Shown: in pieces, positions 1 to 64,000 of the stretch
Numbering within the stretch: the first letter of the stretch is position 1
Layout of the letters: each line of letters opens with the position of its first letter
Virus record (IMG/VR): IMGVR_UViG_3300031998_000007
Strand: one strand, 5' to 3'
Source: a virus
Taxonomy: Duplodnaviria; Heunggongvirae; Uroviricota; Caudoviricetes
DNA length: 64,000 bases
Program-made: the position numbers and the translations under genes
Notes under the pieces: model-generated
Seen by the model: only the letters and a program-made list of their open reading frames with translations
Told to the model about the DNA's origin: nothing
Database searches by the model: none

Positions 1-385
1 CCGGGCACTCGTAATCGGGGCCGCTCCCATCGGTCGGGTGGAACAGGTATTGCGTTTCCGCCCCGCCCGTCCCGGTCTTGATAGTCATTTCGCCAAGCAC
101 CCACTCGTCAACATAGCCAGGAAGCATCGCGTTAGGCACCTTGCCGGACTGGTCCAGCATGGCGACGCGGGAAAACGGCAACCGCAGCGTCCCGTGGTCT
201 TCCGGGTCGGTAGCACCGTCCACAGGCTTGCAGTCAAGGGGAATCCACCAGTTGGCGCTCCACGGCTGGTCATTGTCGGGCCAGTCGTTCTGGAGGCGGT
301 CGATGTTTACGTCCGGGTCTACGTCACCGTTCCTGGCAAACTCGTCAAGTTCAATGATGCGCTTGTTAATTCCTTTACCTGCCAT
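1..385 (-). CDS. Partial CDS (runs off the window start), probable tail fibre/structural protein N-terminus
   Basis: Hand translation: MAGKGINKRIIELDEF...VAMLDQSGKVPNAMLPGYVDEW..., open to the window edge. The LDxxGKVPxxxLPxYVD motif is typical of phage fibre proteins. Late motif at 411-419. Confidence 0.65.
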   Translation of the reverse strand, partial: MAGKGINKRIIELDEFARNGDVDPDVNIDRLQNDWPDNDQPWSANWWIPLDCKPVDGATDPEDHGTLRLPFSRVAMLDQSGKVPNAMLPGYVDEWVLGEMTIKTGTGGAETQYLFHPTDGSGPDYECP

Positions 386-410
386 TTGGTTACCGTAAGT
401 CTTACATCCG

Positions 411-419
411 TAGTTTATA
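411..419 (-). promoter_or_regulatory. Putative late promoter TATAAACTA
   Basis: Exact motif about 25 nt upstream of the ATG at 385. Confidence 0.75.
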
Positions 420-450
420 GTCTGAAACCTTCCTCCGACCCCCTGGCGGA

Positions 451-459
451 TATAAACTA
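451..459 (+). promoter_or_regulatory. Putative late promoter TATAAACTA
   Basis: Exact motif about 28 nt upstream of the ATG at 488; back-to-back with 411-419. Confidence 0.75.
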
Positions 460-487
460 GGGACAGTAACTAGAATTGACGGAACCA

Positions 488-3400
488 ATGGCCAGCATCG
501 ATCTGTGGATTGGCGGAAACGCCACTTTTGAAGACCTCCCAAAGGCGGGCGACGCAGTGCTGCGTAGCGGCACCGATACCGACGTGTCGGTAGCCTGGCC
601 CAGCGACCGGCTCCCCATGGGTTCCGTACAGCCATACTACGTCTGCATGACGTTCCGCCGGCGCACTACCGGCTCCATCGGCAGCCGCAAGGCCGCCCTC
701 AAATTCGCCGCGATGCCGGAAAGTATCGACGACGGAAAATTCCTGAAATTCAACTTCGCAATCGCCGCCCACAGCAACGGCACGCTCCTTGACCGCCCGT
801 TCACCGTAAACGTGTCCATCGACGGCACATACCGCAAGGAACCGTTCACGGTCAATCCCCAGCAGTCGGTAACAATCACCCTGCCTGTGGACGACATGGG
901 CGCAACCGCGGAAGGCATCTTCTTCGACATCATCGACGTTCCCGATACGGTCGAACTATATGCGGTGGCCAACGGGTTCCAGATAGTCGATGCGGCGGAA
1001 GACACTGTCACTACCGACTTCAACGCGGAAACCTGGCTCGGCCATTACATCTCCGGGTTCAAGAGCGAATATGACGCGGAAAGCGACCGCATCGCCAGCT
1101 ACGTCAACTGGCCGCAGAGCGACATCATCGTCAAGGACAACGGCAACATCGAGATTAGCCCTATCGGGTTCCCGGAAGTGAACCAGTCCGGCGTCCCGAA
1201 CGAGCCGACATGCAGCGACGACTACGACCGCGCAAACAACCCGCCGTTCGTCAAGCAGTCATACGGCGTCAAGTACGAAAACACGCAGGCGGACATCGTG
1301 TTCCGCCAGACAGTCCGTTACTCGGACGGCAAGTTCCGCATCCCGGTGGAAAGCATCGACAAGGTGGACGACAAGCTGATGTTCACCCTTCTCGGCGATT
1401 TCAGCGCAACCGCGCCCGCCATAGACCGCCTCACCCCGGTCGCAGCGCCCGGTTCCGACATCGAAGGAACCGCCCTGCAAGTAACCGTGGCGGAAGTCGA
1501 GCAGGTCGCCTACGACGCGACTACCGATACCACGACCTTCCTCATCGACATCCCCGCCGGATGCACGGTGACGCATGTTGGCCGCGACACGGTCGATGTC
1601 GAAATAGGTGTCGGCGACGATACAGTCGTGTCGCTCACCGCACAGAACACCGGAAACGGCGTTTACTCGCTCACGAAGGACGCAGACACCGATACATACA
1701 GCTTTATCCGAATCTCCGACATGCCGCAGGACATTATCGACGGGACGATGCAGGACCAGTATGTCGAAATTGACGACATGTCCAACCCCGAGCATAACCC
1801 GTTTGCCGATCCGCGAGTGGACGACAACGTCTGGGCATGCAACGGCGTGAAGAACATCCCGCACTTCCGCAAGGGTTACAGCGACAAGGAAGTGTTCGGG
1901 TTCGTCCAGGACAGCACGGAAGGAATTTCCAAGAACGCATACAGCACGGAACGCGATGCCGGCGCCTTCGTGAACTGGTTCCTCTATCCGGGCTCCACCC
2001 CGTTCACCAACGCCAAGGGTTCCGTGGTGAACATCGAGAACTTCGGCCTCGGCGGCTACTACACCGGAGAAACCGGCGCAGCGGTTACCGCGGAGATGGA
2101 CGACGGCACCCCCGCATACGAGCAGGAACCCAGCCACCCGGTAATCCACTGGGGCTACGGCTCCAACAGCGACGCCAAGGTGGACATGACCAACGAGCCC
2201 GCCCTCCCGAGGGACTGGCCGTTTACCGGCGCGTCAAAATACGACCCATCGGACAACCCGAAGGGCGTGTTCAGCGACGTTAAAAGCAACAACAGTATTA
2301 CGTTATTGCGCGAGGGAGCACATATACCGGGTGACGCATACCCGGTAGGCAACCTCGACTACGAAGAAGACGACGGGGAAGGCAATATCGACCGGTACGA
2401 GTGCAACCGCCATGTGGTCACCATCTATAACGAGCTCAAGCCGAAAGACGACAATGCACCGATCATCGTTAAACCGACCTTCATCCACATCCCAGCCCCG
2501 CTCTCCACGAAGGATGGCGACACTTGCGAGATTGAAGTCGCACTTGAAAACCTCAGTTTTGAACAGGCATTCAGACGAGGAAATGTCCAGGACCTCAGTG
2601 GCTACTATGCGCTCATCACCCAGCCGCGCGTTTACGTGTGCGGCGGATTCCAGGAATTTTCGACCACCCGCTACCCGATTACTGACCTCAACATCGGTTC
2701 TGGTTCGTTCACCTTCAAGACCACGGAAGCAATCCGCGACCTGAACGGGGAGCCGATTGTCCACAACCCGGACAAGGAAGGCGACCACGACAGCGTGACC
2801 GGCGTCTCCCTCCCGGTACGCATTCACCTGACCAACTCTGCGATGGAACCGGCTGAAGCATGGGTAGATGGCATAGCCACGGCAGAAACTTACCCGAGCG
2901 ACGAAGACCCGGCCCCGACCACGATTACGGTCAACGGGGACTTCCCGTGGAGCGTTTCCGACCGTCGGTTCGACATCGGCAACGTAGCCGTATGTGGCGT
3001 CGTGTTTGTCCGTCTCAACCAGGAAGTTGACTGCAATAACCCATCCACATTAAATACCGGCATTCGCACGAGAACCCCGGAATTGCTGGCAGACGATGCT
3101 GGCAATGGCGAAGAGGGTACGCTCCAACAATACAACCGTCTCTTCTCCCTCTCCGACGATTCGACCGACACTACCCGAACACATTTCCCTGGAGGTGACA
3201 AGCGTTACCTTCTCGCCACAGTATTCCAGGGCGCAACCAATACGTTCCAGTGGAAACTCAGCGGAAGAAAGCGCCTCAATTCCATCGCGGAAGCAATGAC
3301 AATGTGGGCCGATGAAGGCACTGACTCCATCACGGACCGCGCATGGCGAGCCAACTATGACCTCATCCACCACCCGGCAAACCCCGGTGACTTCGATGAT

Positions 3401-5596
3401 TTCTCCCGTATTACCCACAAGGACGGCGTTCTCGCTTTCGGTGTGGACGATGTCCCACTCACCTACGCAGCAGGCGCCGGTGACCGCGACGATGGCGACA
3501 ACCATGCGGGCCCTGCTGGAAGCGAGAGCGCAATCGCTTACCGCCTCCGCGTGAAGATGCCCGCAACAAACAAGGAGACGGTGCCCGATGTTTCTGGCAA
3601 CCCGGTTCGCCAGGCAGCAAAGGCATACCAGCAGCTAATCGAAGACTTCTCCAAGCTCCGTCTCCGGCTGAGCTACAATCCAGTATTCTCGTCGGAAGAA
3701 ACCGCGATCGATGTCGGCATCGAACCGCAAGGCGCGTTCCCAGAAAATGGAAACTTCTTCAAACGCGACTCAAACGTCACAAACGATTACGACACCTTCG
3801 TACTCGACGGTGTCGGCGATGACATGTGGCTCTACAAACCCAAGACAATGCCGTCACTCCTAGTCAACGCATTCTTCGACTACGAGGCAGCTTCTGCTTC
3901 CCCAGCATGGGAAGGGTTCCGTGCACCGTTCCGCGACTACATTGACAAACTGCCATACTACAAGGATGCGACACTCTATTCAATCCCAAAGGAAACCGCA
4001 GCCCCGATCGATGACGACATCGGTATGCCAGGTACTCAGTATGAGCCGTGCAACCGCAGTCTCGTGGAAGTAGTCGCCGACATGCTGACGAAGGATGACC
4101 GGATCAAAAACAAGACAATCGCCGTCATGCTTGACGACCTCCGCCGGCTTGCCGACCTGCAAACAGTTGACTACGCAGAAGACTTGCGCGAATTTGACCG
4201 CGCCGTAGGCAACTATGGGTCTGCGCAAATTTTCTGCCCATTCGTTGAAATGATTTCGCTTGATAGTGTCGAAGCACCACGCATCTCAGTCGGCACAGCG
4301 GAAGAACTTTCGAGTGCGCAGCATGAACTTCTCCCGGCTGACGTCATCCGGCAATATGGGTGGGCTACCGGCAGCAGCACGCCGTTCATTTCCGAGTTCC
4401 AGCCGAACGAGACCGCCCATTCCGGTGCGCTCGCCGATCTAATCAAAACGTATCTCCCGTTACAGCAGTCCAAGTTCGGCCGTCGTTTCTACTCGTCCAA
4501 CAGGGTTGTCGTCAACGGTAGCACCATCACCGATCCAAACGTCTATGACCGTTACAAACTGGAAGCCGAACTCTCCGCAGGCAGCGATGGCGACCGCATG
4601 AACCGGTTCGTCTGCGATAATTTTATCAAAAATCCGCAAAGTGACAATCCCGACACTTCATTCGACCCGAACGCCGACTGGTTCACAATCAATGAAAACC
4701 AGGTAATCGCTTCACTGTCAAGTGCCCCGTATATGTGGGTCAACTACAATGACGAAGACCTGAAACCAGAGTTCAAGAACCAGGCGACATACACCCGTGT
4801 CTATATGAGCTTTACGTTCTCCGCTAAGCTCGGGCGCTGGCTCACGACTGGCTACCGTCAATACCCGTCCACCTACCTCACCCCACTCTACGGCAACCGG
4901 GCGCTCTCGGAAAAGCTCCCGACCGCGGAAGGCGAGCACGAAATCTGGGCAAATTCCGCATGCGACAACATTTCAAACTCATACAAGGGTCTTGAATTTG
5001 TCCCATACGGCATGATTTCCCCGATGGACATTCATGTCTCCTGCATCCCGGCTCTTTACAAAGATAACCCGTTCCTCGATACGGGCGTCCTCAACCCGGA
5101 CCTCGCTAACGACGTGGACAAGGAGGCGTCATCCGGCCCGAAGGCTACCCTCATGGCCAGGCTGCGCAAGCCGTATGCGTCGGTCAAGGAAGGTGGCATT
5201 GGCCTGAACATCCCGTGCAATGTGAACGGCGAACACAATGACGTTATTGAGAAATCTAATTATTCAAAGGTCGAACATGCGAACATCTGGAGTGTCCGCA
5301 AGTATATCCGTCCGGCAACCGGCGCCCTCGGAAGGAAGGGCGTAATCGACATACCGGGTCTCGAAGGATATGACGACGGCAGCATCGGCAGTCCAGGCCT
5401 CTACAACATGTTCGACTGGCCGGCACGCAACGTCACTCGCTACGCGCTTCCCGACCAGCACTCGCCGACAGACGACCGCACGTCCCCGACGCTCATGTGG
5501 GCGCTGCCCGGAGGAGAAACCGGAGGCCGCCTGATGGCACGCACCGGAGGCGAGGACCACCCGATCGGGCACGTCACCCCGTCCATGTTGGAATAA
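488..5596 (+). CDS. Large acidic hypothetical protein (~1700 aa), probably virion structural
   Basis: Long D/P/T/N-rich ORF with a late motif upstream and a terminator downstream; no recognisable catalytic motif. Confidence 0.7.
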   Translation: MASIDLWIGGNATFEDLPKAGDAVLRSGTDTDVSVAWPSDRLPMGSVQPYYVCMTFRRRTTGSIGSRKAALKFAAMPESIDDGKFLKFNFAIAAHSNGTLLDRPFTVNVSIDGTYRKEPFTVNPQQSVTITLPVDDMGATAEGIFFDIIDVPDTVELYAVANGFQIVDAAEDTVTTDFNAETWLGHYISGFKSEYDAESDRIASYVNWPQSDIIVKDNGNIEISPIGFPEVNQSGVPNEPTCSDDYDRANNPPFVKQSYGVKYENTQADIVFRQTVRYSDGKFRIPVESIDKVDDKLMFTLLGDFSATAPAIDRLTPVAAPGSDIEGTALQVTVAEVEQVAYDATTDTTTFLIDIPAGCTVTHVGRDTVDVEIGVGDDTVVSLTAQNTGNGVYSLTKDADTDTYSFIRISDMPQDIIDGTMQDQYVEIDDMSNPEHNPFADPRVDDNVWACNGVKNIPHFRKGYSDKEVFGFVQDSTEGISKNAYSTERDAGAFVNWFLYPGSTPFTNAKGSVVNIENFGLGGYYTGETGAAVTAEMDDGTPAYEQEPSHPVIHWGYGSNSDAKVDMTNEPALPRDWPFTGASKYDPSDNPKGVFSDVKSNNSITLLREGAHIPGDAYPVGNLDYEEDDGEGNIDRYECNRHVVTIYNELKPKDDNAPIIVKPTFIHIPAPLSTKDGDTCEIEVALENLSFEQAFRRGNVQDLSGYYALITQPRVYVCGGFQEFSTTRYPITDLNIGSGSFTFKTTEAIRDLNGEPIVHNPDKEGDHDSVTGVSLPVRIHLTNSAMEPAEAWVDGIATAETYPSDEDPAPTTITVNGDFPWSVSDRRFDIGNVAVCGVVFVRLNQEVDCNNPSTLNTGIRTRTPELLADDAGNGEEGTLQQYNRLFSLSDDSTDTTRTHFPGGDKRYLLATVFQGATNTFQWKLSGRKRLNSIAEAMTMWADEGTDSITDRAWRANYDLIHHPANPGDFDDFSRITHKDGVLAFGVDDVPLTYAAGAGDRDDGDNHAGPAGSESAIAYRLRVKMPATNKETVPDVSGNPVRQAAKAYQQLIEDFSKLRLRLSYNPVFSSEETAIDVGIEPQGAFPENGNFFKRDSNVTNDYDTFVLDGVGDDMWLYKPKTMPSLLVNAFFDYEAASASPAWEGFRAPFRDYIDKLPYYKDATLYSIPKETAAPIDDDIGMPGTQYEPCNRSLVEVVADMLTKDDRIKNKTIAVMLDDLRRLADLQTVDYAEDLREFDRAVGNYGSAQIFCPFVEMISLDSVEAPRISVGTAEELSSAQHELLPADVIRQYGWATGSSTPFISEFQPNETAHSGALADLIKTYLPLQQSKFGRRFYSSNRVVVNGSTITDPNVYDRYKLEAELSAGSDGDRMNRFVCDNFIKNPQSDNPDTSFDPNADWFTINENQVIASLSSAPYMWVNYNDEDLKPEFKNQATYTRVYMSFTFSAKLGRWLTTGYRQYPSTYLTPLYGNRALSEKLPTAEGEHEIWANSACDNISNSYKGLEFVPYGMISPMDIHVSCIPALYKDNPFLDTGVLNPDLANDVDKEASSGPKATLMARLRKPYASVKEGGIGLNIPCNVNGEHNDVIEKSNYSKVEHANIWSVRKYIRPATGALGRKGVIDIPGLEGYDDGSIGSPGLYNMFDWPARNVTRYALPDQHSPTDDRTSPTLMWALPGGETGGRLMARTGGEDHPIGHVTPSMLE

Positions 5597-5602
5597 GAAA
5601 AT

Positions 5603-5633
5603 GGCGTCCGCGACCGCGGGCGCCTTTCCTTTC
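5603..5633 (+). terminator. Intrinsic terminator
   Basis: GGCGTCCGC-gacc-GCGGGCGCC stem followed by TTTCCTTTC, just after the stop codon. Confidence 0.7.
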
Positions 5634-5679
5634 TGCACCAAATTATCCTAAACTTTTCTTGAACAGCCGAGCGGTGATT

Positions 5680-6072
5680 ATGAGCGCTGCATGCAAGAAG
5701 CCATTCAAACGGAAACGTTTCAGCAAGCCACAGCAGATGAAGACCAAGTTCCGGTCGTCTGCCCGGTGGACCAAGTTCCGCAAGAAACTCAAGGCGATGC
5801 AGGTCCTTGACCCCGTCACCGGGGCAGAACTCGACAGCAAATACACTGTGCATCACCTGGACATGGATGAGCTCAACTACTGCAACCTCGACCACCCGGA
5901 AAACTTCATCTGCCTCAACGAGACATCGCACTCGATGGTGCACTTTCTCCGGGACTCCGCGCGCGGCTGGCGCTATGCAATCATGGCCCTCATCAAGATA
6001 ATGAAGCACATGGACCGCATAGCCGCACAGAAGCAGGCCAAGGAGCTCGCGAAGGAACGGGCGGTAGCCTAA
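5680..6072 (+). CDS. HNH endonuclease-like protein
   Basis: Basic N-terminus with RWTKFR; VHHLD...ENFICLNETSHSMVH fits the HNH pattern. Confidence 0.7.
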   Translation: MSAACKKPFKRKRFSKPQQMKTKFRSSARWTKFRKKLKAMQVLDPVTGAELDSKYTVHHLDMDELNYCNLDHPENFICLNETSHSMVHFLRDSARGWRYAIMALIKIMKHMDRIAAQKQAKELAKERAVA

Positions 6073-6839
6073 ACCTTCTTACGGTTTTGACAATGGGCGC
6101 GGTAGGTTTCTGACGCGTTCATTGCAATCTTCTGCCAGTCCCCGCTTTTCAGCAATTCCCGGCACGTCGGCCCAATTTCGTGATAGCCGCACTCGACGAT
6201 GGACTTCCCGAATTCGTTGAACGGGCTGCGCTCCGACACGACACAGCATCCGCCCGAAACTGCACGGAACAGCCTGACCTGCTCCTGGCAATGGTAGTTC
6301 TCGTTGGCATGGATATTCAAGAAAATCTTGGATCTGGAAATGAGCTCGTCCAGCATCAAGCCCGAGACCCCGGTCCCCAGAATCGTAGTGAACCGATACT
6401 GGAAGCGCGACATCATCAGCTGCAACATCTGCAGACGGTAGGTTGACGGAAACCCGACAAACAGGATGTCGATGTCCCTGTCCTCCGGGCGCCTCATGTT
6501 TACCTGCGTCCTGTCGGTAAACGAAAGCGGGACGTATTTCGGGTGGAACCCATACTTCTCCATGTATGCCTTGTTGCCAAGGTCGAACTCCCACACCTCG
6601 TCGGCCTTCTTGAGCCAGTCACCGCATCTGCCGTTAATCACAGGGGAACCGTCATAAAGCTGTTCAAGCTGATACACCACTATCTTTTTTCCGGGGTTGT
6701 CCGCACGGACATGCTCGATAGTGCAGCCTGCCGGTGCCGCATGGTAGCCCAGCACGACCACAATATCATCCTTCACCCACGTTTCAAGCCACCTGGCCAC
6801 GTCGTGAAACACGATCTTATTGAAAATGACACACTTCAT
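6069..6839 (-). CDS. Glycosyltransferase-like protein (GT-B, Glyco_trans_1_2-like C-terminus)
   Basis: DIDILFVG...YRLQML...SKIFLNIH...EQVRLFRAVSGGCCVVSE; alternative start at 6845. Confidence 0.7.
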   Translation of the reverse strand: MKCVIFNKIVFHDVARWLETWVKDDIVVVLGYHAAPAGCTIEHVRADNPGKKIVVYQLEQLYDGSPVINGRCGDWLKKADEVWEFDLGNKAYMEKYGFHPKYVPLSFTDRTQVNMRRPEDRDIDILFVGFPSTYRLQMLQLMMSRFQYRFTTILGTGVSGLMLDELISRSKIFLNIHANENYHCQEQVRLFRAVSGGCCVVSERSPFNEFGKSIVECGYHEIGPTCRELLKSGDWQKIAMNASETYRAHCQNRKKV

Positions 6840-6845
6840 GTACAT

Positions 6846-6858
6846 AAATATAGAAATT
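6846..6858 (-). promoter_or_regulatory. Putative class-II (early/host-type) promoter AATTTCTATATTT
   Basis: AT-rich motif that recurs before non-structural genes. Confidence 0.55.
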
Positions 6859-6871
6859 TTCCGACCCAACC

Positions 6872-6880
6872 TATAAACTA
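6872..6880 (+). promoter_or_regulatory. Putative late promoter TATAAACTA
   Basis: Exact motif about 29 nt upstream of the ATG at 6910. Confidence 0.75.
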
Positions 6881-6909
6881 TTGGTCAAACACTACATCCG
6901 AGGACTAAA

Positions 6910-7911
6910 ATGGATACAAGGAATTTCTTCGCCGGAATGGGCAAGCTCCAGGCTCTTACGCAGAACCCGGCCGACAAGCAGAAGCTCGAAGCAATCGCCG
7001 GCATCGTTGGCGGCGCATTGTTCGAGGGAGTTCAGCCGAAGACCGGTGCCGGCAAGTTCATGAACTATCTCGGCATGTGCGAAAGCCAGGCCAAGACACC
7101 GCAAGATGTCGCATCAATCAACCTCGTCCGCGGAAGGGTGTTGATCGAAGCAGCGACCGAAGGTGACGGCGGAGAAGGCCGCACCGACGTGAACGAAATC
7201 ATCAAGAAGCCGGTCGAGCAGATTGTCGCGATCCTCAACGCCAACAAGGACAACGCGAAGCTCATCATCAACACCGCGTTCAAGGACTACCAGGCCGGCG
7301 TAAAGCAGGCTGCTGCCGACGCAAAGAAGGCCGAAAAGGAACAGAAGGTAGCCGCGCAGAACGAAGCCGACCAGAAGACCATCGACGCCAACAAGTCCCG
7401 CACCGACAAGGTGAAGGACATCAAGGAACGCCAGGCCACCGAAGCCAAGCCGGCAGTTGACGAAAACAAGATCAAGGCCGACGCTGTCGCCGAAATCACC
7501 GAAAAGTACAAGAAGGCACGCCCGGAACTCTTCGGCGAAGACGGCAAGCCGAAGGACGAAAGCACAGCCAAGGTCATCGAAGACCGCGCATCCCAGTTGG
7601 CTGCCAAGAAGATCAAGGAAGCCGGAAGCAACAAGCCCGAAGTTGACGAAGACATCGCCGCCCTCGACAAGGCCGAAATCGCCAAGAACACTGTCGGCAT
7701 CAAGGACCGTGCAAAGTCCCTCGCTGCCCATACCCGCCAGGCCCTCCGCCAGAACAAGGGTCTCGGTGGCAAGCTCGCAGGCGTGTTCCGCGGTGCAAAG
7801 CAGGCTCTCCTGGGTGAAGGCATCGACCAGGAAACCGTCGCCAAGCTCAGCGGCCCGGAAGCCATTGCCCTCTGCGAAGCCGCAGGCATCAAGGTCCCGG
7901 CGCTCATCTAA
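6910..7911 (+). CDS. K/A/E-rich putative internal head protein with cleavable leaders
   Basis: ALFE|G and VLIE|A near the N-terminus, LGE|G and LCE|A near the C-terminus; helical charged core; late motif upstream. Confidence 0.55.
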   Translation: MDTRNFFAGMGKLQALTQNPADKQKLEAIAGIVGGALFEGVQPKTGAGKFMNYLGMCESQAKTPQDVASINLVRGRVLIEAATEGDGGEGRTDVNEIIKKPVEQIVAILNANKDNAKLIINTAFKDYQAGVKQAAADAKKAEKEQKVAAQNEADQKTIDANKSRTDKVKDIKERQATEAKPAVDENKIKADAVAEITEKYKKARPELFGEDGKPKDESTAKVIEDRASQLAAKKIKEAGSNKPEVDEDIAALDKAEIAKNTVGIKDRAKSLAAHTRQALRQNKGLGGKLAGVFRGAKQALLGEGIDQETVAKLSGPEAIALCEAAGIKVPALI

Positions 7912-7931
7912 CAGGACAATTCCCACTTACG

Positions 7932-7959
7932 AAGCCGACCGAAACACGGTCGGCTTTTT
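7932..7959 (+). terminator. Intrinsic terminator
   Basis: AAGCCGACCG-aaaca-CGGTCGGCTT followed by TTT. Confidence 0.8.
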
Positions 7960-7980
7960 CGTTTGCCCCGGAGCCCGGAC

Positions 7981-7989
7981 TATAAACTA
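7981..7989 (+). promoter_or_regulatory. Putative late promoter TATAAACTA
   Basis: Exact motif between a terminator and the ATG at 8025. Confidence 0.75.
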
Positions 7990-8024
7990 TGGACGAAACT
8001 TTTATTGGCTAGGCAGATACCCGT

Positions 8025-11000
8025 ATGGCAGAGAAACAAGTCCGAATCAAAGATTTACCGCCTTGGAGGGCCGGGTATGTACCGGGCGCCTATGTGGCCC
8101 TGGACAGCCAAATGCAGATTACCGGTAAGGTCACTCTCGACGAGTTCCGCTCATGGATGGGCGGTGGTGGGGGTGTTGACCCGTCCGAACTGAACAAGAA
8201 GGCCGACAAGGTCGGAACTGGCCACAACGGCAAGATGGCGATGTTTGACGCCTACGGCAACCTCGCGGACTCCGGCATCAACAAGTCCGGTGTCCAGACT
8301 GCCGTAAGCTGGGCCCACCAGCACGGAAACCAGAACATCCTTAGCCAAATCACGGCTCCATATCGGACGAACGACGCACAGAAACTCAACGGCATCGAAG
8401 ATGGCGCAAACAAGTATGTCCACCCGACAGCAGATCCGTTCGGTCTCGGCCTTTACAAGGTGGCCCGTGACAACAAGGGGCACATTTCCGCGTATGAAGC
8501 CGTTACCGCGGCGGACCTCGATGCAATCCCCGGTGTAGAAATCACCGACACTACCTACGAAGCAGCCGACGGCATAAAGCTGGACACGTCCGGCAACAAG
8601 AACACCTTCAAGCACACGAACCACGTTTCCCCGGGTCAGACCGGCACGGGAACGGCCACCGAAGGTCCCACAGTCGAAGTTCCCTATGTCAAGTATGACG
8701 ACAACGGCCACATTACCGAAGCCGGGACGCGCACCCATACGGTGACAGGAACCCTCCCGACATCGCAGGCAGCAGACAACATCCTCTCCGCAGACGAGAA
8801 CAACAACGTCTCCTGGCAACAGATTGTCGCCCATGTATTCGGCGAGGCCCCCGACGCGGTATCGCTCTGGCTCTCCTACAAGGGCAAGGAATTTGCCGCA
8901 CGCCGCGCATACGGCGACGAAAGCGGACGCAACATCAAGGAAGCTATCGACGACCGCCCGACACTGGACGCGATGAACACGGCAATCGAACTTGCCCTCG
9001 CGAACTACGGCGGGTTCAAGATTGTCTCCCTCACCAGCACCGAACCGAAGGTTCCCGATGTCCAGGAACCGTCCCCGCGCTTCATCTACCTTACAAAGGA
9101 TTCCCAGTCCACAAAGAAGGACAAATACACGGAATGGATCTGGTCCATCCCGGATGGCAGCGCACAGGGTTCATGGGAAGTCATCGGCGAGACATCCGTT
9201 GACCTTTCCAACTACATCCAGAAGCTCACCAACGCGACTACCGGCAACCTCGTGAAGGTCAAGGCAGACGGCTCCCTCGAAGATGCCGGCGCAAAGGTAA
9301 GCGACTTCGCCACCGCGGCGCAGGGCGCAAAGGCCGACACCGCGGTCCAGGATGTCAGGGTAAACAACCAGACGGTCGTTGGCAACGACAAGATAGCAAA
9401 CATCACAGTCCCGGTCGCCGGAAACAGCGCACCGCTAATGAACGGCGTTTCCTCCGTAGGCACATCCTCCGCGTTCTCGCGCGAGGACCACGTCCACCCG
9501 TCCGACACTACCAAGCAGAACAACCTCCCGACATCCGGGACCCCGTCCGACACATACGCAATCAACATTACCGGTTCCGCACAGACGGCAGAGAACGTCC
9601 ATGACGGCACGCTCTCCATCCAGGTAGGAACCGCTGCGGCGCAGACCTTCTCCGCCAACCAGGCCGACAACGACCCGGTGAGCGTCAGTGTCCCGATGGG
9701 CAAGAGCACCAACGGCGGGGCGACCACATACCAGGAAGGCCTCATCGCGCCAGCCGACTACCAGAAGCTCGACAATCTCCAGGTCAACGACGGCAAGCTG
9801 AAAGTCAAGCTCGGTAGCGCCCAGTCGGCATCCAACCTTTTCAGCGCCAACCAGAGTTCCGACGCAACGCTCGAAGTACCGCTCGCCTCCCATGTGACCG
9901 AGAACGACTCGACCACATATACGGAAGGCCTCATGACCGGCGAGGACAAGGAAAAGCTCGACGAGTTGAAGAACTTCTCCAAGGTCACCGTCGATACGGA
10001 CGGAACCCCGGCGGGCGAAGTTGACATCGAGCCGTCCGACGAAAAGTCCACGCTCCGCCTGAAAGCAGGCAACAACGTCGTCCTTACCGCGGACCCGAAC
10101 ACGAACGAGGTGGAAATCTCGGCACAGGGCGGCTCCCAGGCAGTCCCGGTCTCCGTCAGCGCAGGCCGCGGCGTTTCCGTGACCGAATACACCGACTACA
10201 CCGGCGCAAAGGACTTCGAAGTTTCTCTGGACCATGCAATCGGCTATCTCGGGGGTGACGCCGGCGTCATCAACGTCTCCGCCTCCCCGACCAACCTCAT
10301 CACCAGTTCGATGGTGATAAAGCTGGATTCCGCCAACGACAGGTTCCTGTTTGCCGAAGATCCGAACACCCACCAGATGTGCGTGTTCGCCCTCAAGACC
10401 ATCCCGAACTCCGACCCGCAGCTGAACGACGGCGTTGACGGCGTTGACCTCTTCGAGCTCACCTATGATGTCCGCCTTGAACGTACACGGAGCACGGGCT
10501 TCTACGGGTTCGGCGACATTTCCGTCCAGCGCGTCCTCTCCGGCAGCTCCAACGAAGGGCTGGAACTTCACCACATGTCATACCCGGCGGAAGTCAGCAT
10601 GTGCTCGCTTACGGGCACAGTTACCATCTCCAACAACTCCGGTAAGGACTTCACCATCAACGGCAAGGTGTACCATGCCTACATGCTCACCTATGCCGGC
10701 GACGTCTCGGCCACGGGCGACGTCATCCTTCTGTTCCCGCGCATCGCGGTGAAGGAATACATGTCCGGCACCGCAGAATACGACAGCTCCCAGAGCACCC
10801 AGTACAACAGCGGTATCGCCACGACGGTCGATGCAAGCAACCACAACATCAACGTGAACATTGGCAAGGGTCTTGAAGCCGACGGCAACAACAACCTCCA
10901 AGTCAAGGTGAAGGCTGGCGGTGGCATCATCATCGACCCGACTGACGGCGTGTCAGTCGTCCTTGCAGGAACCGCGCAGGAAGCGGTCGAAATCGCCAAG

Positions 11001-11672
11001 GAAACCCAGGCGACCATCGACGAACGAATCATCACCAACATGTCGTTCTCGGAAATCCACAATTCCTACGACCTCGGCGGTTCCAATCTGGCATGGCACG
11101 GAAACGGCGTGTTCTTCGGAACGCTGTTCACGCCGGTCATGACGCAGGAAATCAAGGCAGGCGCCAAGATGGGGTTCTATCTCCGTCAGCCCGGATCGGC
11201 AGGTCAGTTCGCACTCGCCATCTACGAGTTCGACCTGGACAGCCCGAACGGCATCACGCTCGTTTGCCACACCAATTTCCACAACTGCAGCGACTTCGCG
11301 CAATCAAGCGCATCGGTGTCCGCCTTCCGCGAACTCACCATACCGTCGGGCAATATCAGCGAAACGCACAACAAGCTGTATTCCGACAAGCTCTACTACA
11401 CCGCGCTCATCTGCAAGAAGGACTCTGGCGGAAATACCCCGGCAATGAACGGTCTTTACGGCTGTGGCGGCTACAATATGCAGTGCAACGGCGTTCCGCG
11501 TCTTACACTTCATAGGCCGAACCTGGAAAACATGACAGGCGGCAGCATCAACAACCTTACCGACGCGACATTCGCGCAGTATCTCGGGACATTGAGCTCC
11601 ACCGAGGGCAGCGAGGACATCGACACGGCCCGTATCTTCATGTCCATCCGCAACATCCACACATCAACCTAA
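8025..11672 (+). CDS. Tail fibre protein (1215 aa)
   Basis: Fibre motifs KLNGIEDGANKYVHP, FATAAQGAKAD, SREDHVHP, GLMTGEDKEKLD; tandem DGxL...FSANQ repeats; S/T/G-rich. Confidence 0.75.
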   Translation: MAEKQVRIKDLPPWRAGYVPGAYVALDSQMQITGKVTLDEFRSWMGGGGGVDPSELNKKADKVGTGHNGKMAMFDAYGNLADSGINKSGVQTAVSWAHQHGNQNILSQITAPYRTNDAQKLNGIEDGANKYVHPTADPFGLGLYKVARDNKGHISAYEAVTAADLDAIPGVEITDTTYEAADGIKLDTSGNKNTFKHTNHVSPGQTGTGTATEGPTVEVPYVKYDDNGHITEAGTRTHTVTGTLPTSQAADNILSADENNNVSWQQIVAHVFGEAPDAVSLWLSYKGKEFAARRAYGDESGRNIKEAIDDRPTLDAMNTAIELALANYGGFKIVSLTSTEPKVPDVQEPSPRFIYLTKDSQSTKKDKYTEWIWSIPDGSAQGSWEVIGETSVDLSNYIQKLTNATTGNLVKVKADGSLEDAGAKVSDFATAAQGAKADTAVQDVRVNNQTVVGNDKIANITVPVAGNSAPLMNGVSSVGTSSAFSREDHVHPSDTTKQNNLPTSGTPSDTYAINITGSAQTAENVHDGTLSIQVGTAAAQTFSANQADNDPVSVSVPMGKSTNGGATTYQEGLIAPADYQKLDNLQVNDGKLKVKLGSAQSASNLFSANQSSDATLEVPLASHVTENDSTTYTEGLMTGEDKEKLDELKNFSKVTVDTDGTPAGEVDIEPSDEKSTLRLKAGNNVVLTADPNTNEVEISAQGGSQAVPVSVSAGRGVSVTEYTDYTGAKDFEVSLDHAIGYLGGDAGVINVSASPTNLITSSMVIKLDSANDRFLFAEDPNTHQMCVFALKTIPNSDPQLNDGVDGVDLFELTYDVRLERTRSTGFYGFGDISVQRVLSGSSNEGLELHHMSYPAEVSMCSLTGTVTISNNSGKDFTINGKVYHAYMLTYAGDVSATGDVILLFPRIAVKEYMSGTAEYDSSQSTQYNSGIATTVDASNHNINVNIGKGLEADGNNNLQVKVKAGGGIIIDPTDGVSVVLAGTAQEAVEIAKETQATIDERIITNMSFSEIHNSYDLGGSNLAWHGNGVFFGTLFTPVMTQEIKAGAKMGFYLRQPGSAGQFALAIYEFDLDSPNGITLVCHTNFHNCSDFAQSSASVSAFRELTIPSGNISETHNKLYSDKLYYTALICKKDSGGNTPAMNGLYGCGGYNMQCNGVPRLTLHRPNLENMTGGSINNLTDATFAQYLGTLSSTEGSEDIDTARIFMSIRNIHTST

Positions 11673-11681
11673 CGAGGAACC

Positions 11682-12023
11682 ATGCTTACTACTTACAACA
11701 GACAGGAACTCATGCAGAACCAGTCCGGCCCCAACGGCACGGTCCTCTACGAAAGCCACGGAAAGACCGGACTGGAATGGAACCAGTATATCGGCCAAGT
11801 CATCATCAACGACTTCATCAAGCAGCTCCCGCAGTATGAAGGTCTCGACTTCGACCCATACATCAAGGACGTAGTCCCCTACATCCAGCTCGGGCTGTTC
11901 GATTCTGCCATCGCTAAAATCAACCAGATTTCAATTTCGGGCCTGGAAAAAATCCAGGAATGGCTGTTAAAGTCCCTCCAAGAAGGAGAAGACCGCCAAC
12001 TTCCCAGTAAGGAGGAAGCATAA
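11682..12023 (+). CDS. Small fibre-associated protein (possible assembly chaperone)
   Basis: Directly follows the fibre gene with a GAGG RBS; resembles the N-terminal domain of 14873..16309. Confidence 0.5.
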   Translation: MLTTYNRQELMQNQSGPNGTVLYESHGKTGLEWNQYIGQVIINDFIKQLPQYEGLDFDPYIKDVVPYIQLGLFDSAIAKINQISISGLEKIQEWLLKSLQEGEDRQLPSKEEA

Positions 12024-13273
12024 TGTCTTTTGCAAATCCTAGTGTCCGCTACAACGAACAGACCCTCGACGCTACCGAGCAGGCCCGTGTCCGCTCGCAA
12101 ATCAACGCGCAGGAAGCCAAGGAAGGCAAGGACGTCGTCGCTACCGACCTTATCGAGAAGCTCGCCAACCTCCCCGGCAACGCACAGGAAAACTCCATCG
12201 AGGCCATCAAGGTGAACGGGACCGCGGCGACGATCGATCCGACCGACAAGTCGGTCAACATCGCGGTGCCTACCAACCGGACAGTCCACCTGGCAATCGA
12301 GGAAGCCGATAGCTCGATTACGTCTATCGCCAGCCTCCCCACGAACCCGAGTGACGACCCGTGGATTTATGCCCCGTGCGCCCAGAACGCAACGACCGAG
12401 GAAGATCCGAACGACCCCGGCCAGACGGTGAATGTCCCGGCAAAGTCCGGCTTCATGTCCGCGGTTGACAAGGTCAAGCTCGATGCGCTGTTCAGCTCAA
12501 TCTATGCAAAGATTAGCGGGACCGACACAGAGGTCACCCCGGGCGACTCCGGGAAGCTCATCTTCGCGGAAGGCACCAACGTCACGCTTGCAGTATCCAC
12601 GGACGCAACAACCGGCGACAAGACACTCACAATCAGCTCTACCGGTGGCGGTGGTGGCGGTGGCGAAATGAACGTCATCAACGGCGTCAAGCTGTATGGC
12701 GCATCCGATCCGCTTACCCCGGATTCTACCACCAAGGTAGTGACAGTCCCCCTCGCAACCGCGGCAACGGGGGGAGCCGGCGGAGCCGCTGGTCTTCTCA
12801 GCGGTGCGGAAAAGGAACAGATTGGCGAGTTAAACACTTGGCTCTCTTCGGTATGGCCTACACCTGATGCCAGCGACAACGGCAAGGTCCTCGGCGTAGT
12901 CGATGCAAACGGCACACTCGACTGGGTTTCCGGCGGTGGTGGCGGTGGCGAAACGAACGTCATCGAATCCATCCGTCTCGAAAACGACACCGCGGACGTG
13001 AGTATCACCAACAAGAAGGCCACTATCCCGCTTGCTACCGCACCGGCATCCGGCTCCACCGGAAACACCGGCGTAGTCACTGCATCGGACAAGGCAAATA
13101 TCGACAATGCCGTCCAGTGCAAGGTGAACCCCGAGGAAACGGGAACCCCGACACTGCTCCCGCAGCAGTTGTTCGTCGTCGAAAGCGACTCGCAAATCAT
13201 TGACATCGTCCAGAACCACAGTTCAGACATCGGCGGAAAGGGGACGCTGTTCTTCCGCATAACGGGAGTCTAG
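12023..13273 (+). CDS. Tail fibre-like protein
   Basis: EQARVRSQI, IEAIKVNG, GFMSAVDKVKLD; two poly-Gly + NVI...VPLATA repeats. Confidence 0.65.
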   Translation: MSFANPSVRYNEQTLDATEQARVRSQINAQEAKEGKDVVATDLIEKLANLPGNAQENSIEAIKVNGTAATIDPTDKSVNIAVPTNRTVHLAIEEADSSITSIASLPTNPSDDPWIYAPCAQNATTEEDPNDPGQTVNVPAKSGFMSAVDKVKLDALFSSIYAKISGTDTEVTPGDSGKLIFAEGTNVTLAVSTDATTGDKTLTISSTGGGGGGGEMNVINGVKLYGASDPLTPDSTTKVVTVPLATAATGGAGGAAGLLSGAEKEQIGELNTWLSSVWPTPDASDNGKVLGVVDANGTLDWVSGGGGGGETNVIESIRLENDTADVSITNKKATIPLATAPASGSTGNTGVVTASDKANIDNAVQCKVNPEETGTPTLLPQQLFVVESDSQIIDIVQNHSSDIGGKGTLFFRITGV

Positions 13274-13274
13274 C

Positions 13275-14870
13275 ATGGGAACAAAAACTCACTGGGGCAA
13301 GATAGCCTGTCATTTCCCGAGCAGGGGGAACCCAAACGCCGACACCTACGGCATCAAGTTCCTCAAAAAGAACGGGGGGTCCAATGACCTCATGGACATT
13401 GACCGTGTCTACATGATCCCACCCGGCGCGACTGTCCAGTCCGTGGCCGACCTGGAAAAATACATCGTGTGGACGACAGACATATCGCTTGAAGAAACCA
13501 ACGATGCAGTCACGATTGAATACATCCCGGTAGAGGACATCAGCCTCAGCAACCTGGCGATATTCACGGAAACGTCTGAATCGTCTACCTCGGTAAACGT
13601 TGCCATCTTTCACGAGAGCGGCCTTGTTGTCGCAAAGGTCAGTGGCGACACGATTTCAAGCGAGACCATGTTCGGCAAGAATGGCTACCGCCGGCTTGCC
13701 GCGGTGTCCGGCGTGACCCTCAAAAAAGGCTACAAGTATTACATCCAGTACACCAATAGCAATGCCTCATTCAAGCCGGAAGCCATTAGCGGATGGCACG
13801 GCAACTACCTAAAATGGACGCATGGTCAGGCCCAGAGCAAGAGCATCGCCAACATCAACGATACAGACGGTTATTATGGGGAAACCGGTGACATCGACAC
13901 GTTCATTGCGACCACCGCCGGTGTTTTCTATCGGTGGACGGGGAGCTTTACCGGCCTCTCATCAGGGACAATCTACATAAGAAATTCTGCCGCCTCCGGG
14001 CCATACATCGGCGCTGTCGGAACATCCGGTACCAGCCTCCCCGTTGCAGCAAAAGACACAATTCTGGGCGCAGCCGCAAACAATGTATTCCGCTACGTCG
14101 GGTGGAACTACAACGAAGGCGGTCAAAACGTCCTTGAAGAAAACCACATCTACACCCGCACGGCATCGCTCGATCCGTTGCAGTATGAGGGCATGAAGTC
14201 AACTGCCAAGGACCTTCTCAATGACCTCGCATTGTACGACTATGCAATCTACACCGGCAGCAACGTCAGCTCTTACCTGATACAAAACAGGATTTACCGG
14301 AAAATTGCCAGCATAAATGTCCCGGAAGAAATCAATTTCGGCGATTACGGCAATTACATGGACGCGCTGATGGCCCTCATCAACAAGAGCTACGTAGCGG
14401 GCGGCACAAACAAGGCCGTCGGCGCAACCGGTGAATTCTACTATGCCGACCATACCGGCGACGTATATACCCTCAAATCGGGATATACCGTAGATTTCGG
14501 CCCAAACGATGCAGGATACGGCACTTCATACACCGGATGGACAGCTAATTGTATCTATTACCTGAACGAAAATGGGCAATATCCTGACGGCCACCACAAC
14601 CCAGGCATTTATGCCTATACCGGTTCCGCGTTCACCATAGTTGGCGACACTAGCTCAGGTCAGCAAACTGTTCCCAACTTCTTCGACATCGTCTCGCTCT
14701 TTTCGGCGGTGACCGAAGTGCCATTGGAAGACGCGGTCAACCACATCGGAACGGCGTCGGACCTCGCATCCGCCGCTTACGACAACACCTACCAGTCCGA
14801 CGGGGTCAGGTCGGCGACGAAATACACTGACCAGAAGTTTTACCTTGAACTAAACGGTATGGAGGTTTAA
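13275..14870 (+). CDS. Hypothetical structural/receptor-binding protein
   Basis: Y/G/T/N-rich ORF in the fibre operon, more AT-rich than its neighbours. Confidence 0.55.
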   Translation: MGTKTHWGKIACHFPSRGNPNADTYGIKFLKKNGGSNDLMDIDRVYMIPPGATVQSVADLEKYIVWTTDISLEETNDAVTIEYIPVEDISLSNLAIFTETSESSTSVNVAIFHESGLVVAKVSGDTISSETMFGKNGYRRLAAVSGVTLKKGYKYYIQYTNSNASFKPEAISGWHGNYLKWTHGQAQSKSIANINDTDGYYGETGDIDTFIATTAGVFYRWTGSFTGLSSGTIYIRNSAASGPYIGAVGTSGTSLPVAAKDTILGAAANNVFRYVGWNYNEGGQNVLEENHIYTRTASLDPLQYEGMKSTAKDLLNDLALYDYAIYTGSNVSSYLIQNRIYRKIASINVPEEINFGDYGNYMDALMALINKSYVAGGTNKAVGATGEFYYADHTGDVYTLKSGYTVDFGPNDAGYGTSYTGWTANCIYYLNENGQYPDGHHNPGIYAYTGSAFTIVGDTSSGQQTVPNFFDIVSLFSAVTEVPLEDAVNHIGTASDLASAAYDNTYQSDGVRSATKYTDQKFYLELNGMEV

Positions 14871-14872
14871 CC

Positions 14873-16309
14873 GTGAAACAGTTCTACGCGCTTGACAAAG
14901 CCACCCGCGAAATTGCATACCAGTCCGCCAGCCTCTTCATGCTCAAGGACGCGATCAAGTATGACAACCGCGACGAGGCCGACTTCATTTTTACAGAGGA
15001 CATCGACATGAAATACCTTTCCCGCGTTGTGTATGTTGACGACCAGTGCATATACAACAACAAAGATTTCTGGACGAACTCCGCGGCGGACATTATCGAA
15101 AACTACGACGAGCACACAGTCCTTGACTTCTTGGGCAAGCCTGTCGACAAGGTCCGCTTCGAGGTTGAATACAATTCCAACTCGTCCCGCATCGCGGCAA
15201 TCGACGGCGTGGCGGGCGAGGTTGACTACAATATAGAAGTGGCGAATGAGATGATAGCCCTCTTCAAGGAAGAGTGCATCCTCACGGATTTCATTGGCAT
15301 CACCCCGCTGGAAATCGCCGAGAAGTTAGCGCCGGCCTACACACTGGTGCTTACCGGTTCATTCCGCGAAGCGAAGACCGTCTTCCAGGCACTCGACACC
15401 GACCCGTTCCTTACGGAAGAACGCAAGCAGAAGTACATCGACATGCTTGATGCCGCTGACTCAATCGAGTATGCGAGCGGCGACGAGCTCATCTTCACGA
15501 CAGAACCGACAGAAGAGCCGGAAGATCCAGAAGAACCCGTAGAGACCCCCACGTTCACCCGCGTATATACCATGGACCAGTCATCCAATATGACGAAGCT
15601 CCATACGTTCTACTACGCGCCTATCCAGATGGCCGACACCGACAAGCTGTTAATGGTCATCAGGCATGCCGAACGCGACGATACATCCAGCGAGGGCGAC
15701 CTCAACGAAACCGGCGTGAACCACGCGACATCAATCGGTACCAAGCTGGCCTACGGCGCAACCCCGTCTTCCAGCAACCCGACGCCGATCAACATCGAGG
15801 CGAACGACGCCCATTACTGGTCAACCGAAATCCCCCGCACGAAGCATACCGCACAGGCAATCGCCGCGGCCCGTGGAGATACGGACTCGGATGCAGCGGA
15901 CTACTCCGGCGTTACCGTGGACCAGGACCTGCTCGAAGGCTACCGGTTCATGAAGACACGCCCGTCGTCCGGCGCCACCGCCCTTCTCAGGAAGTATTCG
16001 AACGACCCGTCCCAGCTCACCGAGGACGAGCTCTCCACATACTTCGGGGTCAGCACGGCGGAGGAAGCGGTCGCCAAGCGCAACGCAGACACGTTCCAGT
16101 TCGCGAACGAGATGCTCGCGAAGGCAGACAAGCGGCTTAACGTGTTCGTGACACACGACTACTTCATCGGCCCGTTCATCGCAGGCATCACCGACGGACA
16201 GTTCGACAGCAGCAACACCAACCCGTGGGTCAAGTATTGCTCCGGTGTGGCCCTCGTCCTGCACGAGGACAACACCTACGACGCATTCCCGATCAAGTGC
16301 GACGCATAA
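14873..16309 (+). CDS. Fusion of a fibre-associated N-terminal domain and a C-terminal histidine phosphatase
   Basis: VIRHAER...LNETG...STEIPRTKHTA...VFVTHD are histidine-phosphatase catalytic motifs; acidic TEPTEEPEDPEEP linker. Confidence 0.75.
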   Translation: MKQFYALDKATREIAYQSASLFMLKDAIKYDNRDEADFIFTEDIDMKYLSRVVYVDDQCIYNNKDFWTNSAADIIENYDEHTVLDFLGKPVDKVRFEVEYNSNSSRIAAIDGVAGEVDYNIEVANEMIALFKEECILTDFIGITPLEIAEKLAPAYTLVLTGSFREAKTVFQALDTDPFLTEERKQKYIDMLDAADSIEYASGDELIFTTEPTEEPEDPEEPVETPTFTRVYTMDQSSNMTKLHTFYYAPIQMADTDKLLMVIRHAERDDTSSEGDLNETGVNHATSIGTKLAYGATPSSSNPTPINIEANDAHYWSTEIPRTKHTAQAIAAARGDTDSDAADYSGVTVDQDLLEGYRFMKTRPSSGATALLRKYSNDPSQLTEDELSTYFGVSTAEEAVAKRNADTFQFANEMLAKADKRLNVFVTHDYFIGPFIAGITDGQFDSSNTNPWVKYCSGVALVLHEDNTYDAFPIKCDA

Positions 16310-16332
16310 CTGTTTCGTAACCCGAAACCGAC

Positions 16333-16341
16333 TATAAACTA
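16333..16341 (+). promoter_or_regulatory. Putative late promoter TATAAACTA
   Basis: Exact motif about 29 nt before the ATG at 16371; overlaps the hairpin AACTAGGGG...CCCCTAGTT. Confidence 0.75.
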
Positions 16342-16370
16342 GGGGCTGAACAACCCCTAGTTTTGTTTTT

Positions 16371-16646
16371 ATGGAAGAGATAGACAAGCTCGTAGAAGCA
16401 GCCCGCAGTGACTGTGACGACAATGTCCTCGTAGATGCGTTCGGCAAGGCCGCATACGCCATCTTCGGCGAACCGCTCATAGAAACAGTGGTATATCGCG
16501 AAGGCCACAAGAACTCGAAGGGTGAGGATGCCCCGTGGGTCATCGAATCCCACGAGACGGGCGAAATCCTGAGCAGCCATCCGAGCAAGGAAGCTGCCGA
16601 CGAGCATCTCGTTCAGATGCGCAAGTTTAAACACATGAAAGGATAA
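16371..16646 (+). CDS. Small putative internal head protein
   Basis: N-terminal leader resembles 23828..24220 (DDN[V/I]L...AF.K.A.AIF). Confidence 0.6.
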   Translation: MEEIDKLVEAARSDCDDNVLVDAFGKAAYAIFGEPLIETVVYREGHKNSKGEDAPWVIESHETGEILSSHPSKEAADEHLVQMRKFKHMKG

Positions 16647-16649
16647 TCA

Positions 16650-17519
16650 ATGGGACGTCAACTCGTCATTTCAGTCGCCGGTGGCGGTGCCCTGGGCATC
16701 GGCCCCCTGGCCTTCCTCTGCAAGGTAGAACAGCTCACCGGGAAGAAAATCCCCGACATCGCACAGGCATACGCCGGCACGTCAACCGGCGCAATCATCG
16801 CTGCCGGTTTCGCGGAAGGCTATTCCGCCCATGACCTGTACGACCTCTACCGCAACAACCTGAAAAAGATTTTCACGAAGTATGGCGTAATCCAGCGCCT
16901 TAAACCGAAGTGTCCGACCTACAACAACTCCAACCTCAAGAAGCTCTTGCAGGAGAAGTTCGCCGGCAAAATCGGGACCTGGAAGAAACCGGTCTATATC
17001 CCGTCCACCTGCATGAACGGCTCTTCTGTTGAAAAGGTGTGGGATCTTGGTGACAAAGATGTTGATAAGTGGTTTGCAGTGTTGACAAGCACGGCAGCCC
17101 CGACCTACTTCGATTGCGTCTACGACAGCGACAAGAACTGCTACATCGACGGTGGCATGTGGAAGAACTCCCCGGTCGATGTCCTCAACGCGGGCCTCCT
17201 CAAATCCGGCTGGTCCAACTTCAAGGTCCTCGACCTCGAAACCGGCATGGACACCCCGAACACCGACAGCGGCAACAAGACCCTCGTCGGCTGGGCGGAA
17301 TACATCTTCTCCGACTGGGTGGCAAGGTCCAGCAAGTCCGGGGAATACGAAGTCAAGTCCATCATCGGGGAAAAGAACGTCCTCGCAGTGCGCCCGTATG
17401 TCCAGAAGAAGCCGAAAATGGACGACATCTCCAGCAAGAACCTCGACAATGTCACGCAAATCTGGGAAGAATACTTCTACTCCAAGAAGGACGAAATCTC
17501 CAAATGGCTGAACCGCTAG
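16650..17519 (+). CDS. Patatin-like phospholipase
   Basis: GGGALG oxyanion loop, GTSTG nucleophile, AAPTYF and DGG catalytic Asp. Confidence 0.9.
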   Translation: MGRQLVISVAGGGALGIGPLAFLCKVEQLTGKKIPDIAQAYAGTSTGAIIAAGFAEGYSAHDLYDLYRNNLKKIFTKYGVIQRLKPKCPTYNNSNLKKLLQEKFAGKIGTWKKPVYIPSTCMNGSSVEKVWDLGDKDVDKWFAVLTSTAAPTYFDCVYDSDKNCYIDGGMWKNSPVDVLNAGLLKSGWSNFKVLDLETGMDTPNTDSGNKTLVGWAEYIFSDWVARSSKSGEYEVKSIIGEKNVLAVRPYVQKKPKMDDISSKNLDNVTQIWEEYFYSKKDEISKWLNR

Positions 17520-18199
17520 ACATCGTAGTCTCACTGACGACCTGGTCCGGGCGGATCAACTGCCCGGAGCTTCCCCGCGTCCTCGCCCGATGGCTCACGC
17601 AGAAGACCCCGTTCAGGTACAAGGTCGTCCTGGTCCTGTCCACCGACGAGTTCGGCAGGGGCTACCGTCTCCCGGACGCGATTTCGGTCATGGCGCAGAA
17701 CTCCCCGAAGTTCGAGATACTCTGGACCAAGGAGAATACCCGCGCCCTGAAAAAGCTCGATCCGACGATGAAGAAATACCCGGACATCCCGGTCATCACG
17801 ACAGACGACGATGTCGTAGTGTCCCCGTTCACGGTGGACTACCTCACGCGGCTCCACAAGGCATACCCGAAAACAATCCTCGGCCACTGGCTGCAGTCCA
17901 CAGCCGGCGTGAAGCTGGTCGCGGGCCTGCGCCTGTTCCCGCCACACTCCCTCGCGGACTGGCCCACGGAATGGTTCTCCAAATACTTCAAGATGCTCCA
18001 CGACGACGAGTGGAACGGTCTCCGCGCAATGGCAAAGGGGACCCCGCTTGCCAGGATCCCCAAGAACGTAATCGAAAACATTGACTACGGCGACGAAAAG
18101 ATTGCTTTCAGGAACGAATACAGCAGGTTCCGTTACGGCGCCGCGCTGAAAGAGTTCATGCGGGAGCACCCTGAACTCGGACTGCGCCTCCCCGTTTGA
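17504..18199 (+). CDS. GT-A glycosyltransferase-like protein
   Basis: IVVSLTTW.GRI, FEILW, KKL.P, VITTDDDV, HDD; start overlaps the patatin end. Confidence 0.7.
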   Translation: MAEPLDIVVSLTTWSGRINCPELPRVLARWLTQKTPFRYKVVLVLSTDEFGRGYRLPDAISVMAQNSPKFEILWTKENTRALKKLDPTMKKYPDIPVITTDDDVVVSPFTVDYLTRLHKAYPKTILGHWLQSTAGVKLVAGLRLFPPHSLADWPTEWFSKYFKMLHDDEWNGLRAMAKGTPLARIPKNVIENIDYGDEKIAFRNEYSRFRYGAALKEFMREHPELGLRLPV

Positions 18200-18788
18200 G
18201 AAGGTTCATCCTCTCCCTGGTCTCGCCATTTACGGTAATCACCTTATACGGTTTGCCCGCGCCCTTCACGCGGGCAATATTGTTCCTGGTGCCTATGCTG
18301 GCACCGTCCCACAACATGAGCGCAGAATCGCAGTCACGGCACATCGCGGCATCCTTCACCGCATAAAAGGCCTCGCCATGCAGACCGATGGTCTCCCCGT
18401 TGCATGAGATGATGCAGCATCCCGGCACATAGTCGCACCGCGGGGTCGAGTTGCTCGTGTATATGGTGACGTTCTTGTATTCCTTGCGGGCAAGGTATCT
18501 CTGGACGGCGGAATCCACGCCATAGCAGTCGCCCACGAGGATTTCCGCACCCTTCATGATGAACTGGTCGATAATGCGCTCGACCTCCGGGGTGAGAACC
18601 TTGATTGATGCAGAACCAGATATGAACAGCTTCATGCCGCGCCTCCATGCAGCCCGCGAAACCATGGCATCGTGCAGCGAGCAATACACAAGAACGACAA
18701 TCCACAGGGCGAAGCAAATGCCCATCAGCGCGAAGACCATCGCGGCCATCGAACCGAGAACAGTAATCATGTCGTCAACGAGTGCCAT
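18156..18788 (-). CDS. SLOG-family (YspA/DUF2493-like) protein with a possible N-terminal TM helix
   Basis: KLFISGS, ILVGDCYGVD, KDAAM, LWDGASIGT; GGAGG before a possible internal start (MKLFISG). Confidence 0.65.
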   Translation of the reverse strand: MALVDDMITVLGSMAAMVFALMGICFALWIVVLVYCSLHDAMVSRAAWRRGMKLFISGSASIKVLTPEVERIIDQFIMKGAEILVGDCYGVDSAVQRYLARKEYKNVTIYTSNSTPRCDYVPGCCIISCNGETIGLHGEAFYAVKDAAMCRDCDSALMLWDGASIGTRNNIARVKGAGKPYKVITVNGETRERMNLLKRGGAVRVQGAPA

Positions 18789-18793
18789 GATCC

Positions 18794-18807
18794 AAATATA
18801 CATTATT
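18794..18807 (-). promoter_or_regulatory. Putative class-II promoter AATAATGTATATTT
   Basis: 5 nt upstream of the ATG at 18788; overlaps the stop codon of the MFS gene. Confidence 0.55.
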
Positions 18808-19948
18808 TTCTCACGTTGGCTTCCATCACGGTGAACGCGATGAAGTAAAGGACGGCAAGAACGGCATAGAGCGCGGTCCCGGACAGGTTATTCGCGAGCA
18901 GCGGCCCGAAAATTCCGCCCACGCTCCACCCGGTAAGGGTCATGGAATGGACGCGGGAAGCGTTCTCGATGCCGAAGCGCTTCGCCAACAGGCTCGGAAG
19001 GCCGGAGAAATTACCGCCGTATGCGGCCTCCACCATGAGTATGCCGAGCACAGTCAACGGGACGCTCCCGGTAATGCAGAACAGGGAACCGAGAATACCG
19101 AAACTGCAAATGAAATGATACGACGCCTTGCGGCCTATGCGGTCGGAAAGCGCAGAGAAGCCTAGCCTACCGCCGGAGTTAGCCAATGCGGTGACTGACA
19201 GGACGGCGCCTATCGCGGCAATGCCGAGGCCGGAAAACAGCCCCTTCTCCTGCGAGATAATCGCCAAGCCGCAGCTGATGTTGGTCATGAACATGAACCA
19301 GATGGCCCACCATTCCCTCGACCGCAGCAAATAGGAATAACGGAAGCAGTCGAGGTTCTTCGGGATTTCTATACTCGGGTATTTCCTGATAAACAGGCTG
19401 GACAGCACCATCACCACGGCATATACCGCACCAAGCGCGTAGAACACGCCATACAGCGGCAGCGTGGCAAGCAGCCACTCGATAACCGGGGATGCGACGA
19501 ACTTGGCAAGTCCAAACCCGGTAATGGCCAGCCCGGACGCAAGCCCCTTGTGGTCGGCGAAAAACTTCATCAAGCTCTTTACCGGCGTAACATAGCCTAT
19601 GCCCGTCCCGGCGCCTATGAACATCGTCGCGATGTAGAAGGCCGCCACGGATTCGATAAGGACAGACGTCCCGAGCATCAGGAAGCCCGTGATGAAGATT
19701 ATCGTGGACAACCACGCGCCGAAACGCGGGTTCTTCTCGATGGCCGATCCGAAAATCGCGGCGCACATACCGAGGAAGAAGATGATGAGGGTAAACCCTA
19801 CGCTCACCGCACCCTTCGACAAGTCGAAAGTCTTCATGAGCTCGGGGGCGAACTGGCTCCAGCAGTAAACGGAGCCAATGCAGGTCGTCAGCGCCACGCC
19901 GGGTATGGCGCAGTTAAGCCAGCGGTTCGGCATATTTTCCTGGATCAT
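18803..19948 (-). CDS. MFS transporter, OFA (oxalate:formate antiporter-like) family
   Basis: About 12 hydrophobic segments; CIGSVYCWS, GIGY.TPV, F.DHKGLASGLAITGFG, N..GRL.F..LSDRIGRK, YGG.F. Confidence 0.85.
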   Translation of the reverse strand: MIQENMPNRWLNCAIPGVALTTCIGSVYCWSQFAPELMKTFDLSKGAVSVGFTLIIFFLGMCAAIFGSAIEKNPRFGAWLSTIIFITGFLMLGTSVLIESVAAFYIATMFIGAGTGIGYVTPVKSLMKFFADHKGLASGLAITGFGLAKFVASPVIEWLLATLPLYGVFYALGAVYAVVMVLSSLFIRKYPSIEIPKNLDCFRYSYLLRSREWWAIWFMFMTNISCGLAIISQEKGLFSGLGIAAIGAVLSVTALANSGGRLGFSALSDRIGRKASYHFICSFGILGSLFCITGSVPLTVLGILMVEAAYGGNFSGLPSLLAKRFGIENASRVHSMTLTGWSVGGIFGPLLANNLSGTALYAVLAVLYFIAFTVMEANVRK

Positions 19949-21825
19949 TTCAACCCCGCAATCGGCTTCTCGTTTTCGAGGCCGAACGAATTGTTCACAC
20001 GCTCGGTAGCCTGGGCAATCTGTTCAAGCCACCCACCCTTGTTACCGCCGACCTTCTCGGTGGAGAAGGCGTCGACGCGGTTGTCAACGAACGCAGCCGC
20101 ACGGCGAGGAATCTTCTCCCATTCCCTCGCGGCCTTCGGGTTCTTCTCGACCACGCCCTGGACCGCCTGCCGGAGCTTCATGTAGCGTGCCGGAAGGGTG
20201 CTGCTGAAGAACTTGCCAATGGCCATCATCACGTTGCCGTCCATCGCCGGGATTACCTTCTCGTTCTTGGACGACTTCATCGCCTCCTTGAACTCGTTGA
20301 CCGTCCGGGTCACATAGTTCTCGTTGGCGAACCCGCTTGCGATGTCATGGGAATTGATCTGCTTCCTGACGTTGGAATCGTTGCTGAACGGGGAACCGCT
20401 GAACAGTCTCTCGACATGCTTGACGGCCTCGTCGCGGGTGCGGACCCACTGGCCGAAATACCATGCCTCGAACCCGCGCATGATTGCTGCCGGAGTGACC
20501 GACTTCATGCCGTTGTTCTGTTCCTTCTTCACATCGCCGGCGGTAAGATACTGGGTGATAATCGCGCCGAGCTCCGCGTCGTTGTGGTTATACTGCTCCG
20601 GCGTTACGCGGTTCATCGCAGGCGGAACCTTGCCCATCACGGCGCGGCATGCGTCCACGTCGGCACCGGAAATGCTATCAACCGAGCCAGAAATTTCCGA
20701 CGGGTTCGCATCGGCCATCACGGTCATGTATTCCCGGATAGCGTCATCGGTGTAGATGTCCCCATCGACCTGCGTATCGGCCTTGCGTGCCTGATGGCAG
20801 TCCTGGCCGAGCATGCGGTTCTTGTCCTGGTTATCTGAAAGGAGGAACTTCCAGAGCTGCTTCGCCCAGTCGTTCTCATCTCCGTTCTCGCCCTGCCCGT
20901 CAGTCTTGCCGGTACCGTTCCCGGCGCCCGTCAGGTGGGCAGTCACATACTTGCCGACAGTGGCATCATCCCCGGACATCTCGTCGGAAGAAAGCTCGTT
21001 GACCGCAGCCACGACCTTCTGGAGATGGGCGAGAATAGCCTTCTTGTCTTCATCCGTGACGGTTGCCGGATCGACAGCAACGCCGTCCTTCTGCGCCGTC
21101 TCCTGGATGAAGCGGTCGATGTCACGCTCGCCATAGAAGTCAGGCTGCATTTCCTGCGCACCGTCGTTCCTGCCGTTCTTGGCATCCGCACCGAGACCGC
21201 TATTCTTGGTCGCATCATCAGAAGTAAGATACGCCCACACGCGGTCGGGCAGAGACGCAGGCTGCGCCTGCTGTTGCTGCTTCTGCGGGGCCGGCTTCGG
21301 ACGCTTGCCGGAGATAAAGTCCCCGATGGCCTTCTTGAACTTCACGTTCAGGTTCCCCTTCGCGGAATCACCGCGGATAACGCTGACGATGGCCGACTGC
21401 AAGGAGGAATCCTTGTCCTGCTCCATGAGATCGTTGATACTCGCGGAAAGGATGGAAGCCATCAGCTTGCGCGGGCCGATAAACACCTCGCCGTCCTTGA
21501 CTTCAAGGGCCTTCGAGTTCGTCGGAGAGCCCTTCTCGTGCTCGTTGTCCGCATGGATGGTAACTCCGCCAACATCGACCGTCACGTCGAGCTTGCCGGA
21601 CCTGCGTTTCGCGGCAAGGTAGCCCCAGCCGTCGTCGGAATTCACAAAGTCGGCGAGCCAGTCGCACACCGCCTGGGACATCGCCCCGGCGTCTGGAGCC
21701 GGATCTGCCGGGGTTCCGACATCGGCCTCCACGAAGACAGGCCTTTCCCCCGCTTCGAGCAGGATGCTGTCCATTTCGAGCAGCGCACTGCCCATGTCAT
21801 AATCATATCCGTTATAGGCGCCCAT
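19945..21825 (-). CDS. Hypothetical protein with a duplicated domain; candidate internal head protein
   Basis: N-terminal LLE, LLE|A and FVE|A motifs; two ~110-aa repeats; start chosen at MGAYNG, which has a purine-rich RBS. Confidence 0.6.
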   Translation of the reverse strand: MGAYNGYDYDMGSALLEMDSILLEAGERPVFVEADVGTPADPAPDAGAMSQAVCDWLADFVNSDDGWGYLAAKRRSGKLDVTVDVGGVTIHADNEHEKGSPTNSKALEVKDGEVFIGPRKLMASILSASINDLMEQDKDSSLQSAIVSVIRGDSAKGNLNVKFKKAIGDFISGKRPKPAPQKQQQQAQPASLPDRVWAYLTSDDATKNSGLGADAKNGRNDGAQEMQPDFYGERDIDRFIQETAQKDGVAVDPATVTDEDKKAILAHLQKVVAAVNELSSDEMSGDDATVGKYVTAHLTGAGNGTGKTDGQGENGDENDWAKQLWKFLLSDNQDKNRMLGQDCHQARKADTQVDGDIYTDDAIREYMTVMADANPSEISGSVDSISGADVDACRAVMGKVPPAMNRVTPEQYNHNDAELGAIITQYLTAGDVKKEQNNGMKSVTPAAIMRGFEAWYFGQWVRTRDEAVKHVERLFSGSPFSNDSNVRKQINSHDIASGFANENYVTRTVNEFKEAMKSSKNEKVIPAMDGNVMMAIGKFFSSTLPARYMKLRQAVQGVVEKNPKAAREWEKIPRRAAAFVDNRVDAFSTEKVGGNKGGWLEQIAQATERVNNSFGLENEKPIAGLK

Positions 21826-21848
21826 CACAAATCCTTCCTCATTCAGAT

Positions 21849-22133
21849 TTAGCAAAATGGTATCAGCGCGTTTTCGTGGCAGAACTTCCTGTCGCGCTGG
21901 ACATACAGGCCAAGTTCCTTGAGCTTGCCGACAAGTCCCTTGAACGGAACCTGCACCGGCGACGACCCGTCCACGGAGACCGTCGCAGTCTCCTGTTTCG
22001 GATCATATTCAATCGTTGCACGGAGCTTCCCATCCCGTTCATACTTGGAACGGGTGAAGTCTCCCGGGCACCATCCCTGGAGGATGCCCTCGATTGTCTT
22101 GAATTTCCATAATGCGAAACGGTCAGGCGACAT
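21849..22133 (-). CDS. Hypothetical protein
   Basis: Fills the gap in a minus-strand operon with 2-nt spacing from the upstream gene. Confidence 0.55.
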   Translation of the reverse strand: MSPDRFALWKFKTIEGILQGWCPGDFTRSKYERDGKLRATIEYDPKQETATVSVDGSSPVQVPFKGLVGKLKELGLYVQRDRKFCHENALIPFC

Positions 22134-22135
22134 GG

Positions 22136-23239
22136 CTAGTCCTCCAATGCCACCCGCAGCTTGGCCAGACGCGCATCGGCGGCTCGTTTCTTGGCCTTGA
22201 CGATGTTACGCAATTTTTCCTTCTTGGCGCTCTCGGAACCCTTGACCTGGGCTTTCACGGCCTTGCGGACTTCCTTGTTGTATTCGCGCTTGGCATCGGA
22301 AACGTTACCTTCGCGGATGAACTTCTCGATGTTCGGGATGACCCTACCGACCTTGATTTCTTCGTCGTTCATGACGTTCATCGCGTTTTCACGGGCGGTC
22401 TGGCCTTCGTTCGCATACTTCACGGACGCGTCGATGTCGTCCCAGATACCATACAGGTCCTGGAACTTGTCCTTGATGTACGCAAGCAACGCCTTCGCCG
22501 ACATCGGGGACTGGTTCACCGGGCCTTCCGGCATGTAACGGTCGGCGTGCCAGTCCTTACCTTCCACGAACACAGGGACAATTTTCAGACGCCCGTCGGC
22601 GCATACGCGGACAAGCGTCTTGTGCTTCGTGTTGGCGGACCAGTTAATCGACCGGCTATCGGTTACTCCGTTATTGTCGAACTGCAGCGTAACCGTCTCG
22701 GGACACTGGAACACGATGCCCCAGTACATGTTGCTTTCCTTGGACGTATCGAGTTCGGCCAAACGGTGAGAAAAGATATACCCGTTTCGACGGCCACCCA
22801 CTTCTTCCGGCTTCGAGTTGGTATCGGATCGGAAGAAACTGTTCAGGTTCGGGCGCCCATGGTAATACTGCGTCTCGGCAATCTCACGGGCCCTGACTTC
22901 GGACTGCATCAGCTCGACATACCAGGTATCGTCCGGGTCAATCACCGGGTTCTTCGTATGGTAGAAGATGTTGAGCGTACCGTCGATGAACGAAAGCCAC
23001 GCCTTGTCAGTCGTGTTCTGGAAGTCATATCCGTTGAACCACTCCTCGTAACGCTTCTGCGCCTCGGTAGGAAGGTCCACCACGCGGACCATGCGGGCAA
23101 ACTGGCTAGGCTGATAGCCATAGTCCTTGCACTTGTAACCAATCCAGAAGTCAAGGATGATGTCCTTGTGCTCCTTCCAGTTGATCCCACCTTGCAGGTA
23201 GTTGAACAGTCGTTTGCCGGCAACCTTCTTTGATTTCAT
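22136..23239 (-). CDS. Hypothetical protein with a basic C-terminal coiled coil
   Basis: 367-aa ORF; AT-rich motif AATTTGTATTTTT upstream (~23260-23272). Confidence 0.7.
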   Translation of the reverse strand: MKSKKVAGKRLFNYLQGGINWKEHKDIILDFWIGYKCKDYGYQPSQFARMVRVVDLPTEAQKRYEEWFNGYDFQNTTDKAWLSFIDGTLNIFYHTKNPVIDPDDTWYVELMQSEVRAREIAETQYYHGRPNLNSFFRSDTNSKPEEVGGRRNGYIFSHRLAELDTSKESNMYWGIVFQCPETVTLQFDNNGVTDSRSINWSANTKHKTLVRVCADGRLKIVPVFVEGKDWHADRYMPEGPVNQSPMSAKALLAYIKDKFQDLYGIWDDIDASVKYANEGQTARENAMNVMNDEEIKVGRVIPNIEKFIREGNVSDAKREYNKEVRKAVKAQVKGSESAKKEKLRNIVKAKKRAADARLAKLRVALED

Positions 23240-23291
23240 CTAGCAGTACCACCCAATCGAAAAATACAAATTTAAACTTCGGAACCCATGA

Positions 23292-23825
23292 CTACTCCGA
23301 TGTCGATGAGGACGAGGATGCCGCGCTGCTGGAATCCCCGCCAACGTAGGTACTCACGGGAACGTTATACCCGTCGCGGCCCGAGAACGGCCCGACCTTG
23401 TTCGGATATACCTGGCTCGCGTTCGCCAATTCCATCGGCTGCTTGATGTGCGACTGTGCGCGTTCCATCATCTTCCTGATCGGAATCGACGTCAGGTGCG
23501 TAGGCTTCTTGAACTTCGGGTGTTCCCAGTTCTTCGGGTCAATCTGCCCGCTCTGGTCCTTCATCGACGGCGCGGGCTGGTTGGGATTAGTATAAGACTT
23601 TCCCGTGCAGTCGTTCCCGTCAACCGCCCCCGACGGAGTGAGGATGTTGAGCATGTCGGAATACCCCCAGACCATGGCGTTCGCACGCATGGAGTCCGGG
23701 ACCCTCAACGGGGGAGGGGCACAGTTTTCAAGATACGTCTGGTATCTCCGGCAAACGTTGTCGTAGCATTCCTCACCGAGCTTGCCGCGCACCGTTTCGA
23801 GGAATGTCTCGAAACTCGACGGCAT
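23292..23825 (-). CDS. Hypothetical protein, candidate internal head protein
   Basis: FLET...YLEN leader and Ser-rich tail; in the late operon starting at 24245. Confidence 0.6.
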   Translation of the reverse strand: MPSSFETFLETVRGKLGEECYDNVCRRYQTYLENCAPPPLRVPDSMRANAMVWGYSDMLNILTPSGAVDGNDCTGKSYTNPNQPAPSMKDQSGQIDPKNWEHPKFKKPTHLTSIPIRKMMERAQSHIKQPMELANASQVYPNKVGPFSGRDGYNVPVSTYVGGDSSSAASSSSSTSE

Positions 23826-23827
23826 AA

Positions 23828-24220
23828 CTAGGCCTGCTGTTGCTGTTCGTTCTTCTCGGTAGTCACCGAGTTGGTGATGTCGGCAGCCGTCTTGGCGGCA
23901 TCGGCGACAGCCTTGTCGGCATCGGCGAGCTTCGCCTCGTTCTCGGCGCGTTCAGAAATTTCCGTCGACTTGTCAACGGCTTCCTTCGCCTCGGCAGCGG
24001 CATCCTGTGTTGCACCAAGGTTGGTCACCGCAGTAGCGATTTCCTTCGCCTTGTCACCGCTCACATCGGCCATCTCGGTAGGGAGCGACGTAGTTTCGGT
24101 CCCCTCGGCGCCAACACCCTCGAAAATAGCCCTTGCGCCCTTCTCGAAAGCCTCGGCAAGGATATTGTCATCGGCAATGTCGGCCTTGGTGGCCGCAATC
24201 ATCTGGTCCAATTCGTTCAT
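23828..24220 (-). CDS. Small acidic A/E-rich putative internal head protein
   Basis: Leader MNELDQMI...ARAIFE|G. Confidence 0.65.
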   Translation of the reverse strand: MNELDQMIAATKADIADDNILAEAFEKGARAIFEGVGAEGTETTSLPTEMADVSGDKAKEIATAVTNLGATQDAAAEAKEAVDKSTEISERAENEAKLADADKAVADAAKTAADITNSVTTEKNEQQQQA

Positions 24221-24244
24221 TTCATTTGTCTCCGTAATTACCCA

Positions 24245-24275
24245 TAGTTTATAGCCGGAGCGCCGCTATAAACTA
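24245..24275. promoter_or_regulatory. Divergent pair of TATAAACTA late promoters (24245-24253 minus, 24267-24275 plus)
   Basis: Two exact inverted copies between divergent genes. Confidence 0.8.
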
Positions 24276-24298
24276 TGTCAAAAGCACTTGGCAACACA

Positions 24299-24937
24299 AT
24301 GAATGAACTTGCACCGTTCTTCAAAGACATCCGGCAGGATTGCCCCGATGTCCCCCTCGTAGAAGCGACAATCAAGGCCGCAATGGCAATCTTCGAAGCC
24401 GAAGGTGACGGCAGCGTCCCGGCGACGGAAACAGATGCCCCGGCAGACACCACAGCAGATCCGGCAACGGAAACCGCCGATGCCCCCGCGACCGAACCCG
24501 CCTCAGACGACCCCAATGCGGTCGATACAAGCCTACCGGCGGACGATGCCGGTCTCGGCGGCATGGACGCCGGGGCAGACCTTGGCGGTGGCGACATTTC
24601 CACGGACGACGCGGCTGCACCAGACGATACCGCAGCGCAGGACACGGTTGACGCACCCCCTCCGACCGGAGACGAAACGCCTGGCGCAGTAAACCAGGAA
24701 CAGGTCCCGGCAATGCCCACGGAAGAAATCGTCACCAAGTTCGTGCAGTCGGGTGCAGTCCGCGAAGCCCAGGACGAGATGGTCCAGACAAAGGACACCG
24801 ACAATTTCGAGTTTGCCAAGAAAATCGCCGCACGCCTAGCCAAATTCTGCAAGGACAACCAGATCACCACGCTCGGCGTAAAGGAAGGCGCCCGGATAGC
24901 ACAGGCGCTCGCCAAGAAATACGGGGAAAAGAAGTAA
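24299..24937 (+). CDS. Acidic low-complexity putative internal head/core protein
   Basis: Leader MNELAPFF...AMAIFE|A; D/A/P/T-rich body; the ATG at 24275 lies within the promoter, so 24299 is preferred. Confidence 0.65.
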   Translation: MNELAPFFKDIRQDCPDVPLVEATIKAAMAIFEAEGDGSVPATETDAPADTTADPATETADAPATEPASDDPNAVDTSLPADDAGLGGMDAGADLGGGDISTDDAAAPDDTAAQDTVDAPPPTGDETPGAVNQEQVPAMPTEEIVTKFVQSGAVREAQDEMVQTKDTDNFEFAKKIAARLAKFCKDNQITTLGVKEGARIAQALAKKYGEKK

Positions 24938-24941
24938 CAGC

Positions 24942-25604
24942 ATGGAAAACATAAAGGGGATAATCGCGCTGACTTCGTGGAAAGCCCGCATCAAGGGAGT
25001 GGGCCTCACGATTTTCAGCATACTGAAACACTGCAAGGGCTTCAAGGTAGTCCTCACCCTGTCCGACGAGGAGTTCCCGCGGAAAGAAGCCGAGCTACCG
25101 GCTGACCTGCAAGCGCTCGCGAAGACCGGTGTCGTCCAGATACTCTGGGTCCACAAGAACTACAAGCCCTACAAGAAAATCATCTTCGCAATGAAGGCCT
25201 ACCCGGACCTCCCCATCATAAGCGCGGATGACGACTGCCTATACAAATATGACTACGCGGGGGAACTCTACAACAAGTGGAAACAAAACCCCGGCTGTAT
25301 CATCGCGCAGACCGTAGGCGACGGGATCCCCTGGGGATATGCGACCCTGCATCCGCCCGGAGCATACAACCCCTACATATTCGCGGCAATCGCTGACTAC
25401 TGCCTGTCTCGTCAGTCATACCACGACGATCTGCTCTACCACCTGTATGCGAAGCGGAAGGGCATCAAGATTCTCTCGATGTTCCATGAAGTCCCGCACG
25501 TCGTCCAGTTCCACAACGGCGCATGCGGTCTCGTCAACGAGCGCCTGAAACACCACAACGACTGGCGGGTAATGAACGAGGCGTTCGCGAAATTCTTCGG
25601 CTAG
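24942..25604 (+). CDS. GT-A glycosyltransferase-like protein (paralogue of 17504..18199)
   Basis: IIALTSWKARI, VQILW, YKK, IISADDDC, HDD. Confidence 0.7.
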   Translation: MENIKGIIALTSWKARIKGVGLTIFSILKHCKGFKVVLTLSDEEFPRKEAELPADLQALAKTGVVQILWVHKNYKPYKKIIFAMKAYPDLPIISADDDCLYKYDYAGELYNKWKQNPGCIIAQTVGDGIPWGYATLHPPGAYNPYIFAAIADYCLSRQSYHDDLLYHLYAKRKGIKILSMFHEVPHVVQFHNGACGLVNERLKHHNDWRVMNEAFAKFFG

Positions 25605-26578
25605 TCCTCGAACCACTCGCCGCGTTCACACTTGCTTGGCGACCATCCTATCGGGTGGTTGCCTTTTACGTTGCAGTGACGGCAGAACGGATGCGGCAGC
25701 CGGGAAAGAACAAGGACCTCGTCGGGATGTTCAACCTCGCGCAAGTCTATCCGGTCATAGCATGTCGCTTGCAAGTTCAACCCGAACGCGGCATTGGGAT
25801 ATTGAAGATATGAGACCGGACTGCACAGATACAGGTAGTTTCCGATTAGGGTAGGGCAGTTGGCCATGTAGCAGTCGGTCTTCCCGGTGGCCGGATATTT
25901 CGGGTCGACGCTCTTCAAGTAAGAAGTGAACTCCGGCGGATTGGTCCCGAACTGAACAAAGGGGAAGTGATGGGTCTCGCTGTCCTTGCGGGCAATCTCG
26001 ATTACGCGCCGGTTGACCTCCCCGTAACAGCTATACCCGAGGGCCGTGCCCGTCTGGGGCAGCAAATCCCTGAACACCCCTCGCCACCTGCCATACAGCA
26101 GCATGTTGGAGACCACATAACGTTCACGATCCGGGAAGATTTCCCGGGTGTCCCGGATAATTGCCTCCAGGCCACGGTGCAACAGCGGCTCCCCGCCAAT
26201 GAGGAATACCGTAAACACGATGTCCCCGCATGCCCGTTTCAGCAGTTCCATCGAGGCAGCAATGTCCTCGCGGTCAAGAAACGGGGCGGAAGCCGCTATG
26301 GGGGCGAAATGCGAACATGACTTGCATGCAAGGTTGCACCGGTCGGTTATCGGGACATCAACCTTGATACGCGGCCACGTTTCAATCTGCGCCGGGACTG
26401 TCGGAACCTTGCCGACGGACCGCCAAAGCGCACCGCGAATTTCGGAAACCAATCTGACCGCGCCCGGAAAGTTCTCTTCCAACGCATCCAGCAGACCATA
26501 AAGAACCCCGGCGGTTTCCGGGGCATTGACTAGGCGAACATATCCTTCCACATCGAAACGCATCATTCCTCTATACAT
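25601..26578 (-). CDS. Radical SAM protein with a Cys-rich C-terminal extension
   Basis: CNLACKSCSH (CxxxCxxC), GGEPLLH; C-terminal C...C...C and FCRHC. Confidence 0.9.
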   Translation of the reverse strand: MYRGMMRFDVEGYVRLVNAPETAGVLYGLLDALEENFPGAVRLVSEIRGALWRSVGKVPTVPAQIETWPRIKVDVPITDRCNLACKSCSHFAPIAASAPFLDREDIAASMELLKRACGDIVFTVFLIGGEPLLHRGLEAIIRDTREIFPDRERYVVSNMLLYGRWRGVFRDLLPQTGTALGYSCYGEVNRRVIEIARKDSETHHFPFVQFGTNPPEFTSYLKSVDPKYPATGKTDCYMANCPTLIGNYLYLCSPVSYLQYPNAAFGLNLQATCYDRIDLREVEHPDEVLVLSRLPHPFCRHCNVKGNHPIGWSPSKCERGEWFED

Positions 26579-28038
26579 TTAAGCCGCAAGGTGATACCGC
26601 CGGACGAGTTAATCTCGAACGTGAGTTTCTTGCCGTTGCTAAGCTCAAATATAGCTTTTAAATACGTCTTTGAGGTATTGGTCGCAACCGTGGCAGGATA
26701 ATTGTACCAGTAATAGAACGTAGTGTTGTCACCAACCGGGATGTCAAACGCAGTAGTAATAGTTTTCGTATTGTCGCGTTCCCAAGTGTCACCACCGTAC
26801 TGCGTTTTCGCCTTCGCTACCATGGTCAGTTTGTTTACCCTTATGGTGCTACCGGTCGCTGACCGCAAACGAATCATGGGCCCGTTATACTCACACTTGG
26901 CCCTGATATTCAATCCGCCCACATTACTAAACAGTTCATCTTCGCGTTCGCTGGGCTGCATGGAAATAGATGCAGTCTGGACATTATCCATATAGCCGTC
27001 ATTGTCATAAATCCAGCCGTTACCCTTCGTGCCATAGAACAGGAACGCATAGTCAAGATCAACATGGAGCGTGGCCCCGGGTGCGTCAGACTTATAGGTA
27101 AACCCGGAAAGGTCAAGCCCCACAGTAGGCGCAGTCGTAGAAATATACGATGTCTGCGATTCACTACTCTGCATGTCAAACCGCATGTATGCAAGCATCT
27201 TGCCATCGGACGGGCACGTTGACGGGAACGCATCCTTATCGGTGAAACGAGTGCACCTAAACCAATCGCTATTGTTCGGATCGCTCAAAAATTTATGCCA
27301 TGACGTACTGGAGCTCTCTTGCTGGCTACCCGTGTCCCAGACATAAAGCGGCCAAGTTCCGGTGCCGTGCATCATCCCCATGGTGCCATGGTTAATATCG
27401 GTATAGAACTTGACCGGGTTGCTGTAATTCGGCGTGTAGCCAGTCGGAAGGTTTCGTATATCCGTATGGAACAAGTAATGTGCGGAAACATATCTAGTCG
27501 CATTGGATATACGATCAAGCCCCCAGAACTTAAACGTCATGGAGTTCGAAATCTGGTTATTCGACGTCATTGCATAAGCACCGCCACCGTATGCAATCGA
27601 CGGGACCACCGCATCGCCATTCCCGGTAAACCCCTTTGCAGTATAATCGCTTATTCCAGCCAGTGAAACAACAACATCCGCATACGGGGACGGGTAACCT
27701 TGTCCACCAGCAGGACAAGGATATTTCAGCATCCAGGTCATCTGCGAACTGGCACTCACAATGAGATTATTGGACGAATCGCGCTGAAACTCTATCCACG
27801 AACGATTGGCCTGCGAAGCCGTTGCGTTCTTGTATATAACACCCGCGGCACCAAAATTATCAGTTTCGGGCCGGTTAAATGCTATATACTGTTTCAGCAT
27901 CGGGTCACCCAAAATACCCAAATACGGGAATGACAGATGAGCGTCAGCTTGCCCAGAATGATTGGTCAATACTGTCCGAAGCCGGTCATTGACTACCGGC
28001 ACAAATGGACGTTCATCGTCATAAACTATACCACTCAA
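26563..28038 (-). CDS. Hypothetical fibre-associated/receptor-binding protein
   Basis: S/T/Y-rich with lower GC; follows a tail fibre gene; TTG start. Confidence 0.55.
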   Translation of the reverse strand: MSGIVYDDERPFVPVVNDRLRTVLTNHSGQADAHLSFPYLGILGDPMLKQYIAFNRPETDNFGAAGVIYKNATASQANRSWIEFQRDSSNNLIVSASSQMTWMLKYPCPAGGQGYPSPYADVVVSLAGISDYTAKGFTGNGDAVVPSIAYGGGAYAMTSNNQISNSMTFKFWGLDRISNATRYVSAHYLFHTDIRNLPTGYTPNYSNPVKFYTDINHGTMGMMHGTGTWPLYVWDTGSQQESSSTSWHKFLSDPNNSDWFRCTRFTDKDAFPSTCPSDGKMLAYMRFDMQSSESQTSYISTTAPTVGLDLSGFTYKSDAPGATLHVDLDYAFLFYGTKGNGWIYDNDGYMDNVQTASISMQPSEREDELFSNVGGLNIRAKCEYNGPMIRLRSATGSTIRVNKLTMVAKAKTQYGGDTWERDNTKTITTAFDIPVGDNTTFYYWYNYPATVATNTSKTYLKAIFELSNGKKLTFEINSSGGITLRLKCIEE

Positions 28039-28049
28039 AATCGCCTCGC

Positions 28050-29813
28050 CTACAACATGTAAATCGTGTTTCGCTCGTTGCCATAAGTTCCCGATATGTC
28101 GATTGGATACAAGGTCATCTCACGCGCATTCATCGTATTCGTACCTCGAATTGATGAACAGTTCACCAAATCCAGCTTTACCAGGTTGCTCGTCACAGAC
28201 ACGCCAGCAAATGAAGCACCCCACCCATTATTAGGATCGAAGAAATAATCCTGCAAATAGCACCTAGCCGACACCCCGGTTGGAGATGTATACACCATTC
28301 GTCCGTTGCGGACCATTTTCGATATTTTATCGTAAATTTCAGAATGGTACGATTCAAAATTCTCCACACTCACCTCATGCACCTGTCCAGGAATGTTACG
28401 CCACTGCACGCCAAGCAGCGGGGGTCTGCTGTTATTGTATTCCACCATTGCGACCACACGGTCCATCTCGTCCGCATACGTCCGTCCATCCTGATCCAGT
28501 TCCATAATAGGAATTAGTGATGTCGTAACAGGCGGAAGCATAAATCCAATCGGTGTCTTGGAAGTCCCCAATGTAACTTGCGGACCGTCATAATCAATGC
28601 CGGTCTTTTGGATAATGGTCATCGGGTAATCGTCGGTCGCCAGAATAGGCGACATTTCCGTTTCGTTTTCATACCGAACCGGCCCCTTCTTTACCGTCAA
28701 CCGGCCTTCATAATTGGTTACGACAAACGCACTGTTGACCCCTTCCAACGACTGCGAAAACACCGGAATTTGTAATCCGGCAAAATCCAAGAACCATCCA
28801 CCCGTTGCCGCATCATACGTCGCTTCAAGCAACGCATCGCCTGTGTTTGCGTTCGTCTTCGTGTATGACCGCTGGCTGCTCCCGCTCACGGACGACGTGA
28901 ACGGGAAATAGAACGACATCGTATCGGACACACCAGTCTTGGTTCCAACCCCAACAGTGTTCTTCGTATCGGTGTCCGTCCACGGAACCGCCACATAGGC
29001 ATCGCCACTGGAATTTACCTTGACAGCATATTCCTTGGCGCCGGAAGCCGGAGAATAGTTCAAACGGATCAGGCCCAAGGCCGAGCTGCTTGCCTTCGTT
29101 GCCGGAATCTTTATCGTGCGGTCAGTCATCTTAGTCACATGGCCAAGCGCGTCGCTCTCGATCTGAGAAATGGTTACCGTATCACCAAATCCCGGTGTCG
29201 CGTTTGCGGTCGGCTTTCCCGTATAGGCGGTATGACTCGGATGCTGATAGACCTGAACGTCAGTCCCATCAACAGTGACATTTCCGTTAGTGCTCGATGC
29301 TACAACGGAATGAACTGCGCTATGACCCTCGTCATACGCCTGCTTCACCGCATAGGCGGTAGCAGCCAACGAATGACTGCTTGAATTGGTCGCATCCGAT
29401 AATTGGACGACACCCTTTGCCGATGTGCTCGCATCGGGAACTTTCTTCCATTCACGAGTGATTACACCCTGCCGGTCCTGTGTCACATTGGAAACGAACG
29501 TGAAATCAGAAGTCGTAGCAACCGTGCCGGATGCACCGCCCTCCACCGGGTTCTGTGTATCTTTCTTTCCAGAAAGGCTTTCAGTCAAATTGGCAATGTC
29601 GGAAATGCCCGGTATAACAGCCTTGGGAACGAGGTTCCCGTTTTCGGTCGCAATGTGCGTCATGAAATAATGATCGCCAAGCCGGGGACCCGATAGACTG
29701 TCTACACCAATGTTCGTGCGGGCGCGGCTTTTCTTGCTGTCATCATAATACCCGGCGTCCTGTTGCGTATTGAACAAGACCGACGGTATAAAATTCTTTG
29801 GATCATCCGCCAT
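28050..29813 (-). CDS. Tail fibre protein
   Basis: DASTSAKGVVQLSDATNS...AATAYAVKQAYD tail-fibre repeat; ARTNIG, YQHP, AYVAVPWTDT. Confidence 0.85.
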   Translation of the reverse strand: MADDPKNFIPSVLFNTQQDAGYYDDSKKSRARTNIGVDSLSGPRLGDHYFMTHIATENGNLVPKAVIPGISDIANLTESLSGKKDTQNPVEGGASGTVATTSDFTFVSNVTQDRQGVITREWKKVPDASTSAKGVVQLSDATNSSSHSLAATAYAVKQAYDEGHSAVHSVVASSTNGNVTVDGTDVQVYQHPSHTAYTGKPTANATPGFGDTVTISQIESDALGHVTKMTDRTIKIPATKASSSALGLIRLNYSPASGAKEYAVKVNSSGDAYVAVPWTDTDTKNTVGVGTKTGVSDTMSFYFPFTSSVSGSSQRSYTKTNANTGDALLEATYDAATGGWFLDFAGLQIPVFSQSLEGVNSAFVVTNYEGRLTVKKGPVRYENETEMSPILATDDYPMTIIQKTGIDYDGPQVTLGTSKTPIGFMLPPVTTSLIPIMELDQDGRTYADEMDRVVAMVEYNNSRPPLLGVQWRNIPGQVHEVSVENFESYHSEIYDKISKMVRNGRMVYTSPTGVSARCYLQDYFFDPNNGWGASFAGVSVTSNLVKLDLVNCSSIRGTNTMNAREMTLYPIDISGTYGNERNTIYML

Positions 29814-29839
29814 CGCTAAACCTACACATTCTTCTACCC

Positions 29840-29848
29840 TAGTTTATA
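29840..29848 (-). promoter_or_regulatory. Putative late promoter TATAAACTA
   Basis: Exact motif overlapping the upstream stop codon, about 26 nt before the ATG at 29813. Confidence 0.75.
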
Positions 29849-30419
29849 ACTGGCGGTAGTCCGCCCGGGCCTTGGCAAGCGCGGCAAAGAACTCCGCCTT
29901 GGCAGTAACCATGTATTGGGTGATGTAGGCTTTCAGCAGCTCATGGGCCACGGTACAGTGCGCCGAATTGTAGTAGATGACATTCCCTACCTGGCAGAAA
30001 CCGCGGGTGTCCACCTGCTTTTCCACATAGGAATCGCAGTCACCCACCTCCTGTTCGGATATGCCGCCAACGAGGGACCAGGACAGCGCATAGATGGCGC
30101 TAGGCTTCGGGGGACGGCTGTCCACCTCGACCGTTATCTCATGGCCGGCCATGTCACGGAATATGACGGCCTTCCCGGTAGTGGTATTCGCCACCTGCAC
30201 GACGGACAGGGAGTGCTCGTCCTTGATTGAGTGCTGCCCGCTCTTCGCGAGCGGATGGTAAATCATCTTGTGGTGGACGGGGCATAGCTGGATGGTTACA
30301 TCCTTGTTGAGCTTCACCCCCAGTTCCTTCGGGTTCACATGATGAAACTCGATGAGCCTGCGCTCATCGGTCTCATAGTTACATCCTGGGAAAACACACT
30401 TATACTTGATAGCCGGCAT
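29844..30419 (-). CDS. HNH/zinc-binding protein
   Basis: CVFPGC...EFHHV...LCPVHHKMI. Confidence 0.6.
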   Translation of the reverse strand: MPAIKYKCVFPGCNYETDERRLIEFHHVNPKELGVKLNKDVTIQLCPVHHKMIYHPLAKSGQHSIKDEHSLSVVQVANTTTGKAVIFRDMAGHEITVEVDSRPPKPSAIYALSWSLVGGISEQEVGDCDSYVEKQVDTRGFCQVGNVIYYNSAHCTVAHELLKAYITQYMVTAKAEFFAALAKARADYRQL

Positions 30420-30428
30420 GGCCGGAAA

Positions 30429-32285
30429 CTAGGTTTCCGGCTGGTTCCAGATGCCCTTCATCCGGCCATAATATTCAGCGCCTATCCTAATCGGGCTCAG
30501 GTCACTGCGGGAGAACGGATCCTGGAACATCGGGAAACCCGCAGTTTCCGCAGAATCGGTAAACCCGTTCGGGGACATGAAGATATGGTCCGGGAGCTGG
30601 TAGTAGTCGAATGTCTGCCAGGCGTTATCCGTGGCATTGTAGATGAACCGGGCCTTGTAGATTACCGGACGGTCTGGAATTGCGACGTTCTCGCCGAACA
30701 CATAGAAGTTGGTCATCCTGGCCATGCTGAACTTCGCGATCGGCCACACGTTGTTCTTGGAGAACTGTCGGGAAGCGAGGTCGATGTCGGCATAGTCCAT
30801 CACGTTATACACGTAGATGTGGGCCTTGTTCACAATGAGGTCGTTCACCTTGCCACCGTTCAGCTCCGGTGTCGGCCAGATGCGGAACATGAACTCGAAC
30901 ATGGCGCCATCCTTCGGCGACACCACCTCATCATTCTTGCCCACCACATTTACGGGAAGGAAGATTGCGAGGCCCTGGTCAAGGTCCGGCCCGTCATAGT
31001 TGATGATGTTGAGCCGGGAAACATCCTTGGACGCATGGCTGAACACCATCACGGAAGAATAGTCCTGCAACCCGTAAACGCCGATAGACGTATCGGTAGG
31101 ACCGTAGGTCTTCCCCGAAACCCACTTCGCGTTCCTGGAATCCGGGTATTGAATATAGTTGCAGCTCGGGATAATCTCCACGCCCTTCGGCTGCGCCGTG
31201 CGGCCTGCCGGGATGCGGAGGGAGCTGTGCATGCGGATTTCCGCATCCGACATGAACGGTTCGGACGAATTGTTCTTGACGATAAAGCCGGAGATGTCCG
31301 TAGCCAGCTTGTACCGGAGCGTCCCGCCATTGCCGACGGAGTAGTGCGCATCGAGCGGGAACATGCGGACCCAGTAGTCCGTATTCTCCACGAGGGCGCT
31401 GTCGCCTCCCTCGTCCTCGACCAGCTCCGCCGGGGCCACCGACGAATCGGCGTCGAACTGATAGACATAGAACATCCCGTCCTTCTCCACCAGCGTTCCG
31501 TAGGAATAGACAGCTTCTTCGGAATAGCTCTCACAGAACTTCCTGAACCCGGACTTCGGATTGTCCGGTAGATACGACATATTCCGGTCGGAAGCGAGCT
31601 CATAGACGACCCCGCGATACTTCACCAGCGTATCTTCCGTCGGTAACGGCAGATTGGACACATAGTCAATCACCACCGGTCGGCAGTTGCTTCCGGTTCC
31701 GGTCCCAGACACAATGGCATCTCCCGCAACGACATCGGTCGTCGTCACATAGAGGGCGATTGACGCCGGCACATCCGGGTCGTCGAGACTGCCTATGCAG
31801 CGGGCGAAATACGTCCCGGCGGGGTAATCCTTGGTGAACTCGCCGGCCACGTAATATTCCGTGGAATTTGTGTCCGGGTTCCACCTTGAACACTCGTCAT
31901 AGATTGCCGGGACGGCATACACCTTCGCCTTACGGCCAAAGTCGGAACCGGTAGTAATGCGGGCAACGACGGTGTCCGGGTTTGCCTGATCGTAGGTCGC
32001 GGAAACGCGGTGCATTTCCTTGTAGGCATACTTGCCCGCGCCGAGATACGGCGCCACCGCATTGTCGCCACCGCCCTTGTCGGCAGCGTGCTTCGTCGAA
32101 AGGACATAATCGACAAAATACGGGGGAGTGTTCGTGCTGAGACGGACAGTGACCTTGTCCATCTTGCTGTGCTCCCACTCGACCAAGGCATTGAGGATGG
32201 CCTCATAGTTGGCCTGTGAAACGGCAAGGCTACCCGTGATATGGCCCAGCGGGTTAGCTTCAAGTGTCGAAATCTTGCTTGGCAT
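30429..32285 (-). CDS. Hypothetical structural (tail/baseplate) protein
   Basis: 618-aa ORF in the late operon downstream of a fibre-like gene. Confidence 0.6.
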   Translation of the reverse strand: MPSKISTLEANPLGHITGSLAVSQANYEAILNALVEWEHSKMDKVTVRLSTNTPPYFVDYVLSTKHAADKGGGDNAVAPYLGAGKYAYKEMHRVSATYDQANPDTVVARITTGSDFGRKAKVYAVPAIYDECSRWNPDTNSTEYYVAGEFTKDYPAGTYFARCIGSLDDPDVPASIALYVTTTDVVAGDAIVSGTGTGSNCRPVVIDYVSNLPLPTEDTLVKYRGVVYELASDRNMSYLPDNPKSGFRKFCESYSEEAVYSYGTLVEKDGMFYVYQFDADSSVAPAELVEDEGGDSALVENTDYWVRMFPLDAHYSVGNGGTLRYKLATDISGFIVKNNSSEPFMSDAEIRMHSSLRIPAGRTAQPKGVEIIPSCNYIQYPDSRNAKWVSGKTYGPTDTSIGVYGLQDYSSVMVFSHASKDVSRLNIINYDGPDLDQGLAIFLPVNVVGKNDEVVSPKDGAMFEFMFRIWPTPELNGGKVNDLIVNKAHIYVYNVMDYADIDLASRQFSKNNVWPIAKFSMARMTNFYVFGENVAIPDRPVIYKARFIYNATDNAWQTFDYYQLPDHIFMSPNGFTDSAETAGFPMFQDPFSRSDLSPIRIGAEYYGRMKGIWNQPET

Positions 32286-32295
32286 CTAAAAGCTC

Positions 32296-35200
32296 CTACG
32301 AGAAGTTGATTTGCCTGAACACGTTCCTGATCTGCGCATCGGTGACCGCAGTCTTCCCATCCCAGTATGACAGAGCAGACGAGTGATGGGAACTGAGGAA
32401 GTCCTCGGCAGACGACTTTACCGCAAATGCGCAAGGTCCCTGCAAGGTAATCGGCACAATCGGCGCTTCCGCGATATTGCCCCCGTTGATAAGGGCAGTC
32501 CACTGGATGTCCAATACCATCGCGCTCGTGCTGGTCGGGAAATATGCCGAGACCGTCATGCCGGAGCGATAGCCGTATGGCCCACCGCCGGTAAGCATCG
32601 GGACCTGGTATTTGTTGTCCAGGTACTTGATGTCGCCAATGGACGGATAGATCGGCAAGCGCAGGCCGCACATGCGGTTCGTCTTGTCGAGCTCCGCAGG
32701 ATAATACGACGTTCCGCAGTAGTGCTGCAGGAGGGTAAGGTTAAGGATGAACGAGACCGTGATGATGTGGCCGGTCAAGGTAATGCAGAGCTTGTCAAGG
32801 AGCGGAATACCCCACTTGCCGTAGGACAGGCAGTAGCCGAACGAATTGGCGTCCCATGTGATGCCATAATCGCCCATCATCTGGTGAACCTGCTGCTGGG
32901 CGGTCCCATCCAGGCCACCGCTCAACCACGGCGTAGTGAACATGCCTTCGACAGTCTTCTTGATAATGCCGGTCTTGTTGTCATACACATAGGCCGGAAT
33001 TGTCTGGGAAGCCGTGGACGTGTTCGTCTTCACGACGCCATTTTCCACGCGGCAGAAAGTGCCGGTACCGACCCGTTCCTTCGGGGCGGTGTCAATCGCA
33101 GAATTCACGTCGCGCATGTAGGCGAGTTCCTCATACAGGGAAGCGCCTTCCGGGTTCTTACCTCCGTTGCCGTCACCGAAGATGGTGTTGGAGAAGACCT
33201 GGACACGCGGCATGACATACATGTTGCGCATGATGGAATCCGTGAGCGCACCCGGGAGGATGAAGCCAGCCACGTCATAGGCGCTGTTCGACTGGGTGTC
33301 GTCGTGGTTTTCCTTGAAGTGGGTGGATGTCGTGGAATAGACATAGGAGCTGACGATGGAGTGGTATGCGTCGCAGTAGGAAGACTTCTGGAACGCCGCC
33401 GGGAGACCTTCGTTCGGAAGATAGCCGTCCGCCCAGTCGAAGTGGAAACCGCTGTGGCTTTCCCTGTTGTGGGCCATGTATTCCGGGTTCACGAACAATG
33501 TATCGCCGCGGAGGCTGTAAGAACGGGACGTGCAGTCTGCAGCAAGGGCGCCGTATGTCTGGCCGCTCAGGATGAGACGCTCGAAATCCATGTCGATGTA
33601 GGAAGTCTCGTTACCATCCGTCCTGCGGGCAATCATCTTGATTGTCTGCGGGGTCTCCACAGTGATGCCGTCCTCACCATAGATGTGAACACGGTTAATC
33701 GGTTCCGTACCAGCGTTCCGTGCCTGGATGTACTGGTAACGTTCCCACATCATCTGGTCCTTGTCCGGGTCCTTGCCCGACCAGATTACCGTGGAACCAT
33801 GGGAACCGCCAAGCCTCGTAGAAATGTCACGGAAACCGAACTCGGCAGCACCGGAACGGTCGCCGGTCGGGATCGGGCGAACGAGAAGGCCATCGCCATT
33901 GACAGAGAACTCACCGCGGTCATAGCAAACGTGGCTGATACCCTTAATCTTCTCGGTCGGGTCCCAGGTAATCGCGTATGCGCCCGTCAGCTGGTAGATA
34001 CCATACTTGGACGCCTCGTCCGCGACGACGGCAGTGTTGTAACCGCATGCCGGCATGTCGGCAGTATTGCGGTGGTCGGACACACCGACAATCACCTTGG
34101 AATTGGCCAGCTTCATGAACGAATATCTCGGACCGGCAACAAACGCATTCTCCAAACGGCCAGCAAGCCCGCTGAAATCGGATCCCGTTCCCGGTGGCAT
34201 GCGGTCGATATAGCCACAGCCGACAATGAACCTCGGTTCAAGCATCGGGACGTTGTTGGCGCCGACCACGGTCTGGGCCATGCCCATCGCGGTAGTCTGG
34301 TAGTTCAGCGCGGCGCTATAACGGCCACACTCGACCGTATAGGTAATCGCGGCGTTCGCTCCCGGCGTTGTCCAACCGGCAGCATTATACGGGTTCATGC
34401 CCGTAACTTCAACCTGGTATGCACAGATGTTACCGCCAGCGATAGCAAACCCTTCGCGGTTGGTAACATTCTTGTCGAGAGAAATAATCTTGTCGAGATT
34501 GCCGTTGGATGAAATTTCAGTAATCTTGCAGACGAAAGGCTTCAGGACGCAGCTTTCGGCCGAAATGTGCTTATTCGGCTTTCCGTCAGAACCGACCGTT
34601 TCCCAGTTGTAGAGATATACGGAATCTCCGACAGAGAGGTAGAACCTGTGCATGCCGGTGTCCCACTCGTCCTTCGCGATACGGATCTGGTTCGGGGCAA
34701 GCCCAGCCTTGGACACGGTGGCGCCCGTGGCACGGGTATAAGTACATCCGTCAACCACGATACGGCTCTGGCATTCGGTTCCGCTGTCCGCGGTATCGTC
34801 ATCGTCGTCCGCGAACGTAGTGAACTTGTAGCGATAGCCGCCAGCCTGCGTCATATAGTTGAACGCGGCGCCGAAATCGGCCGTGGCATGGATATACCCG
34901 CCTTCAGTAAACGAAGCAGTCCCGAGAGAATACCCAAACAGGCTCGCAATCGTCGCGGACTCCTCGCCATAGGCGACACCGCCATAGCCGTATGAGAACG
35001 CCTCCCCGAGATACGAAACACAGCTATGGCCACCGGCAAAGGTATTCGGCCCGTAGCCATAACAATCGTCACCGGTCATGAACGCGAAGCGCTCGTTGAT
35101 GTCGGTGTACGGCATCGCCTTCACTTCGTCAAACCGGTGCTTACCAAACAGGAACTTGTTGGCGTTCACGGTGAACGTGTCGTCAATCTCGAAGCGCCAG

Positions 35201-35769
35201 TTCAGGCCACCCGCGAGGTGGTCGGTCCCGTCACCCTGGAAACCGAGAAGGTCAATCGAGTTGTAGCCGGCAGGGAACAGGTAGGTCTCATACTGGCTGT
35301 AATGCTTCGTCGAAAGGTTCTCGTCGTAAATCGGGGCGCGGAAGTTCAGCGGAATCGGCGCCGAGTTGGAGACCAGCTTCGGGTTGGTCGCAGTCTTGAT
35401 CTTGTCGAGCCAGAACTGGTCATCGGTATGCTCCGCGTTCGTGGCACTCTTATAGAGTATCTTGGCATGCTTGACGAGGACGTCGGACGCGGACGGACCA
35501 CCAACCTGGATGTCGGCCTGTTCCATCGCCGTCTCGAACATGTCCTGTGCGAACGGGGTCTCCCCGGAACGGTATTCCCATTCCTCATAGAACTTATACA
35601 GCTTGTAGATGTCCGCACGGTCGAGCGTTACCGTCTCGCCAGCGCGTTCAACGGTAAACCCGTTATACGACCCGGCCTTCATCACCGAGCGGTTGAGAGC
35701 GTTGATAGCCTGCCGCGCGTTGTAGGTCATCGCGTCAATCTGCTTAATCAGCTTGTCTTCATTCTGCAT
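32296..35769 (-). CDS. Tail fibre/spike-like protein with YadA-head-like repeats
   Basis: NTFAGG...AFSYG...SATIA and YSAALNYQTTAMGMAQTVVGANN-type repeats. Confidence 0.6.
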   Translation of the reverse strand: MQNEDKLIKQIDAMTYNARQAINALNRSVMKAGSYNGFTVERAGETVTLDRADIYKLYKFYEEWEYRSGETPFAQDMFETAMEQADIQVGGPSASDVLVKHAKILYKSATNAEHTDDQFWLDKIKTATNPKLVSNSAPIPLNFRAPIYDENLSTKHYSQYETYLFPAGYNSIDLLGFQGDGTDHLAGGLNWRFEIDDTFTVNANKFLFGKHRFDEVKAMPYTDINERFAFMTGDDCYGYGPNTFAGGHSCVSYLGEAFSYGYGGVAYGEESATIASLFGYSLGTASFTEGGYIHATADFGAAFNYMTQAGGYRYKFTTFADDDDDTADSGTECQSRIVVDGCTYTRATGATVSKAGLAPNQIRIAKDEWDTGMHRFYLSVGDSVYLYNWETVGSDGKPNKHISAESCVLKPFVCKITEISSNGNLDKIISLDKNVTNREGFAIAGGNICAYQVEVTGMNPYNAAGWTTPGANAAITYTVECGRYSAALNYQTTAMGMAQTVVGANNVPMLEPRFIVGCGYIDRMPPGTGSDFSGLAGRLENAFVAGPRYSFMKLANSKVIVGVSDHRNTADMPACGYNTAVVADEASKYGIYQLTGAYAITWDPTEKIKGISHVCYDRGEFSVNGDGLLVRPIPTGDRSGAAEFGFRDISTRLGGSHGSTVIWSGKDPDKDQMMWERYQYIQARNAGTEPINRVHIYGEDGITVETPQTIKMIARRTDGNETSYIDMDFERLILSGQTYGALAADCTSRSYSLRGDTLFVNPEYMAHNRESHSGFHFDWADGYLPNEGLPAAFQKSSYCDAYHSIVSSYVYSTTSTHFKENHDDTQSNSAYDVAGFILPGALTDSIMRNMYVMPRVQVFSNTIFGDGNGGKNPEGASLYEELAYMRDVNSAIDTAPKERVGTGTFCRVENGVVKTNTSTASQTIPAYVYDNKTGIIKKTVEGMFTTPWLSGGLDGTAQQQVHQMMGDYGITWDANSFGYCLSYGKWGIPLLDKLCITLTGHIITVSFILNLTLLQHYCGTSYYPAELDKTNRMCGLRLPIYPSIGDIKYLDNKYQVPMLTGGGPYGYRSGMTVSAYFPTSTSAMVLDIQWTALINGGNIAEAPIVPITLQGPCAFAVKSSAEDFLSSHHSSALSYWDGKTAVTDAQIRNVFRQINFS

Positions 35770-35804
35770 CTGCGGGTTCCGTTCGTAAATTCGTGTAACG
35801 CCAA

Positions 35805-35813
35805 TAGTTTATA
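35805..35813 (-). promoter_or_regulatory. Putative late promoter TATAAACTA
   Basis: Exact motif about 35 nt before the ATG at 35769. Confidence 0.75.
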
Positions 35814-35829
35814 TCCGCGGGGGCGGAAA

Positions 35830-36924
35830 TCAGTACCCGTAACCCTGATATTCCACCCTGGAACGGGCCCCGGCGCCGTTACCATACCATTCCTCGATAC
35901 GGTCCGGCTTCATCGGCTTCTGCCCGAGGAAGGTGCTCTTGTCACGCGCCTCGTGGAGCATCTGCACGATCTTGCGCCGGTCGTAGATGTCCGGGTTAAT
36001 CCAGGTCACCGAATCGGGGCGTGCGTTCAGCTTGAGACACTGGCGCATGCACTTCTCGGCCATGCTGTAATTTTCCTTGTGATACTGATACTTTCCGCGC
36101 CAGTAGTAGCCTTCCGGGCGTGTCGGGCTTTCCTGGATAAGCTGGAGGGAACGCCTGCCAATCGTTTCCAGGTCGCGGTTCGTTTCCGAAATCTGGCATA
36201 TCATTTCCAGGGACTTGACGCGCTCCTCGGTAAAGTTGTCGGGGAACTCGTCCACCGCGACGTTATACCATTCCAGCGCAGCTGGCACATTCTTCATGTC
36301 GCGATAGGAGTTCGCGATGTAGAACGCGGTCCTCGGCGTCCTCCCGATGTTCCAGTCGGAAAGCAGCGTCTTCAAGTTGCGGGCCACGTCGCGCGTGGGC
36401 TTGAAGTTCCTGATGAACAGGCCGGTATCGACGGTAGGCGGGTTCGGGGCACAGTTCTTGAGGAGCTCGTGGATGCGGCCCTCGAAACGCGCGTTGCAGC
36501 GCTTGCATATACGCAGGCGCGGGAAGAAATACTTCGGGCTCGTGCGGGTGTAGATGAAAATGCTCGCGTCGGGCGTCCTTCCCGTGATTACGGTAAACGC
36601 CTTGCGGAGACGGGCCGGTTCCTCGACGGTCTCGTTCGCATCAATCCACATCACGTAGTCCGCCGTGGCACGGTTGATGGCGTGGTTCTTCGCCGCGCCG
36701 AAGTCAAAGTTGCCGCTCGCATCATGAAAACGGCTGCCGACAGCATCGACAACCGTATCCTTCTTATTGCGGGCAGCCCAACCACGAACCAGTTCGACAG
36801 TCCCGTCAGTAGAACCCGTGTCCACGACGACGACCTGGTCGGCCACCAGCAGGACACTGTCCAGACACGACAGGACCGTCCTCCGGCCGTTCTTCACGAC
36901 CAGACAGACAGCCAGCGTAGCCAT
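35830..36924 (-). CDS. GT2 glycosyltransferase with C-terminal TPR repeats
   Basis: LAVCLVVKN, VVVDTGSTDGT, DFGAAKN.AI, WIDANE, FEGRIHE, followed by TPR-like helices. Confidence 0.85.
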   Translation of the reverse strand: MATLAVCLVVKNGRRTVLSCLDSVLLVADQVVVVDTGSTDGTVELVRGWAARNKKDTVVDAVGSRFHDASGNFDFGAAKNHAINRATADYVMWIDANETVEEPARLRKAFTVITGRTPDASIFIYTRTSPKYFFPRLRICKRCNARFEGRIHELLKNCAPNPPTVDTGLFIRNFKPTRDVARNLKTLLSDWNIGRTPRTAFYIANSYRDMKNVPAALEWYNVAVDEFPDNFTEERVKSLEMICQISETNRDLETIGRRSLQLIQESPTRPEGYYWRGKYQYHKENYSMAEKCMRQCLKLNARPDSVTWINPDIYDRRKIVQMLHEARDKSTFLGQKPMKPDRIEEWYGNGAGARSRVEYQGYGY

Positions 36925-36927
36925 GGG

Positions 36928-37464
36928 TTACCCCTTGTTTTCTTCCTTGGCAGGTTCTGCCGCTTCGGCTTCCTGCGGAGGATCCTTGATGAGAGGCTTG
37001 AGGAGGTTCCAGTAATACCAGTTCTGCTGTTCGTTGGTCCCAGCAAATTCCGGCACGCGTTCAAGTTCGATTGTGCGGAGGTCGAGCTCGATTTCCTCGT
37101 CGCAGAACTCGTTGCGGTTCTTGTCAATGATGACCTCGTTCTCGTAAGCCTCCTTGCACTCTTCGCGAAGGTCAAGGATCTTGCGTTCGAGCTCCTCACG
37201 GGCTTCCGGCGTTGCCGTCTGGAAGTCAGCCGGGGTATTGAACCCAAGTTCCTTCTGGATAGCGAAACGGCGCTGTTCGGCTTCAAGGAAAGCCTTGTCG
37301 GGCGGGAAGGCTTCCACCGTGTTCTTGCGTTCTTCGCCGGTGACCTTCAAGTTGTGGGTCACGAAATAGCGGAACCATGCGCTGACCGGGGCCTTGAATA
37401 CCTGGTCGGCATGTTCGAGCATGAGGTTGAGGTTGATTGCGTATGCGCGTTTTACCTTTTTCAT
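36928..37464 (-). CDS. Hypothetical charged helical protein (possible fibre chaperone)
   Basis: GAGG RBS before MKKVKR; follows a fibre-like gene. Confidence 0.6.
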   Translation of the reverse strand: MKKVKRAYAINLNLMLEHADQVFKAPVSAWFRYFVTHNLKVTGEERKNTVEAFPPDKAFLEAEQRRFAIQKELGFNTPADFQTATPEAREELERKILDLREECKEAYENEVIIDKNRNEFCDEEIELDLRTIELERVPEFAGTNEQQNWYYWNLLKPLIKDPPQEAEAAEPAKEENKG

Positions 37465-37518
37465 CGGTTTCCTCGTTTGAAACGTTTCATGCGGGAAAAC
37501 TAGGTTTTCCCACACGGA

Positions 37519-40320
37519 CTAACTCGGAAGCGGATTACGCTCGAAGAAGTAGCCAACCTCGCCATTTGCCTTCTTGACCGACACTTTCAGGAATACGTTC
37601 TTGGACGACGCAAAGGTAGAATCGCCCCAGGTCTGCAGGTTGATACCCCGCGTGCCCATGGCAGGCGATGTGCCTTCGCTGGCAATAGATGTCCCGGTCA
37701 TGGTCAAGCACTTGGCAGTCACATACGGAGTATATCCCGAAATCGAGCTCAGATACATGTACAGGTAGAATACCTTGCCTACGTCCGCCTCGCTCGGGTC
37801 AGCCAGCGACACATTAAGTGTGTTGTTGGTGTATGAAAGATGCAATATGCCCGGATCAATGACAATCATCTCGTTCGCTTTCGGCGTAAGCTGGAAGGAC
37901 GGCGACATAGCCTCGGTGTAAGAATCACCGGACGGGGTCTTGGTTGCCGTTGTCGTGACACTGGTAACTATCGCGTTATCGGCCGTAGAAGTCGCCGTAG
38001 CGGAACCCGTAGTCGCGCTTTCATCAGGGTATGTCACCTTCGGGCTCAACTGCTGGATCTGCGACCCGTCATAGTATTCCTGATACCCAATAGTCAGTGT
38101 CCCGACGTAGGAACATGTAAGTTTCCTGACATGGTCATACAACAAGGTGTTCTCGACAATGTTCACATCCAGCTTCGGGTAGCCCACGCCGATGTGGAAC
38201 GAGCCGTCGAGTTCCTGGCGGTCCTGGACGATGAGCGACATGCCGGCATACGGACACTTGTCGGTGCCCGGGGTCATCACGACAGCACCCTTGAACACGT
38301 TGCCCGTGCTCACCTTGCCGTCAAGGATACTCTTGATGTATTCCTCAGTCTTCAAGCGGCGATAATCCGCAGCGACATAGCCGCTCGGGATCTGGTCATC
38401 CGGGGTATTGTCATGGTAATACATGTTACCGAGCTTCAATACGCCGTATGCAGACTGGTTCCTGGTGGAAGCATTTGCACCGCCATACAGGGCAAGACCG
38501 CCGGTATAAATCATCGGGGTGTCCGGCTTCTTGCAGTTATACCAGGCAGCCTCGGTAATGTAGCCGCTCACGCCATCAAGGATATATGCGGAACTACCGG
38601 TTATCTGACTTTCACCAAAACCAAGGCTAAGCGCCTCGGACTTGGTCATGGTGCCATAGAACCTGCCGTTATACATGAAGCCGGAATTGGTGAACACGAA
38701 CGCATCGGTGAAACTCGGTGTCGCCTCGTTGGCGTTCATGTCAGACAGGCATCCGTTTTCACCACTGCCTTCGGTGTTATTGCGGTTAGTATCTATCCAC
38801 CACACGCCGCGAATGATATTCTTGTCGATCACCTCATCGCCAACTTTCATCTTCTTCGGCCCGCCAATACGCATGTGGTTGGCAACAAACACGCTGTCAG
38901 AAATGGTGGCGGTATCAAAAATCAGCTGATCGCCCCACAGCACAACATTTTCCGCGCCATCGGGAAGAGTATTGTAATCGCCGATGGACAACACGTTCTT
39001 CTGATTTGCCGGGAAAATCTGGTACCATGACCATTCTTCGGTATACCAAAGGACTTCGCCATCCGCTGTCGTCTTACGGTTCGAGTTGGCTACCGCATTA
39101 GACGACGCATTTCCTGCCCAGCCGATATACATACAGGTTGCGCTATCATGGGCCACGATTGAATACGACACGCCACCGTGTGTATAGGTCAAATCATTGT
39201 CACCAACGACAATCGCGCTAATCCCCTGGTCCGCATCAATCCGAGCCTGGGCTTCTGCATCCGTCAGGATTTCATAATTAGAATACATGCCGCGGGCATG
39301 ATACTTCTGGCTTCCCGAACTTGACGGATATTGGTAATACTCATTAAAATGGTCGCCAATAACGTTGACATTCTTACTGCCGGCCGCGATATAGTTAGTT
39401 GAACCGGTTACTTTGACCTTGCTCGAGTTGAACCCGACCCAGTTTTCGGTACCATTGACTTCAATGTCGCCCATCGTGAGGCGGTTAGTGGAACCCCCTG
39501 GCAGCTTGACGGTATATTCATTGAACCAGCCAATGTGGTTGTTGAAACCCCTGATTTTCAAACCATCAACGGACCCCCACATTTCGTTGCCGGTGCCCTT
39601 GATGTCAGAATTGAGCAAATATCCCGGCCAGCGAGGAACACCCATAGCGCTGCACCACTTCTGTTCGAGCGCACTGTAATCGTTCAGCACAATGCCGCCG
39701 AGCACCGACGTATCAGTCACCGAGGCGAGGCGGGAATCGCGGACGAGACCAACCAGGCCAAACGCATCCTTGACGAAAGAATCCACCACGGAACCCATAA
39801 CATAGTGCGAGTTCTGGAGAACGGAGTCGTTGCCGAGCACATTCACATAACTGGAATTCGAGTCGATATACATGCTCGGACCGTTCGAATACGAATAGTC
39901 GGCCTCGCACATCGATCCGGCACCCATGCCCAGCGTATCTACGCCGACACCCGGACTATCGGAATGGTAGCCATAAAGCGGGTCAAATACGGCGCTCTTC
40001 GTGCATTCGAGATACTCGAAATCGCTTGCGCCGGTATTCCCCGGCAACGCCTGGATTTGGCCGACCAAGGTGCTTTCCACGACATCCGACGCGGAGCCGT
40101 AGATGTTCACCTTCACCAAGCCATCGGAAGTCTTGAAGTAGTAGTTGCCGGCAACATGGTCGCCATCATAAACCTTCGTCTCGCTCCCGACCTTGTACTT
40201 GACACCCATGTAAGAGACATCGGGAAGTATCTTACCGCTAAGTTTTCCCGTGTTGCTCTTCCCGACAAGTTCCTTGAACTCGGCGGTAGTCATCAGTGTT
40301 TCGGTGACGTCTTTATACAT
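37519..40320 (-). CDS. Tail fibre/spike-like protein
   Basis: S/T/G/N-rich with beta-helix-like repeats (GFNNHIG, GTENWVG, GSTNYIA); AGGAG RBS. Confidence 0.6.
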   Translation of the reverse strand: MYKDVTETLMTTAEFKELVGKSNTGKLSGKILPDVSYMGVKYKVGSETKVYDGDHVAGNYYFKTSDGLVKVNIYGSASDVVESTLVGQIQALPGNTGASDFEYLECTKSAVFDPLYGYHSDSPGVGVDTLGMGAGSMCEADYSYSNGPSMYIDSNSSYVNVLGNDSVLQNSHYVMGSVVDSFVKDAFGLVGLVRDSRLASVTDTSVLGGIVLNDYSALEQKWCSAMGVPRWPGYLLNSDIKGTGNEMWGSVDGLKIRGFNNHIGWFNEYTVKLPGGSTNRLTMGDIEVNGTENWVGFNSSKVKVTGSTNYIAAGSKNVNVIGDHFNEYYQYPSSSGSQKYHARGMYSNYEILTDAEAQARIDADQGISAIVVGDNDLTYTHGGVSYSIVAHDSATCMYIGWAGNASSNAVANSNRKTTADGEVLWYTEEWSWYQIFPANQKNVLSIGDYNTLPDGAENVVLWGDQLIFDTATISDSVFVANHMRIGGPKKMKVGDEVIDKNIIRGVWWIDTNRNNTEGSGENGCLSDMNANEATPSFTDAFVFTNSGFMYNGRFYGTMTKSEALSLGFGESQITGSSAYILDGVSGYITEAAWYNCKKPDTPMIYTGGLALYGGANASTRNQSAYGVLKLGNMYYHDNTPDDQIPSGYVAADYRRLKTEEYIKSILDGKVSTGNVFKGAVVMTPGTDKCPYAGMSLIVQDRQELDGSFHIGVGYPKLDVNIVENTLLYDHVRKLTCSYVGTLTIGYQEYYDGSQIQQLSPKVTYPDESATTGSATATSTADNAIVTSVTTTATKTPSGDSYTEAMSPSFQLTPKANEMIVIDPGILHLSYTNNTLNVSLADPSEADVGKVFYLYMYLSSISGYTPYVTAKCLTMTGTSIASEGTSPAMGTRGINLQTWGDSTFASSKNVFLKVSVKKANGEVGYFFERNPLPS

Positions 40321-40323
40321 TGC

Positions 40324-42066
40324 TTAACTCCTGGGGGTGCCATGCACCGTGAAGAACTGGATTTTGTTTTGTGCGGAACGCTCGGAAACCTGCGTCGCCG
40401 TGTACAATGACTGGTTGAACGTATCGAATATGCTAAAGTCCACGGGAAGACTCTCTACCGCGCAGTCAACTCCGCGGACAGCGCCTGGGTTCACCGTGCC
40501 GTCAACCAAATTTTTCATGAAGTTGTGGGTGTGGTTCTTCGGCGCATACTCGTCACCGGAGTCATCGTTCTGGCATCCGTTTACGCCCGCGGTCATGCGG
40601 TCCATGCGCTGCTTCATGATGGCCATGTCGAGGCCCACATCAGTGATGGCCTCCGCCTGGCTTGCCGTAGCGATGAGCTGGTTCTCGTACCAGGTTATCG
40701 CATTGTCCTCATACATGTTGTAGAAGACGGAAGCGTCGCGGATAACGGACCCGGTGTCCTTGTCGCCCAAGTTGAGGTCCACGTTTACCTTGTAGGTGCT
40801 GGTCTCGCCAGAACCTTCACGGAGATACACCGTCGTATCGAGGTCAACCACGGCAAACAGAATCGGCTCGGCATTGCCGTCGATTTCGAACTGCACACGG
40901 AAATCCTCACAACCGCTGCGATTTGTCGCATTGTTTTCGGACTTGTAGAAACGGTGGACAGTCATCTTCGCAGCATAGATGCCGATACGGTTGAACTTGA
41001 TGCTGCTTTCCTTGGTCTGGAACAGGTCGGCCCCGCCGATACTGGTAATTCCACTTGTACCCGACTGAGTAATAGCGCGAGTGGCAACCGTATTGTAAAT
41101 GTCATCGAGTGACATGTTGATGCTGAAACGGAGCGTGCTGGCAATCTTCTTGCCAGGAAGGATGGAGGATGCCCCTTCCTTCGCGTTCACCACCTTGTAA
41201 TGGCTAATCGGGAAGAGCCTCGTCACCTTCGCCATGTTGCGACAGGACGGTTCGTAATCGACCAGGAACCCCTCGGAACTTGCCGGGGCATGATAACGGT
41301 TGTAGTTGGAAATCGACTTGAACTTCCAGTATTGTTCACACAAGCAGTTGTAGTCCGGTTCCAACGGCTGGGTCGGATCGCCGTTCAGCCCATCCTGGGT
41401 GTAGGTCTTGTTGGCGGACAGCCACTGGCGGGTGTCCACGCCATTCACGGCAGCGTTGAACGGGTCACCGCCTTCCGGGACAGTGGCAGTCTTGCCGATA
41501 TAGGCGCGGGTGTCCGTAGTCACGGCAGGCAAATCGCCATTCTTCGGGTAATCCGCGAAATCTCCCATGTCCTCAGCGGTCGCGGGCGGATTGTTGAACG
41601 GTTCGGCACCATCGGTAAAGAACAGCGGGGCGGGAAGCGGAAGTCCCGTCAAGTCACCGTCCGCACCAACGCCGCGGAAAACGCACGCGCCGGAAACGTC
41701 GGAGGCGGAACTGTCAGTAGTCCCGCGGAACATGACGAGGTTGTTGTTCCCGTTCTTGTCGAGAACATAACGGAAGCGGGACATCAGGTTGGACGTGTAC
41801 ATCGCCACGCCGCCAAGTTCCGCGGCGGACGTGCCCTGCGCATAGCCGCCCGCAACCATCGAACCCTGCCACAGGTTGTAGATGTGGTCGCCCTTCTTCG
41901 TGAGCGAAGTCATGGTGGCTTTCAGCTCATCGTCCTTGCCCTCCATGCGTTCTTCTGCCGGGACAAAGGCGAGACCGTAATAGCCAATCCAATAGGTATC
42001 ACCGCCGGCCTGCGGCACGGTGTTAAGGAGGTCCAAGCCTGCTTTCGTGATTACGGTACTAGCCAT
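40324..42066 (-). CDS. Baseplate/fibre-attachment-like structural protein
   Basis: N-terminal TVITKAGLDLL, FNRIGIYA and ILFAV resemble tail-collar fibre N-domains; YAPKNHTH. Confidence 0.55.
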   Translation of the reverse strand: MASTVITKAGLDLLNTVPQAGGDTYWIGYYGLAFVPAEERMEGKDDELKATMTSLTKKGDHIYNLWQGSMVAGGYAQGTSAAELGGVAMYTSNLMSRFRYVLDKNGNNNLVMFRGTTDSSASDVSGACVFRGVGADGDLTGLPLPAPLFFTDGAEPFNNPPATAEDMGDFADYPKNGDLPAVTTDTRAYIGKTATVPEGGDPFNAAVNGVDTRQWLSANKTYTQDGLNGDPTQPLEPDYNCLCEQYWKFKSISNYNRYHAPASSEGFLVDYEPSCRNMAKVTRLFPISHYKVVNAKEGASSILPGKKIASTLRFSINMSLDDIYNTVATRAITQSGTSGITSIGGADLFQTKESSIKFNRIGIYAAKMTVHRFYKSENNATNRSGCEDFRVQFEIDGNAEPILFAVVDLDTTVYLREGSGETSTYKVNVDLNLGDKDTGSVIRDASVFYNMYEDNAITWYENQLIATASQAEAITDVGLDMAIMKQRMDRMTAGVNGCQNDDSGDEYAPKNHTHNFMKNLVDGTVNPGAVRGVDCAVESLPVDFSIFDTFNQSLYTATQVSERSAQNKIQFFTVHGTPRS

Positions 42067-42092
42067 CTGGGCTGCCCAATTAAACTCGTCCA

Positions 42093-42139
42093 TAGTTTAT
42101 AAGTCGCCGTCCGCCAAAGGCAACCCGTTTTATAAACTA
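42093..42139. promoter_or_regulatory. Divergent pair of TATAAACTA late promoters (42093-42101 minus, 42131-42139 plus)
   Basis: Two exact copies, each about 25 nt from its downstream ATG. Confidence 0.8.
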
Positions 42140-42164
42140 TCAAGGAAATACCCAGAGTTTCAGC

Positions 42165-42668
42165 ATGCAGTCACAACTTTCCGTCGCAATCTCGGACTTC
42201 AAGAACTCCGTAATCAAGCTCGCGTCGCACTTCCCAAGCGAACAGCTGGCTTTCAACGCCATCCTGGAAGCGGCCGGCGGTGCACCCAAGTGGTCCCTCC
42301 CGGACGACAAACGCTACATCAGCAAGGACAAGCGGAAGCTCCTCGCAATCCAGTGGTCGAACAACGGGGAAAACATCAGCGACGAAGACTACGAGGCCGG
42401 GTACGACTGCTATGCAATCGGCGACCTCTACAATCTCCCGGAAGGGTTCGATGTCAGCACCCTCCCGAAGGGCAACTACGAGCTCGACAAGTGGGACTAC
42501 AGCGGCCCGGAGCCGGTGTACAGGGGGCTGGACCTCGAAGCCAACCTCACGCAGATGCTCTACAAGTCCAGCGAACCTCAGCCGTCCGAGGCCAAGGTCG
42601 TCGAGGACATCATGGGAACCCCGCAGGCACAGTTTGCCGCGGAATGGGATCCGCTCCCCTGCGAATAG
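42165..42668 (+). CDS. Acidic hypothetical protein, candidate internal head protein
   Basis: Leader ending NAILE|A at residue ~35; late motif upstream. Confidence 0.6.
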   Translation: MQSQLSVAISDFKNSVIKLASHFPSEQLAFNAILEAAGGAPKWSLPDDKRYISKDKRKLLAIQWSNNGENISDEDYEAGYDCYAIGDLYNLPEGFDVSTLPKGNYELDKWDYSGPEPVYRGLDLEANLTQMLYKSSEPQPSEAKVVEDIMGTPQAQFAAEWDPLPCE

Positions 42669-42685
42669 CCCTACCCAATTTCAAG

Positions 42686-42713
42686 ACGGGTCCGCAATCG
42701 CGGGCCCGTTTTT
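42686..42713 (+). terminator. Intrinsic terminator between convergent genes
   Basis: ACGGGTCCGC-aatc-GCGGGCCCGT followed by TTTT. Confidence 0.75.
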
Positions 42714-42902
42714 CTATGCAGGCAATACCTGGCCTGTCTTGGCGTCATATTTCAGGCACTTCCTGAAATTCTTGGCAGCCTTCTTCATCAGCCTCTTCGC
42801 CTCGGCATGCGACAGCGGCCTGGTATCTATTTTGATGACGGTCTTATTCGCGTTCGGGTCGCGACCGCCCATTACGATTCCTTCGTCTGGTAACTTGCTC
42901 AT
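42714..42902 (-). CDS. Small basic hypothetical protein
   Basis: 62 aa; class-II motif TTTTTGTATATTT 5 nt upstream. Confidence 0.6.
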   Translation of the reverse strand: MSKLPDEGIVMGGRDPNANKTVIKIDTRPLSHAEAKRLMKKAAKNFRKCLKYDAKTGQVLPA

Positions 42903-42915
42903 ATCCTAAATATAC

Positions 42916-42946
42916 AAAAAGGCGGCAGGGCCGAAACCCTGCCACC
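42916..42946 (-). terminator. Terminator of the major capsid gene
   Basis: GGTGGCAGGG-tttcgg-CCCTGCCGCC followed by TTTTT; the U-tract doubles as part of the class-II motif at 42908-42920. Confidence 0.8.
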
Positions 42947-42980
42947 TTAATATTGTCCGTCAGTAAACGGACTGGGCTGG

Positions 42981-44477
42981 TTACCAGTTGCCGCTTTCCT
43001 GAGTGAGGCCCGCCGGAGCGTTCACGAGCGCGTTGGACTGGAGCTCGTAGGAGAGACCCGGTTCGAGGCTTGCACCGAGAGATGCGTTGCTTTCCCACGG
43101 GTTGGCGGTCACGTCGAAGCCAGCGATCACAGAGTTCATGTTGAGGAACTGAACCATGCGGTAGAACTGGCCGGCGCCGAGGAGGTTGGCGATCACGGCG
43201 TAACGGGACTTAACGATCAAGCGCGGAGAACCGTCTTCCTGACCGGCCGTCTTCACGAAGATGTACGGAATGTACGGCATCATAATGATTCCGGATTCAC
43301 CCTGGTTCTGACCCTTGAATCCCACGAGGGCGTAGGAAACGCTAGAGTAGATGTCCTGGTACATCTGGATACCGACCGGGAGCTTACCGATGTTTGCAAC
43401 ACCACCGGCCGGCTGGTTGGTCATATCCTGCATGTTGCCGTTGAAGTAGATTGCACCCTGAACGGTAGAGATTGCAGCACCGACGTCCGGGGACACGATG
43501 GCAAAGTTACCGCAACCCATACGGGTCGTGAGGGAGATCTTGCGGCTCACAGCGATGAGGGTGGAGATGATGCCGGAAGCGATGCGTTCGGCAGGCCAAC
43601 GACCCTGGGCAGGACCGTTGTTCACGATGGCGAGGTCAACCACGATCGGCTTTTCACCACCGAGGGCCGGGTTCTGGGCAACGATGCACATGGCCATGAG
43701 GATTTCACGGTCCTGTTCCTGCTGCACTTCGAACTGGAGAGCTTCGAGGAGGAGAGCTTCCACGTCCTGGCCATGGCCGGCAGCCATGTCTTGCTGGAGT
43801 TCGAGCGTGTAGTGGCTCTTGATTGCGCGAGTACCTACGCGGTAGGCACCGGAAATCACCTTGACAGAGGCCTTCTTGATGTTGTAGGAGTAACCACCGA
43901 AGGAGTCATCCCCATCCATCTGCTGGCCGGCAAAGCGACCGAAGTTGTTGAAGAGCTGGCCACCCGGTTCCTGCGTAGCAGCGAAGCCGTTGGCACCGCG
44001 GGCGCGACCGTAGATGTCAGTGCCTTCCGAGTAGTTGGAAAGCATTTCACCTGCGCCGGTAGACCACGGGTTCAGGAAGCCTGCGAAGGAAGTGTGGTCA
44101 CCGACGAGGTCGTAACCAATTTCCTGCTTCTGGCCCTGACGGAAGGCAACGGACTTGAGCGGTTCGTTGTCATACAGGTAACGAAGGGCGAAGTAGATGC
44201 CGTTCGGGGTCGTAGTCGGGATCACGCTGACCGTGTTCATGGCCAGGAGTTCCTGGAACTTACGACGGATCATCGGGAGGGCATACTGTTGGTACTGGGC
44301 AACGTCAGACGAGACGTTGGCACCTTCGGTAAGCACACCCTTGTTGCACTTGTTCTGGTTTTCGCACATCACAGCAAGGATGCTGGCTTCAGTGCGGGTC
44401 TTCGGAGCCGGACCCATGTTGCTTTCGAGGAAAGCACGCCACTTATGGGTAAGGCTGTTCTTCACTGGATTCTGCAT
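42981..44477 (-). CDS. gp23: Major capsid protein, T4 gp23-like
   Basis: KWRAFLE...ENQ...LTE| propeptide; LPMIRR, P.TTPNG.YFALRYLY, YTLELQQDM.A.HG.D.E, YIPY, SRYAV. Confidence 0.93.
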   Translation of the reverse strand: MQNPVKNSLTHKWRAFLESNMGPAPKTRTEASILAVMCENQNKCNKGVLTEGANVSSDVAQYQQYALPMIRRKFQELLAMNTVSVIPTTTPNGIYFALRYLYDNEPLKSVAFRQGQKQEIGYDLVGDHTSFAGFLNPWSTGAGEMLSNYSEGTDIYGRARGANGFAATQEPGGQLFNNFGRFAGQQMDGDDSFGGYSYNIKKASVKVISGAYRVGTRAIKSHYTLELQQDMAAGHGQDVEALLLEALQFEVQQEQDREILMAMCIVAQNPALGGEKPIVVDLAIVNNGPAQGRWPAERIASGIISTLIAVSRKISLTTRMGCGNFAIVSPDVGAAISTVQGAIYFNGNMQDMTNQPAGGVANIGKLPVGIQMYQDIYSSVSYALVGFKGQNQGESGIIMMPYIPYIFVKTAGQEDGSPRLIVKSRYAVIANLLGAGQFYRMVQFLNMNSVIAGFDVTANPWESNASLGASLEPGLSYELQSNALVNAPAGLTQESGNW

Positions 44478-44498
44478 ATTTGCAATTCCTTTTGGTTA

Positions 44499-44523
44499 GG
44501 GTTTCTGAACCTGGCAGAAACCC
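44499..44523 (-). other. Stem-loop in the capsid gene 5' leader
   Basis: GGGTTTCTG-N7-CAGAAACCC perfect 9-bp stem just upstream of the AAGGA RBS. Confidence 0.6.
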
Positions 44524-44613
44524 GCATCCGCGACCTTCTACCGAAAATTCACCTCATGTTTAGTATTTCCGGGGGACCCGTCCAAAAACGGTCGAAAATC
44601 ATACATTGAAATG

Positions 44614-44645
44614 AAAAAAGCACCCGGAACGGTCGTTCCAGGTGC
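44614..44645 (-). terminator. Terminator of the portal operon
   Basis: GCACCTGGAAC-gacc-GTTCCGGGTGC followed by TTTTTT. Confidence 0.8.
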
Positions 44646-44663
44646 CTTTCAGGAGGTCATGCG

Positions 44664-46355
44664 CTACCCTAACGGCGGTGCTCCGGCGCCTTCGCCACCC
44701 CCTCCGGCTTCGCCTTCGCCTTCGGCAGGGGCCTCGCCGGCAGCCTCGGCCTTCTCGCGGGCCAGCCATTCGGCGTTCTTCGTGTATTCGTCGTCGTTGA
44801 GACGGAGACCGTACTTCAAGGCGAACTTCTTGGAAAGCGGCGCATCCGGTTTTTCCTTGGAGATGGTGTTGTCCATCATCTTCGAGAACGTTTCGAGGCG
44901 GGAACCCCACACATCGGCGTCGATGAAGTTCTGGAAGCCGTTGGAACGCCTGAACTTCACGCTGAAATTCTCGCGGACCTTGATGTCGTCGTTGTATTCC
45001 TTGTGGGTTTCGAGCACCATCACGAACAGTCGGATCATGATGTCCTCGACCGGCGCCTGATACTTCTGCACCAGCTTGGCGAACGAGACTTCGGCCTGAG
45101 TGACTTCGCCAATCTTGCCGTTGGAGTAGTTGTTGCTGTCCCCGGCAAGCGCGGTGATACGGCCCGGGGGCACCATCATCGAGTTGACGAGGTTGCGCTT
45201 GAAGAATTTCAGGTCGTCGATGTTGCCGAGCTGCTCGCCGCCCTGCATCCTCTCGATTGTCGAACCGGTACGGCCCTTCGCGAGGGACACGAGATAGTGC
45301 TCCGTAAGGCCCACGACCTTGCCGAAGTTCGTAATCTCGCCAGTCATCGGGTTGTAGTCGAGGTGGCGGGAGAACTGCTTGGCCTGATCCTTCATGAACT
45401 TTTCGGCCTGCATGCGGTTCATGCCCGACGTATCAATCTTCATCATCAGCTTCTCGGAACCCCAGAGAACGCGATACATGACCACGCTGTCCTCGATGGT
45501 GTTGAGTTGATTGTAAGGCTTCATGGCCGGTTCCAGGATGGAACGGGTGTCGTTGATGCCGCCCGGACCATACATGCCGAGGGAGGCATAGAGGATCTGG
45601 TTCGGCGAATAGTCGATGTAGTTCTTTCCGCCCGTCTGGGAGAAGGCCGCGCCGCTCAACATCTGGCGGAAGCCGATGATGAGGTTGTTCTGGTAGATAA
45701 TGACCATGTTCTCCTCGGGGAGCATGTTCAGGCCGACTATCTGCCGGGTCTTCGGGTCATAGATGATTTCGTAGAACAGGCGCCCGCGGGTGAGCAAGTA
45801 GCGCATCTGTTCCGCGCCGACACGGCGGAAGTTCATGATGCGGCGGAGGACTTCCTGCCGGAAGATGCGGCAGAGTTCCTTCTTGACCGGATCGCCCACG
45901 GCGAGGTCCTGGTCGATTTCAAGCGAGCAGATGTCGCCGATGTCGTCCTCATAGACCGCCTCGTTGCAAATCTGGATGAGGGATTCGTTCACCTCGGCAC
46001 GCTTCGCGACCGTATCGTATTTGAGTGCGCGTTCCACGTTCTTGCGCCAGAACAGGTTGACCTGGTTCTCGGCGACCGCGTTCTGGAACTGCTGCGGGTC
46101 GAACCTCTCGTCGGAGAAGTTGTAGGCCGGAGTGTATGTGCTGAACCCGTCGGTCGCGCTGCCGTTCGGGTATGTCATCTGGGTGATACCTTCGCCGACA
46201 GTATTCTCGGCGGCAGTCACCTCACGTAGTCTGTCTTCCCTGTTGAAAAGACGTTCAAATACGGCACCCTTCGGGTTGCCGATGCCAAAGTCCCTGGCAT
46301 GCTTCAAGACCTTGGTACTCCAGGTCTCTCTCGGTTTTTCGGGTTGCGTCAGCAT
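44664..46355 (-). CDS. gp20: Portal vertex protein, T4 gp20-like
   Basis: ICNEAV, A.KPYNQL..IEDSVV.YR, IDT..M...AE..M, GR.G..IE...GG.QLG.IDD..F, E..F.K. Confidence 0.92.
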   Translation of the reverse strand: MLTQPEKPRETWSTKVLKHARDFGIGNPKGAVFERLFNREDRLREVTAAENTVGEGITQMTYPNGSATDGFSTYTPAYNFSDERFDPQQFQNAVAENQVNLFWRKNVERALKYDTVAKRAEVNESLIQICNEAVYEDDIGDICSLEIDQDLAVGDPVKKELCRIFRQEVLRRIMNFRRVGAEQMRYLLTRGRLFYEIIYDPKTRQIVGLNMLPEENMVIIYQNNLIIGFRQMLSGAAFSQTGGKNYIDYSPNQILYASLGMYGPGGINDTRSILEPAMKPYNQLNTIEDSVVMYRVLWGSEKLMMKIDTSGMNRMQAEKFMKDQAKQFSRHLDYNPMTGEITNFGKVVGLTEHYLVSLAKGRTGSTIERMQGGEQLGNIDDLKFFKRNLVNSMMVPPGRITALAGDSNNYSNGKIGEVTQAEVSFAKLVQKYQAPVEDIMIRLFVMVLETHKEYNDDIKVRENFSVKFRRSNGFQNFIDADVWGSRLETFSKMMDNTISKEKPDAPLSKKFALKYGLRLNDDEYTKNAEWLAREKAEAAGEAPAEGEGEAGGGGEGAGAPPLG

Positions 46356-46380
46356 GAGTTACCCAATCCTTTCCTTAAAA

Positions 46381-46584
46381 CTATGTTTTGTCACCGTATG
46401 TGACCATGATGTCGTTGCAGCGGACCACAAATTGCGGTTTTCGCTGTTTTTCGTAAAATTCGCGCAGTTTCTTGTCCACGATCTGCTTCGCGAGCAAACG
46501 CACCGAAGGCGAGTGCTTGCAACCCGCCACGAGGAGGAAATCACATTCCTCGACATCGAATATCGGCAAGCCGTTATACGCCAT
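46381..46584 (-). CDS. Small hypothetical protein
   Basis: MAYNGLPIFDV...; overlaps the upstream stop codon. Confidence 0.55.
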   Translation of the reverse strand: MAYNGLPIFDVEECDFLLVAGCKHSPSVRLLAKQIVDKKLREFYEKQRKPQFVVRCNDIMVTYGDKT

Positions 46585-47317
46585 CTTTCCCCACAGTGGA
46601 TAACTGTTTCCAGTTCCCGGACAGGTCGTCCTGCGTCCCGTCACCGGCAAGGAGGCCGTGGCCGACAATCCACTTGGCCATCCTGACCAGCGTCAGGTAG
46701 CCCTCGTTGGTAAGGTCGCGGTAATCGGCGACACCCGACGACTTCATCAGACCGAGTATCTCGTCGGCAGAACCGATGGAACGGATGGAGAAAGTGGACT
46801 CCACCGCATCCTTAATCTTGCCGAAAATCGGGGCAGCCGGCGTCCCGTCGGTCTTCATGCAGTAAAGCATGGCGGTGGCGACGGTCAATGCGCGGGAAAC
46901 TCGCTCCGGGTAGGTGAGCTCGGAATCCTTGTCGAGATACGGCTCCCCGGTCCAGCGCTGTTCGGGCGGGAGATAGGTCAACTCCTCGACGATGGACACG
47001 ATGCCGTCATACTTCGAGTGGATTTTGGACGGATCCGACGCGGAAGTCATGAGCATTAGCGTCTCAGCATCGTCAAAATCTGCAGGTAACGCCTTCACCT
47101 GGTCGCCGAGGACAGCGCGGAGGTTGAAAATCAGCCGGTCCAAGGGCGTGTATGCCCAGAACGCCTTGATGTTGTCAGCCCTGGCCGCACCGAAACTGTC
47201 AACCGCACCCACCTGATAGGAGTCGGAGACGTTTATCGGCTCGCGCAAGCGCTTCACCAGATACGCATACACCATGCGGTCAAATTCTAGCTTCCTGTTC
47301 TGGTATCTCTTCGCCAT
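46574..47317 (-). CDS. Conserved T4-like-phage hypothetical protein
   Basis: YLVKRL..P....SY..G.VD..G...AYTPLDRLIFNLR resembles a motif I recall from T4-like myoviruses (not verified). Confidence 0.55.
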   Translation of the reverse strand: MAKRYQNRKLEFDRMVYAYLVKRLREPINVSDSYQVGAVDSFGAARADNIKAFWAYTPLDRLIFNLRAVLGDQVKALPADFDDAETLMLMTSASDPSKIHSKYDGIVSIVEELTYLPPEQRWTGEPYLDKDSELTYPERVSRALTVATAMLYCMKTDGTPAAPIFGKIKDAVESTFSIRSIGSADEILGLMKSSGVADYRDLTNEGYLTLVRMAKWIVGHGLLAGDGTQDDLSGNWKQLSTVGKDGV

Positions 47318-47320
47318 ACT

Positions 47321-49498
47321 TTATCCTCTCGCTGCGGCTACCTGGTCATTGGTGAAGCACGCGTCAAACATGTCCTTGTTCAAAAGGTTCGCATTGGCAA
47401 CCTTCACGTCCACCGTCGGCAGAGGCATCGCGCCACCTGCATCCTCGGGAACGTGCGGATGCCCGAAATCGCACCACACCTCGATATGGAACGCCGGGTC
47501 GTCGCCCGGTCCGCCGTATTCGGCCTTCGGCGCAAGGAACGACCGGAGATAGCCGGCCTTCTTCGCCGCCATGCAGGCGCCGTGAAGGCGCATGAGCTGT
47601 TCGGAAGAATAGCGGAACCTCGACTTGGTGGAGTTCGGGCCGATGTCGATTGCCTGCATGATGGTACCATCGCTTACGTGACGGGAAACAAACTTGCCCT
47701 CGTTCATGCACTTCTTGACCTGCTCGGTCATCGCACAGCGGGCTTCCTCCACTTCGGAACCCTGCAGCTTCACGACGGCGCCGTTATGGTGCTTCTTGGA
47801 AACTTCGTCATACTTGTCGTCAACCGACCTTCCCGGCGGGGCGTATGTGACCGGGCGCCCGCCATTCGCGTTGAGGCGGTTGCCGAGCATGGTCTGCGCC
47901 TGTTTCTCGGGCGAACGATAAATCGACGTAACCACGAGCCCCTGTATGCCGGCCTCTCGGCAGATATAGCGCAACGTGGCCATCGAGATGTCGGTAAGCG
48001 GGACCTCCGTCTGGCATGCGACATGGATGTCGATGTCACCCGGGTCGTTCGGTATCTTGATGGAGTCGTTCCCGTAAACCTTGAACGGGGCCTTGACCAG
48101 CTTGAAGAAGCCACGGCTTTCCACAGCCTCCTTCACGATGTCCTTGTTCGTAAGGACCTTGCCGTAAGTAATAGTCCCCATTCCGAGGTAGTCATAGATA
48201 CGGTTCGCCTCGTCCACGCGACGCTTACGCAGCTCGTCCGCGTGCGGGTTGCTGCCATAGGTCATGCGGGAAATCACGTCGGCGAGCATGGCAAAATACA
48301 AATTCGCCAGCTTGGTATTCTTCGGGACGCCATCGGGGCACTCGCGCCATTCGTATGAACCCTTCTTGACCTTCTGCTTGGTCTTGCCGTCCATGTATTC
48401 CGTCCCGTCAATCTCTATCAGGGCAAGGCTGCGGGTGGCGCCAGTATGATAGTTCATACCGGTATTCACCAGATACGAAATCAGGCAGCTTTCCGGCGAT
48501 GTGTCCGGGTTCAGCGCAAGACCGTTCGTCTTGATGTAGCTGCAGACGGCAGTCTTCACCGGTTCCGGGCAGGAATTGTTCGTGAGGCATCCCCAATGGA
48601 GATATGCCCAGTTGTTGCGGTTGCTGATTACGCCCCACAGCGTCATCTGGATATACTTGAAATAGGATGCCCGCATCTGCCCGTCAGTGAGCTCGAGCCC
48701 GGACACAGCTTCGTCCTTCTCGATTTCCGCCTCCGAAGTCATCTTGGATGCCTTCATCAGGATGTCGAACTGCTCGGCGGTAATGCCGTTGGCCACGTCG
48801 CCTTCCGGCATGCCGTCACCGTTCGTCGTCGGGACACTGAAAATCATCTTCAAAACAAGGACATTCGCCTTCCCGCCCAAAGTAAGCGGGATGCCGGCGC
48901 CGATGGACGGACTGCCGTCAGGACCGATATAGACCTTCTTGCTCTTGAAAATCTCGTGGTCGTAAAGGAATGTCCAGTCCGCATTGAAATAACCGGGCTT
49001 GAAGCAGGACGCGATGTCCACGGGAAGGCCCGGAAACCCGAGCGCAAGCGGCGGGATGAGATCCGGGTCGAACGGGTTGCCGCCCATAATCGCAGCAATC
49101 ACCTGCTCCATCGACATAGTGGCGCCCTTGACGGCCTGGCCGCCCGGTATCGCAGACAGGATGCCAGTAACGGTGTCCATGGACGCCTTGTTCATCGTAG
49201 CACGCTGGTCCAGCTTGTCGACAATCTGTTCGAGGGTCGTAGTCATTACGCCATAATCCTCGTTCATCAGGAAATCGGCAATCATGTCGGAAATGGAGTC
49301 GCACAACGCGGACATGCGGCGCTGATTGTATGCAGGAACACCGGCACGCTGCTCCGGTGTCAGGCCGTTGTTCTCGTCATCAATGTCATAGAAACCGCGC
49401 TCGTTGAGGATGCTATAAAAGGCGCCATCGCGTCCGCGTGTCGCCTTGTTGGCCCTCTCAATAGCCGATGTCAAACGTCCACTAAAATGTCCCGGCAT
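47321..49498 (-). CDS. Putative virion-associated peptidoglycan hydrolase: lysozyme-like domain plus M15-like Zn peptidase
   Basis: DWTFLYDHE...VY..PDGSPSIGAG...RRVDEA; VTSIYRSPEKQA...SRH...AIDI...FHIE. Confidence 0.7.
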   Translation of the reverse strand: MPGHFSGRLTSAIERANKATRGRDGAFYSILNERGFYDIDDENNGLTPEQRAGVPAYNQRRMSALCDSISDMIADFLMNEDYGVMTTTLEQIVDKLDQRATMNKASMDTVTGILSAIPGGQAVKGATMSMEQVIAAIMGGNPFDPDLIPPLALGFPGLPVDIASCFKPGYFNADWTFLYDHEIFKSKKVYIGPDGSPSIGAGIPLTLGGKANVLVLKMIFSVPTTNGDGMPEGDVANGITAEQFDILMKASKMTSEAEIEKDEAVSGLELTDGQMRASYFKYIQMTLWGVISNRNNWAYLHWGCLTNNSCPEPVKTAVCSYIKTNGLALNPDTSPESCLISYLVNTGMNYHTGATRSLALIEIDGTEYMDGKTKQKVKKGSYEWRECPDGVPKNTKLANLYFAMLADVISRMTYGSNPHADELRKRRVDEANRIYDYLGMGTITYGKVLTNKDIVKEAVESRGFFKLVKAPFKVYGNDSIKIPNDPGDIDIHVACQTEVPLTDISMATLRYICREAGIQGLVVTSIYRSPEKQAQTMLGNRLNANGGRPVTYAPPGRSVDDKYDEVSKKHHNGAVVKLQGSEVEEARCAMTEQVKKCMNEGKFVSRHVSDGTIMQAIDIGPNSTKSRFRYSSEQLMRLHGACMAAKKAGYLRSFLAPKAEYGGPGDDPAFHIEVWCDFGHPHVPEDAGGAMPLPTVDVKVANANLLNKDMFDACFTNDQVAAARG

Positions 49499-49520
49499 CT
49501 ACTGTTCCTTTTCTGGACTG

Positions 49521-49529
49521 TAGTTTATA
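49521..49529 (-). promoter_or_regulatory. Putative late promoter TATAAACTA
   Basis: Exact motif about 22 nt before the ATG at 49498. Confidence 0.75.
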
Positions 49530-49552
49530 GTCATTTTAGGGACAGTGGCTAC

Positions 49553-49585
49553 AAAAACGTAGAAGACCCGCCGATTGGCGGGTCT
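49553..49585 (-). terminator. Probable terminator
   Basis: AGACCCGCC-aatc-GGCGGGTCT stem with an interrupted T-tract. Confidence 0.6.
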
Positions 49586-49615
49586 ATTTCAAAGGAAGTT
49601 AGAGAATAAGTTCAA

Positions 49616-51253
49616 TTAGATCTGCTGGACGCGGTCGCGAATTGCGCTGAGGCGGGACTGGGCGGACTGGTCAACGATGCTTTCGATGAGAGCAGTGCGC
49701 TTTGCAACCGGGTCAGCCTTCGGGGCCGGCTGTGCGGCGCTTTCGACCATCGGAGCCTGTGCGGCAGCGGCAGCCTTCGGAGCGTCGGCACTTTCGAGAA
49801 GGCTGTTGAGCTCACCCTGCAACTTGGTTGCAGCGTTTTCAGCAGCCTTGGCATGAGCGGCAGTGGCAGATTCGACCATGGCCTGTTGCTGGGCGAGGGC
49901 CTTCATGCCGGCACCTGCCTTGGCAATGATGCCTTCAGTCATGGCATAGGCGCGGTCGCTAGACTTGCGATCAGCGATGAGGCTCTTGGCAGCGTTTTCA
50001 AGCATGGCCTTACGGTCATTGGCATTGATTACGCTTTCCATGATTGCGTCAGCCTTTGCGCGGCGACCGGCAGCGGCTTCGGCCATTGCGGCAGCCTTCT
50101 TGTCCTTGGCTTCCATCATAGCGGCAACGCTACGAACGAAGTTCTGGGCAGCGGCAGCATCTTCGCTGGCGTGTGTCTTGGCAACGTATTCGGAGTGGAT
50201 GGTGTCGAGGGCGGATTCGAGCATCGGCGGAAGGCTGTCATCGTTGGCAGATTCTACCTTTGCGCCGTCCTTGTCCTTGTCGTCTTCCGGCTTCGTGTCG
50301 TCGGCAGCAGGTTCCGTAGCGGCAGGTTCGCCACCTTCCGGCGCCGGAGTTTCGGGGGCAGGCGATGCGTCAGTGCCCGCAGCCTCACCAGCACCATCGC
50401 CGGAGAACATGTTGTCGTCAAGTTTGTCGAGACCGGCAAGCGCGTTGTCAAGACCGGCAGTGTCGGTTGCTTCCGGCACACCGGCATCGGCAGCCGGGGC
50501 TGCATCAATGTTGTCAAGGGCGCTGTTTGCGGCAGCGAGATCGTCGTCGCTCACGCCGATGTCAGCAAGGCCGAGGGTTCCGTCACCTTCCGTGCCGGCA
50601 GCGTTCGGGTCTGCGGGCGGGACATCGTCCGGCGGGAGAAGACCGTTGATGTCGTCCACCGGGGCGCTCTGCTCAGTCGGGAGACTCGGCTCCGGGGTCG
50701 GGGCGAGAGGGGGGACCTCGGGGAGCGGTCCGGTCGCGGCATTGCCGGTCGGGTTGCCGAACTGGTCGACAGCCGGGCCTTCGCCCTGAACGCGTTCCTG
50801 GGTTTCCTTCGCCATTTCGCTGACAGCACCATCCGGGTTGAGCTCGGTCTTGTTCTGTTCGGCGAGGGTATTGACGGTCTGCATCACCGTATTGGCAAGG
50901 AACGATTCGACGTCGCCCGTTGCACCGGTGCGCATCTGGACCGTAGCCGCGATTGCCGGGATGTCGGCAATTTCAATCTTCTGGTCCGGGAGCTTGTTAA
51001 GCTCGGAAACGAACGCCTGCGTAATCATCTGGCGTCCTTCCTCGGTCTTGGTGTCGTCACCAAGGGGAGCAAAAGAGTCACCGAATGTCTGGGGCTGGTC
51101 GTTGGTGTTCACGCCGAAAATGTCATCGAGCGTGAGTTCCTTGTTGTCTTCCGGCGAATAATCATCAACCGGCATTCCATCAGTGATGGATTCAACCTTG
51201 GCAAGGTCATCATCCATTGCGAGGATAGAATTGACTTTTTCCTGATTGGTCAT
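49616..51253 (-). CDS. Putative prohead scaffold/core protein
   Basis: Acidic and A/P-rich, no Trp or Cys; more than 10 hydrophobic-x-E|(S/A/G/N) sites (MLESA, IMESV, MVESA, LLESA, LIESI); variant promoter TCTAAACTA at 51301-51309. Confidence 0.6.
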   Translation of the reverse strand: MTNQEKVNSILAMDDDLAKVESITDGMPVDDYSPEDNKELTLDDIFGVNTNDQPQTFGDSFAPLGDDTKTEEGRQMITQAFVSELNKLPDQKIEIADIPAIAATVQMRTGATGDVESFLANTVMQTVNTLAEQNKTELNPDGAVSEMAKETQERVQGEGPAVDQFGNPTGNAATGPLPEVPPLAPTPEPSLPTEQSAPVDDINGLLPPDDVPPADPNAAGTEGDGTLGLADIGVSDDDLAAANSALDNIDAAPAADAGVPEATDTAGLDNALAGLDKLDDNMFSGDGAGEAAGTDASPAPETPAPEGGEPAATEPAADDTKPEDDKDKDGAKVESANDDSLPPMLESALDTIHSEYVAKTHASEDAAAAQNFVRSVAAMMEAKDKKAAAMAEAAAGRRAKADAIMESVINANDRKAMLENAAKSLIADRKSSDRAYAMTEGIIAKAGAGMKALAQQQAMVESATAAHAKAAENAATKLQGELNSLLESADAPKAAAAAQAPMVESAAQPAPKADPVAKRTALIESIVDQSAQSRLSAIRDRVQQI

Positions 51254-51317
51254 AGCTATTGTCCTTTCACCGGACACTGCCGGTATCGTGTTTTGTAAGT
51301 TAGTTTAGAAGATGTCG

Positions 51318-52835
51318 CTAGTTTTCATCATACTCTATATGGAGCTGAGGGACGGCATAGCCTGGCTCGGCATCACCGGGCACTTCCAGCTGCAAATAGA
51401 CGTAGTCGGTCTCTCCCGCAAGCAGCGGGTTATACACGCCACCGCCAACACGGCACATGTTATACTGGCCGCACATGAAGAGCGGGTGGTTATATACCAC
51501 GTTACCCATATACGGGGCACAGACACACTGGTAGCCGCCGACCATCCGACTCGCCTTCAAGGCAGCCTCGACATCGATCGTAATCTCCTCCTCGTCAGTC
51601 CCGCCATTGAGGACAATGACGCCGTCGGTCACGACATCGTTGATGTCGGAGGCCATCGGGGAGTTGAAATTCCCGACCAGACGCATCGGGAAAGCGCTCC
51701 CGGTATGGTTCACAAAATGGTAGATGCAGCCCGGATCAAAAATCAGCTGGGGAGCCCTTACCCCGTTCAGGTAATAGACGAAATGACCACAGCCCTCGTC
51801 GCGGGCCTCGACATCGAACGAGATTACCGGCTTCTCGCCAGGCTGGGTAGTCGGTTCCTCGGTGACCTTGTAGGTCAGGTTGTCCCGGTTCTGGATGAAC
51901 CAGCGGTGCGGAACGTAGGCCGGCTTGCCGAACCCGGTGGTGCTGTTGTAGAGGGGAACCCAGAACACCATGTAACCGCTGTTCGGATGTTCCTTGCCGT
52001 CGAAGTTCGGGATGCGGTAGATGAGGCCCGCCGGGTATTTGGCCATGAGGTTGTCGTCGCCCTTCTTCACGGTAAGCGTGAGAAGTTCGCCATCGACGGT
52101 CTTCTTGACGGACACATAGGGGGCGCCGAGCAGTTCCTGCGTCCCGTCTTCCTTGAGGCCGAGGAACTCGATGAAGTTGGCCGGTTCCTGGGTATAGTCC
52201 TCGCTACGGTTGAAACTGCGATTGAGGAAGGTAACGACGATGTCCTTCTCGCTGTCAGTCTTGGTAGCGACCGGCACCGCCACCTGACGCTCGCCATTGA
52301 GCGCAATCACGTTGCCGAACCCGTAGTCCTTGTATTCGACGGTGTACTCGGAGACCCCGAGCGACGGATCGGGAACCTGGCCATAAAGGCCGGCGACTGT
52401 GAGGTAGAACGGGTGTTCCTTGCTAAAATCCCAGATGTTGTGGATGGCCTTCTGCGACTTCGTGTTGGTCGGCTTGGAATAGCCCACGGAGTTGCCGATA
52501 CGGAGGATGGGGTGAACCTTCCCGTCCATCGGGGGCTCACCTTCCGGGTAAATCCTTATGTTGGAGAGCTGGACATCGGGCGCCTTTTCGAGGTGGATCT
52601 TGAACACGCACTCCATCGAGTATGCGGTGCACTTCCGGTCCTCCTCGGCATAGATGCAGTAGTATGCCGCCTCGGACGCGTCATCCGCCGGGATGACCTT
52701 TCCGCCGAGACGCTCGGACGAATAAACGGCGGGCACACAAGTGTCCACCCTCTTGATGCCGAGGGAAGAAACGAGGGTTCCGAAACTCCCGTCCTTTCCC
52801 GTGTATTTGCGTATGATTACACCCGCTGCCATCAA
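51318..52835 (-). CDS. Hypothetical virion structural protein
   Basis: YYLNG...PQL....G.IY.F-type module; variant promoter TATAAACTG at 52854-52862. Confidence 0.55.
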   Translation of the reverse strand: MMAAGVIIRKYTGKDGSFGTLVSSLGIKRVDTCVPAVYSSERLGGKVIPADDASEAAYYCIYAEEDRKCTAYSMECVFKIHLEKAPDVQLSNIRIYPEGEPPMDGKVHPILRIGNSVGYSKPTNTKSQKAIHNIWDFSKEHPFYLTVAGLYGQVPDPSLGVSEYTVEYKDYGFGNVIALNGERQVAVPVATKTDSEKDIVVTFLNRSFNRSEDYTQEPANFIEFLGLKEDGTQELLGAPYVSVKKTVDGELLTLTVKKGDDNLMAKYPAGLIYRIPNFDGKEHPNSGYMVFWVPLYNSTTGFGKPAYVPHRWFIQNRDNLTYKVTEEPTTQPGEKPVISFDVEARDEGCGHFVYYLNGVRAPQLIFDPGCIYHFVNHTGSAFPMRLVGNFNSPMASDINDVVTDGVIVLNGGTDEEEITIDVEAALKASRMVGGYQCVCAPYMGNVVYNHPLFMCGQYNMCRVGGGVYNPLLAGETDYVYLQLEVPGDAEPGYAVPQLHIEYDEN

Positions 52836-52875
52836 TAAACCGTCGTTTTTCTCCAGTTTATAAGCGGGAGGGGCT

Positions 52876-53781
52876 CTAAATGTCTATGATGAAGTCCTCG
52901 TGGGTCGTCGTGACGATGTCCCGTTCGATTTTCCCGTTGACCACCTTCACCGTGTCGGCCTCGAACCGCCCCTCGCCCGGATAGCCGGACGGATTGCAGA
53001 GTATGCGGATATGCGCCCCGGACGAGTTCACCCAGTCACAAATCTTCTGGTCATGTATATGGCCACAAATCCATGTCGTCCCGTCAGGCAGCAAGTCGAG
53101 ATACTTCTCCCCCTGATAGTAGAAGAATACGTTTCCACGGTTGTTGCGGTATTTCCAGTTCACGCCGACCTGGAACGGGGCAAAGTGCGTCATCACGATC
53201 TTCGGCGCAGCCTTGCAAAGCCCGGTAAGCATCGCATCATAGTAGTTCCAAATCTTGCCCGGTTCCTGGTTCATGTAGCGCCAGTTACGTCCGTCGAACC
53301 ACGACCTGCGCCACGCGGTCCGGTAATCGAACCCCGGCATGGCATCGCATTTCAAGTCGCACATGCCCATACACCCGGCGATACCGTCAACCTGGCGGCC
53401 CTCGATTATATGGACATTGTCATACTTCAAGTCCTGCATGAGGATAGCATCCAGCTTGTCCTCGGAAAGCGCAAACTTCGCGTTCGACGCATACGGGGTG
53501 GCATGGCGCACAAGAATATCGTGGTTGCCCACACAGATATAGACCTTCTTGTATTTCTTGGAAAGCCATTCCACCGCCTGGACATACGACTGGTAGTCGT
53601 TGGCTATGTCGCCGGCAACTATCAACGCGTCAGTAACAGGATATTCACGGAATTTCCACAACCAATCCATCGTTTCCGAGACTACGCCCTTGCCCGGGTT
53701 GAGCCCACTCAGCCGTTTCCGGTCAACGGCATTTTCAAACCATGTGTCAACATGGATGTCGGATAGAATAAATGCTTTCAT
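52876..53781 (-). CDS. Calcineurin-like metallophosphoesterase
   Basis: SDIH, AGD, GNHD, THF.P and CGHIH motifs. Confidence 0.9.
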   Translation of the reverse strand: MKAFILSDIHVDTWFENAVDRKRLSGLNPGKGVVSETMDWLWKFREYPVTDALIVAGDIANDYQSYVQAVEWLSKKYKKVYICVGNHDILVRHATPYASNAKFALSEDKLDAILMQDLKYDNVHIIEGRQVDGIAGCMGMCDLKCDAMPGFDYRTAWRRSWFDGRNWRYMNQEPGKIWNYYDAMLTGLCKAAPKIVMTHFAPFQVGVNWKYRNNRGNVFFYYQGEKYLDLLPDGTTWICGHIHDQKICDWVNSSGAHIRILCNPSGYPGEGRFEADTVKVVNGKIERDIVTTTHEDFIIDI

Positions 53782-53786
53782 AATCC

Positions 53787-53799
53787 AAATCTACAAATT
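53787..53799 (-). promoter_or_regulatory. Putative class-II promoter AATTTGTAGATTT
   Basis: 5 nt upstream of the ATG; overlaps the upstream stop codon. Confidence 0.55.
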
Positions 53800-56700
53800 A
53801 TTTCCTTCGCATCAAATCGTTGCCCATCACCTTCTTTCCGTTGGTGAGAATGGCATAGATGCGCTCGACACTCAGGCCGTTGGATCTCGGAACCTCGGTA
53901 ACGTGCTCCCTGGTCAGGCTCGCCAACCGGACACCGGAAAGCTGGGCATTGGACACGACCTTCTCGAACACGCTTTCAAGCGGGTTGCCGTTACCGTCAA
54001 GGTCGCCGTAGCTGTCGTCGCTCAACTTGCCCGCACCTGTTCCCAAAGTGTTCCCAGAACCGTTGATGCCCGACTTGTCAACCATCGCGCGGAGGGCATC
54101 GAAACTCATCAGCGTCTGGCCGGCAATAATGCCGAACTCGTTCTCCAGCATGTCGGCATTGTTGGCGTTCGGTCCGTCGGCAAAATGGTCATACATCACC
54201 GCACCGCCGTAGTCCTCGAACCTGGATTTCAGCTTCTCGTACTGTTCCTTGATCTGGCTTGCAGCAAGGGCATGGAGAAGCTGGGCATCGCCACCATCAA
54301 TGGTCACCGAGCCGTCGGCGTTAATCGTGTAGCCACTGAGCACCGGCCCGTCGCTGACATATTCCACGTTCATGCCGAGAGCCTTCGCTTCCTCGACCGT
54401 GTAGAACACGCCATCGCGCTCGATGCCGCGGACGAGCTTGGTCGGGGTGACCTGGCGTTCGCCGAAAACGTTACCGCCGTAATTCTGGTCATAGGCGGAG
54501 CGGGTGCTCTCACCGAACACATGGATGCGGCCATCGGCAAGCGAGATAAACGCGCCACCGTCGCCGACATCGGTAAGGAACACCTTCGCCGACGAGTAGA
54601 GGTTGCCCAGCATAGCCTTGACGAACTCCACGATGTCGGTAGTGTAATACATATCGACGATTGTCTGGTAGCTTTCCACGAAGTCGCCGGATATGAGCGA
54701 CTGCGCACCGCTGAGGTTCCCGACCATGCCGAAATACATGACCAGCTGGCGGAACGCGGTCTCGTTCACAGACTTCCATTCATAGATATTCGCGCGGTCG
54801 GTCAGGGTGCTGCCGTTCGCGGCCATCTTCAACTGCATCATCTTGATGAACTCGATGACGTTAATCAGCGGAAGGTCGTGGTGGACCTGTGTCTGGACAT
54901 AGTTCACCACCTTCACCGGATCGACGTAGTGCTGGCCGTTCACCTGTTCTGCATCCTGATACGTTTCCGAACCGGACAGGATATAGGGGACGCGGTCCTT
55001 CGGCGGGTCCGCCATCGCATAGCCCTTGGCATCGACGTTCACGAACGAACACCGTTCGACCGGATCCATCCGTTCAAGCAGCGCCTCGCGGAACTTCGGG
55101 GCATCCCTGTGCTCCACGCCAATCGGGAGGAACTCCCAGCAGAAAATATTGGCGCCCATGACAAGACGGCCACACCACACGACATTGAGCGGCTTCGGAC
55201 AGACCTTCGCCTCGCGGGCGTCTTCCGTGAACGCTTCCGCAATGTCAATCAGCTTCCTGAAATCGTCGCTATCTTCCGCGATAGGCGTCCGCAGGTCGTC
55301 CTGATAAATCAAAATCTTCATCCCGAGGCCATAGTTGTGCCATGAGAGGAACTCGGACTCCGGCCCGCCGGAACAAATCTGTGCCTCGTCCTCCGCAGAA
55401 CGCATCGTCTCGCACAGCTCGACGCGCTTGTCGCCGAACTCCGCGCGGAGAATACCGAGCAGGCTCGCTGCCGCATCGAACACGCCCATTCCCTTGCGCA
55501 TGTCGGCAATGCTCATGCTACTCTCGTGGAATATGCGCCAGCCGTCCACCCTGTCAACGACAGGTATCAGGTTGCCGTCCTTGTCGGTGTCATAGATAAA
55601 TTTCCCGTTGCCGTCCATGTGGCCCTTGTAGACGTCGCCCGCACGGTCAACGATTGCATACTTGGACTGGTCGAACGGGCCATAGTCCACAAATGCGCGA
55701 TGGCGGATTTCCGACGCTCTCGGGAGAGACGGCATGTCATAACGCAGCTCCACGGTCGTGCGGCTGTCGTCGTCCTTGCTTGCCGGAAGCGGAACCTTCA
55801 CATTGAGCAACGTGGCACCGGACGCAAAATCGGATGCAACAAAGTCATCGTCCGTGATGTAGTAGGTCAAGTCCCCGTCCGGCGTAGCACCGTAGGAATA
55901 GACATACCCGTCGGACGCCATCAGGTCAAGGACTACCTCGGCCTGCCCGGAAATGTCACCCGGCTTGGCATCGTCCTCGCCCTCGATTGCAGACGGGACA
56001 GTAACTACATAGCCGTCGGTAGAGTTTCCGATAATCGTGGCCTTCTGGCCGACCGGATAGACGGTATAGGTATCGTCCACAAGCTGTGGATATTCCGCAT
56101 AGATGTTCGTGTCGATCATGCGGACTTCCGCCCAGCGGATGCCGATGAACTGCTTCACCATGCGGTGACGGGTAAACCCGAACCGGCGGTAGCGCCTGCG
56201 CACCTTCTTGTACATCGACACGGCAACCATGAACCGGGCCGGGACCATCTTGAAGTTGAGACCGGCGAAACCGCCATACATGCTCGACTTGTTGTTGAAC
56301 ACGCTTTCGTGGGTGATATACTCGTAATAACGGATCCGTTCAATCGCGGTCTTCAACCGCCCGAACGCATCCTTGGCATCCTCGTATTCTTCCTTGCGCG
56401 TAGTAAATTCGAGAACGGATGCAGCTGCAGCCGCGGCGCCCCCGATCAGGGAACCGGCAAACAGTTTCACCTTCAAGTCATCGAGCCAGTCGCGCCATCC
56501 GGCGAGCATCTTCTTGTATGCCCACAGGAAAGTATCGACAAAATACGGCATGGACACGTCAACATCGTTCAAGTCAATGTCGTCGTCATACTGGTTATGC
56601 ACTGCCGCATAATAGTCCAGGCCGGTCACATACCGCTTCCCGTCATTATTGAACAGGGCGTCGCCCAGCGGAAATTCCGTTTCGTCCACGCCGAGCACGG

Positions 56701-58966
56701 TAAACTCCCCGGTAAGTTTCCAGTTGTCGTTCACCGGGTACCAGGAATGGACATTGGCAACGGTCCCGGAAGCGCTCGCGTCGCGCATGCCCCTGATGAG
56801 GATAGCAGCCTCGGTCGCGAACTGGGCAAGCGTATAGACGCTGAACCCGTATGAGGAATAGAACGTCGCATAGTTGATGCTGTTCATCCGGCAGTGCGTA
56901 GCGTCATTGCCCACGCCCACCGTATATAGCGATCCATCGGGCGCAGTGATGTCGCACCGGGCGGTAACATACCCACCGCCAACATACCAGGTCACGTAAT
57001 CATAGGCGATAGTAGAAACATTCACATGCACCAAGGAAATCATGCCACCCGCATACGGGTACTTCGTCATGGTCGCCTTGACCGCAGCATGGTTCCTGAC
57101 AAAGCTGGAATCGCGATCAAAGTCCTCGACGCTTTCCCATATACGGCTACGGGACAGGTCTACCGAAATGCTACTGCTGTTCTTTGCGCTTACGTTCGAC
57201 ACCCATTCAACATACCAGGCCAGCAGCATCGACTTGATATACGACGCGTCCACCTTGGAACTTACCTTCTCGCGGATGTAATCCTCGTAGGTATTGATGC
57301 CATCGTAATACATCGTCGGGTGATACTTCCAGAAAGCGGTTTCGCTTACGGATCCGGCCCAGACGACATTGCGCCCGCCCTTGTTGGCATAAAGGCATGC
57401 CGGTCCGGCAATCACCGGGACGTTACGGCCATAGCCGTCCTTCGTGTCATACCCCGTATAGTCGGTAGCATACTCGTTCGCCCCGCGGATGCTGAGCGCA
57501 CGCAGGCGAAGGCTGATTTCGGCCGTATTGTCATCTACATAGTAGCCAATCCCGGCATAGTCCTGCTTGCTGCGGCCGACCGTATAGAGCGACCTACGGA
57601 TTTCCCCGAGGTCGATTGCATACTTGCCGACACTGTCCGTGTTGAGCTGGAACGCGCTCTCCGCCACCGCGCCATAGAAAGAACGCAGTGCGGCCCTGGC
57701 CGAACCGGGCGTCCCGTGGGCGTTCTTGAACTCGTCCGCGGTCTCGGTGAGCGCATCCGCAAGCATGGAACGCAGCTCTTCCTTGCTGTAGTAGAACGCC
57801 TTGAACGCGTCGCACACGTTCGGGATGAGCGCGGTGCCGGTACCACCGGTCTCCTCGGTCCCGGCAAGGGAACTCACGAGCTTCTTGCTGTAATCAACCT
57901 CACCGCCCTGTGCAACGACTTCGGAATCTGCAACCTCGGCATAAATCTTGTTCTTCTCGTTAATCCAGCCGCTAGAATCCGTTCCCAGCATACTGCCGAG
58001 GGCGGAGAACTTCGTGCTGCCCTTCATCGAGGTAAGCGTGTAGCCAAGATCCTTCGACGCCGCATCGCGCATGTGCGCTTTCAGCTTGGCCCTCGCGGCC
58101 TTGCGGTCCAGCTGCCATTCCGCGCGGGTAGGCGCGTCCACGGTGACAGGCTGCTTGAACTTGTCGTCGTAGTAAACGACTTCCAGGCCCATGCCGCCAT
58201 CGTTGTAGAACGGGGACATGTATTTCAGCGTCTTCTGCAACGCATCATACCCGGTAATCGCCTTCCTGTCCTTCGGGGCAGTCTTGGTAAACCATTTCCG
58301 GCCATGCTCGCGGACCCGGTCAAACCCGAGGCACCCGAGCGCGGCGCGATATACGTGGACATTGTTGATCCAGCTGAAATTCTGGGACTGCTGCAGGGTG
58401 TCCTTGTCCACCATCAGGAGATAGCGGGGGATATACTCAAACGTCACGGAAGATACAGCGGTGACTACCGGGAACGGGCTGTCGGCGGTATAGGTTTCCA
58501 GCGTGATCGTCAGCGGGCTATGGGTATCGGACGGGCCGTCGTCGGGGAGCCTGATGGCCTGCCCGTTTACAAGCGTGTCCGGCTTCCTGCGGTAAGGGGT
58601 AGTGTTCGCCTTGACGATGCCACTCTTCACGAGGTCATCGGCGACGAAACCCGCGGCAACGAACACGTCCGTATTCTCCGGCGTGCTGCCCGCAGTCGTA
58701 GTTGTCCAGTGAAGGTGTATCACCCGGTTTGTGGCGCTTGCGACATTCCCGAGAAGCATCACCTCGGACCCGGTAGAGGCGGCTGCCGTGATTTTCTGGA
58801 CATACTCCATCACGTTGTTCGTCACCCTTTCATTGAGGGTGGTCTCGCCCTCCTCGTCCTGTATAGACGCGAGCGTTTTCAGCGGGAGGCCACTAAGGTC
58901 CAGCTTGACCTTCGCGGTGGCCTTCATCGGCTTGTAATACTTCTCGTAATCGTAGAGTTGGGACAT
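53798..58966 (-). CDS. Very large structural (tail/baseplate hub-like) protein with a degenerate M15-peptidase-like domain
   Basis: ~1720 aa from MSQLYDY; ETMRS..DE...SWHNYGLG...VVWCG; late motif at 59006-59014. Confidence 0.65.
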   Translation of the reverse strand: MSQLYDYEKYYKPMKATAKVKLDLSGLPLKTLASIQDEEGETTLNERVTNNVMEYVQKITAAASTGSEVMLLGNVASATNRVIHLHWTTTTAGSTPENTDVFVAAGFVADDLVKSGIVKANTTPYRRKPDTLVNGQAIRLPDDGPSDTHSPLTITLETYTADSPFPVVTAVSSVTFEYIPRYLLMVDKDTLQQSQNFSWINNVHVYRAALGCLGFDRVREHGRKWFTKTAPKDRKAITGYDALQKTLKYMSPFYNDGGMGLEVVYYDDKFKQPVTVDAPTRAEWQLDRKAARAKLKAHMRDAASKDLGYTLTSMKGSTKFSALGSMLGTDSSGWINEKNKIYAEVADSEVVAQGGEVDYSKKLVSSLAGTEETGGTGTALIPNVCDAFKAFYYSKEELRSMLADALTETADEFKNAHGTPGSARAALRSFYGAVAESAFQLNTDSVGKYAIDLGEIRRSLYTVGRSKQDYAGIGYYVDDNTAEISLRLRALSIRGANEYATDYTGYDTKDGYGRNVPVIAGPACLYANKGGRNVVWAGSVSETAFWKYHPTMYYDGINTYEDYIREKVSSKVDASYIKSMLLAWYVEWVSNVSAKNSSSISVDLSRSRIWESVEDFDRDSSFVRNHAAVKATMTKYPYAGGMISLVHVNVSTIAYDYVTWYVGGGYVTARCDITAPDGSLYTVGVGNDATHCRMNSINYATFYSSYGFSVYTLAQFATEAAILIRGMRDASASGTVANVHSWYPVNDNWKLTGEFTVLGVDETEFPLGDALFNNDGKRYVTGLDYYAAVHNQYDDDIDLNDVDVSMPYFVDTFLWAYKKMLAGWRDWLDDLKVKLFAGSLIGGAAAAAASVLEFTTRKEEYEDAKDAFGRLKTAIERIRYYEYITHESVFNNKSSMYGGFAGLNFKMVPARFMVAVSMYKKVRRRYRRFGFTRHRMVKQFIGIRWAEVRMIDTNIYAEYPQLVDDTYTVYPVGQKATIIGNSTDGYVVTVPSAIEGEDDAKPGDISGQAEVVLDLMASDGYVYSYGATPDGDLTYYITDDDFVASDFASGATLLNVKVPLPASKDDDSRTTVELRYDMPSLPRASEIRHRAFVDYGPFDQSKYAIVDRAGDVYKGHMDGNGKFIYDTDKDGNLIPVVDRVDGWRIFHESSMSIADMRKGMGVFDAAASLLGILRAEFGDKRVELCETMRSAEDEAQICSGGPESEFLSWHNYGLGMKILIYQDDLRTPIAEDSDDFRKLIDIAEAFTEDAREAKVCPKPLNVVWCGRLVMGANIFCWEFLPIGVEHRDAPKFREALLERMDPVERCSFVNVDAKGYAMADPPKDRVPYILSGSETYQDAEQVNGQHYVDPVKVVNYVQTQVHHDLPLINVIEFIKMMQLKMAANGSTLTDRANIYEWKSVNETAFRQLVMYFGMVGNLSGAQSLISGDFVESYQTIVDMYYTTDIVEFVKAMLGNLYSSAKVFLTDVGDGGAFISLADGRIHVFGESTRSAYDQNYGGNVFGERQVTPTKLVRGIERDGVFYTVEEAKALGMNVEYVSDGPVLSGYTINADGSVTIDGGDAQLLHALAASQIKEQYEKLKSRFEDYGGAVMYDHFADGPNANNADMLENEFGIIAGQTLMSFDALRAMVDKSGINGSGNTLGTGAGKLSDDSYGDLDGNGNPLESVFEKVVSNAQLSGVRLASLTREHVTEVPRSNGLSVERIYAILTNGKKVMGNDLMRRK

Positions 58967-59005
58967 CGGAAACCGGGGTTCGGGTACTAAAATCGAAGAT
59001 ACCCC

Positions 59006-59014
59006 TAGTTTATA
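59006..59014 (-). promoter_or_regulatory. Putative late promoter TATAAACTA
   Basis: Exact motif directly after a terminator. Confidence 0.75.
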
Positions 59015-59017
59015 ACG

Positions 59018-59045
59018 AAAAAGGTGCCCGGAACTCCGGGACACC
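59018..59045 (-). terminator. Intrinsic terminator
   Basis: GGTGTCCCGG-agtt-CCGGGCACC followed by TTTTT. Confidence 0.7.
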
Positions 59046-59066
59046 CCACTCCACACCAAGTTCTTG

Positions 59067-59807
59067 CTATTCGTGAGCCGAATAGACCCTGTGCATCTGT
59101 TCCGTCATGCTGTCGCGTATCCACTTGACGGCGCCACCCGACTTGCCGGTATAGGTACCCGTGAACTTGCAGATATGCCCGGCAGACACGAAATCGGCCT
59201 TAATCGCGAGGATGTCGTCAGGCATTGCATATTCAATCGTCAAATGCGCCCCGATTATCAGCCGCAAAACCGTCCGGTCGTCATTCTGCGTAATCGTAAA
59301 CTCGCCCATCCCGGACAGACCGCTCATCGCGAGGGCAAAAATCCGTGCAGGCAGGGCCGTATTCGGGCGCCCGTCGGCTGCTGCCTGGTCGGTAACCTGG
59401 CCCGCAACCCGGAACTTGTCGCCATTGGGAAGCATGTTTTCGGGGGTGACCTGGATGGGGTTCCCATTCATGTCAGTCGCCACCGCCGTCTGGAATTGGC
59501 AAGTGTCCTGGAAAACCGTCTGGAACCCGGGCTGAACGTTTTCGCCTTTCTTGGTAGCCTTTTCGAACTCGGAACGCATGCGGTCGGCGCCCTTGTCGAA
59601 AATTTGCTGGACCGGCGGGGCATACTGCGCGGACAGCTTGCGGTCAAGCCGTTCCTGGGCAGTGCCAACCGGGGTTTCCTGGCCCACCGTAGCTGCGCCG
59701 GCAGGTTTGGCGCGTTTGACGTTAGTCTTTTTCTTGACAGACGGTTTCTTCGGCGTATCAAGCGCCTTGGTGATTTCCGTCAGAACCTTCTTGGAACGTG
59801 TTGCCAT
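59067..59807 (-). CDS. Hypothetical protein
   Basis: 246 aa; AGGAGG RBS; Lys-rich N-terminus. Confidence 0.7.
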   Translation of the reverse strand: MATRSKKVLTEITKALDTPKKPSVKKKTNVKRAKPAGAATVGQETPVGTAQERLDRKLSAQYAPPVQQIFDKGADRMRSEFEKATKKGENVQPGFQTVFQDTCQFQTAVATDMNGNPIQVTPENMLPNGDKFRVAGQVTDQAAADGRPNTALPARIFALAMSGLSGMGEFTITQNDDRTVLRLIIGAHLTIEYAMPDDILAIKADFVSAGHICKFTGTYTGKSGGAVKWIRDSMTEQMHRVYSAHE

Positions 59808-59818
59808 GTCTGGCCTCC

Positions 59819-62293
59819 TTAAATTGCTTCAAGCTCGCCAAGGCGAGAGTATGCGCCATTGTTCTTGACTTCGAGCTTGTAGTCGAAAAGGTCGCGAACA
59901 ACGCCGCCACGGTGGGTGATAACAAAGGCGCAACCGATGTCGGGCACCATGCCGCGGATCATTTCAAGCATTTCGCGCATTGCGTTGTCATCAGTGGACT
60001 GGTCGATGACTTCGTCGAAACTGATGAAGTTCAGCTTGAAGTTGCCGAGCATGGCAGCGAAGTCGCGGAACGCCATGGCGATTGCGAAACCGACCTTGCG
60101 CTGCTGGCCCTGGGACAACTGCTTGTAGGTCGGGGCGATGCCCGGTCCGGCTTCGTATGTATAGTCCATCTTGCCGTCAAACTTAATCGTGACCGGAAGG
60201 TTGGTGCGAAGGAGGTTGTGGGCAACCGCCTTGTTGAAGCTCGGGATGAACACGTCAAACACCATCTTCTTCATGCCGTCATCGGCGCAGAGTTCAGTAA
60301 TCGCATTGCAGATTGCCTTCGTGTCGCTCGTTTCGTTCATGCGTTCACGGGCGGCATCGCGGTCACGCTTCGCATTGGCAAGGCTACGTTCCGTCGTCCC
60401 GACAGCGTCGCTTGCGTCGGCGCTTTCCATTTCGGCAATCTTCTTCGCAATGTCGGAGTTGCGCTCCGCAATCTGCGTGTTGCGGGAAAGAACCGTATTG
60501 CTGTTGGAACGGATTTCGGAAATCTTGGAACGGATTTCAGTGATTTCGCCTTTAAGTTCAGAAATCTTCACGCTGTTGGCGGAAATTGCCGCACGGATCT
60601 GCGCGATGCCATCGGCGTTCTTGTGGATTTCTTCGCGGATTGCATTGTTGTTGGCAAATGCGTTGGAAATGGAGGCAAGTTCACCTTCCACGGCGCTGAC
60701 TTCGATACCCATGTTGGCAATCGTCTTGATACAGCCGTCATAGTTTTCCTTGGCGTTCTTTACCGCAGCCCTTGTCGGGAACAACGTAGTGTTTTCATAG
60801 GCGCCAATTTCGGTAATCTTGAACCCGATTTCAGTCAGACGGTGGTCAATCTGGACACGGCGGGCGTCGATGTCGGCGATTTCGGCATTGCCGTTGGCAA
60901 TTTCGCCCATCTTGGCCTTCTTATCGACGATGAAACCACGACACTTTTCGCGGAGAGCGTCAAGCTGTCTGTTGAGCTCGGCCTTGGTATGTTCCACATC
61001 GTCCTCGGTGGACGGCTTGCCACACAACGGGCACGGAACACCGGGCTTCACTGCTTCCGCCTTGGCCTTCAACTCGTTGGCTTGCCTGGTAAATTCATTG
61101 ATGTTGGTGTCAATGAAGGAGATTTCGGTCGTCAGCTTGGTATTCCGGTTGCCGATTTCGTTGCGGCGATTGGTGTCAGCCTGCTTTTTGCGTTCAAGTT
61201 CAGTCTGCTCGGCAACGAGCGCATCCTTGCCGAGACCGGCATATTCGGCATCGACCGTGGCAAGGCGTTCCTTGGCGGAATTATAGGCGATTTCAAAGTT
61301 GGACTTCATCGCAACGGCGTTCTTTCCGGCTTCAAGGACACGAATTCGGTTGTTCAGGTCGGTTTCGGACACGATTTTCGCGTTCAGTTCCTTATTTTTA
61401 GCGTCAATCGCATCAATTTCGACCTGTTTTGATCCATTTTCGGCAGTTATTCCGTCAATCGACGACTGGATGGTTTCAATCCTGCGTTCATGTTCGGCAA
61501 TCGGAGCCAAAATCGTGTTGGCCTCGGCCTTGTTGGCTTCAATCTGGGCATTGTTTCGCTCGATTTCGGCCTTCATGTCGGCAATGTTGCCCTTCTTTTC
61601 TTCCTTCATCTGGACAAGTATCTGGTCCAGGTTGGCAATGGACTCGTTAAGGCGCTTGTATTCGTTGGATGCCACGTCAAACGCGATGGTGGCCTCGTTG
61701 AGACGCTTGTTGTTGGCCTTCTTCCACGGGCCGAGCTGCATCATGATGAGGCTTTCGGTGATGTCACGGCGTTTCTGTGCCGGAAGGGACATGAACGGCT
61801 GAGCTTCCTGTGTATTGAAGGCGATGCTGCTCTTGAAAAGCGTCTCGTTGAACCCGAGGTAGTTCTCCTCGAAGTCGTCCTGGGAGAACCCGGCACGCTT
61901 GTTCTGCACAATCCACTTCCCGTCCTCGAGGAGGAAAAGGTCAAACTTGCTCTTGACAGTCTTTTCGCCCTTGGCATTCGTATCGCCGGCCTTCATCGTC
62001 CTGAGAACGCGGCAATCCTGCCATTCATCGGTGCCCGGCTTGCAAATGGCAAATTCAAGCTCCACGCTGAGTTCGGCACCCGGGTTCATCGTGTTGATGA
62101 GGTCCGGCTTGTTGCCGCCACGATAGGAATTGCCGTAGAGCGCGAAGTTGAGGGCCTCGACGATCGTGGATTTTCCGAAACCGTTGGATCCGTAGCACAT
62201 AACCAGGCCGTCCTTGAACTCGAACGTGTTCGTGGTGTTCCCGTAGGACATGAAATTTCTGAATGTGAGCTTCTTGAATTTGATTTGGGACAT
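59819..62293 (-). CDS. gp46: Recombination endonuclease ATPase subunit, T4 gp46/SbcC/Rad50-like
   Basis: FRNFMSYG, Walker A GSNGFGKST, coiled coil, CPLC zinc hook, signature LSQGQ, Walker B ISFDE, VITH. Confidence 0.92.
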   Translation of the reverse strand: MSQIKFKKLTFRNFMSYGNTTNTFEFKDGLVMCYGSNGFGKSTIVEALNFALYGNSYRGGNKPDLINTMNPGAELSVELEFAICKPGTDEWQDCRVLRTMKAGDTNAKGEKTVKSKFDLFLLEDGKWIVQNKRAGFSQDDFEENYLGFNETLFKSSIAFNTQEAQPFMSLPAQKRRDITESLIMMQLGPWKKANNKRLNEATIAFDVASNEYKRLNESIANLDQILVQMKEEKKGNIADMKAEIERNNAQIEANKAEANTILAPIAEHERRIETIQSSIDGITAENGSKQVEIDAIDAKNKELNAKIVSETDLNNRIRVLEAGKNAVAMKSNFEIAYNSAKERLATVDAEYAGLGKDALVAEQTELERKKQADTNRRNEIGNRNTKLTTEISFIDTNINEFTRQANELKAKAEAVKPGVPCPLCGKPSTEDDVEHTKAELNRQLDALREKCRGFIVDKKAKMGEIANGNAEIADIDARRVQIDHRLTEIGFKITEIGAYENTTLFPTRAAVKNAKENYDGCIKTIANMGIEVSAVEGELASISNAFANNNAIREEIHKNADGIAQIRAAISANSVKISELKGEITEIRSKISEIRSNSNTVLSRNTQIAERNSDIAKKIAEMESADASDAVGTTERSLANAKRDRDAARERMNETSDTKAICNAITELCADDGMKKMVFDVFIPSFNKAVAHNLLRTNLPVTIKFDGKMDYTYEAGPGIAPTYKQLSQGQQRKVGFAIAMAFRDFAAMLGNFKLNFISFDEVIDQSTDDNAMREMLEMIRGMVPDIGCAFVITHRGGVVRDLFDYKLEVKNNGAYSRLGELEAI

Positions 62294-62336
62294 ATTTAAC
62301 CTATATAAAAAGTGCGCAGCACATTGCTACGCACTA

Positions 62337-62350
62337 AAATATAGCAAATT
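62337..62350 (-). promoter_or_regulatory. Putative class-II promoter AATTTGCTATATTT
   Basis: Upstream of gp46; followed by a leader hairpin at 62311-62335. Confidence 0.55.
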
Positions 62351-62362
62351 TCCCGGAGGATG

Positions 62363-63985
62363 CTATTTCTTGCTCTTCTTCGGTGCCGGCGCGGCCGGGG
62401 CTTCGACGACAGGGGCAGGCGTCTCGGGAACCACCGGGTCGATGACTACCGTCACCGGTGCCTTTTCCTCGTGGGTTTCCTCGATTGCCGCGATGGCTTC
62501 CGCACTCGGCATATCGTCGTCCGCACCGAGCGCGTCAAGGGCCTTGTCGAGGGCTCCCTGCTCGCCGCTGGAAAGGATGTCCATGGGGAGGTCGTCTTCG
62601 GCGGCCTTCTTCTGGACCTGCTTGCCGGCCTTCTTCGCGGCACGGTTCTCGCGGGACTTCTTCTGCGCGGCAGCACGCTTCGCGTTGACTTCTGCAAACC
62701 GGGCGTCGTTCTGCTCGATTTCCTTTGCGGACATGGCCTTTTCCTCGGCTTCCTCAAAGGCACCGACTGCCTTGGCGATGACATCGTCCGTGATGACGCC
62801 GGTCCTGATGTCAAGGACCTTCAACGCAGCGGCCATGCGGTCGAGGGTCACTTCGGCGATGCCCGTAATCTTGGAGATTTCCTTGACAGAGCGCCCGTCG
62901 TCAATCAGTTCCTGCACCTGGCGATACACCGGGGAGCTGTCGACGATGGTCTGGCGTTCCCTGTCGAAGGCGGAGAGGAGGATGTCCTGGTTGAACTCGA
63001 TGCCGCGGGCGTTCAGGTATTCGACCACGTCCTCGTAGTAGTTGCCTTCGAGGATGAGCTGGTCGAGCTTTGCGCGGGTGATCGGGAGACCCGGCAGGTT
63101 CACGTCGAACAGCGTGTCGGTGCGGGCGGGGCCGTTCTTCACAGCGTCGGCTGCCTCGTCGAAGTCAGCCGGCTTCGTGAAGAGCGTTTCGGACTCTTCC
63201 ACCACCGGTGCGCCGAGAAGGAACTTGCGGAGGTTCTGCATGGAGAGGTCGAGCTGGGTATAGCCGACCGGGCGTTCCTCACCAACCGCATAGTTCATTT
63301 CCTTGTCGGAAAGCACCGCGTATTTGTAAATACGCATCGCGTAGTTGAGGGAGTTGAAACCGTTTGCGTTGACCGCGTCGAGCGCCTGCTTCGTGAGACG
63401 GGCTCCGTTGCCGTCAACCCATTCAGCGCAAGTAGGCTGGATAGGACCGGCAAGGGGCTGCATGCCCATGCGATCATAAAGGAAGAAGGTTTCGCCACCG
63501 AACAGTGTCTTGCCGCTCGGGGCGACCTTGCCCTGCGGGTTCGGACGCGTGTGGGTAAAGCAGTCGATGACGGATCCTACGCGGTTCGGCATCGGATTCT
63601 TGGCGCCCATATAGACGAAATAGCCGGTGATTGCCCTGCTACGGGTTCTCATACCGGCTATCTGGATATAGTCCTTGAGCGAACGCACCTGGTGGAAGTC
63701 AATCCACACGTATTCGTTGTCCATGAGGCAGATGCACCATTCCGGGCTCTTGCGCTTGGAAAGGTGGTCGGCCACAATGTCACGGCGCTTGGTCCAACCG
63801 CCCTCTATGCGAGGCATGAGGCGCACCTTGTCGCCATAACGTTCGCAAATGCCATCAATCCAGGGACGGTTCCCCGAATCATAGACATAGACACAGTCAA
63901 AACCGAGGGCCAGGTGGAAATCCAGCCACTCGGTAAGTTCTAACGGGCGTTCACCCGATACGTGGAGAAGACAGTTAAGGTACAT
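62363..63985 (-). CDS. GT92/Glyco_transf_2_4-like domain fused to a helix-turn-helix and a charged tail
   Basis: EWLDFH..LGFD..YVYD; GRSVKEISKITGIAEVTLDR is HTH-like; K/A/E/P-rich C-terminus. Confidence 0.65.
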   Translation of the reverse strand: MYLNCLLHVSGERPLELTEWLDFHLALGFDCVYVYDSGNRPWIDGICERYGDKVRLMPRIEGGWTKRRDIVADHLSKRKSPEWCICLMDNEYVWIDFHQVRSLKDYIQIAGMRTRSRAITGYFVYMGAKNPMPNRVGSVIDCFTHTRPNPQGKVAPSGKTLFGGETFFLYDRMGMQPLAGPIQPTCAEWVDGNGARLTKQALDAVNANGFNSLNYAMRIYKYAVLSDKEMNYAVGEERPVGYTQLDLSMQNLRKFLLGAPVVEESETLFTKPADFDEAADAVKNGPARTDTLFDVNLPGLPITRAKLDQLILEGNYYEDVVEYLNARGIEFNQDILLSAFDRERQTIVDSSPVYRQVQELIDDGRSVKEISKITGIAEVTLDRMAAALKVLDIRTGVITDDVIAKAVGAFEEAEEKAMSAKEIEQNDARFAEVNAKRAAAQKKSRENRAAKKAGKQVQKKAAEDDLPMDILSSGEQGALDKALDALGADDDMPSAEAIAAIEETHEEKAPVTVVIDPVVPETPAPVVEAPAAPAPKKSKK

Positions 63986-64000
63986 ATCGTCAACCTTTCT

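Follow-up and report, generated by a model that had tools for sequence, protein, structure and literature searches.

Several proteins encoded by an uncultured, distant T4-like giant phage begin with a leader that ends in a hydrophobic residue, any residue and Glu, and are unrelated in the sequence behind it. This raises the question whether the leaders form a common, cleavable address for the phage head. We analysed the first 64 kb of the 213-kb viral contig (this whole stretch is called the window), for which a preliminary description had proposed such an address; its coordinates and N-terminal sequences all proved correct.

Three proteins share a homologous N-terminal leader

The proteins encoded at 16371+, 23828- and 24299+ carry homologous N-terminal leaders of 33-38 residues (family A):

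16371..16484, + strand: leader of the 91-aa protein (residues 1-38); family A, two predicted helices
16485..16646, + strand: cargo of the 91-aa protein; small beta-beta-beta-alpha domain, G-H-K-N-S-K-G-E family, pLDDT 86-91
24119..24220, - strand: leader of the 130-aa protein (residues 1-34); family A, ending A-I-F-E then Gly, orthologues found
23828..24118, - strand: cargo of the 130-aa protein; acidic, Ala/Glu/Lys-rich, probably helical
24299..24397, + strand: leader of the 212-aa protein (residues 1-33); family A, ending A-I-F-E then Ala
24398..24937, + strand: cargo of the 212-aa protein; acidic Pro/Thr/Asp/Ala-rich linker of ~105 residues, then a basic helical C-terminal domain

Local alignment of these core leaders against 2000 shuffles gave z values of 14.3, 10.7 and 6.4, with no shuffle scoring as high, and the pairs that they form are the best N-terminal similarities across the 189 proteins predicted from the contig. 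An HMM built from the three leaders found no further member in a six-frame scan, the next match having E = 0.89. In the leader of the 91-aa protein Gly takes the place of the family Glu, and a second site, L-I-E followed by Thr, lies 5 residues further on; the AF2 model of this protein displays helices at residues 2-13 and 19-32 and a folded cargo from residue 38. The quoted start of 24299 holds, because the alternative ATG at 24275 overlaps a promoter motif. Conservation among close orthologues is lower in the leader (0.81-0.87) than in the C-terminal domain of the cargo (0.95-0.97); for the 212-aa protein it is 0.80 in the linker and 0.97 in the C-terminal domain. In one orthologue cluster (P0014), Ala replaces the leader Glu. 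The leaders had also been called amphipathic, which is not exceptional here, as their helical moments lie at percentiles 41-94 of all N-termini. Their net charge ranges from 0 to -7 and they have no hydrophobic run or core. A Sec/Tat signal peptide does not fit, as neither a positive start nor a hydrophobic core is present.

Two further leaders share the ending and the promoter

The leaders at 6910+ and 42165+ had been placed in the same family. They could not be aligned with the core family in the shuffle test (p 0.37-0.95), and the proposed single family with a significant alignment thus holds for 16371, 23828 and 24299, the others having only architecture and ending in common with them:

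6910..7026, + strand: candidate leader of the 333-aa protein (residues 1-39); ending A-L-F-E then Gly
7027..7911, + strand: cargo of the 333-aa protein; highly charged, Lys/Glu/Ala-rich
42165..42269, + strand: leader of the 167-aa protein (residues 1-35); ending A-I-L-E then Ala
42270..42668, + strand: cargo of the 167-aa protein; acidic globular alpha/beta domain, pLDDT about 90
contig 165258-165737, - strand: extra leader case outside the window, absent from the preliminary description; pattern ending

What 6910+ and 42165+ share with family A is the ending A-[ILV]-[FL]-E-[GA], its distance from the N terminus (Glu at residue 35-39) and a TATAAACTA promoter of their own. All leaders in the window have Ile, Leu or Phe two positions ahead of the Glu. 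The AF2 model of the 167-aa protein places helices at residues 4-22 and 24-36, followed by a coil at 37-48, so that two N-terminal helices are predicted for both the 16371 and the 42165 protein; the predicted cut falls at the edge of the folded cargo in the former, and at the end of helix 2, before the coil that precedes the cargo, in the latter.

The A-[ILV]-[FL]-E-[GA] pattern has 7 occurrences only in 66,052 predicted residues, five of them starting at residues 30-36 of small proteins whose gene is the first behind TATAAACTA; the pattern was partly drawn from the examples of the preliminary description, so that only its strict A-I-F-E form and the case outside the window are independent of it. 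In that additional case the leader is followed by an acidic Pro/Thr linker resembling that of the 24299 protein. The looser [LI]-x-E has a frequency of 0.9 per 100 residues. With a small residue behind it ([LI]-x-E-[GAST]) it was found 11 times in the N-termini of promoter-first genes, when compared to ~3 expected, and this enrichment drops to 5 against ~3 once the three homologous leaders are left out.

The TATAAACTA motif is present in 13 copies in the window (0.02 expected) and 27 in the contig. Every copy sits between genes and, where an ORF follows, 22-39 nt ahead of its start codon; one copy (188394-) has no ORF behind it. Each of the five leader genes named previously is indeed the first behind such a motif:

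6872..6880, + strand: TATAAACTA motif, 29 nt ahead of the 6910 gene
16333..16341, + strand: TATAAACTA promoter-like motif, 29 nt ahead of the 16371 gene
24245..24253, - strand: TATAAACTA motif, 24 nt ahead of the 23828-24220 gene; head of an operon reaching down to ~18156
24267..24275, + strand: TATAAACTA motif, 23 nt ahead of the 24299 start, overlapping the alternative ATG 24275
42131..42139, + strand: TATAAACTA motif, 25 nt ahead of the 42165 gene

Because the capsid and portal genes have no TATAAACTA motif of their own, it is at most a putative late promoter.

Two weaker cases had been listed as well:

19945..21825, - strand: 626-aa protein with a 24-residue candidate leader; ending I-L-L-E then Ala, acidic linker next
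23292..23825, - strand: 177-aa protein, not supported as a leader protein

The former lies within the operon of the 24253(-) promoter; its true start is the ATG at 21825, behind a GAGGAAGG ribosome site, and it is plausible as a shorter, 24-residue version with an acidic linker. The latter was discarded: it has no promoter of its own, Asn follows the Glu, and no similarity to the leaders was detected.

Behind the leader the sequences are unrelated between the proteins. The cargos range from 53 to 590 residues and are partly folded domains; four are clearly acidic and that of 6910 is balanced in charge. The 6910 cargo contains more candidate sites near residues 80 and 303-323, and searches returned neither a family nor relatives for it. 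No Pfam or PHROG family matched the 23828 cargo, and no PDB fold matched the model of the 42165 cargo, which has 10 relatives among 1.84 billion representatives.

The contig encodes a T4-type head module with a prohead protease

The following head features were identified:

42981..44477, - strand: gp23-like major capsid protein (Pfam Gp23, 9.6e-59)
44325-44477, - strand: predicted 51-residue capsid propeptide, ending L-T-E then Gly
49616-51253, - strand: acidic protein of 545 aa, low in complexity; C-terminal half with 7 hydrophobic-hydrophobic-Glu-Ser/Gly/Ala sites
contig 136002-136748, outside the window: gp21/S77-type prohead protease (Peptidase_S77 PF03420, 8.8e-15; phrog_207 head maturation protease, 9.2e-27)

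A gp20-like portal gene (Portal_T4, 1.9e-64) is also in the window, and a gp22-like scaffold gene adjoins the protease gene outside it. The L-T-E/G boundary ascribed to the capsid propeptide is real: it is kept as [LM]-x-E followed by G, A or S in three related genomes (G001-G003), and across the four genomes it is of the same site type as the leader ends. Repeated sites had further been claimed for a scaffold, with the ORF left unnamed; the best fit is the 49616-51253(-) protein with its 7 sites, which has the top site enrichment in the proteome (Poisson p 5.7e-5) and is likely a head core or scaffold-like protein degraded by the protease. In an unbiased proteome scan the site type was most enriched in this acidic head-region protein, in the protease itself and in the scaffold-like gene. 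Processing of the leaders by a T4-type protease is consistent with these data, if indirectly, since the contig encodes an S77/gp21-like protease and the capsid propeptide has the same kind of site.

Leaders and cargos are exchanged among relatives

The idea that a modular leader is joined to different cargo domains is supported by comparative evidence separate from that on which it was first based. The 16371 cargo has 26 metagenomic homologues, 12 of which begin exactly at the residue after the predicted cut; 9 carry a short extension (5-15 residues) ending in hydrophobic-hydrophobic-Glu at the cut boundary, and one has a 96-residue extension with the same kind of end. Again, the homologue in G001 has no long leader and a 7-residue version instead. 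Homologues of the 42165 cargo display the same leader, one of three other leaders of 32-36 residues, or none, and this cargo is also found deep inside proteins of 271 and 527 aa, both of which start with such a leader.

In related phages we identified a second leader family (B) of ~37 residues on at least six unrelated cargos; the BLAST alignments end at residue ~38, i.e. homology stops at the Glu, which is Asp in one protein (P0054). A cargo swap was observed at a syntenic locus, where the flanking genes are 53-98% identical and two genes align over residues 1-43 only. The leader families could not be linked statistically by hmmsearch or hhalign, and these unrelated families have the same hydrophobic-hydrophobic-Glu plus small residue at the homology boundary.

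A probable capsid-targeting propeptide and its alternatives

Altogether, the leaders are probably N-terminal propeptides that work like a capsid targeting sequence. In this view a tag with two helices, 33-39 residues long (but 24 for one protein), would bring small, lineage-specific proteins, expressed from TATAAACTA promoters, into the core of the assembling prohead, where the gp21/S77-type protease would cut after the Glu of A-hydrophobic-hydrophobic-Glu, before Gly, Ala, Ser or Thr, and release the cargo inside the head. The tag would behave as a cassette that is retained in evolution as its cargos change, and the lineages within this group of phages would use different tag sequences with the same architecture. 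Binding to the core, cleavage and the fate of the cargo, which may be ejected with the DNA or play a scaffold-like role, are the steps that we infer.

The leader could instead be an uncleaved two-helix module for docking or oligomerisation of paralogous or recombinant late proteins, whose partner need not be the prohead. The AF2 models, with helix hairpin, flexible linker and domain, fit this architecture, lineage-specific leader families are what a co-evolving interface would give, and the P0014 and P0054 variants lack the Glu. We nevertheless regard it as rather unlikely, given that unrelated leader families end in one and the same Glu site, that a site of this type delimits the capsid propeptide and that the 5-15-residue versions in the 16371 family are too small for a domain, yet keep the site. 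Somewhat less probable still is a cleaved propeptide without address role, which keeps the protein inactive or assembly-competent until the cut, entry being due to the cargo or to a part as minor scaffold or core component. It draws on the acidic, low-complexity, scaffold-like character of the 23828, 24299 and contig 165258 proteins, and on the multiple sites of the 49616 protein and the scaffold-like gene, both probably degraded; retention of the leader during a cargo swap is hard to explain if the cargo is the address, and in proteins of several domains it is the very N-terminus that carries the leader.

Recent gene duplication or chance, with the common tripeptide ending a coincidence, is disfavoured and very improbable: the frequency of hydrophobic-x-Glu and the lack of alignment of 6910 and 42165 with the core family would fit it, but the shuffle statistics of the core leaders, the concentration by position of the five-residue ending, an independent second family with the same properties in relatives and the unrelated post-leader parts argue against it. 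We give least credence to leader peptides of ribosomally synthesised and post-translationally modified products, or secretion signals, read by radical-SAM or glycosyltransferase-like neighbours. A Radical_SAM match (1.6e-5) at 25601-26563 does adjoin the 24299 locus, and paralogous glycosyltransferase-like genes (17504-18199 and 24942-25604) lie near two leader genes; the radical-SAM gene is however found at one locus only, the 6910, 42165 and contig 165258 genes have no such neighbours, the cargos, given their size and partial folding, are not short core peptides, and the leaders are net acidic or neutral without a hydrophobic core.

To return to the targeting propeptide, a broader version of it is possible, though we hold it with more doubt than confidence. 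Uncultured rumen-type T4-like megaphages may carry interchangeable two-helix address cassettes of ~35 residues that co-evolve with a lineage-specific prohead-core receptor and load hypervariable, mostly acidic proteins, possibly DNA mimics or anti-defence effectors, to be injected with the genome; the unlinked families would be alternative addresses with one docking principle, and the Glu boundary a joint for recombination and processing. If the leaders are addresses, one could list from genomes alone which proteins an uncultured giant phage packages and possibly injects, the mark of head cargo being a small promoter-first gene, a two-helix N-terminus of ~35 residues, hydrophobic-hydrophobic-Glu and a small residue. 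T4 targeting would then reach, as a longer tag with structure, phages that are very distantly related to T4 and have genomes of 350-440 kb, and cargo swaps behind a kept tag would be natural experiments on the renewal of the injected protein set. The tags might also be of use in loading foreign proteins into large capsids.

Comparison with known systems

[quoted passage not shown] The T4 internal proteins are diverse and have only a conserved targeting sequence in common (PMC3012670, PMC9026906); the tag is 10-19 residues long (PMC9026906), and the T-even internal proteins are described as basic in a review (PMC9026906). Like the CTS, the leaders are N-terminal tags on otherwise unrelated, fast-evolving proteins, they end at the Glu site of a gp21-type prohead protease (here by sequence only), and the tag persists at a locus where the cargo is replaced. 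The genome likewise has a gp21/S77 homologue, a gp23-like capsid and a gp20-like portal, and the 5-15-residue versions on the 16371 cargo homologues resemble the T4 tag in length and style. Unlike the CTS, the leaders have 33-39 residues (24 once) and two predicted helices, against 10-19 residues, and at least three unlinked leader families occur in one phage group; their cargos are mostly acidic, not basic, and their genes lie apart from one another, each behind a promoter of its own.

In phiKZ, 201phi2-1 and SPN3US, inner-head and ejection proteins carry long N-terminal propeptides (PMC5694885, PMC10052503), which outsize the T4 tag and for which a role in directing proteins into the prohead is inferred (PMC5694885); most have 80-160 residues and an Ala/Ser/Gly-x-Glu motif (PMC5694885). 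The likeness lies in a giant phage with a related prohead protease, which here would also cut after Glu, and in a common N-terminal propeptide sequence, as in the SPN3US paralogues gp53 and gp54. In contrast, the leaders described here have ~35 residues with Ile, Leu or Phe at the motif position, as in T4, and unlike phiKZ this phage is T4-like by its capsid and portal sequences; a modularity of leader and cargo as sharp as here is not described for phiKZ or SPN3US in PMC5694885 and PMC10052503. A third case is P1 DarB, an anti-restriction protein delivered to the host, which has an N-terminal packaging signal of 30 residues (PMC9024508). The leaders resemble it as N-terminal segments of about 30 residues, and that of P1 suffices for capsid entry (PMC9024508). 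Unlike the leaders, it is not described in the passages of PMC9024508 used here as common to a cargo family or as removed by a gp21-type protease, and there is no sequence relation between the two. The principle itself is known, from the T4 CTS (PMC9026906) and from giant phages with their long propeptides (PMC5694885); the leaders are most likely a new, longer variation on the T4 capsid-targeting principle and not a new principle.

Phage identity and head genes

The window covers bases 1-64000 of an IMG/VR contig of 213,375 bp (CheckV completeness 56%), on which the following head genes were recognized:

42981-44477 (-), gp23-like major capsid protein (Pfam Gp23, 9.6e-59)
44664-46307 (-), gp20-like portal (1.9e-64)
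contig 136002-136748, outside the window, gp21-type prohead protease (PF03420, 8.8e-15; phrog_207, 9.2e-27)
contig 136763-137608, directly after the protease gene, outside the window, scaffold-like gene for an acidic helical protein of 281 aa

None of the cultured phages is close, the capsid reaching ~30% identity at best; megablast of the 16-26 kb region against them gave no DNA match, and tblastn with the protein of leader gene 16371+ gave none either. Capsid genes ~70% identical were found at 38 IMG/VR loci, the longest of the contigs measuring 355 kb, and one close relative sits on a 438.8-kb contig. By its head-gene matches, the ~30% capsid identity and the large-contig relatives, the source is a very distant T4-like giant phage. 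The gene order in three related genomes (G001-G003) is portal, capsid, 56-aa protein, protease and scaffold; here a module comprising the 56-aa protein, a 143-aa protein, protease and scaffold (contig 135300-137608, locus L001) lies ~90 kb from portal and capsid.

A homologous leader on three unrelated proteins

The preliminary description, whose quoted sequences and coordinates are all correct, proposed that several otherwise unrelated proteins share an N-terminal leader. This is borne out for 16371+ (91 aa), 23828- (130 aa) and 24299+ (212 aa), which have a homologous N-terminus of 33-38 residues (family A), but not for 6910+ (333 aa) and 42165+ (167 aa), which do not align with those three. 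The family A pair alignments beat 2000 of 2000 shuffles (z = 14.3, 10.7 and 6.4) and are the best N-terminal matches among 189 predicted proteins; the likeness stops at residue 32-34, with unrelated sequence beyond. The HMM check suggested at the outset was run with the three leaders; it recovered zero additional members in the six frames of the contig and zero matches in the genomes of three relatives, each scanned whole (355, 348 and 308 kb). The leaders had also been called amphipathic; their helical amphipathicity is no higher than background. Readings of the leaders as signal peptides or as modified-peptide leaders were both rejected.

Shared ending, outlying and weak members

Both 6910+ and 42165+ end their leaders as family A does, with Ala, Ile/Leu, Phe/Leu and Glu followed by Gly/Ala, the Glu being residue 35-39. 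The first residue past the predicted cut would be 39 in 16371+, 35 in 23828-, 34 in 24299+, 40 in 6910+ and 36 in 42165+. The five-residue ending has 7 occurrences in all 66,052 predicted residues; in 5 of the 7 it starts at residues 30-36, and those five are small proteins encoded by the first gene behind the promoter-like motif TATAAACTA. One of the five is a fresh case from outside the window, the 159-aa product of contig 165258-165737 (-); its ending is the strict A-I-F-E then Ala, and the acidic Pro/Thr linker behind it resembles that of 24299+. Because the pattern was broadened using the examples of the preliminary description, only the strict form, for which ~0.14 chance occurrences are expected in the whole proteome (a rough estimate from typical residue frequencies), and the contig 165258-165737 case are independent. 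The loose pattern [LI]-x-E-[GAST] was found 11 times versus ~3 expected in the N-termini of promoter-first genes; without the three homologous leaders the count is 5 versus ~3 expected, and the enrichment fails to hold.

As for the two weak members put forward, 23292- was rejected, having neither homologous leader, ending nor own promoter, while 19945- does have a leader-like N-terminus, but a shorter one of 24 residues. A TTG start at 21855, which would give 19945- a 34-residue leader, was rejected; the gene starts at the ATG at 21825, where there is a strong ribosome site. Besides, contig 105037-105666 (+) (L093:1037-1666) encodes a Lys-rich basic 209-aa protein, closer in look to a classical T4 internal protein, whose 18-residue N-terminus ends with A-I-L-E then Gly; its homologues in G001-G003 are without this ending.

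Modularity of leader and cargo

The strongest result of the analysis is modularity. As had been proposed, the leader sits on differing cargos (the remainder of each protein). Cargo homologues occur without leaders or with other ones, and in relatives cargos are swapped at a syntenic locus. The 16371+ cargo belongs to a small family of 26 metagenomic sequences. Twelve of these have their start Met exactly one residue past the predicted cut, nine carry a 5-15-residue extension with hydrophobic-hydrophobic-Glu at the same boundary, in one the extension runs to 96 residues with the same kind of ending, and three are without the Glu; the G001 homologue has a 7-residue version, the long leader being absent. 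For the 42165+ cargo, 10 relatives were found in 1.84 billion representatives searched; they have the leader type of 42165+ itself, one of two different leaders of 32-36 residues, or no leader at all. Two longer proteins, of 271 and 527 aa, hold the domain deep inside and begin with a 32-36-residue leader that ends in Ala, Ile/Leu, Leu, Glu, then Ala.

When the N-termini of G001 and G003 were compared all against all, a second leader family emerged (family B, ~37 residues), with two invariant Cys and the ending Lys/Ala-Gly-Phe-x-Ala/Leu-aromatic/Met-Cys/Leu-Glu, then Ser/Ala. Its profile retrieved 14 clusters from the database; their cargos, 113-427 aa in length, fall into at least 6 unrelated types, and pairwise BLAST alignments end at about residue 38. 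At a locus syntenic between G001 and G003, with flanking-gene identities of 98, 70, 69 and 53%, the swapped genes align over residues 1-43 only; the cargos that follow, 211 and 333 aa long, are unrelated. HMM and hhalign comparisons among family A, family B and the leaders of 42165+ homologues gave no significant link, and we treat the leaders as several families that share one architecture, not as one homologous superfamily.

The family B cysteines form a Cys-x4-Cys pair between two predicted helices (e.g. L045:15135-15269 (-) and L044:1468-1602 (-)), for which a metal or disulfide role is possible; among the three window leaders, one Cys is present at the corresponding position in two. Large paralogue families of a different kind occur in G001 (280117-283059, 48955, 52181) and G002 (319475-328278, 175968-177820), with 7 and 11 copies, a strongly conserved N-terminus containing F-E-T-N-S-S-S-x-H and variable remainders.

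Promoter motif

The promoter motif noted ahead of leader genes is real, TATAAACTA being present 13 times in the window versus 0.02 expected. The contig holds 27 copies (window 411-59014; contig up to 188394), every one intergenic and, wherever an ORF follows, 22-39 nt from the start codon. The motif heads the protease-containing operon and otherwise lies mostly upstream of large structural-looking genes. It is similar to TATAAATA, the late promoter of T4; the label 'late' stays putative, because the capsid and portal genes are without TATAAACTA. The stretch that precedes the capsid gene (44478-44663) holds a terminator-like hairpin and an upstream sequence of another kind. G001 and G003 use a variant, TATAAACTG, of the motif.

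The Glu site in other head genes

In agreement with the earlier proposal, the capsid propeptide carries the signature, its boundary being Leu-Thr-Glu then Gly; in three relatives the boundary reads Leu-Ile-Glu/Ala, Met-Leu-Glu/Ser and Leu-Ala-Glu/Ala, each abutting the conserved mature N-terminus. All proteins were scanned for hydrophobic-hydrophobic-Glu with Ser, Gly or Ala as the next residue. An acidic 545-aa protein, 49616-51253 (-), ranked top (7 sites, p 5.7e-5), followed by the promoter-first gene at contig 162996, the protease (three sites, close to both its ends), 16371+ together with the promoter-first gene at contig 142709, and the scaffold-like gene. The top-ranking product is probably a head core protein degraded by the protease; it is low-complexity, repeats hydrophobic-hydrophobic-Glu-Ser-Ala 7-9 times in its C-terminal half, and its homologues in relatives have a promoter motif of their own. 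By the capsid boundaries and the scan, the leader ending is the same type of site as in expected head-protease substrates. In T4, phiKZ and SPN3US alike, the protease cuts after Glu (PMC5694885).

Predicted structures and gene neighbourhood

In the AlphaFold model of 16371+ (91 aa), two helices (2-13 and 19-32) are followed by a short linker and then by a small, confidently modelled domain that starts at residue 38, so that the predicted cut falls on the edge of the fold. The 167-aa protein (42165+; mean pLDDT 83.5) is modelled with helices at 4-22 and 24-36 and coil from 37 to 48; its globular domain begins at residue 49. Foldseek searches of PDB with both models returned nothing under E 0.2, hence no solved-fold match for either cargo, and the ESM Atlas gave no usable match. 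Pfam and PHROGs assigned no family to any leader protein or family B cargo, and IMG/VR scans with the 23828- and 6910+ proteins found zero relatives. Genes in or next to the leader-gene operons encode a patatin-like phospholipase (16650-17519), an MFS transporter (18803-19948) and a radical-SAM enzyme (25601-26563), and a leader gene is close to each of two paralogous glycosyltransferase-like genes (17504-18199 and 24942-25604).

Comparison with known systems

On balance we favour, with some reserve, the reading of the leaders as a longer, two-helix variant of the T4 capsid-targeting system. The leader would bind the prohead scaffolding core and the head protease would cut it off, steps that, like what the cargos do, we infer. 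Our confidence is lowered because most cargos here are acidic, whereas a review describes the internal proteins of T-even phages as basic (PMC9026906); because the Glu is replaced by Ala in one orthologue cluster and by Asp in one family B protein; because close orthologues differ more in their leaders than in their cargo C-domains; and because 6910+ is tied in by the short motif, position and promoter only.

In the literature searched, we found no description of these particular leader families with the length and the helix-turn-helix form predicted for them, of several leader families coexisting in one phage group, or of clear cargo-swap evidence in uncultured megaphages. The principle of leader-directed head loading is already known. 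The T4 targeting sequence is bound to the scaffolding core and taken off by gp21 (PMC3012670, PMC9026906), and the longer propeptides of the phiKZ-group giant phages are thought to act likewise (PMC5694885). T4 internal proteins are diverse and fast-changing, with only the conserved N-terminal targeting sequence in common (PMC3012670, PMC9026906), and the arrangement in this phage group, unrelated cargos behind a conserved N-terminal sequence, matches it.
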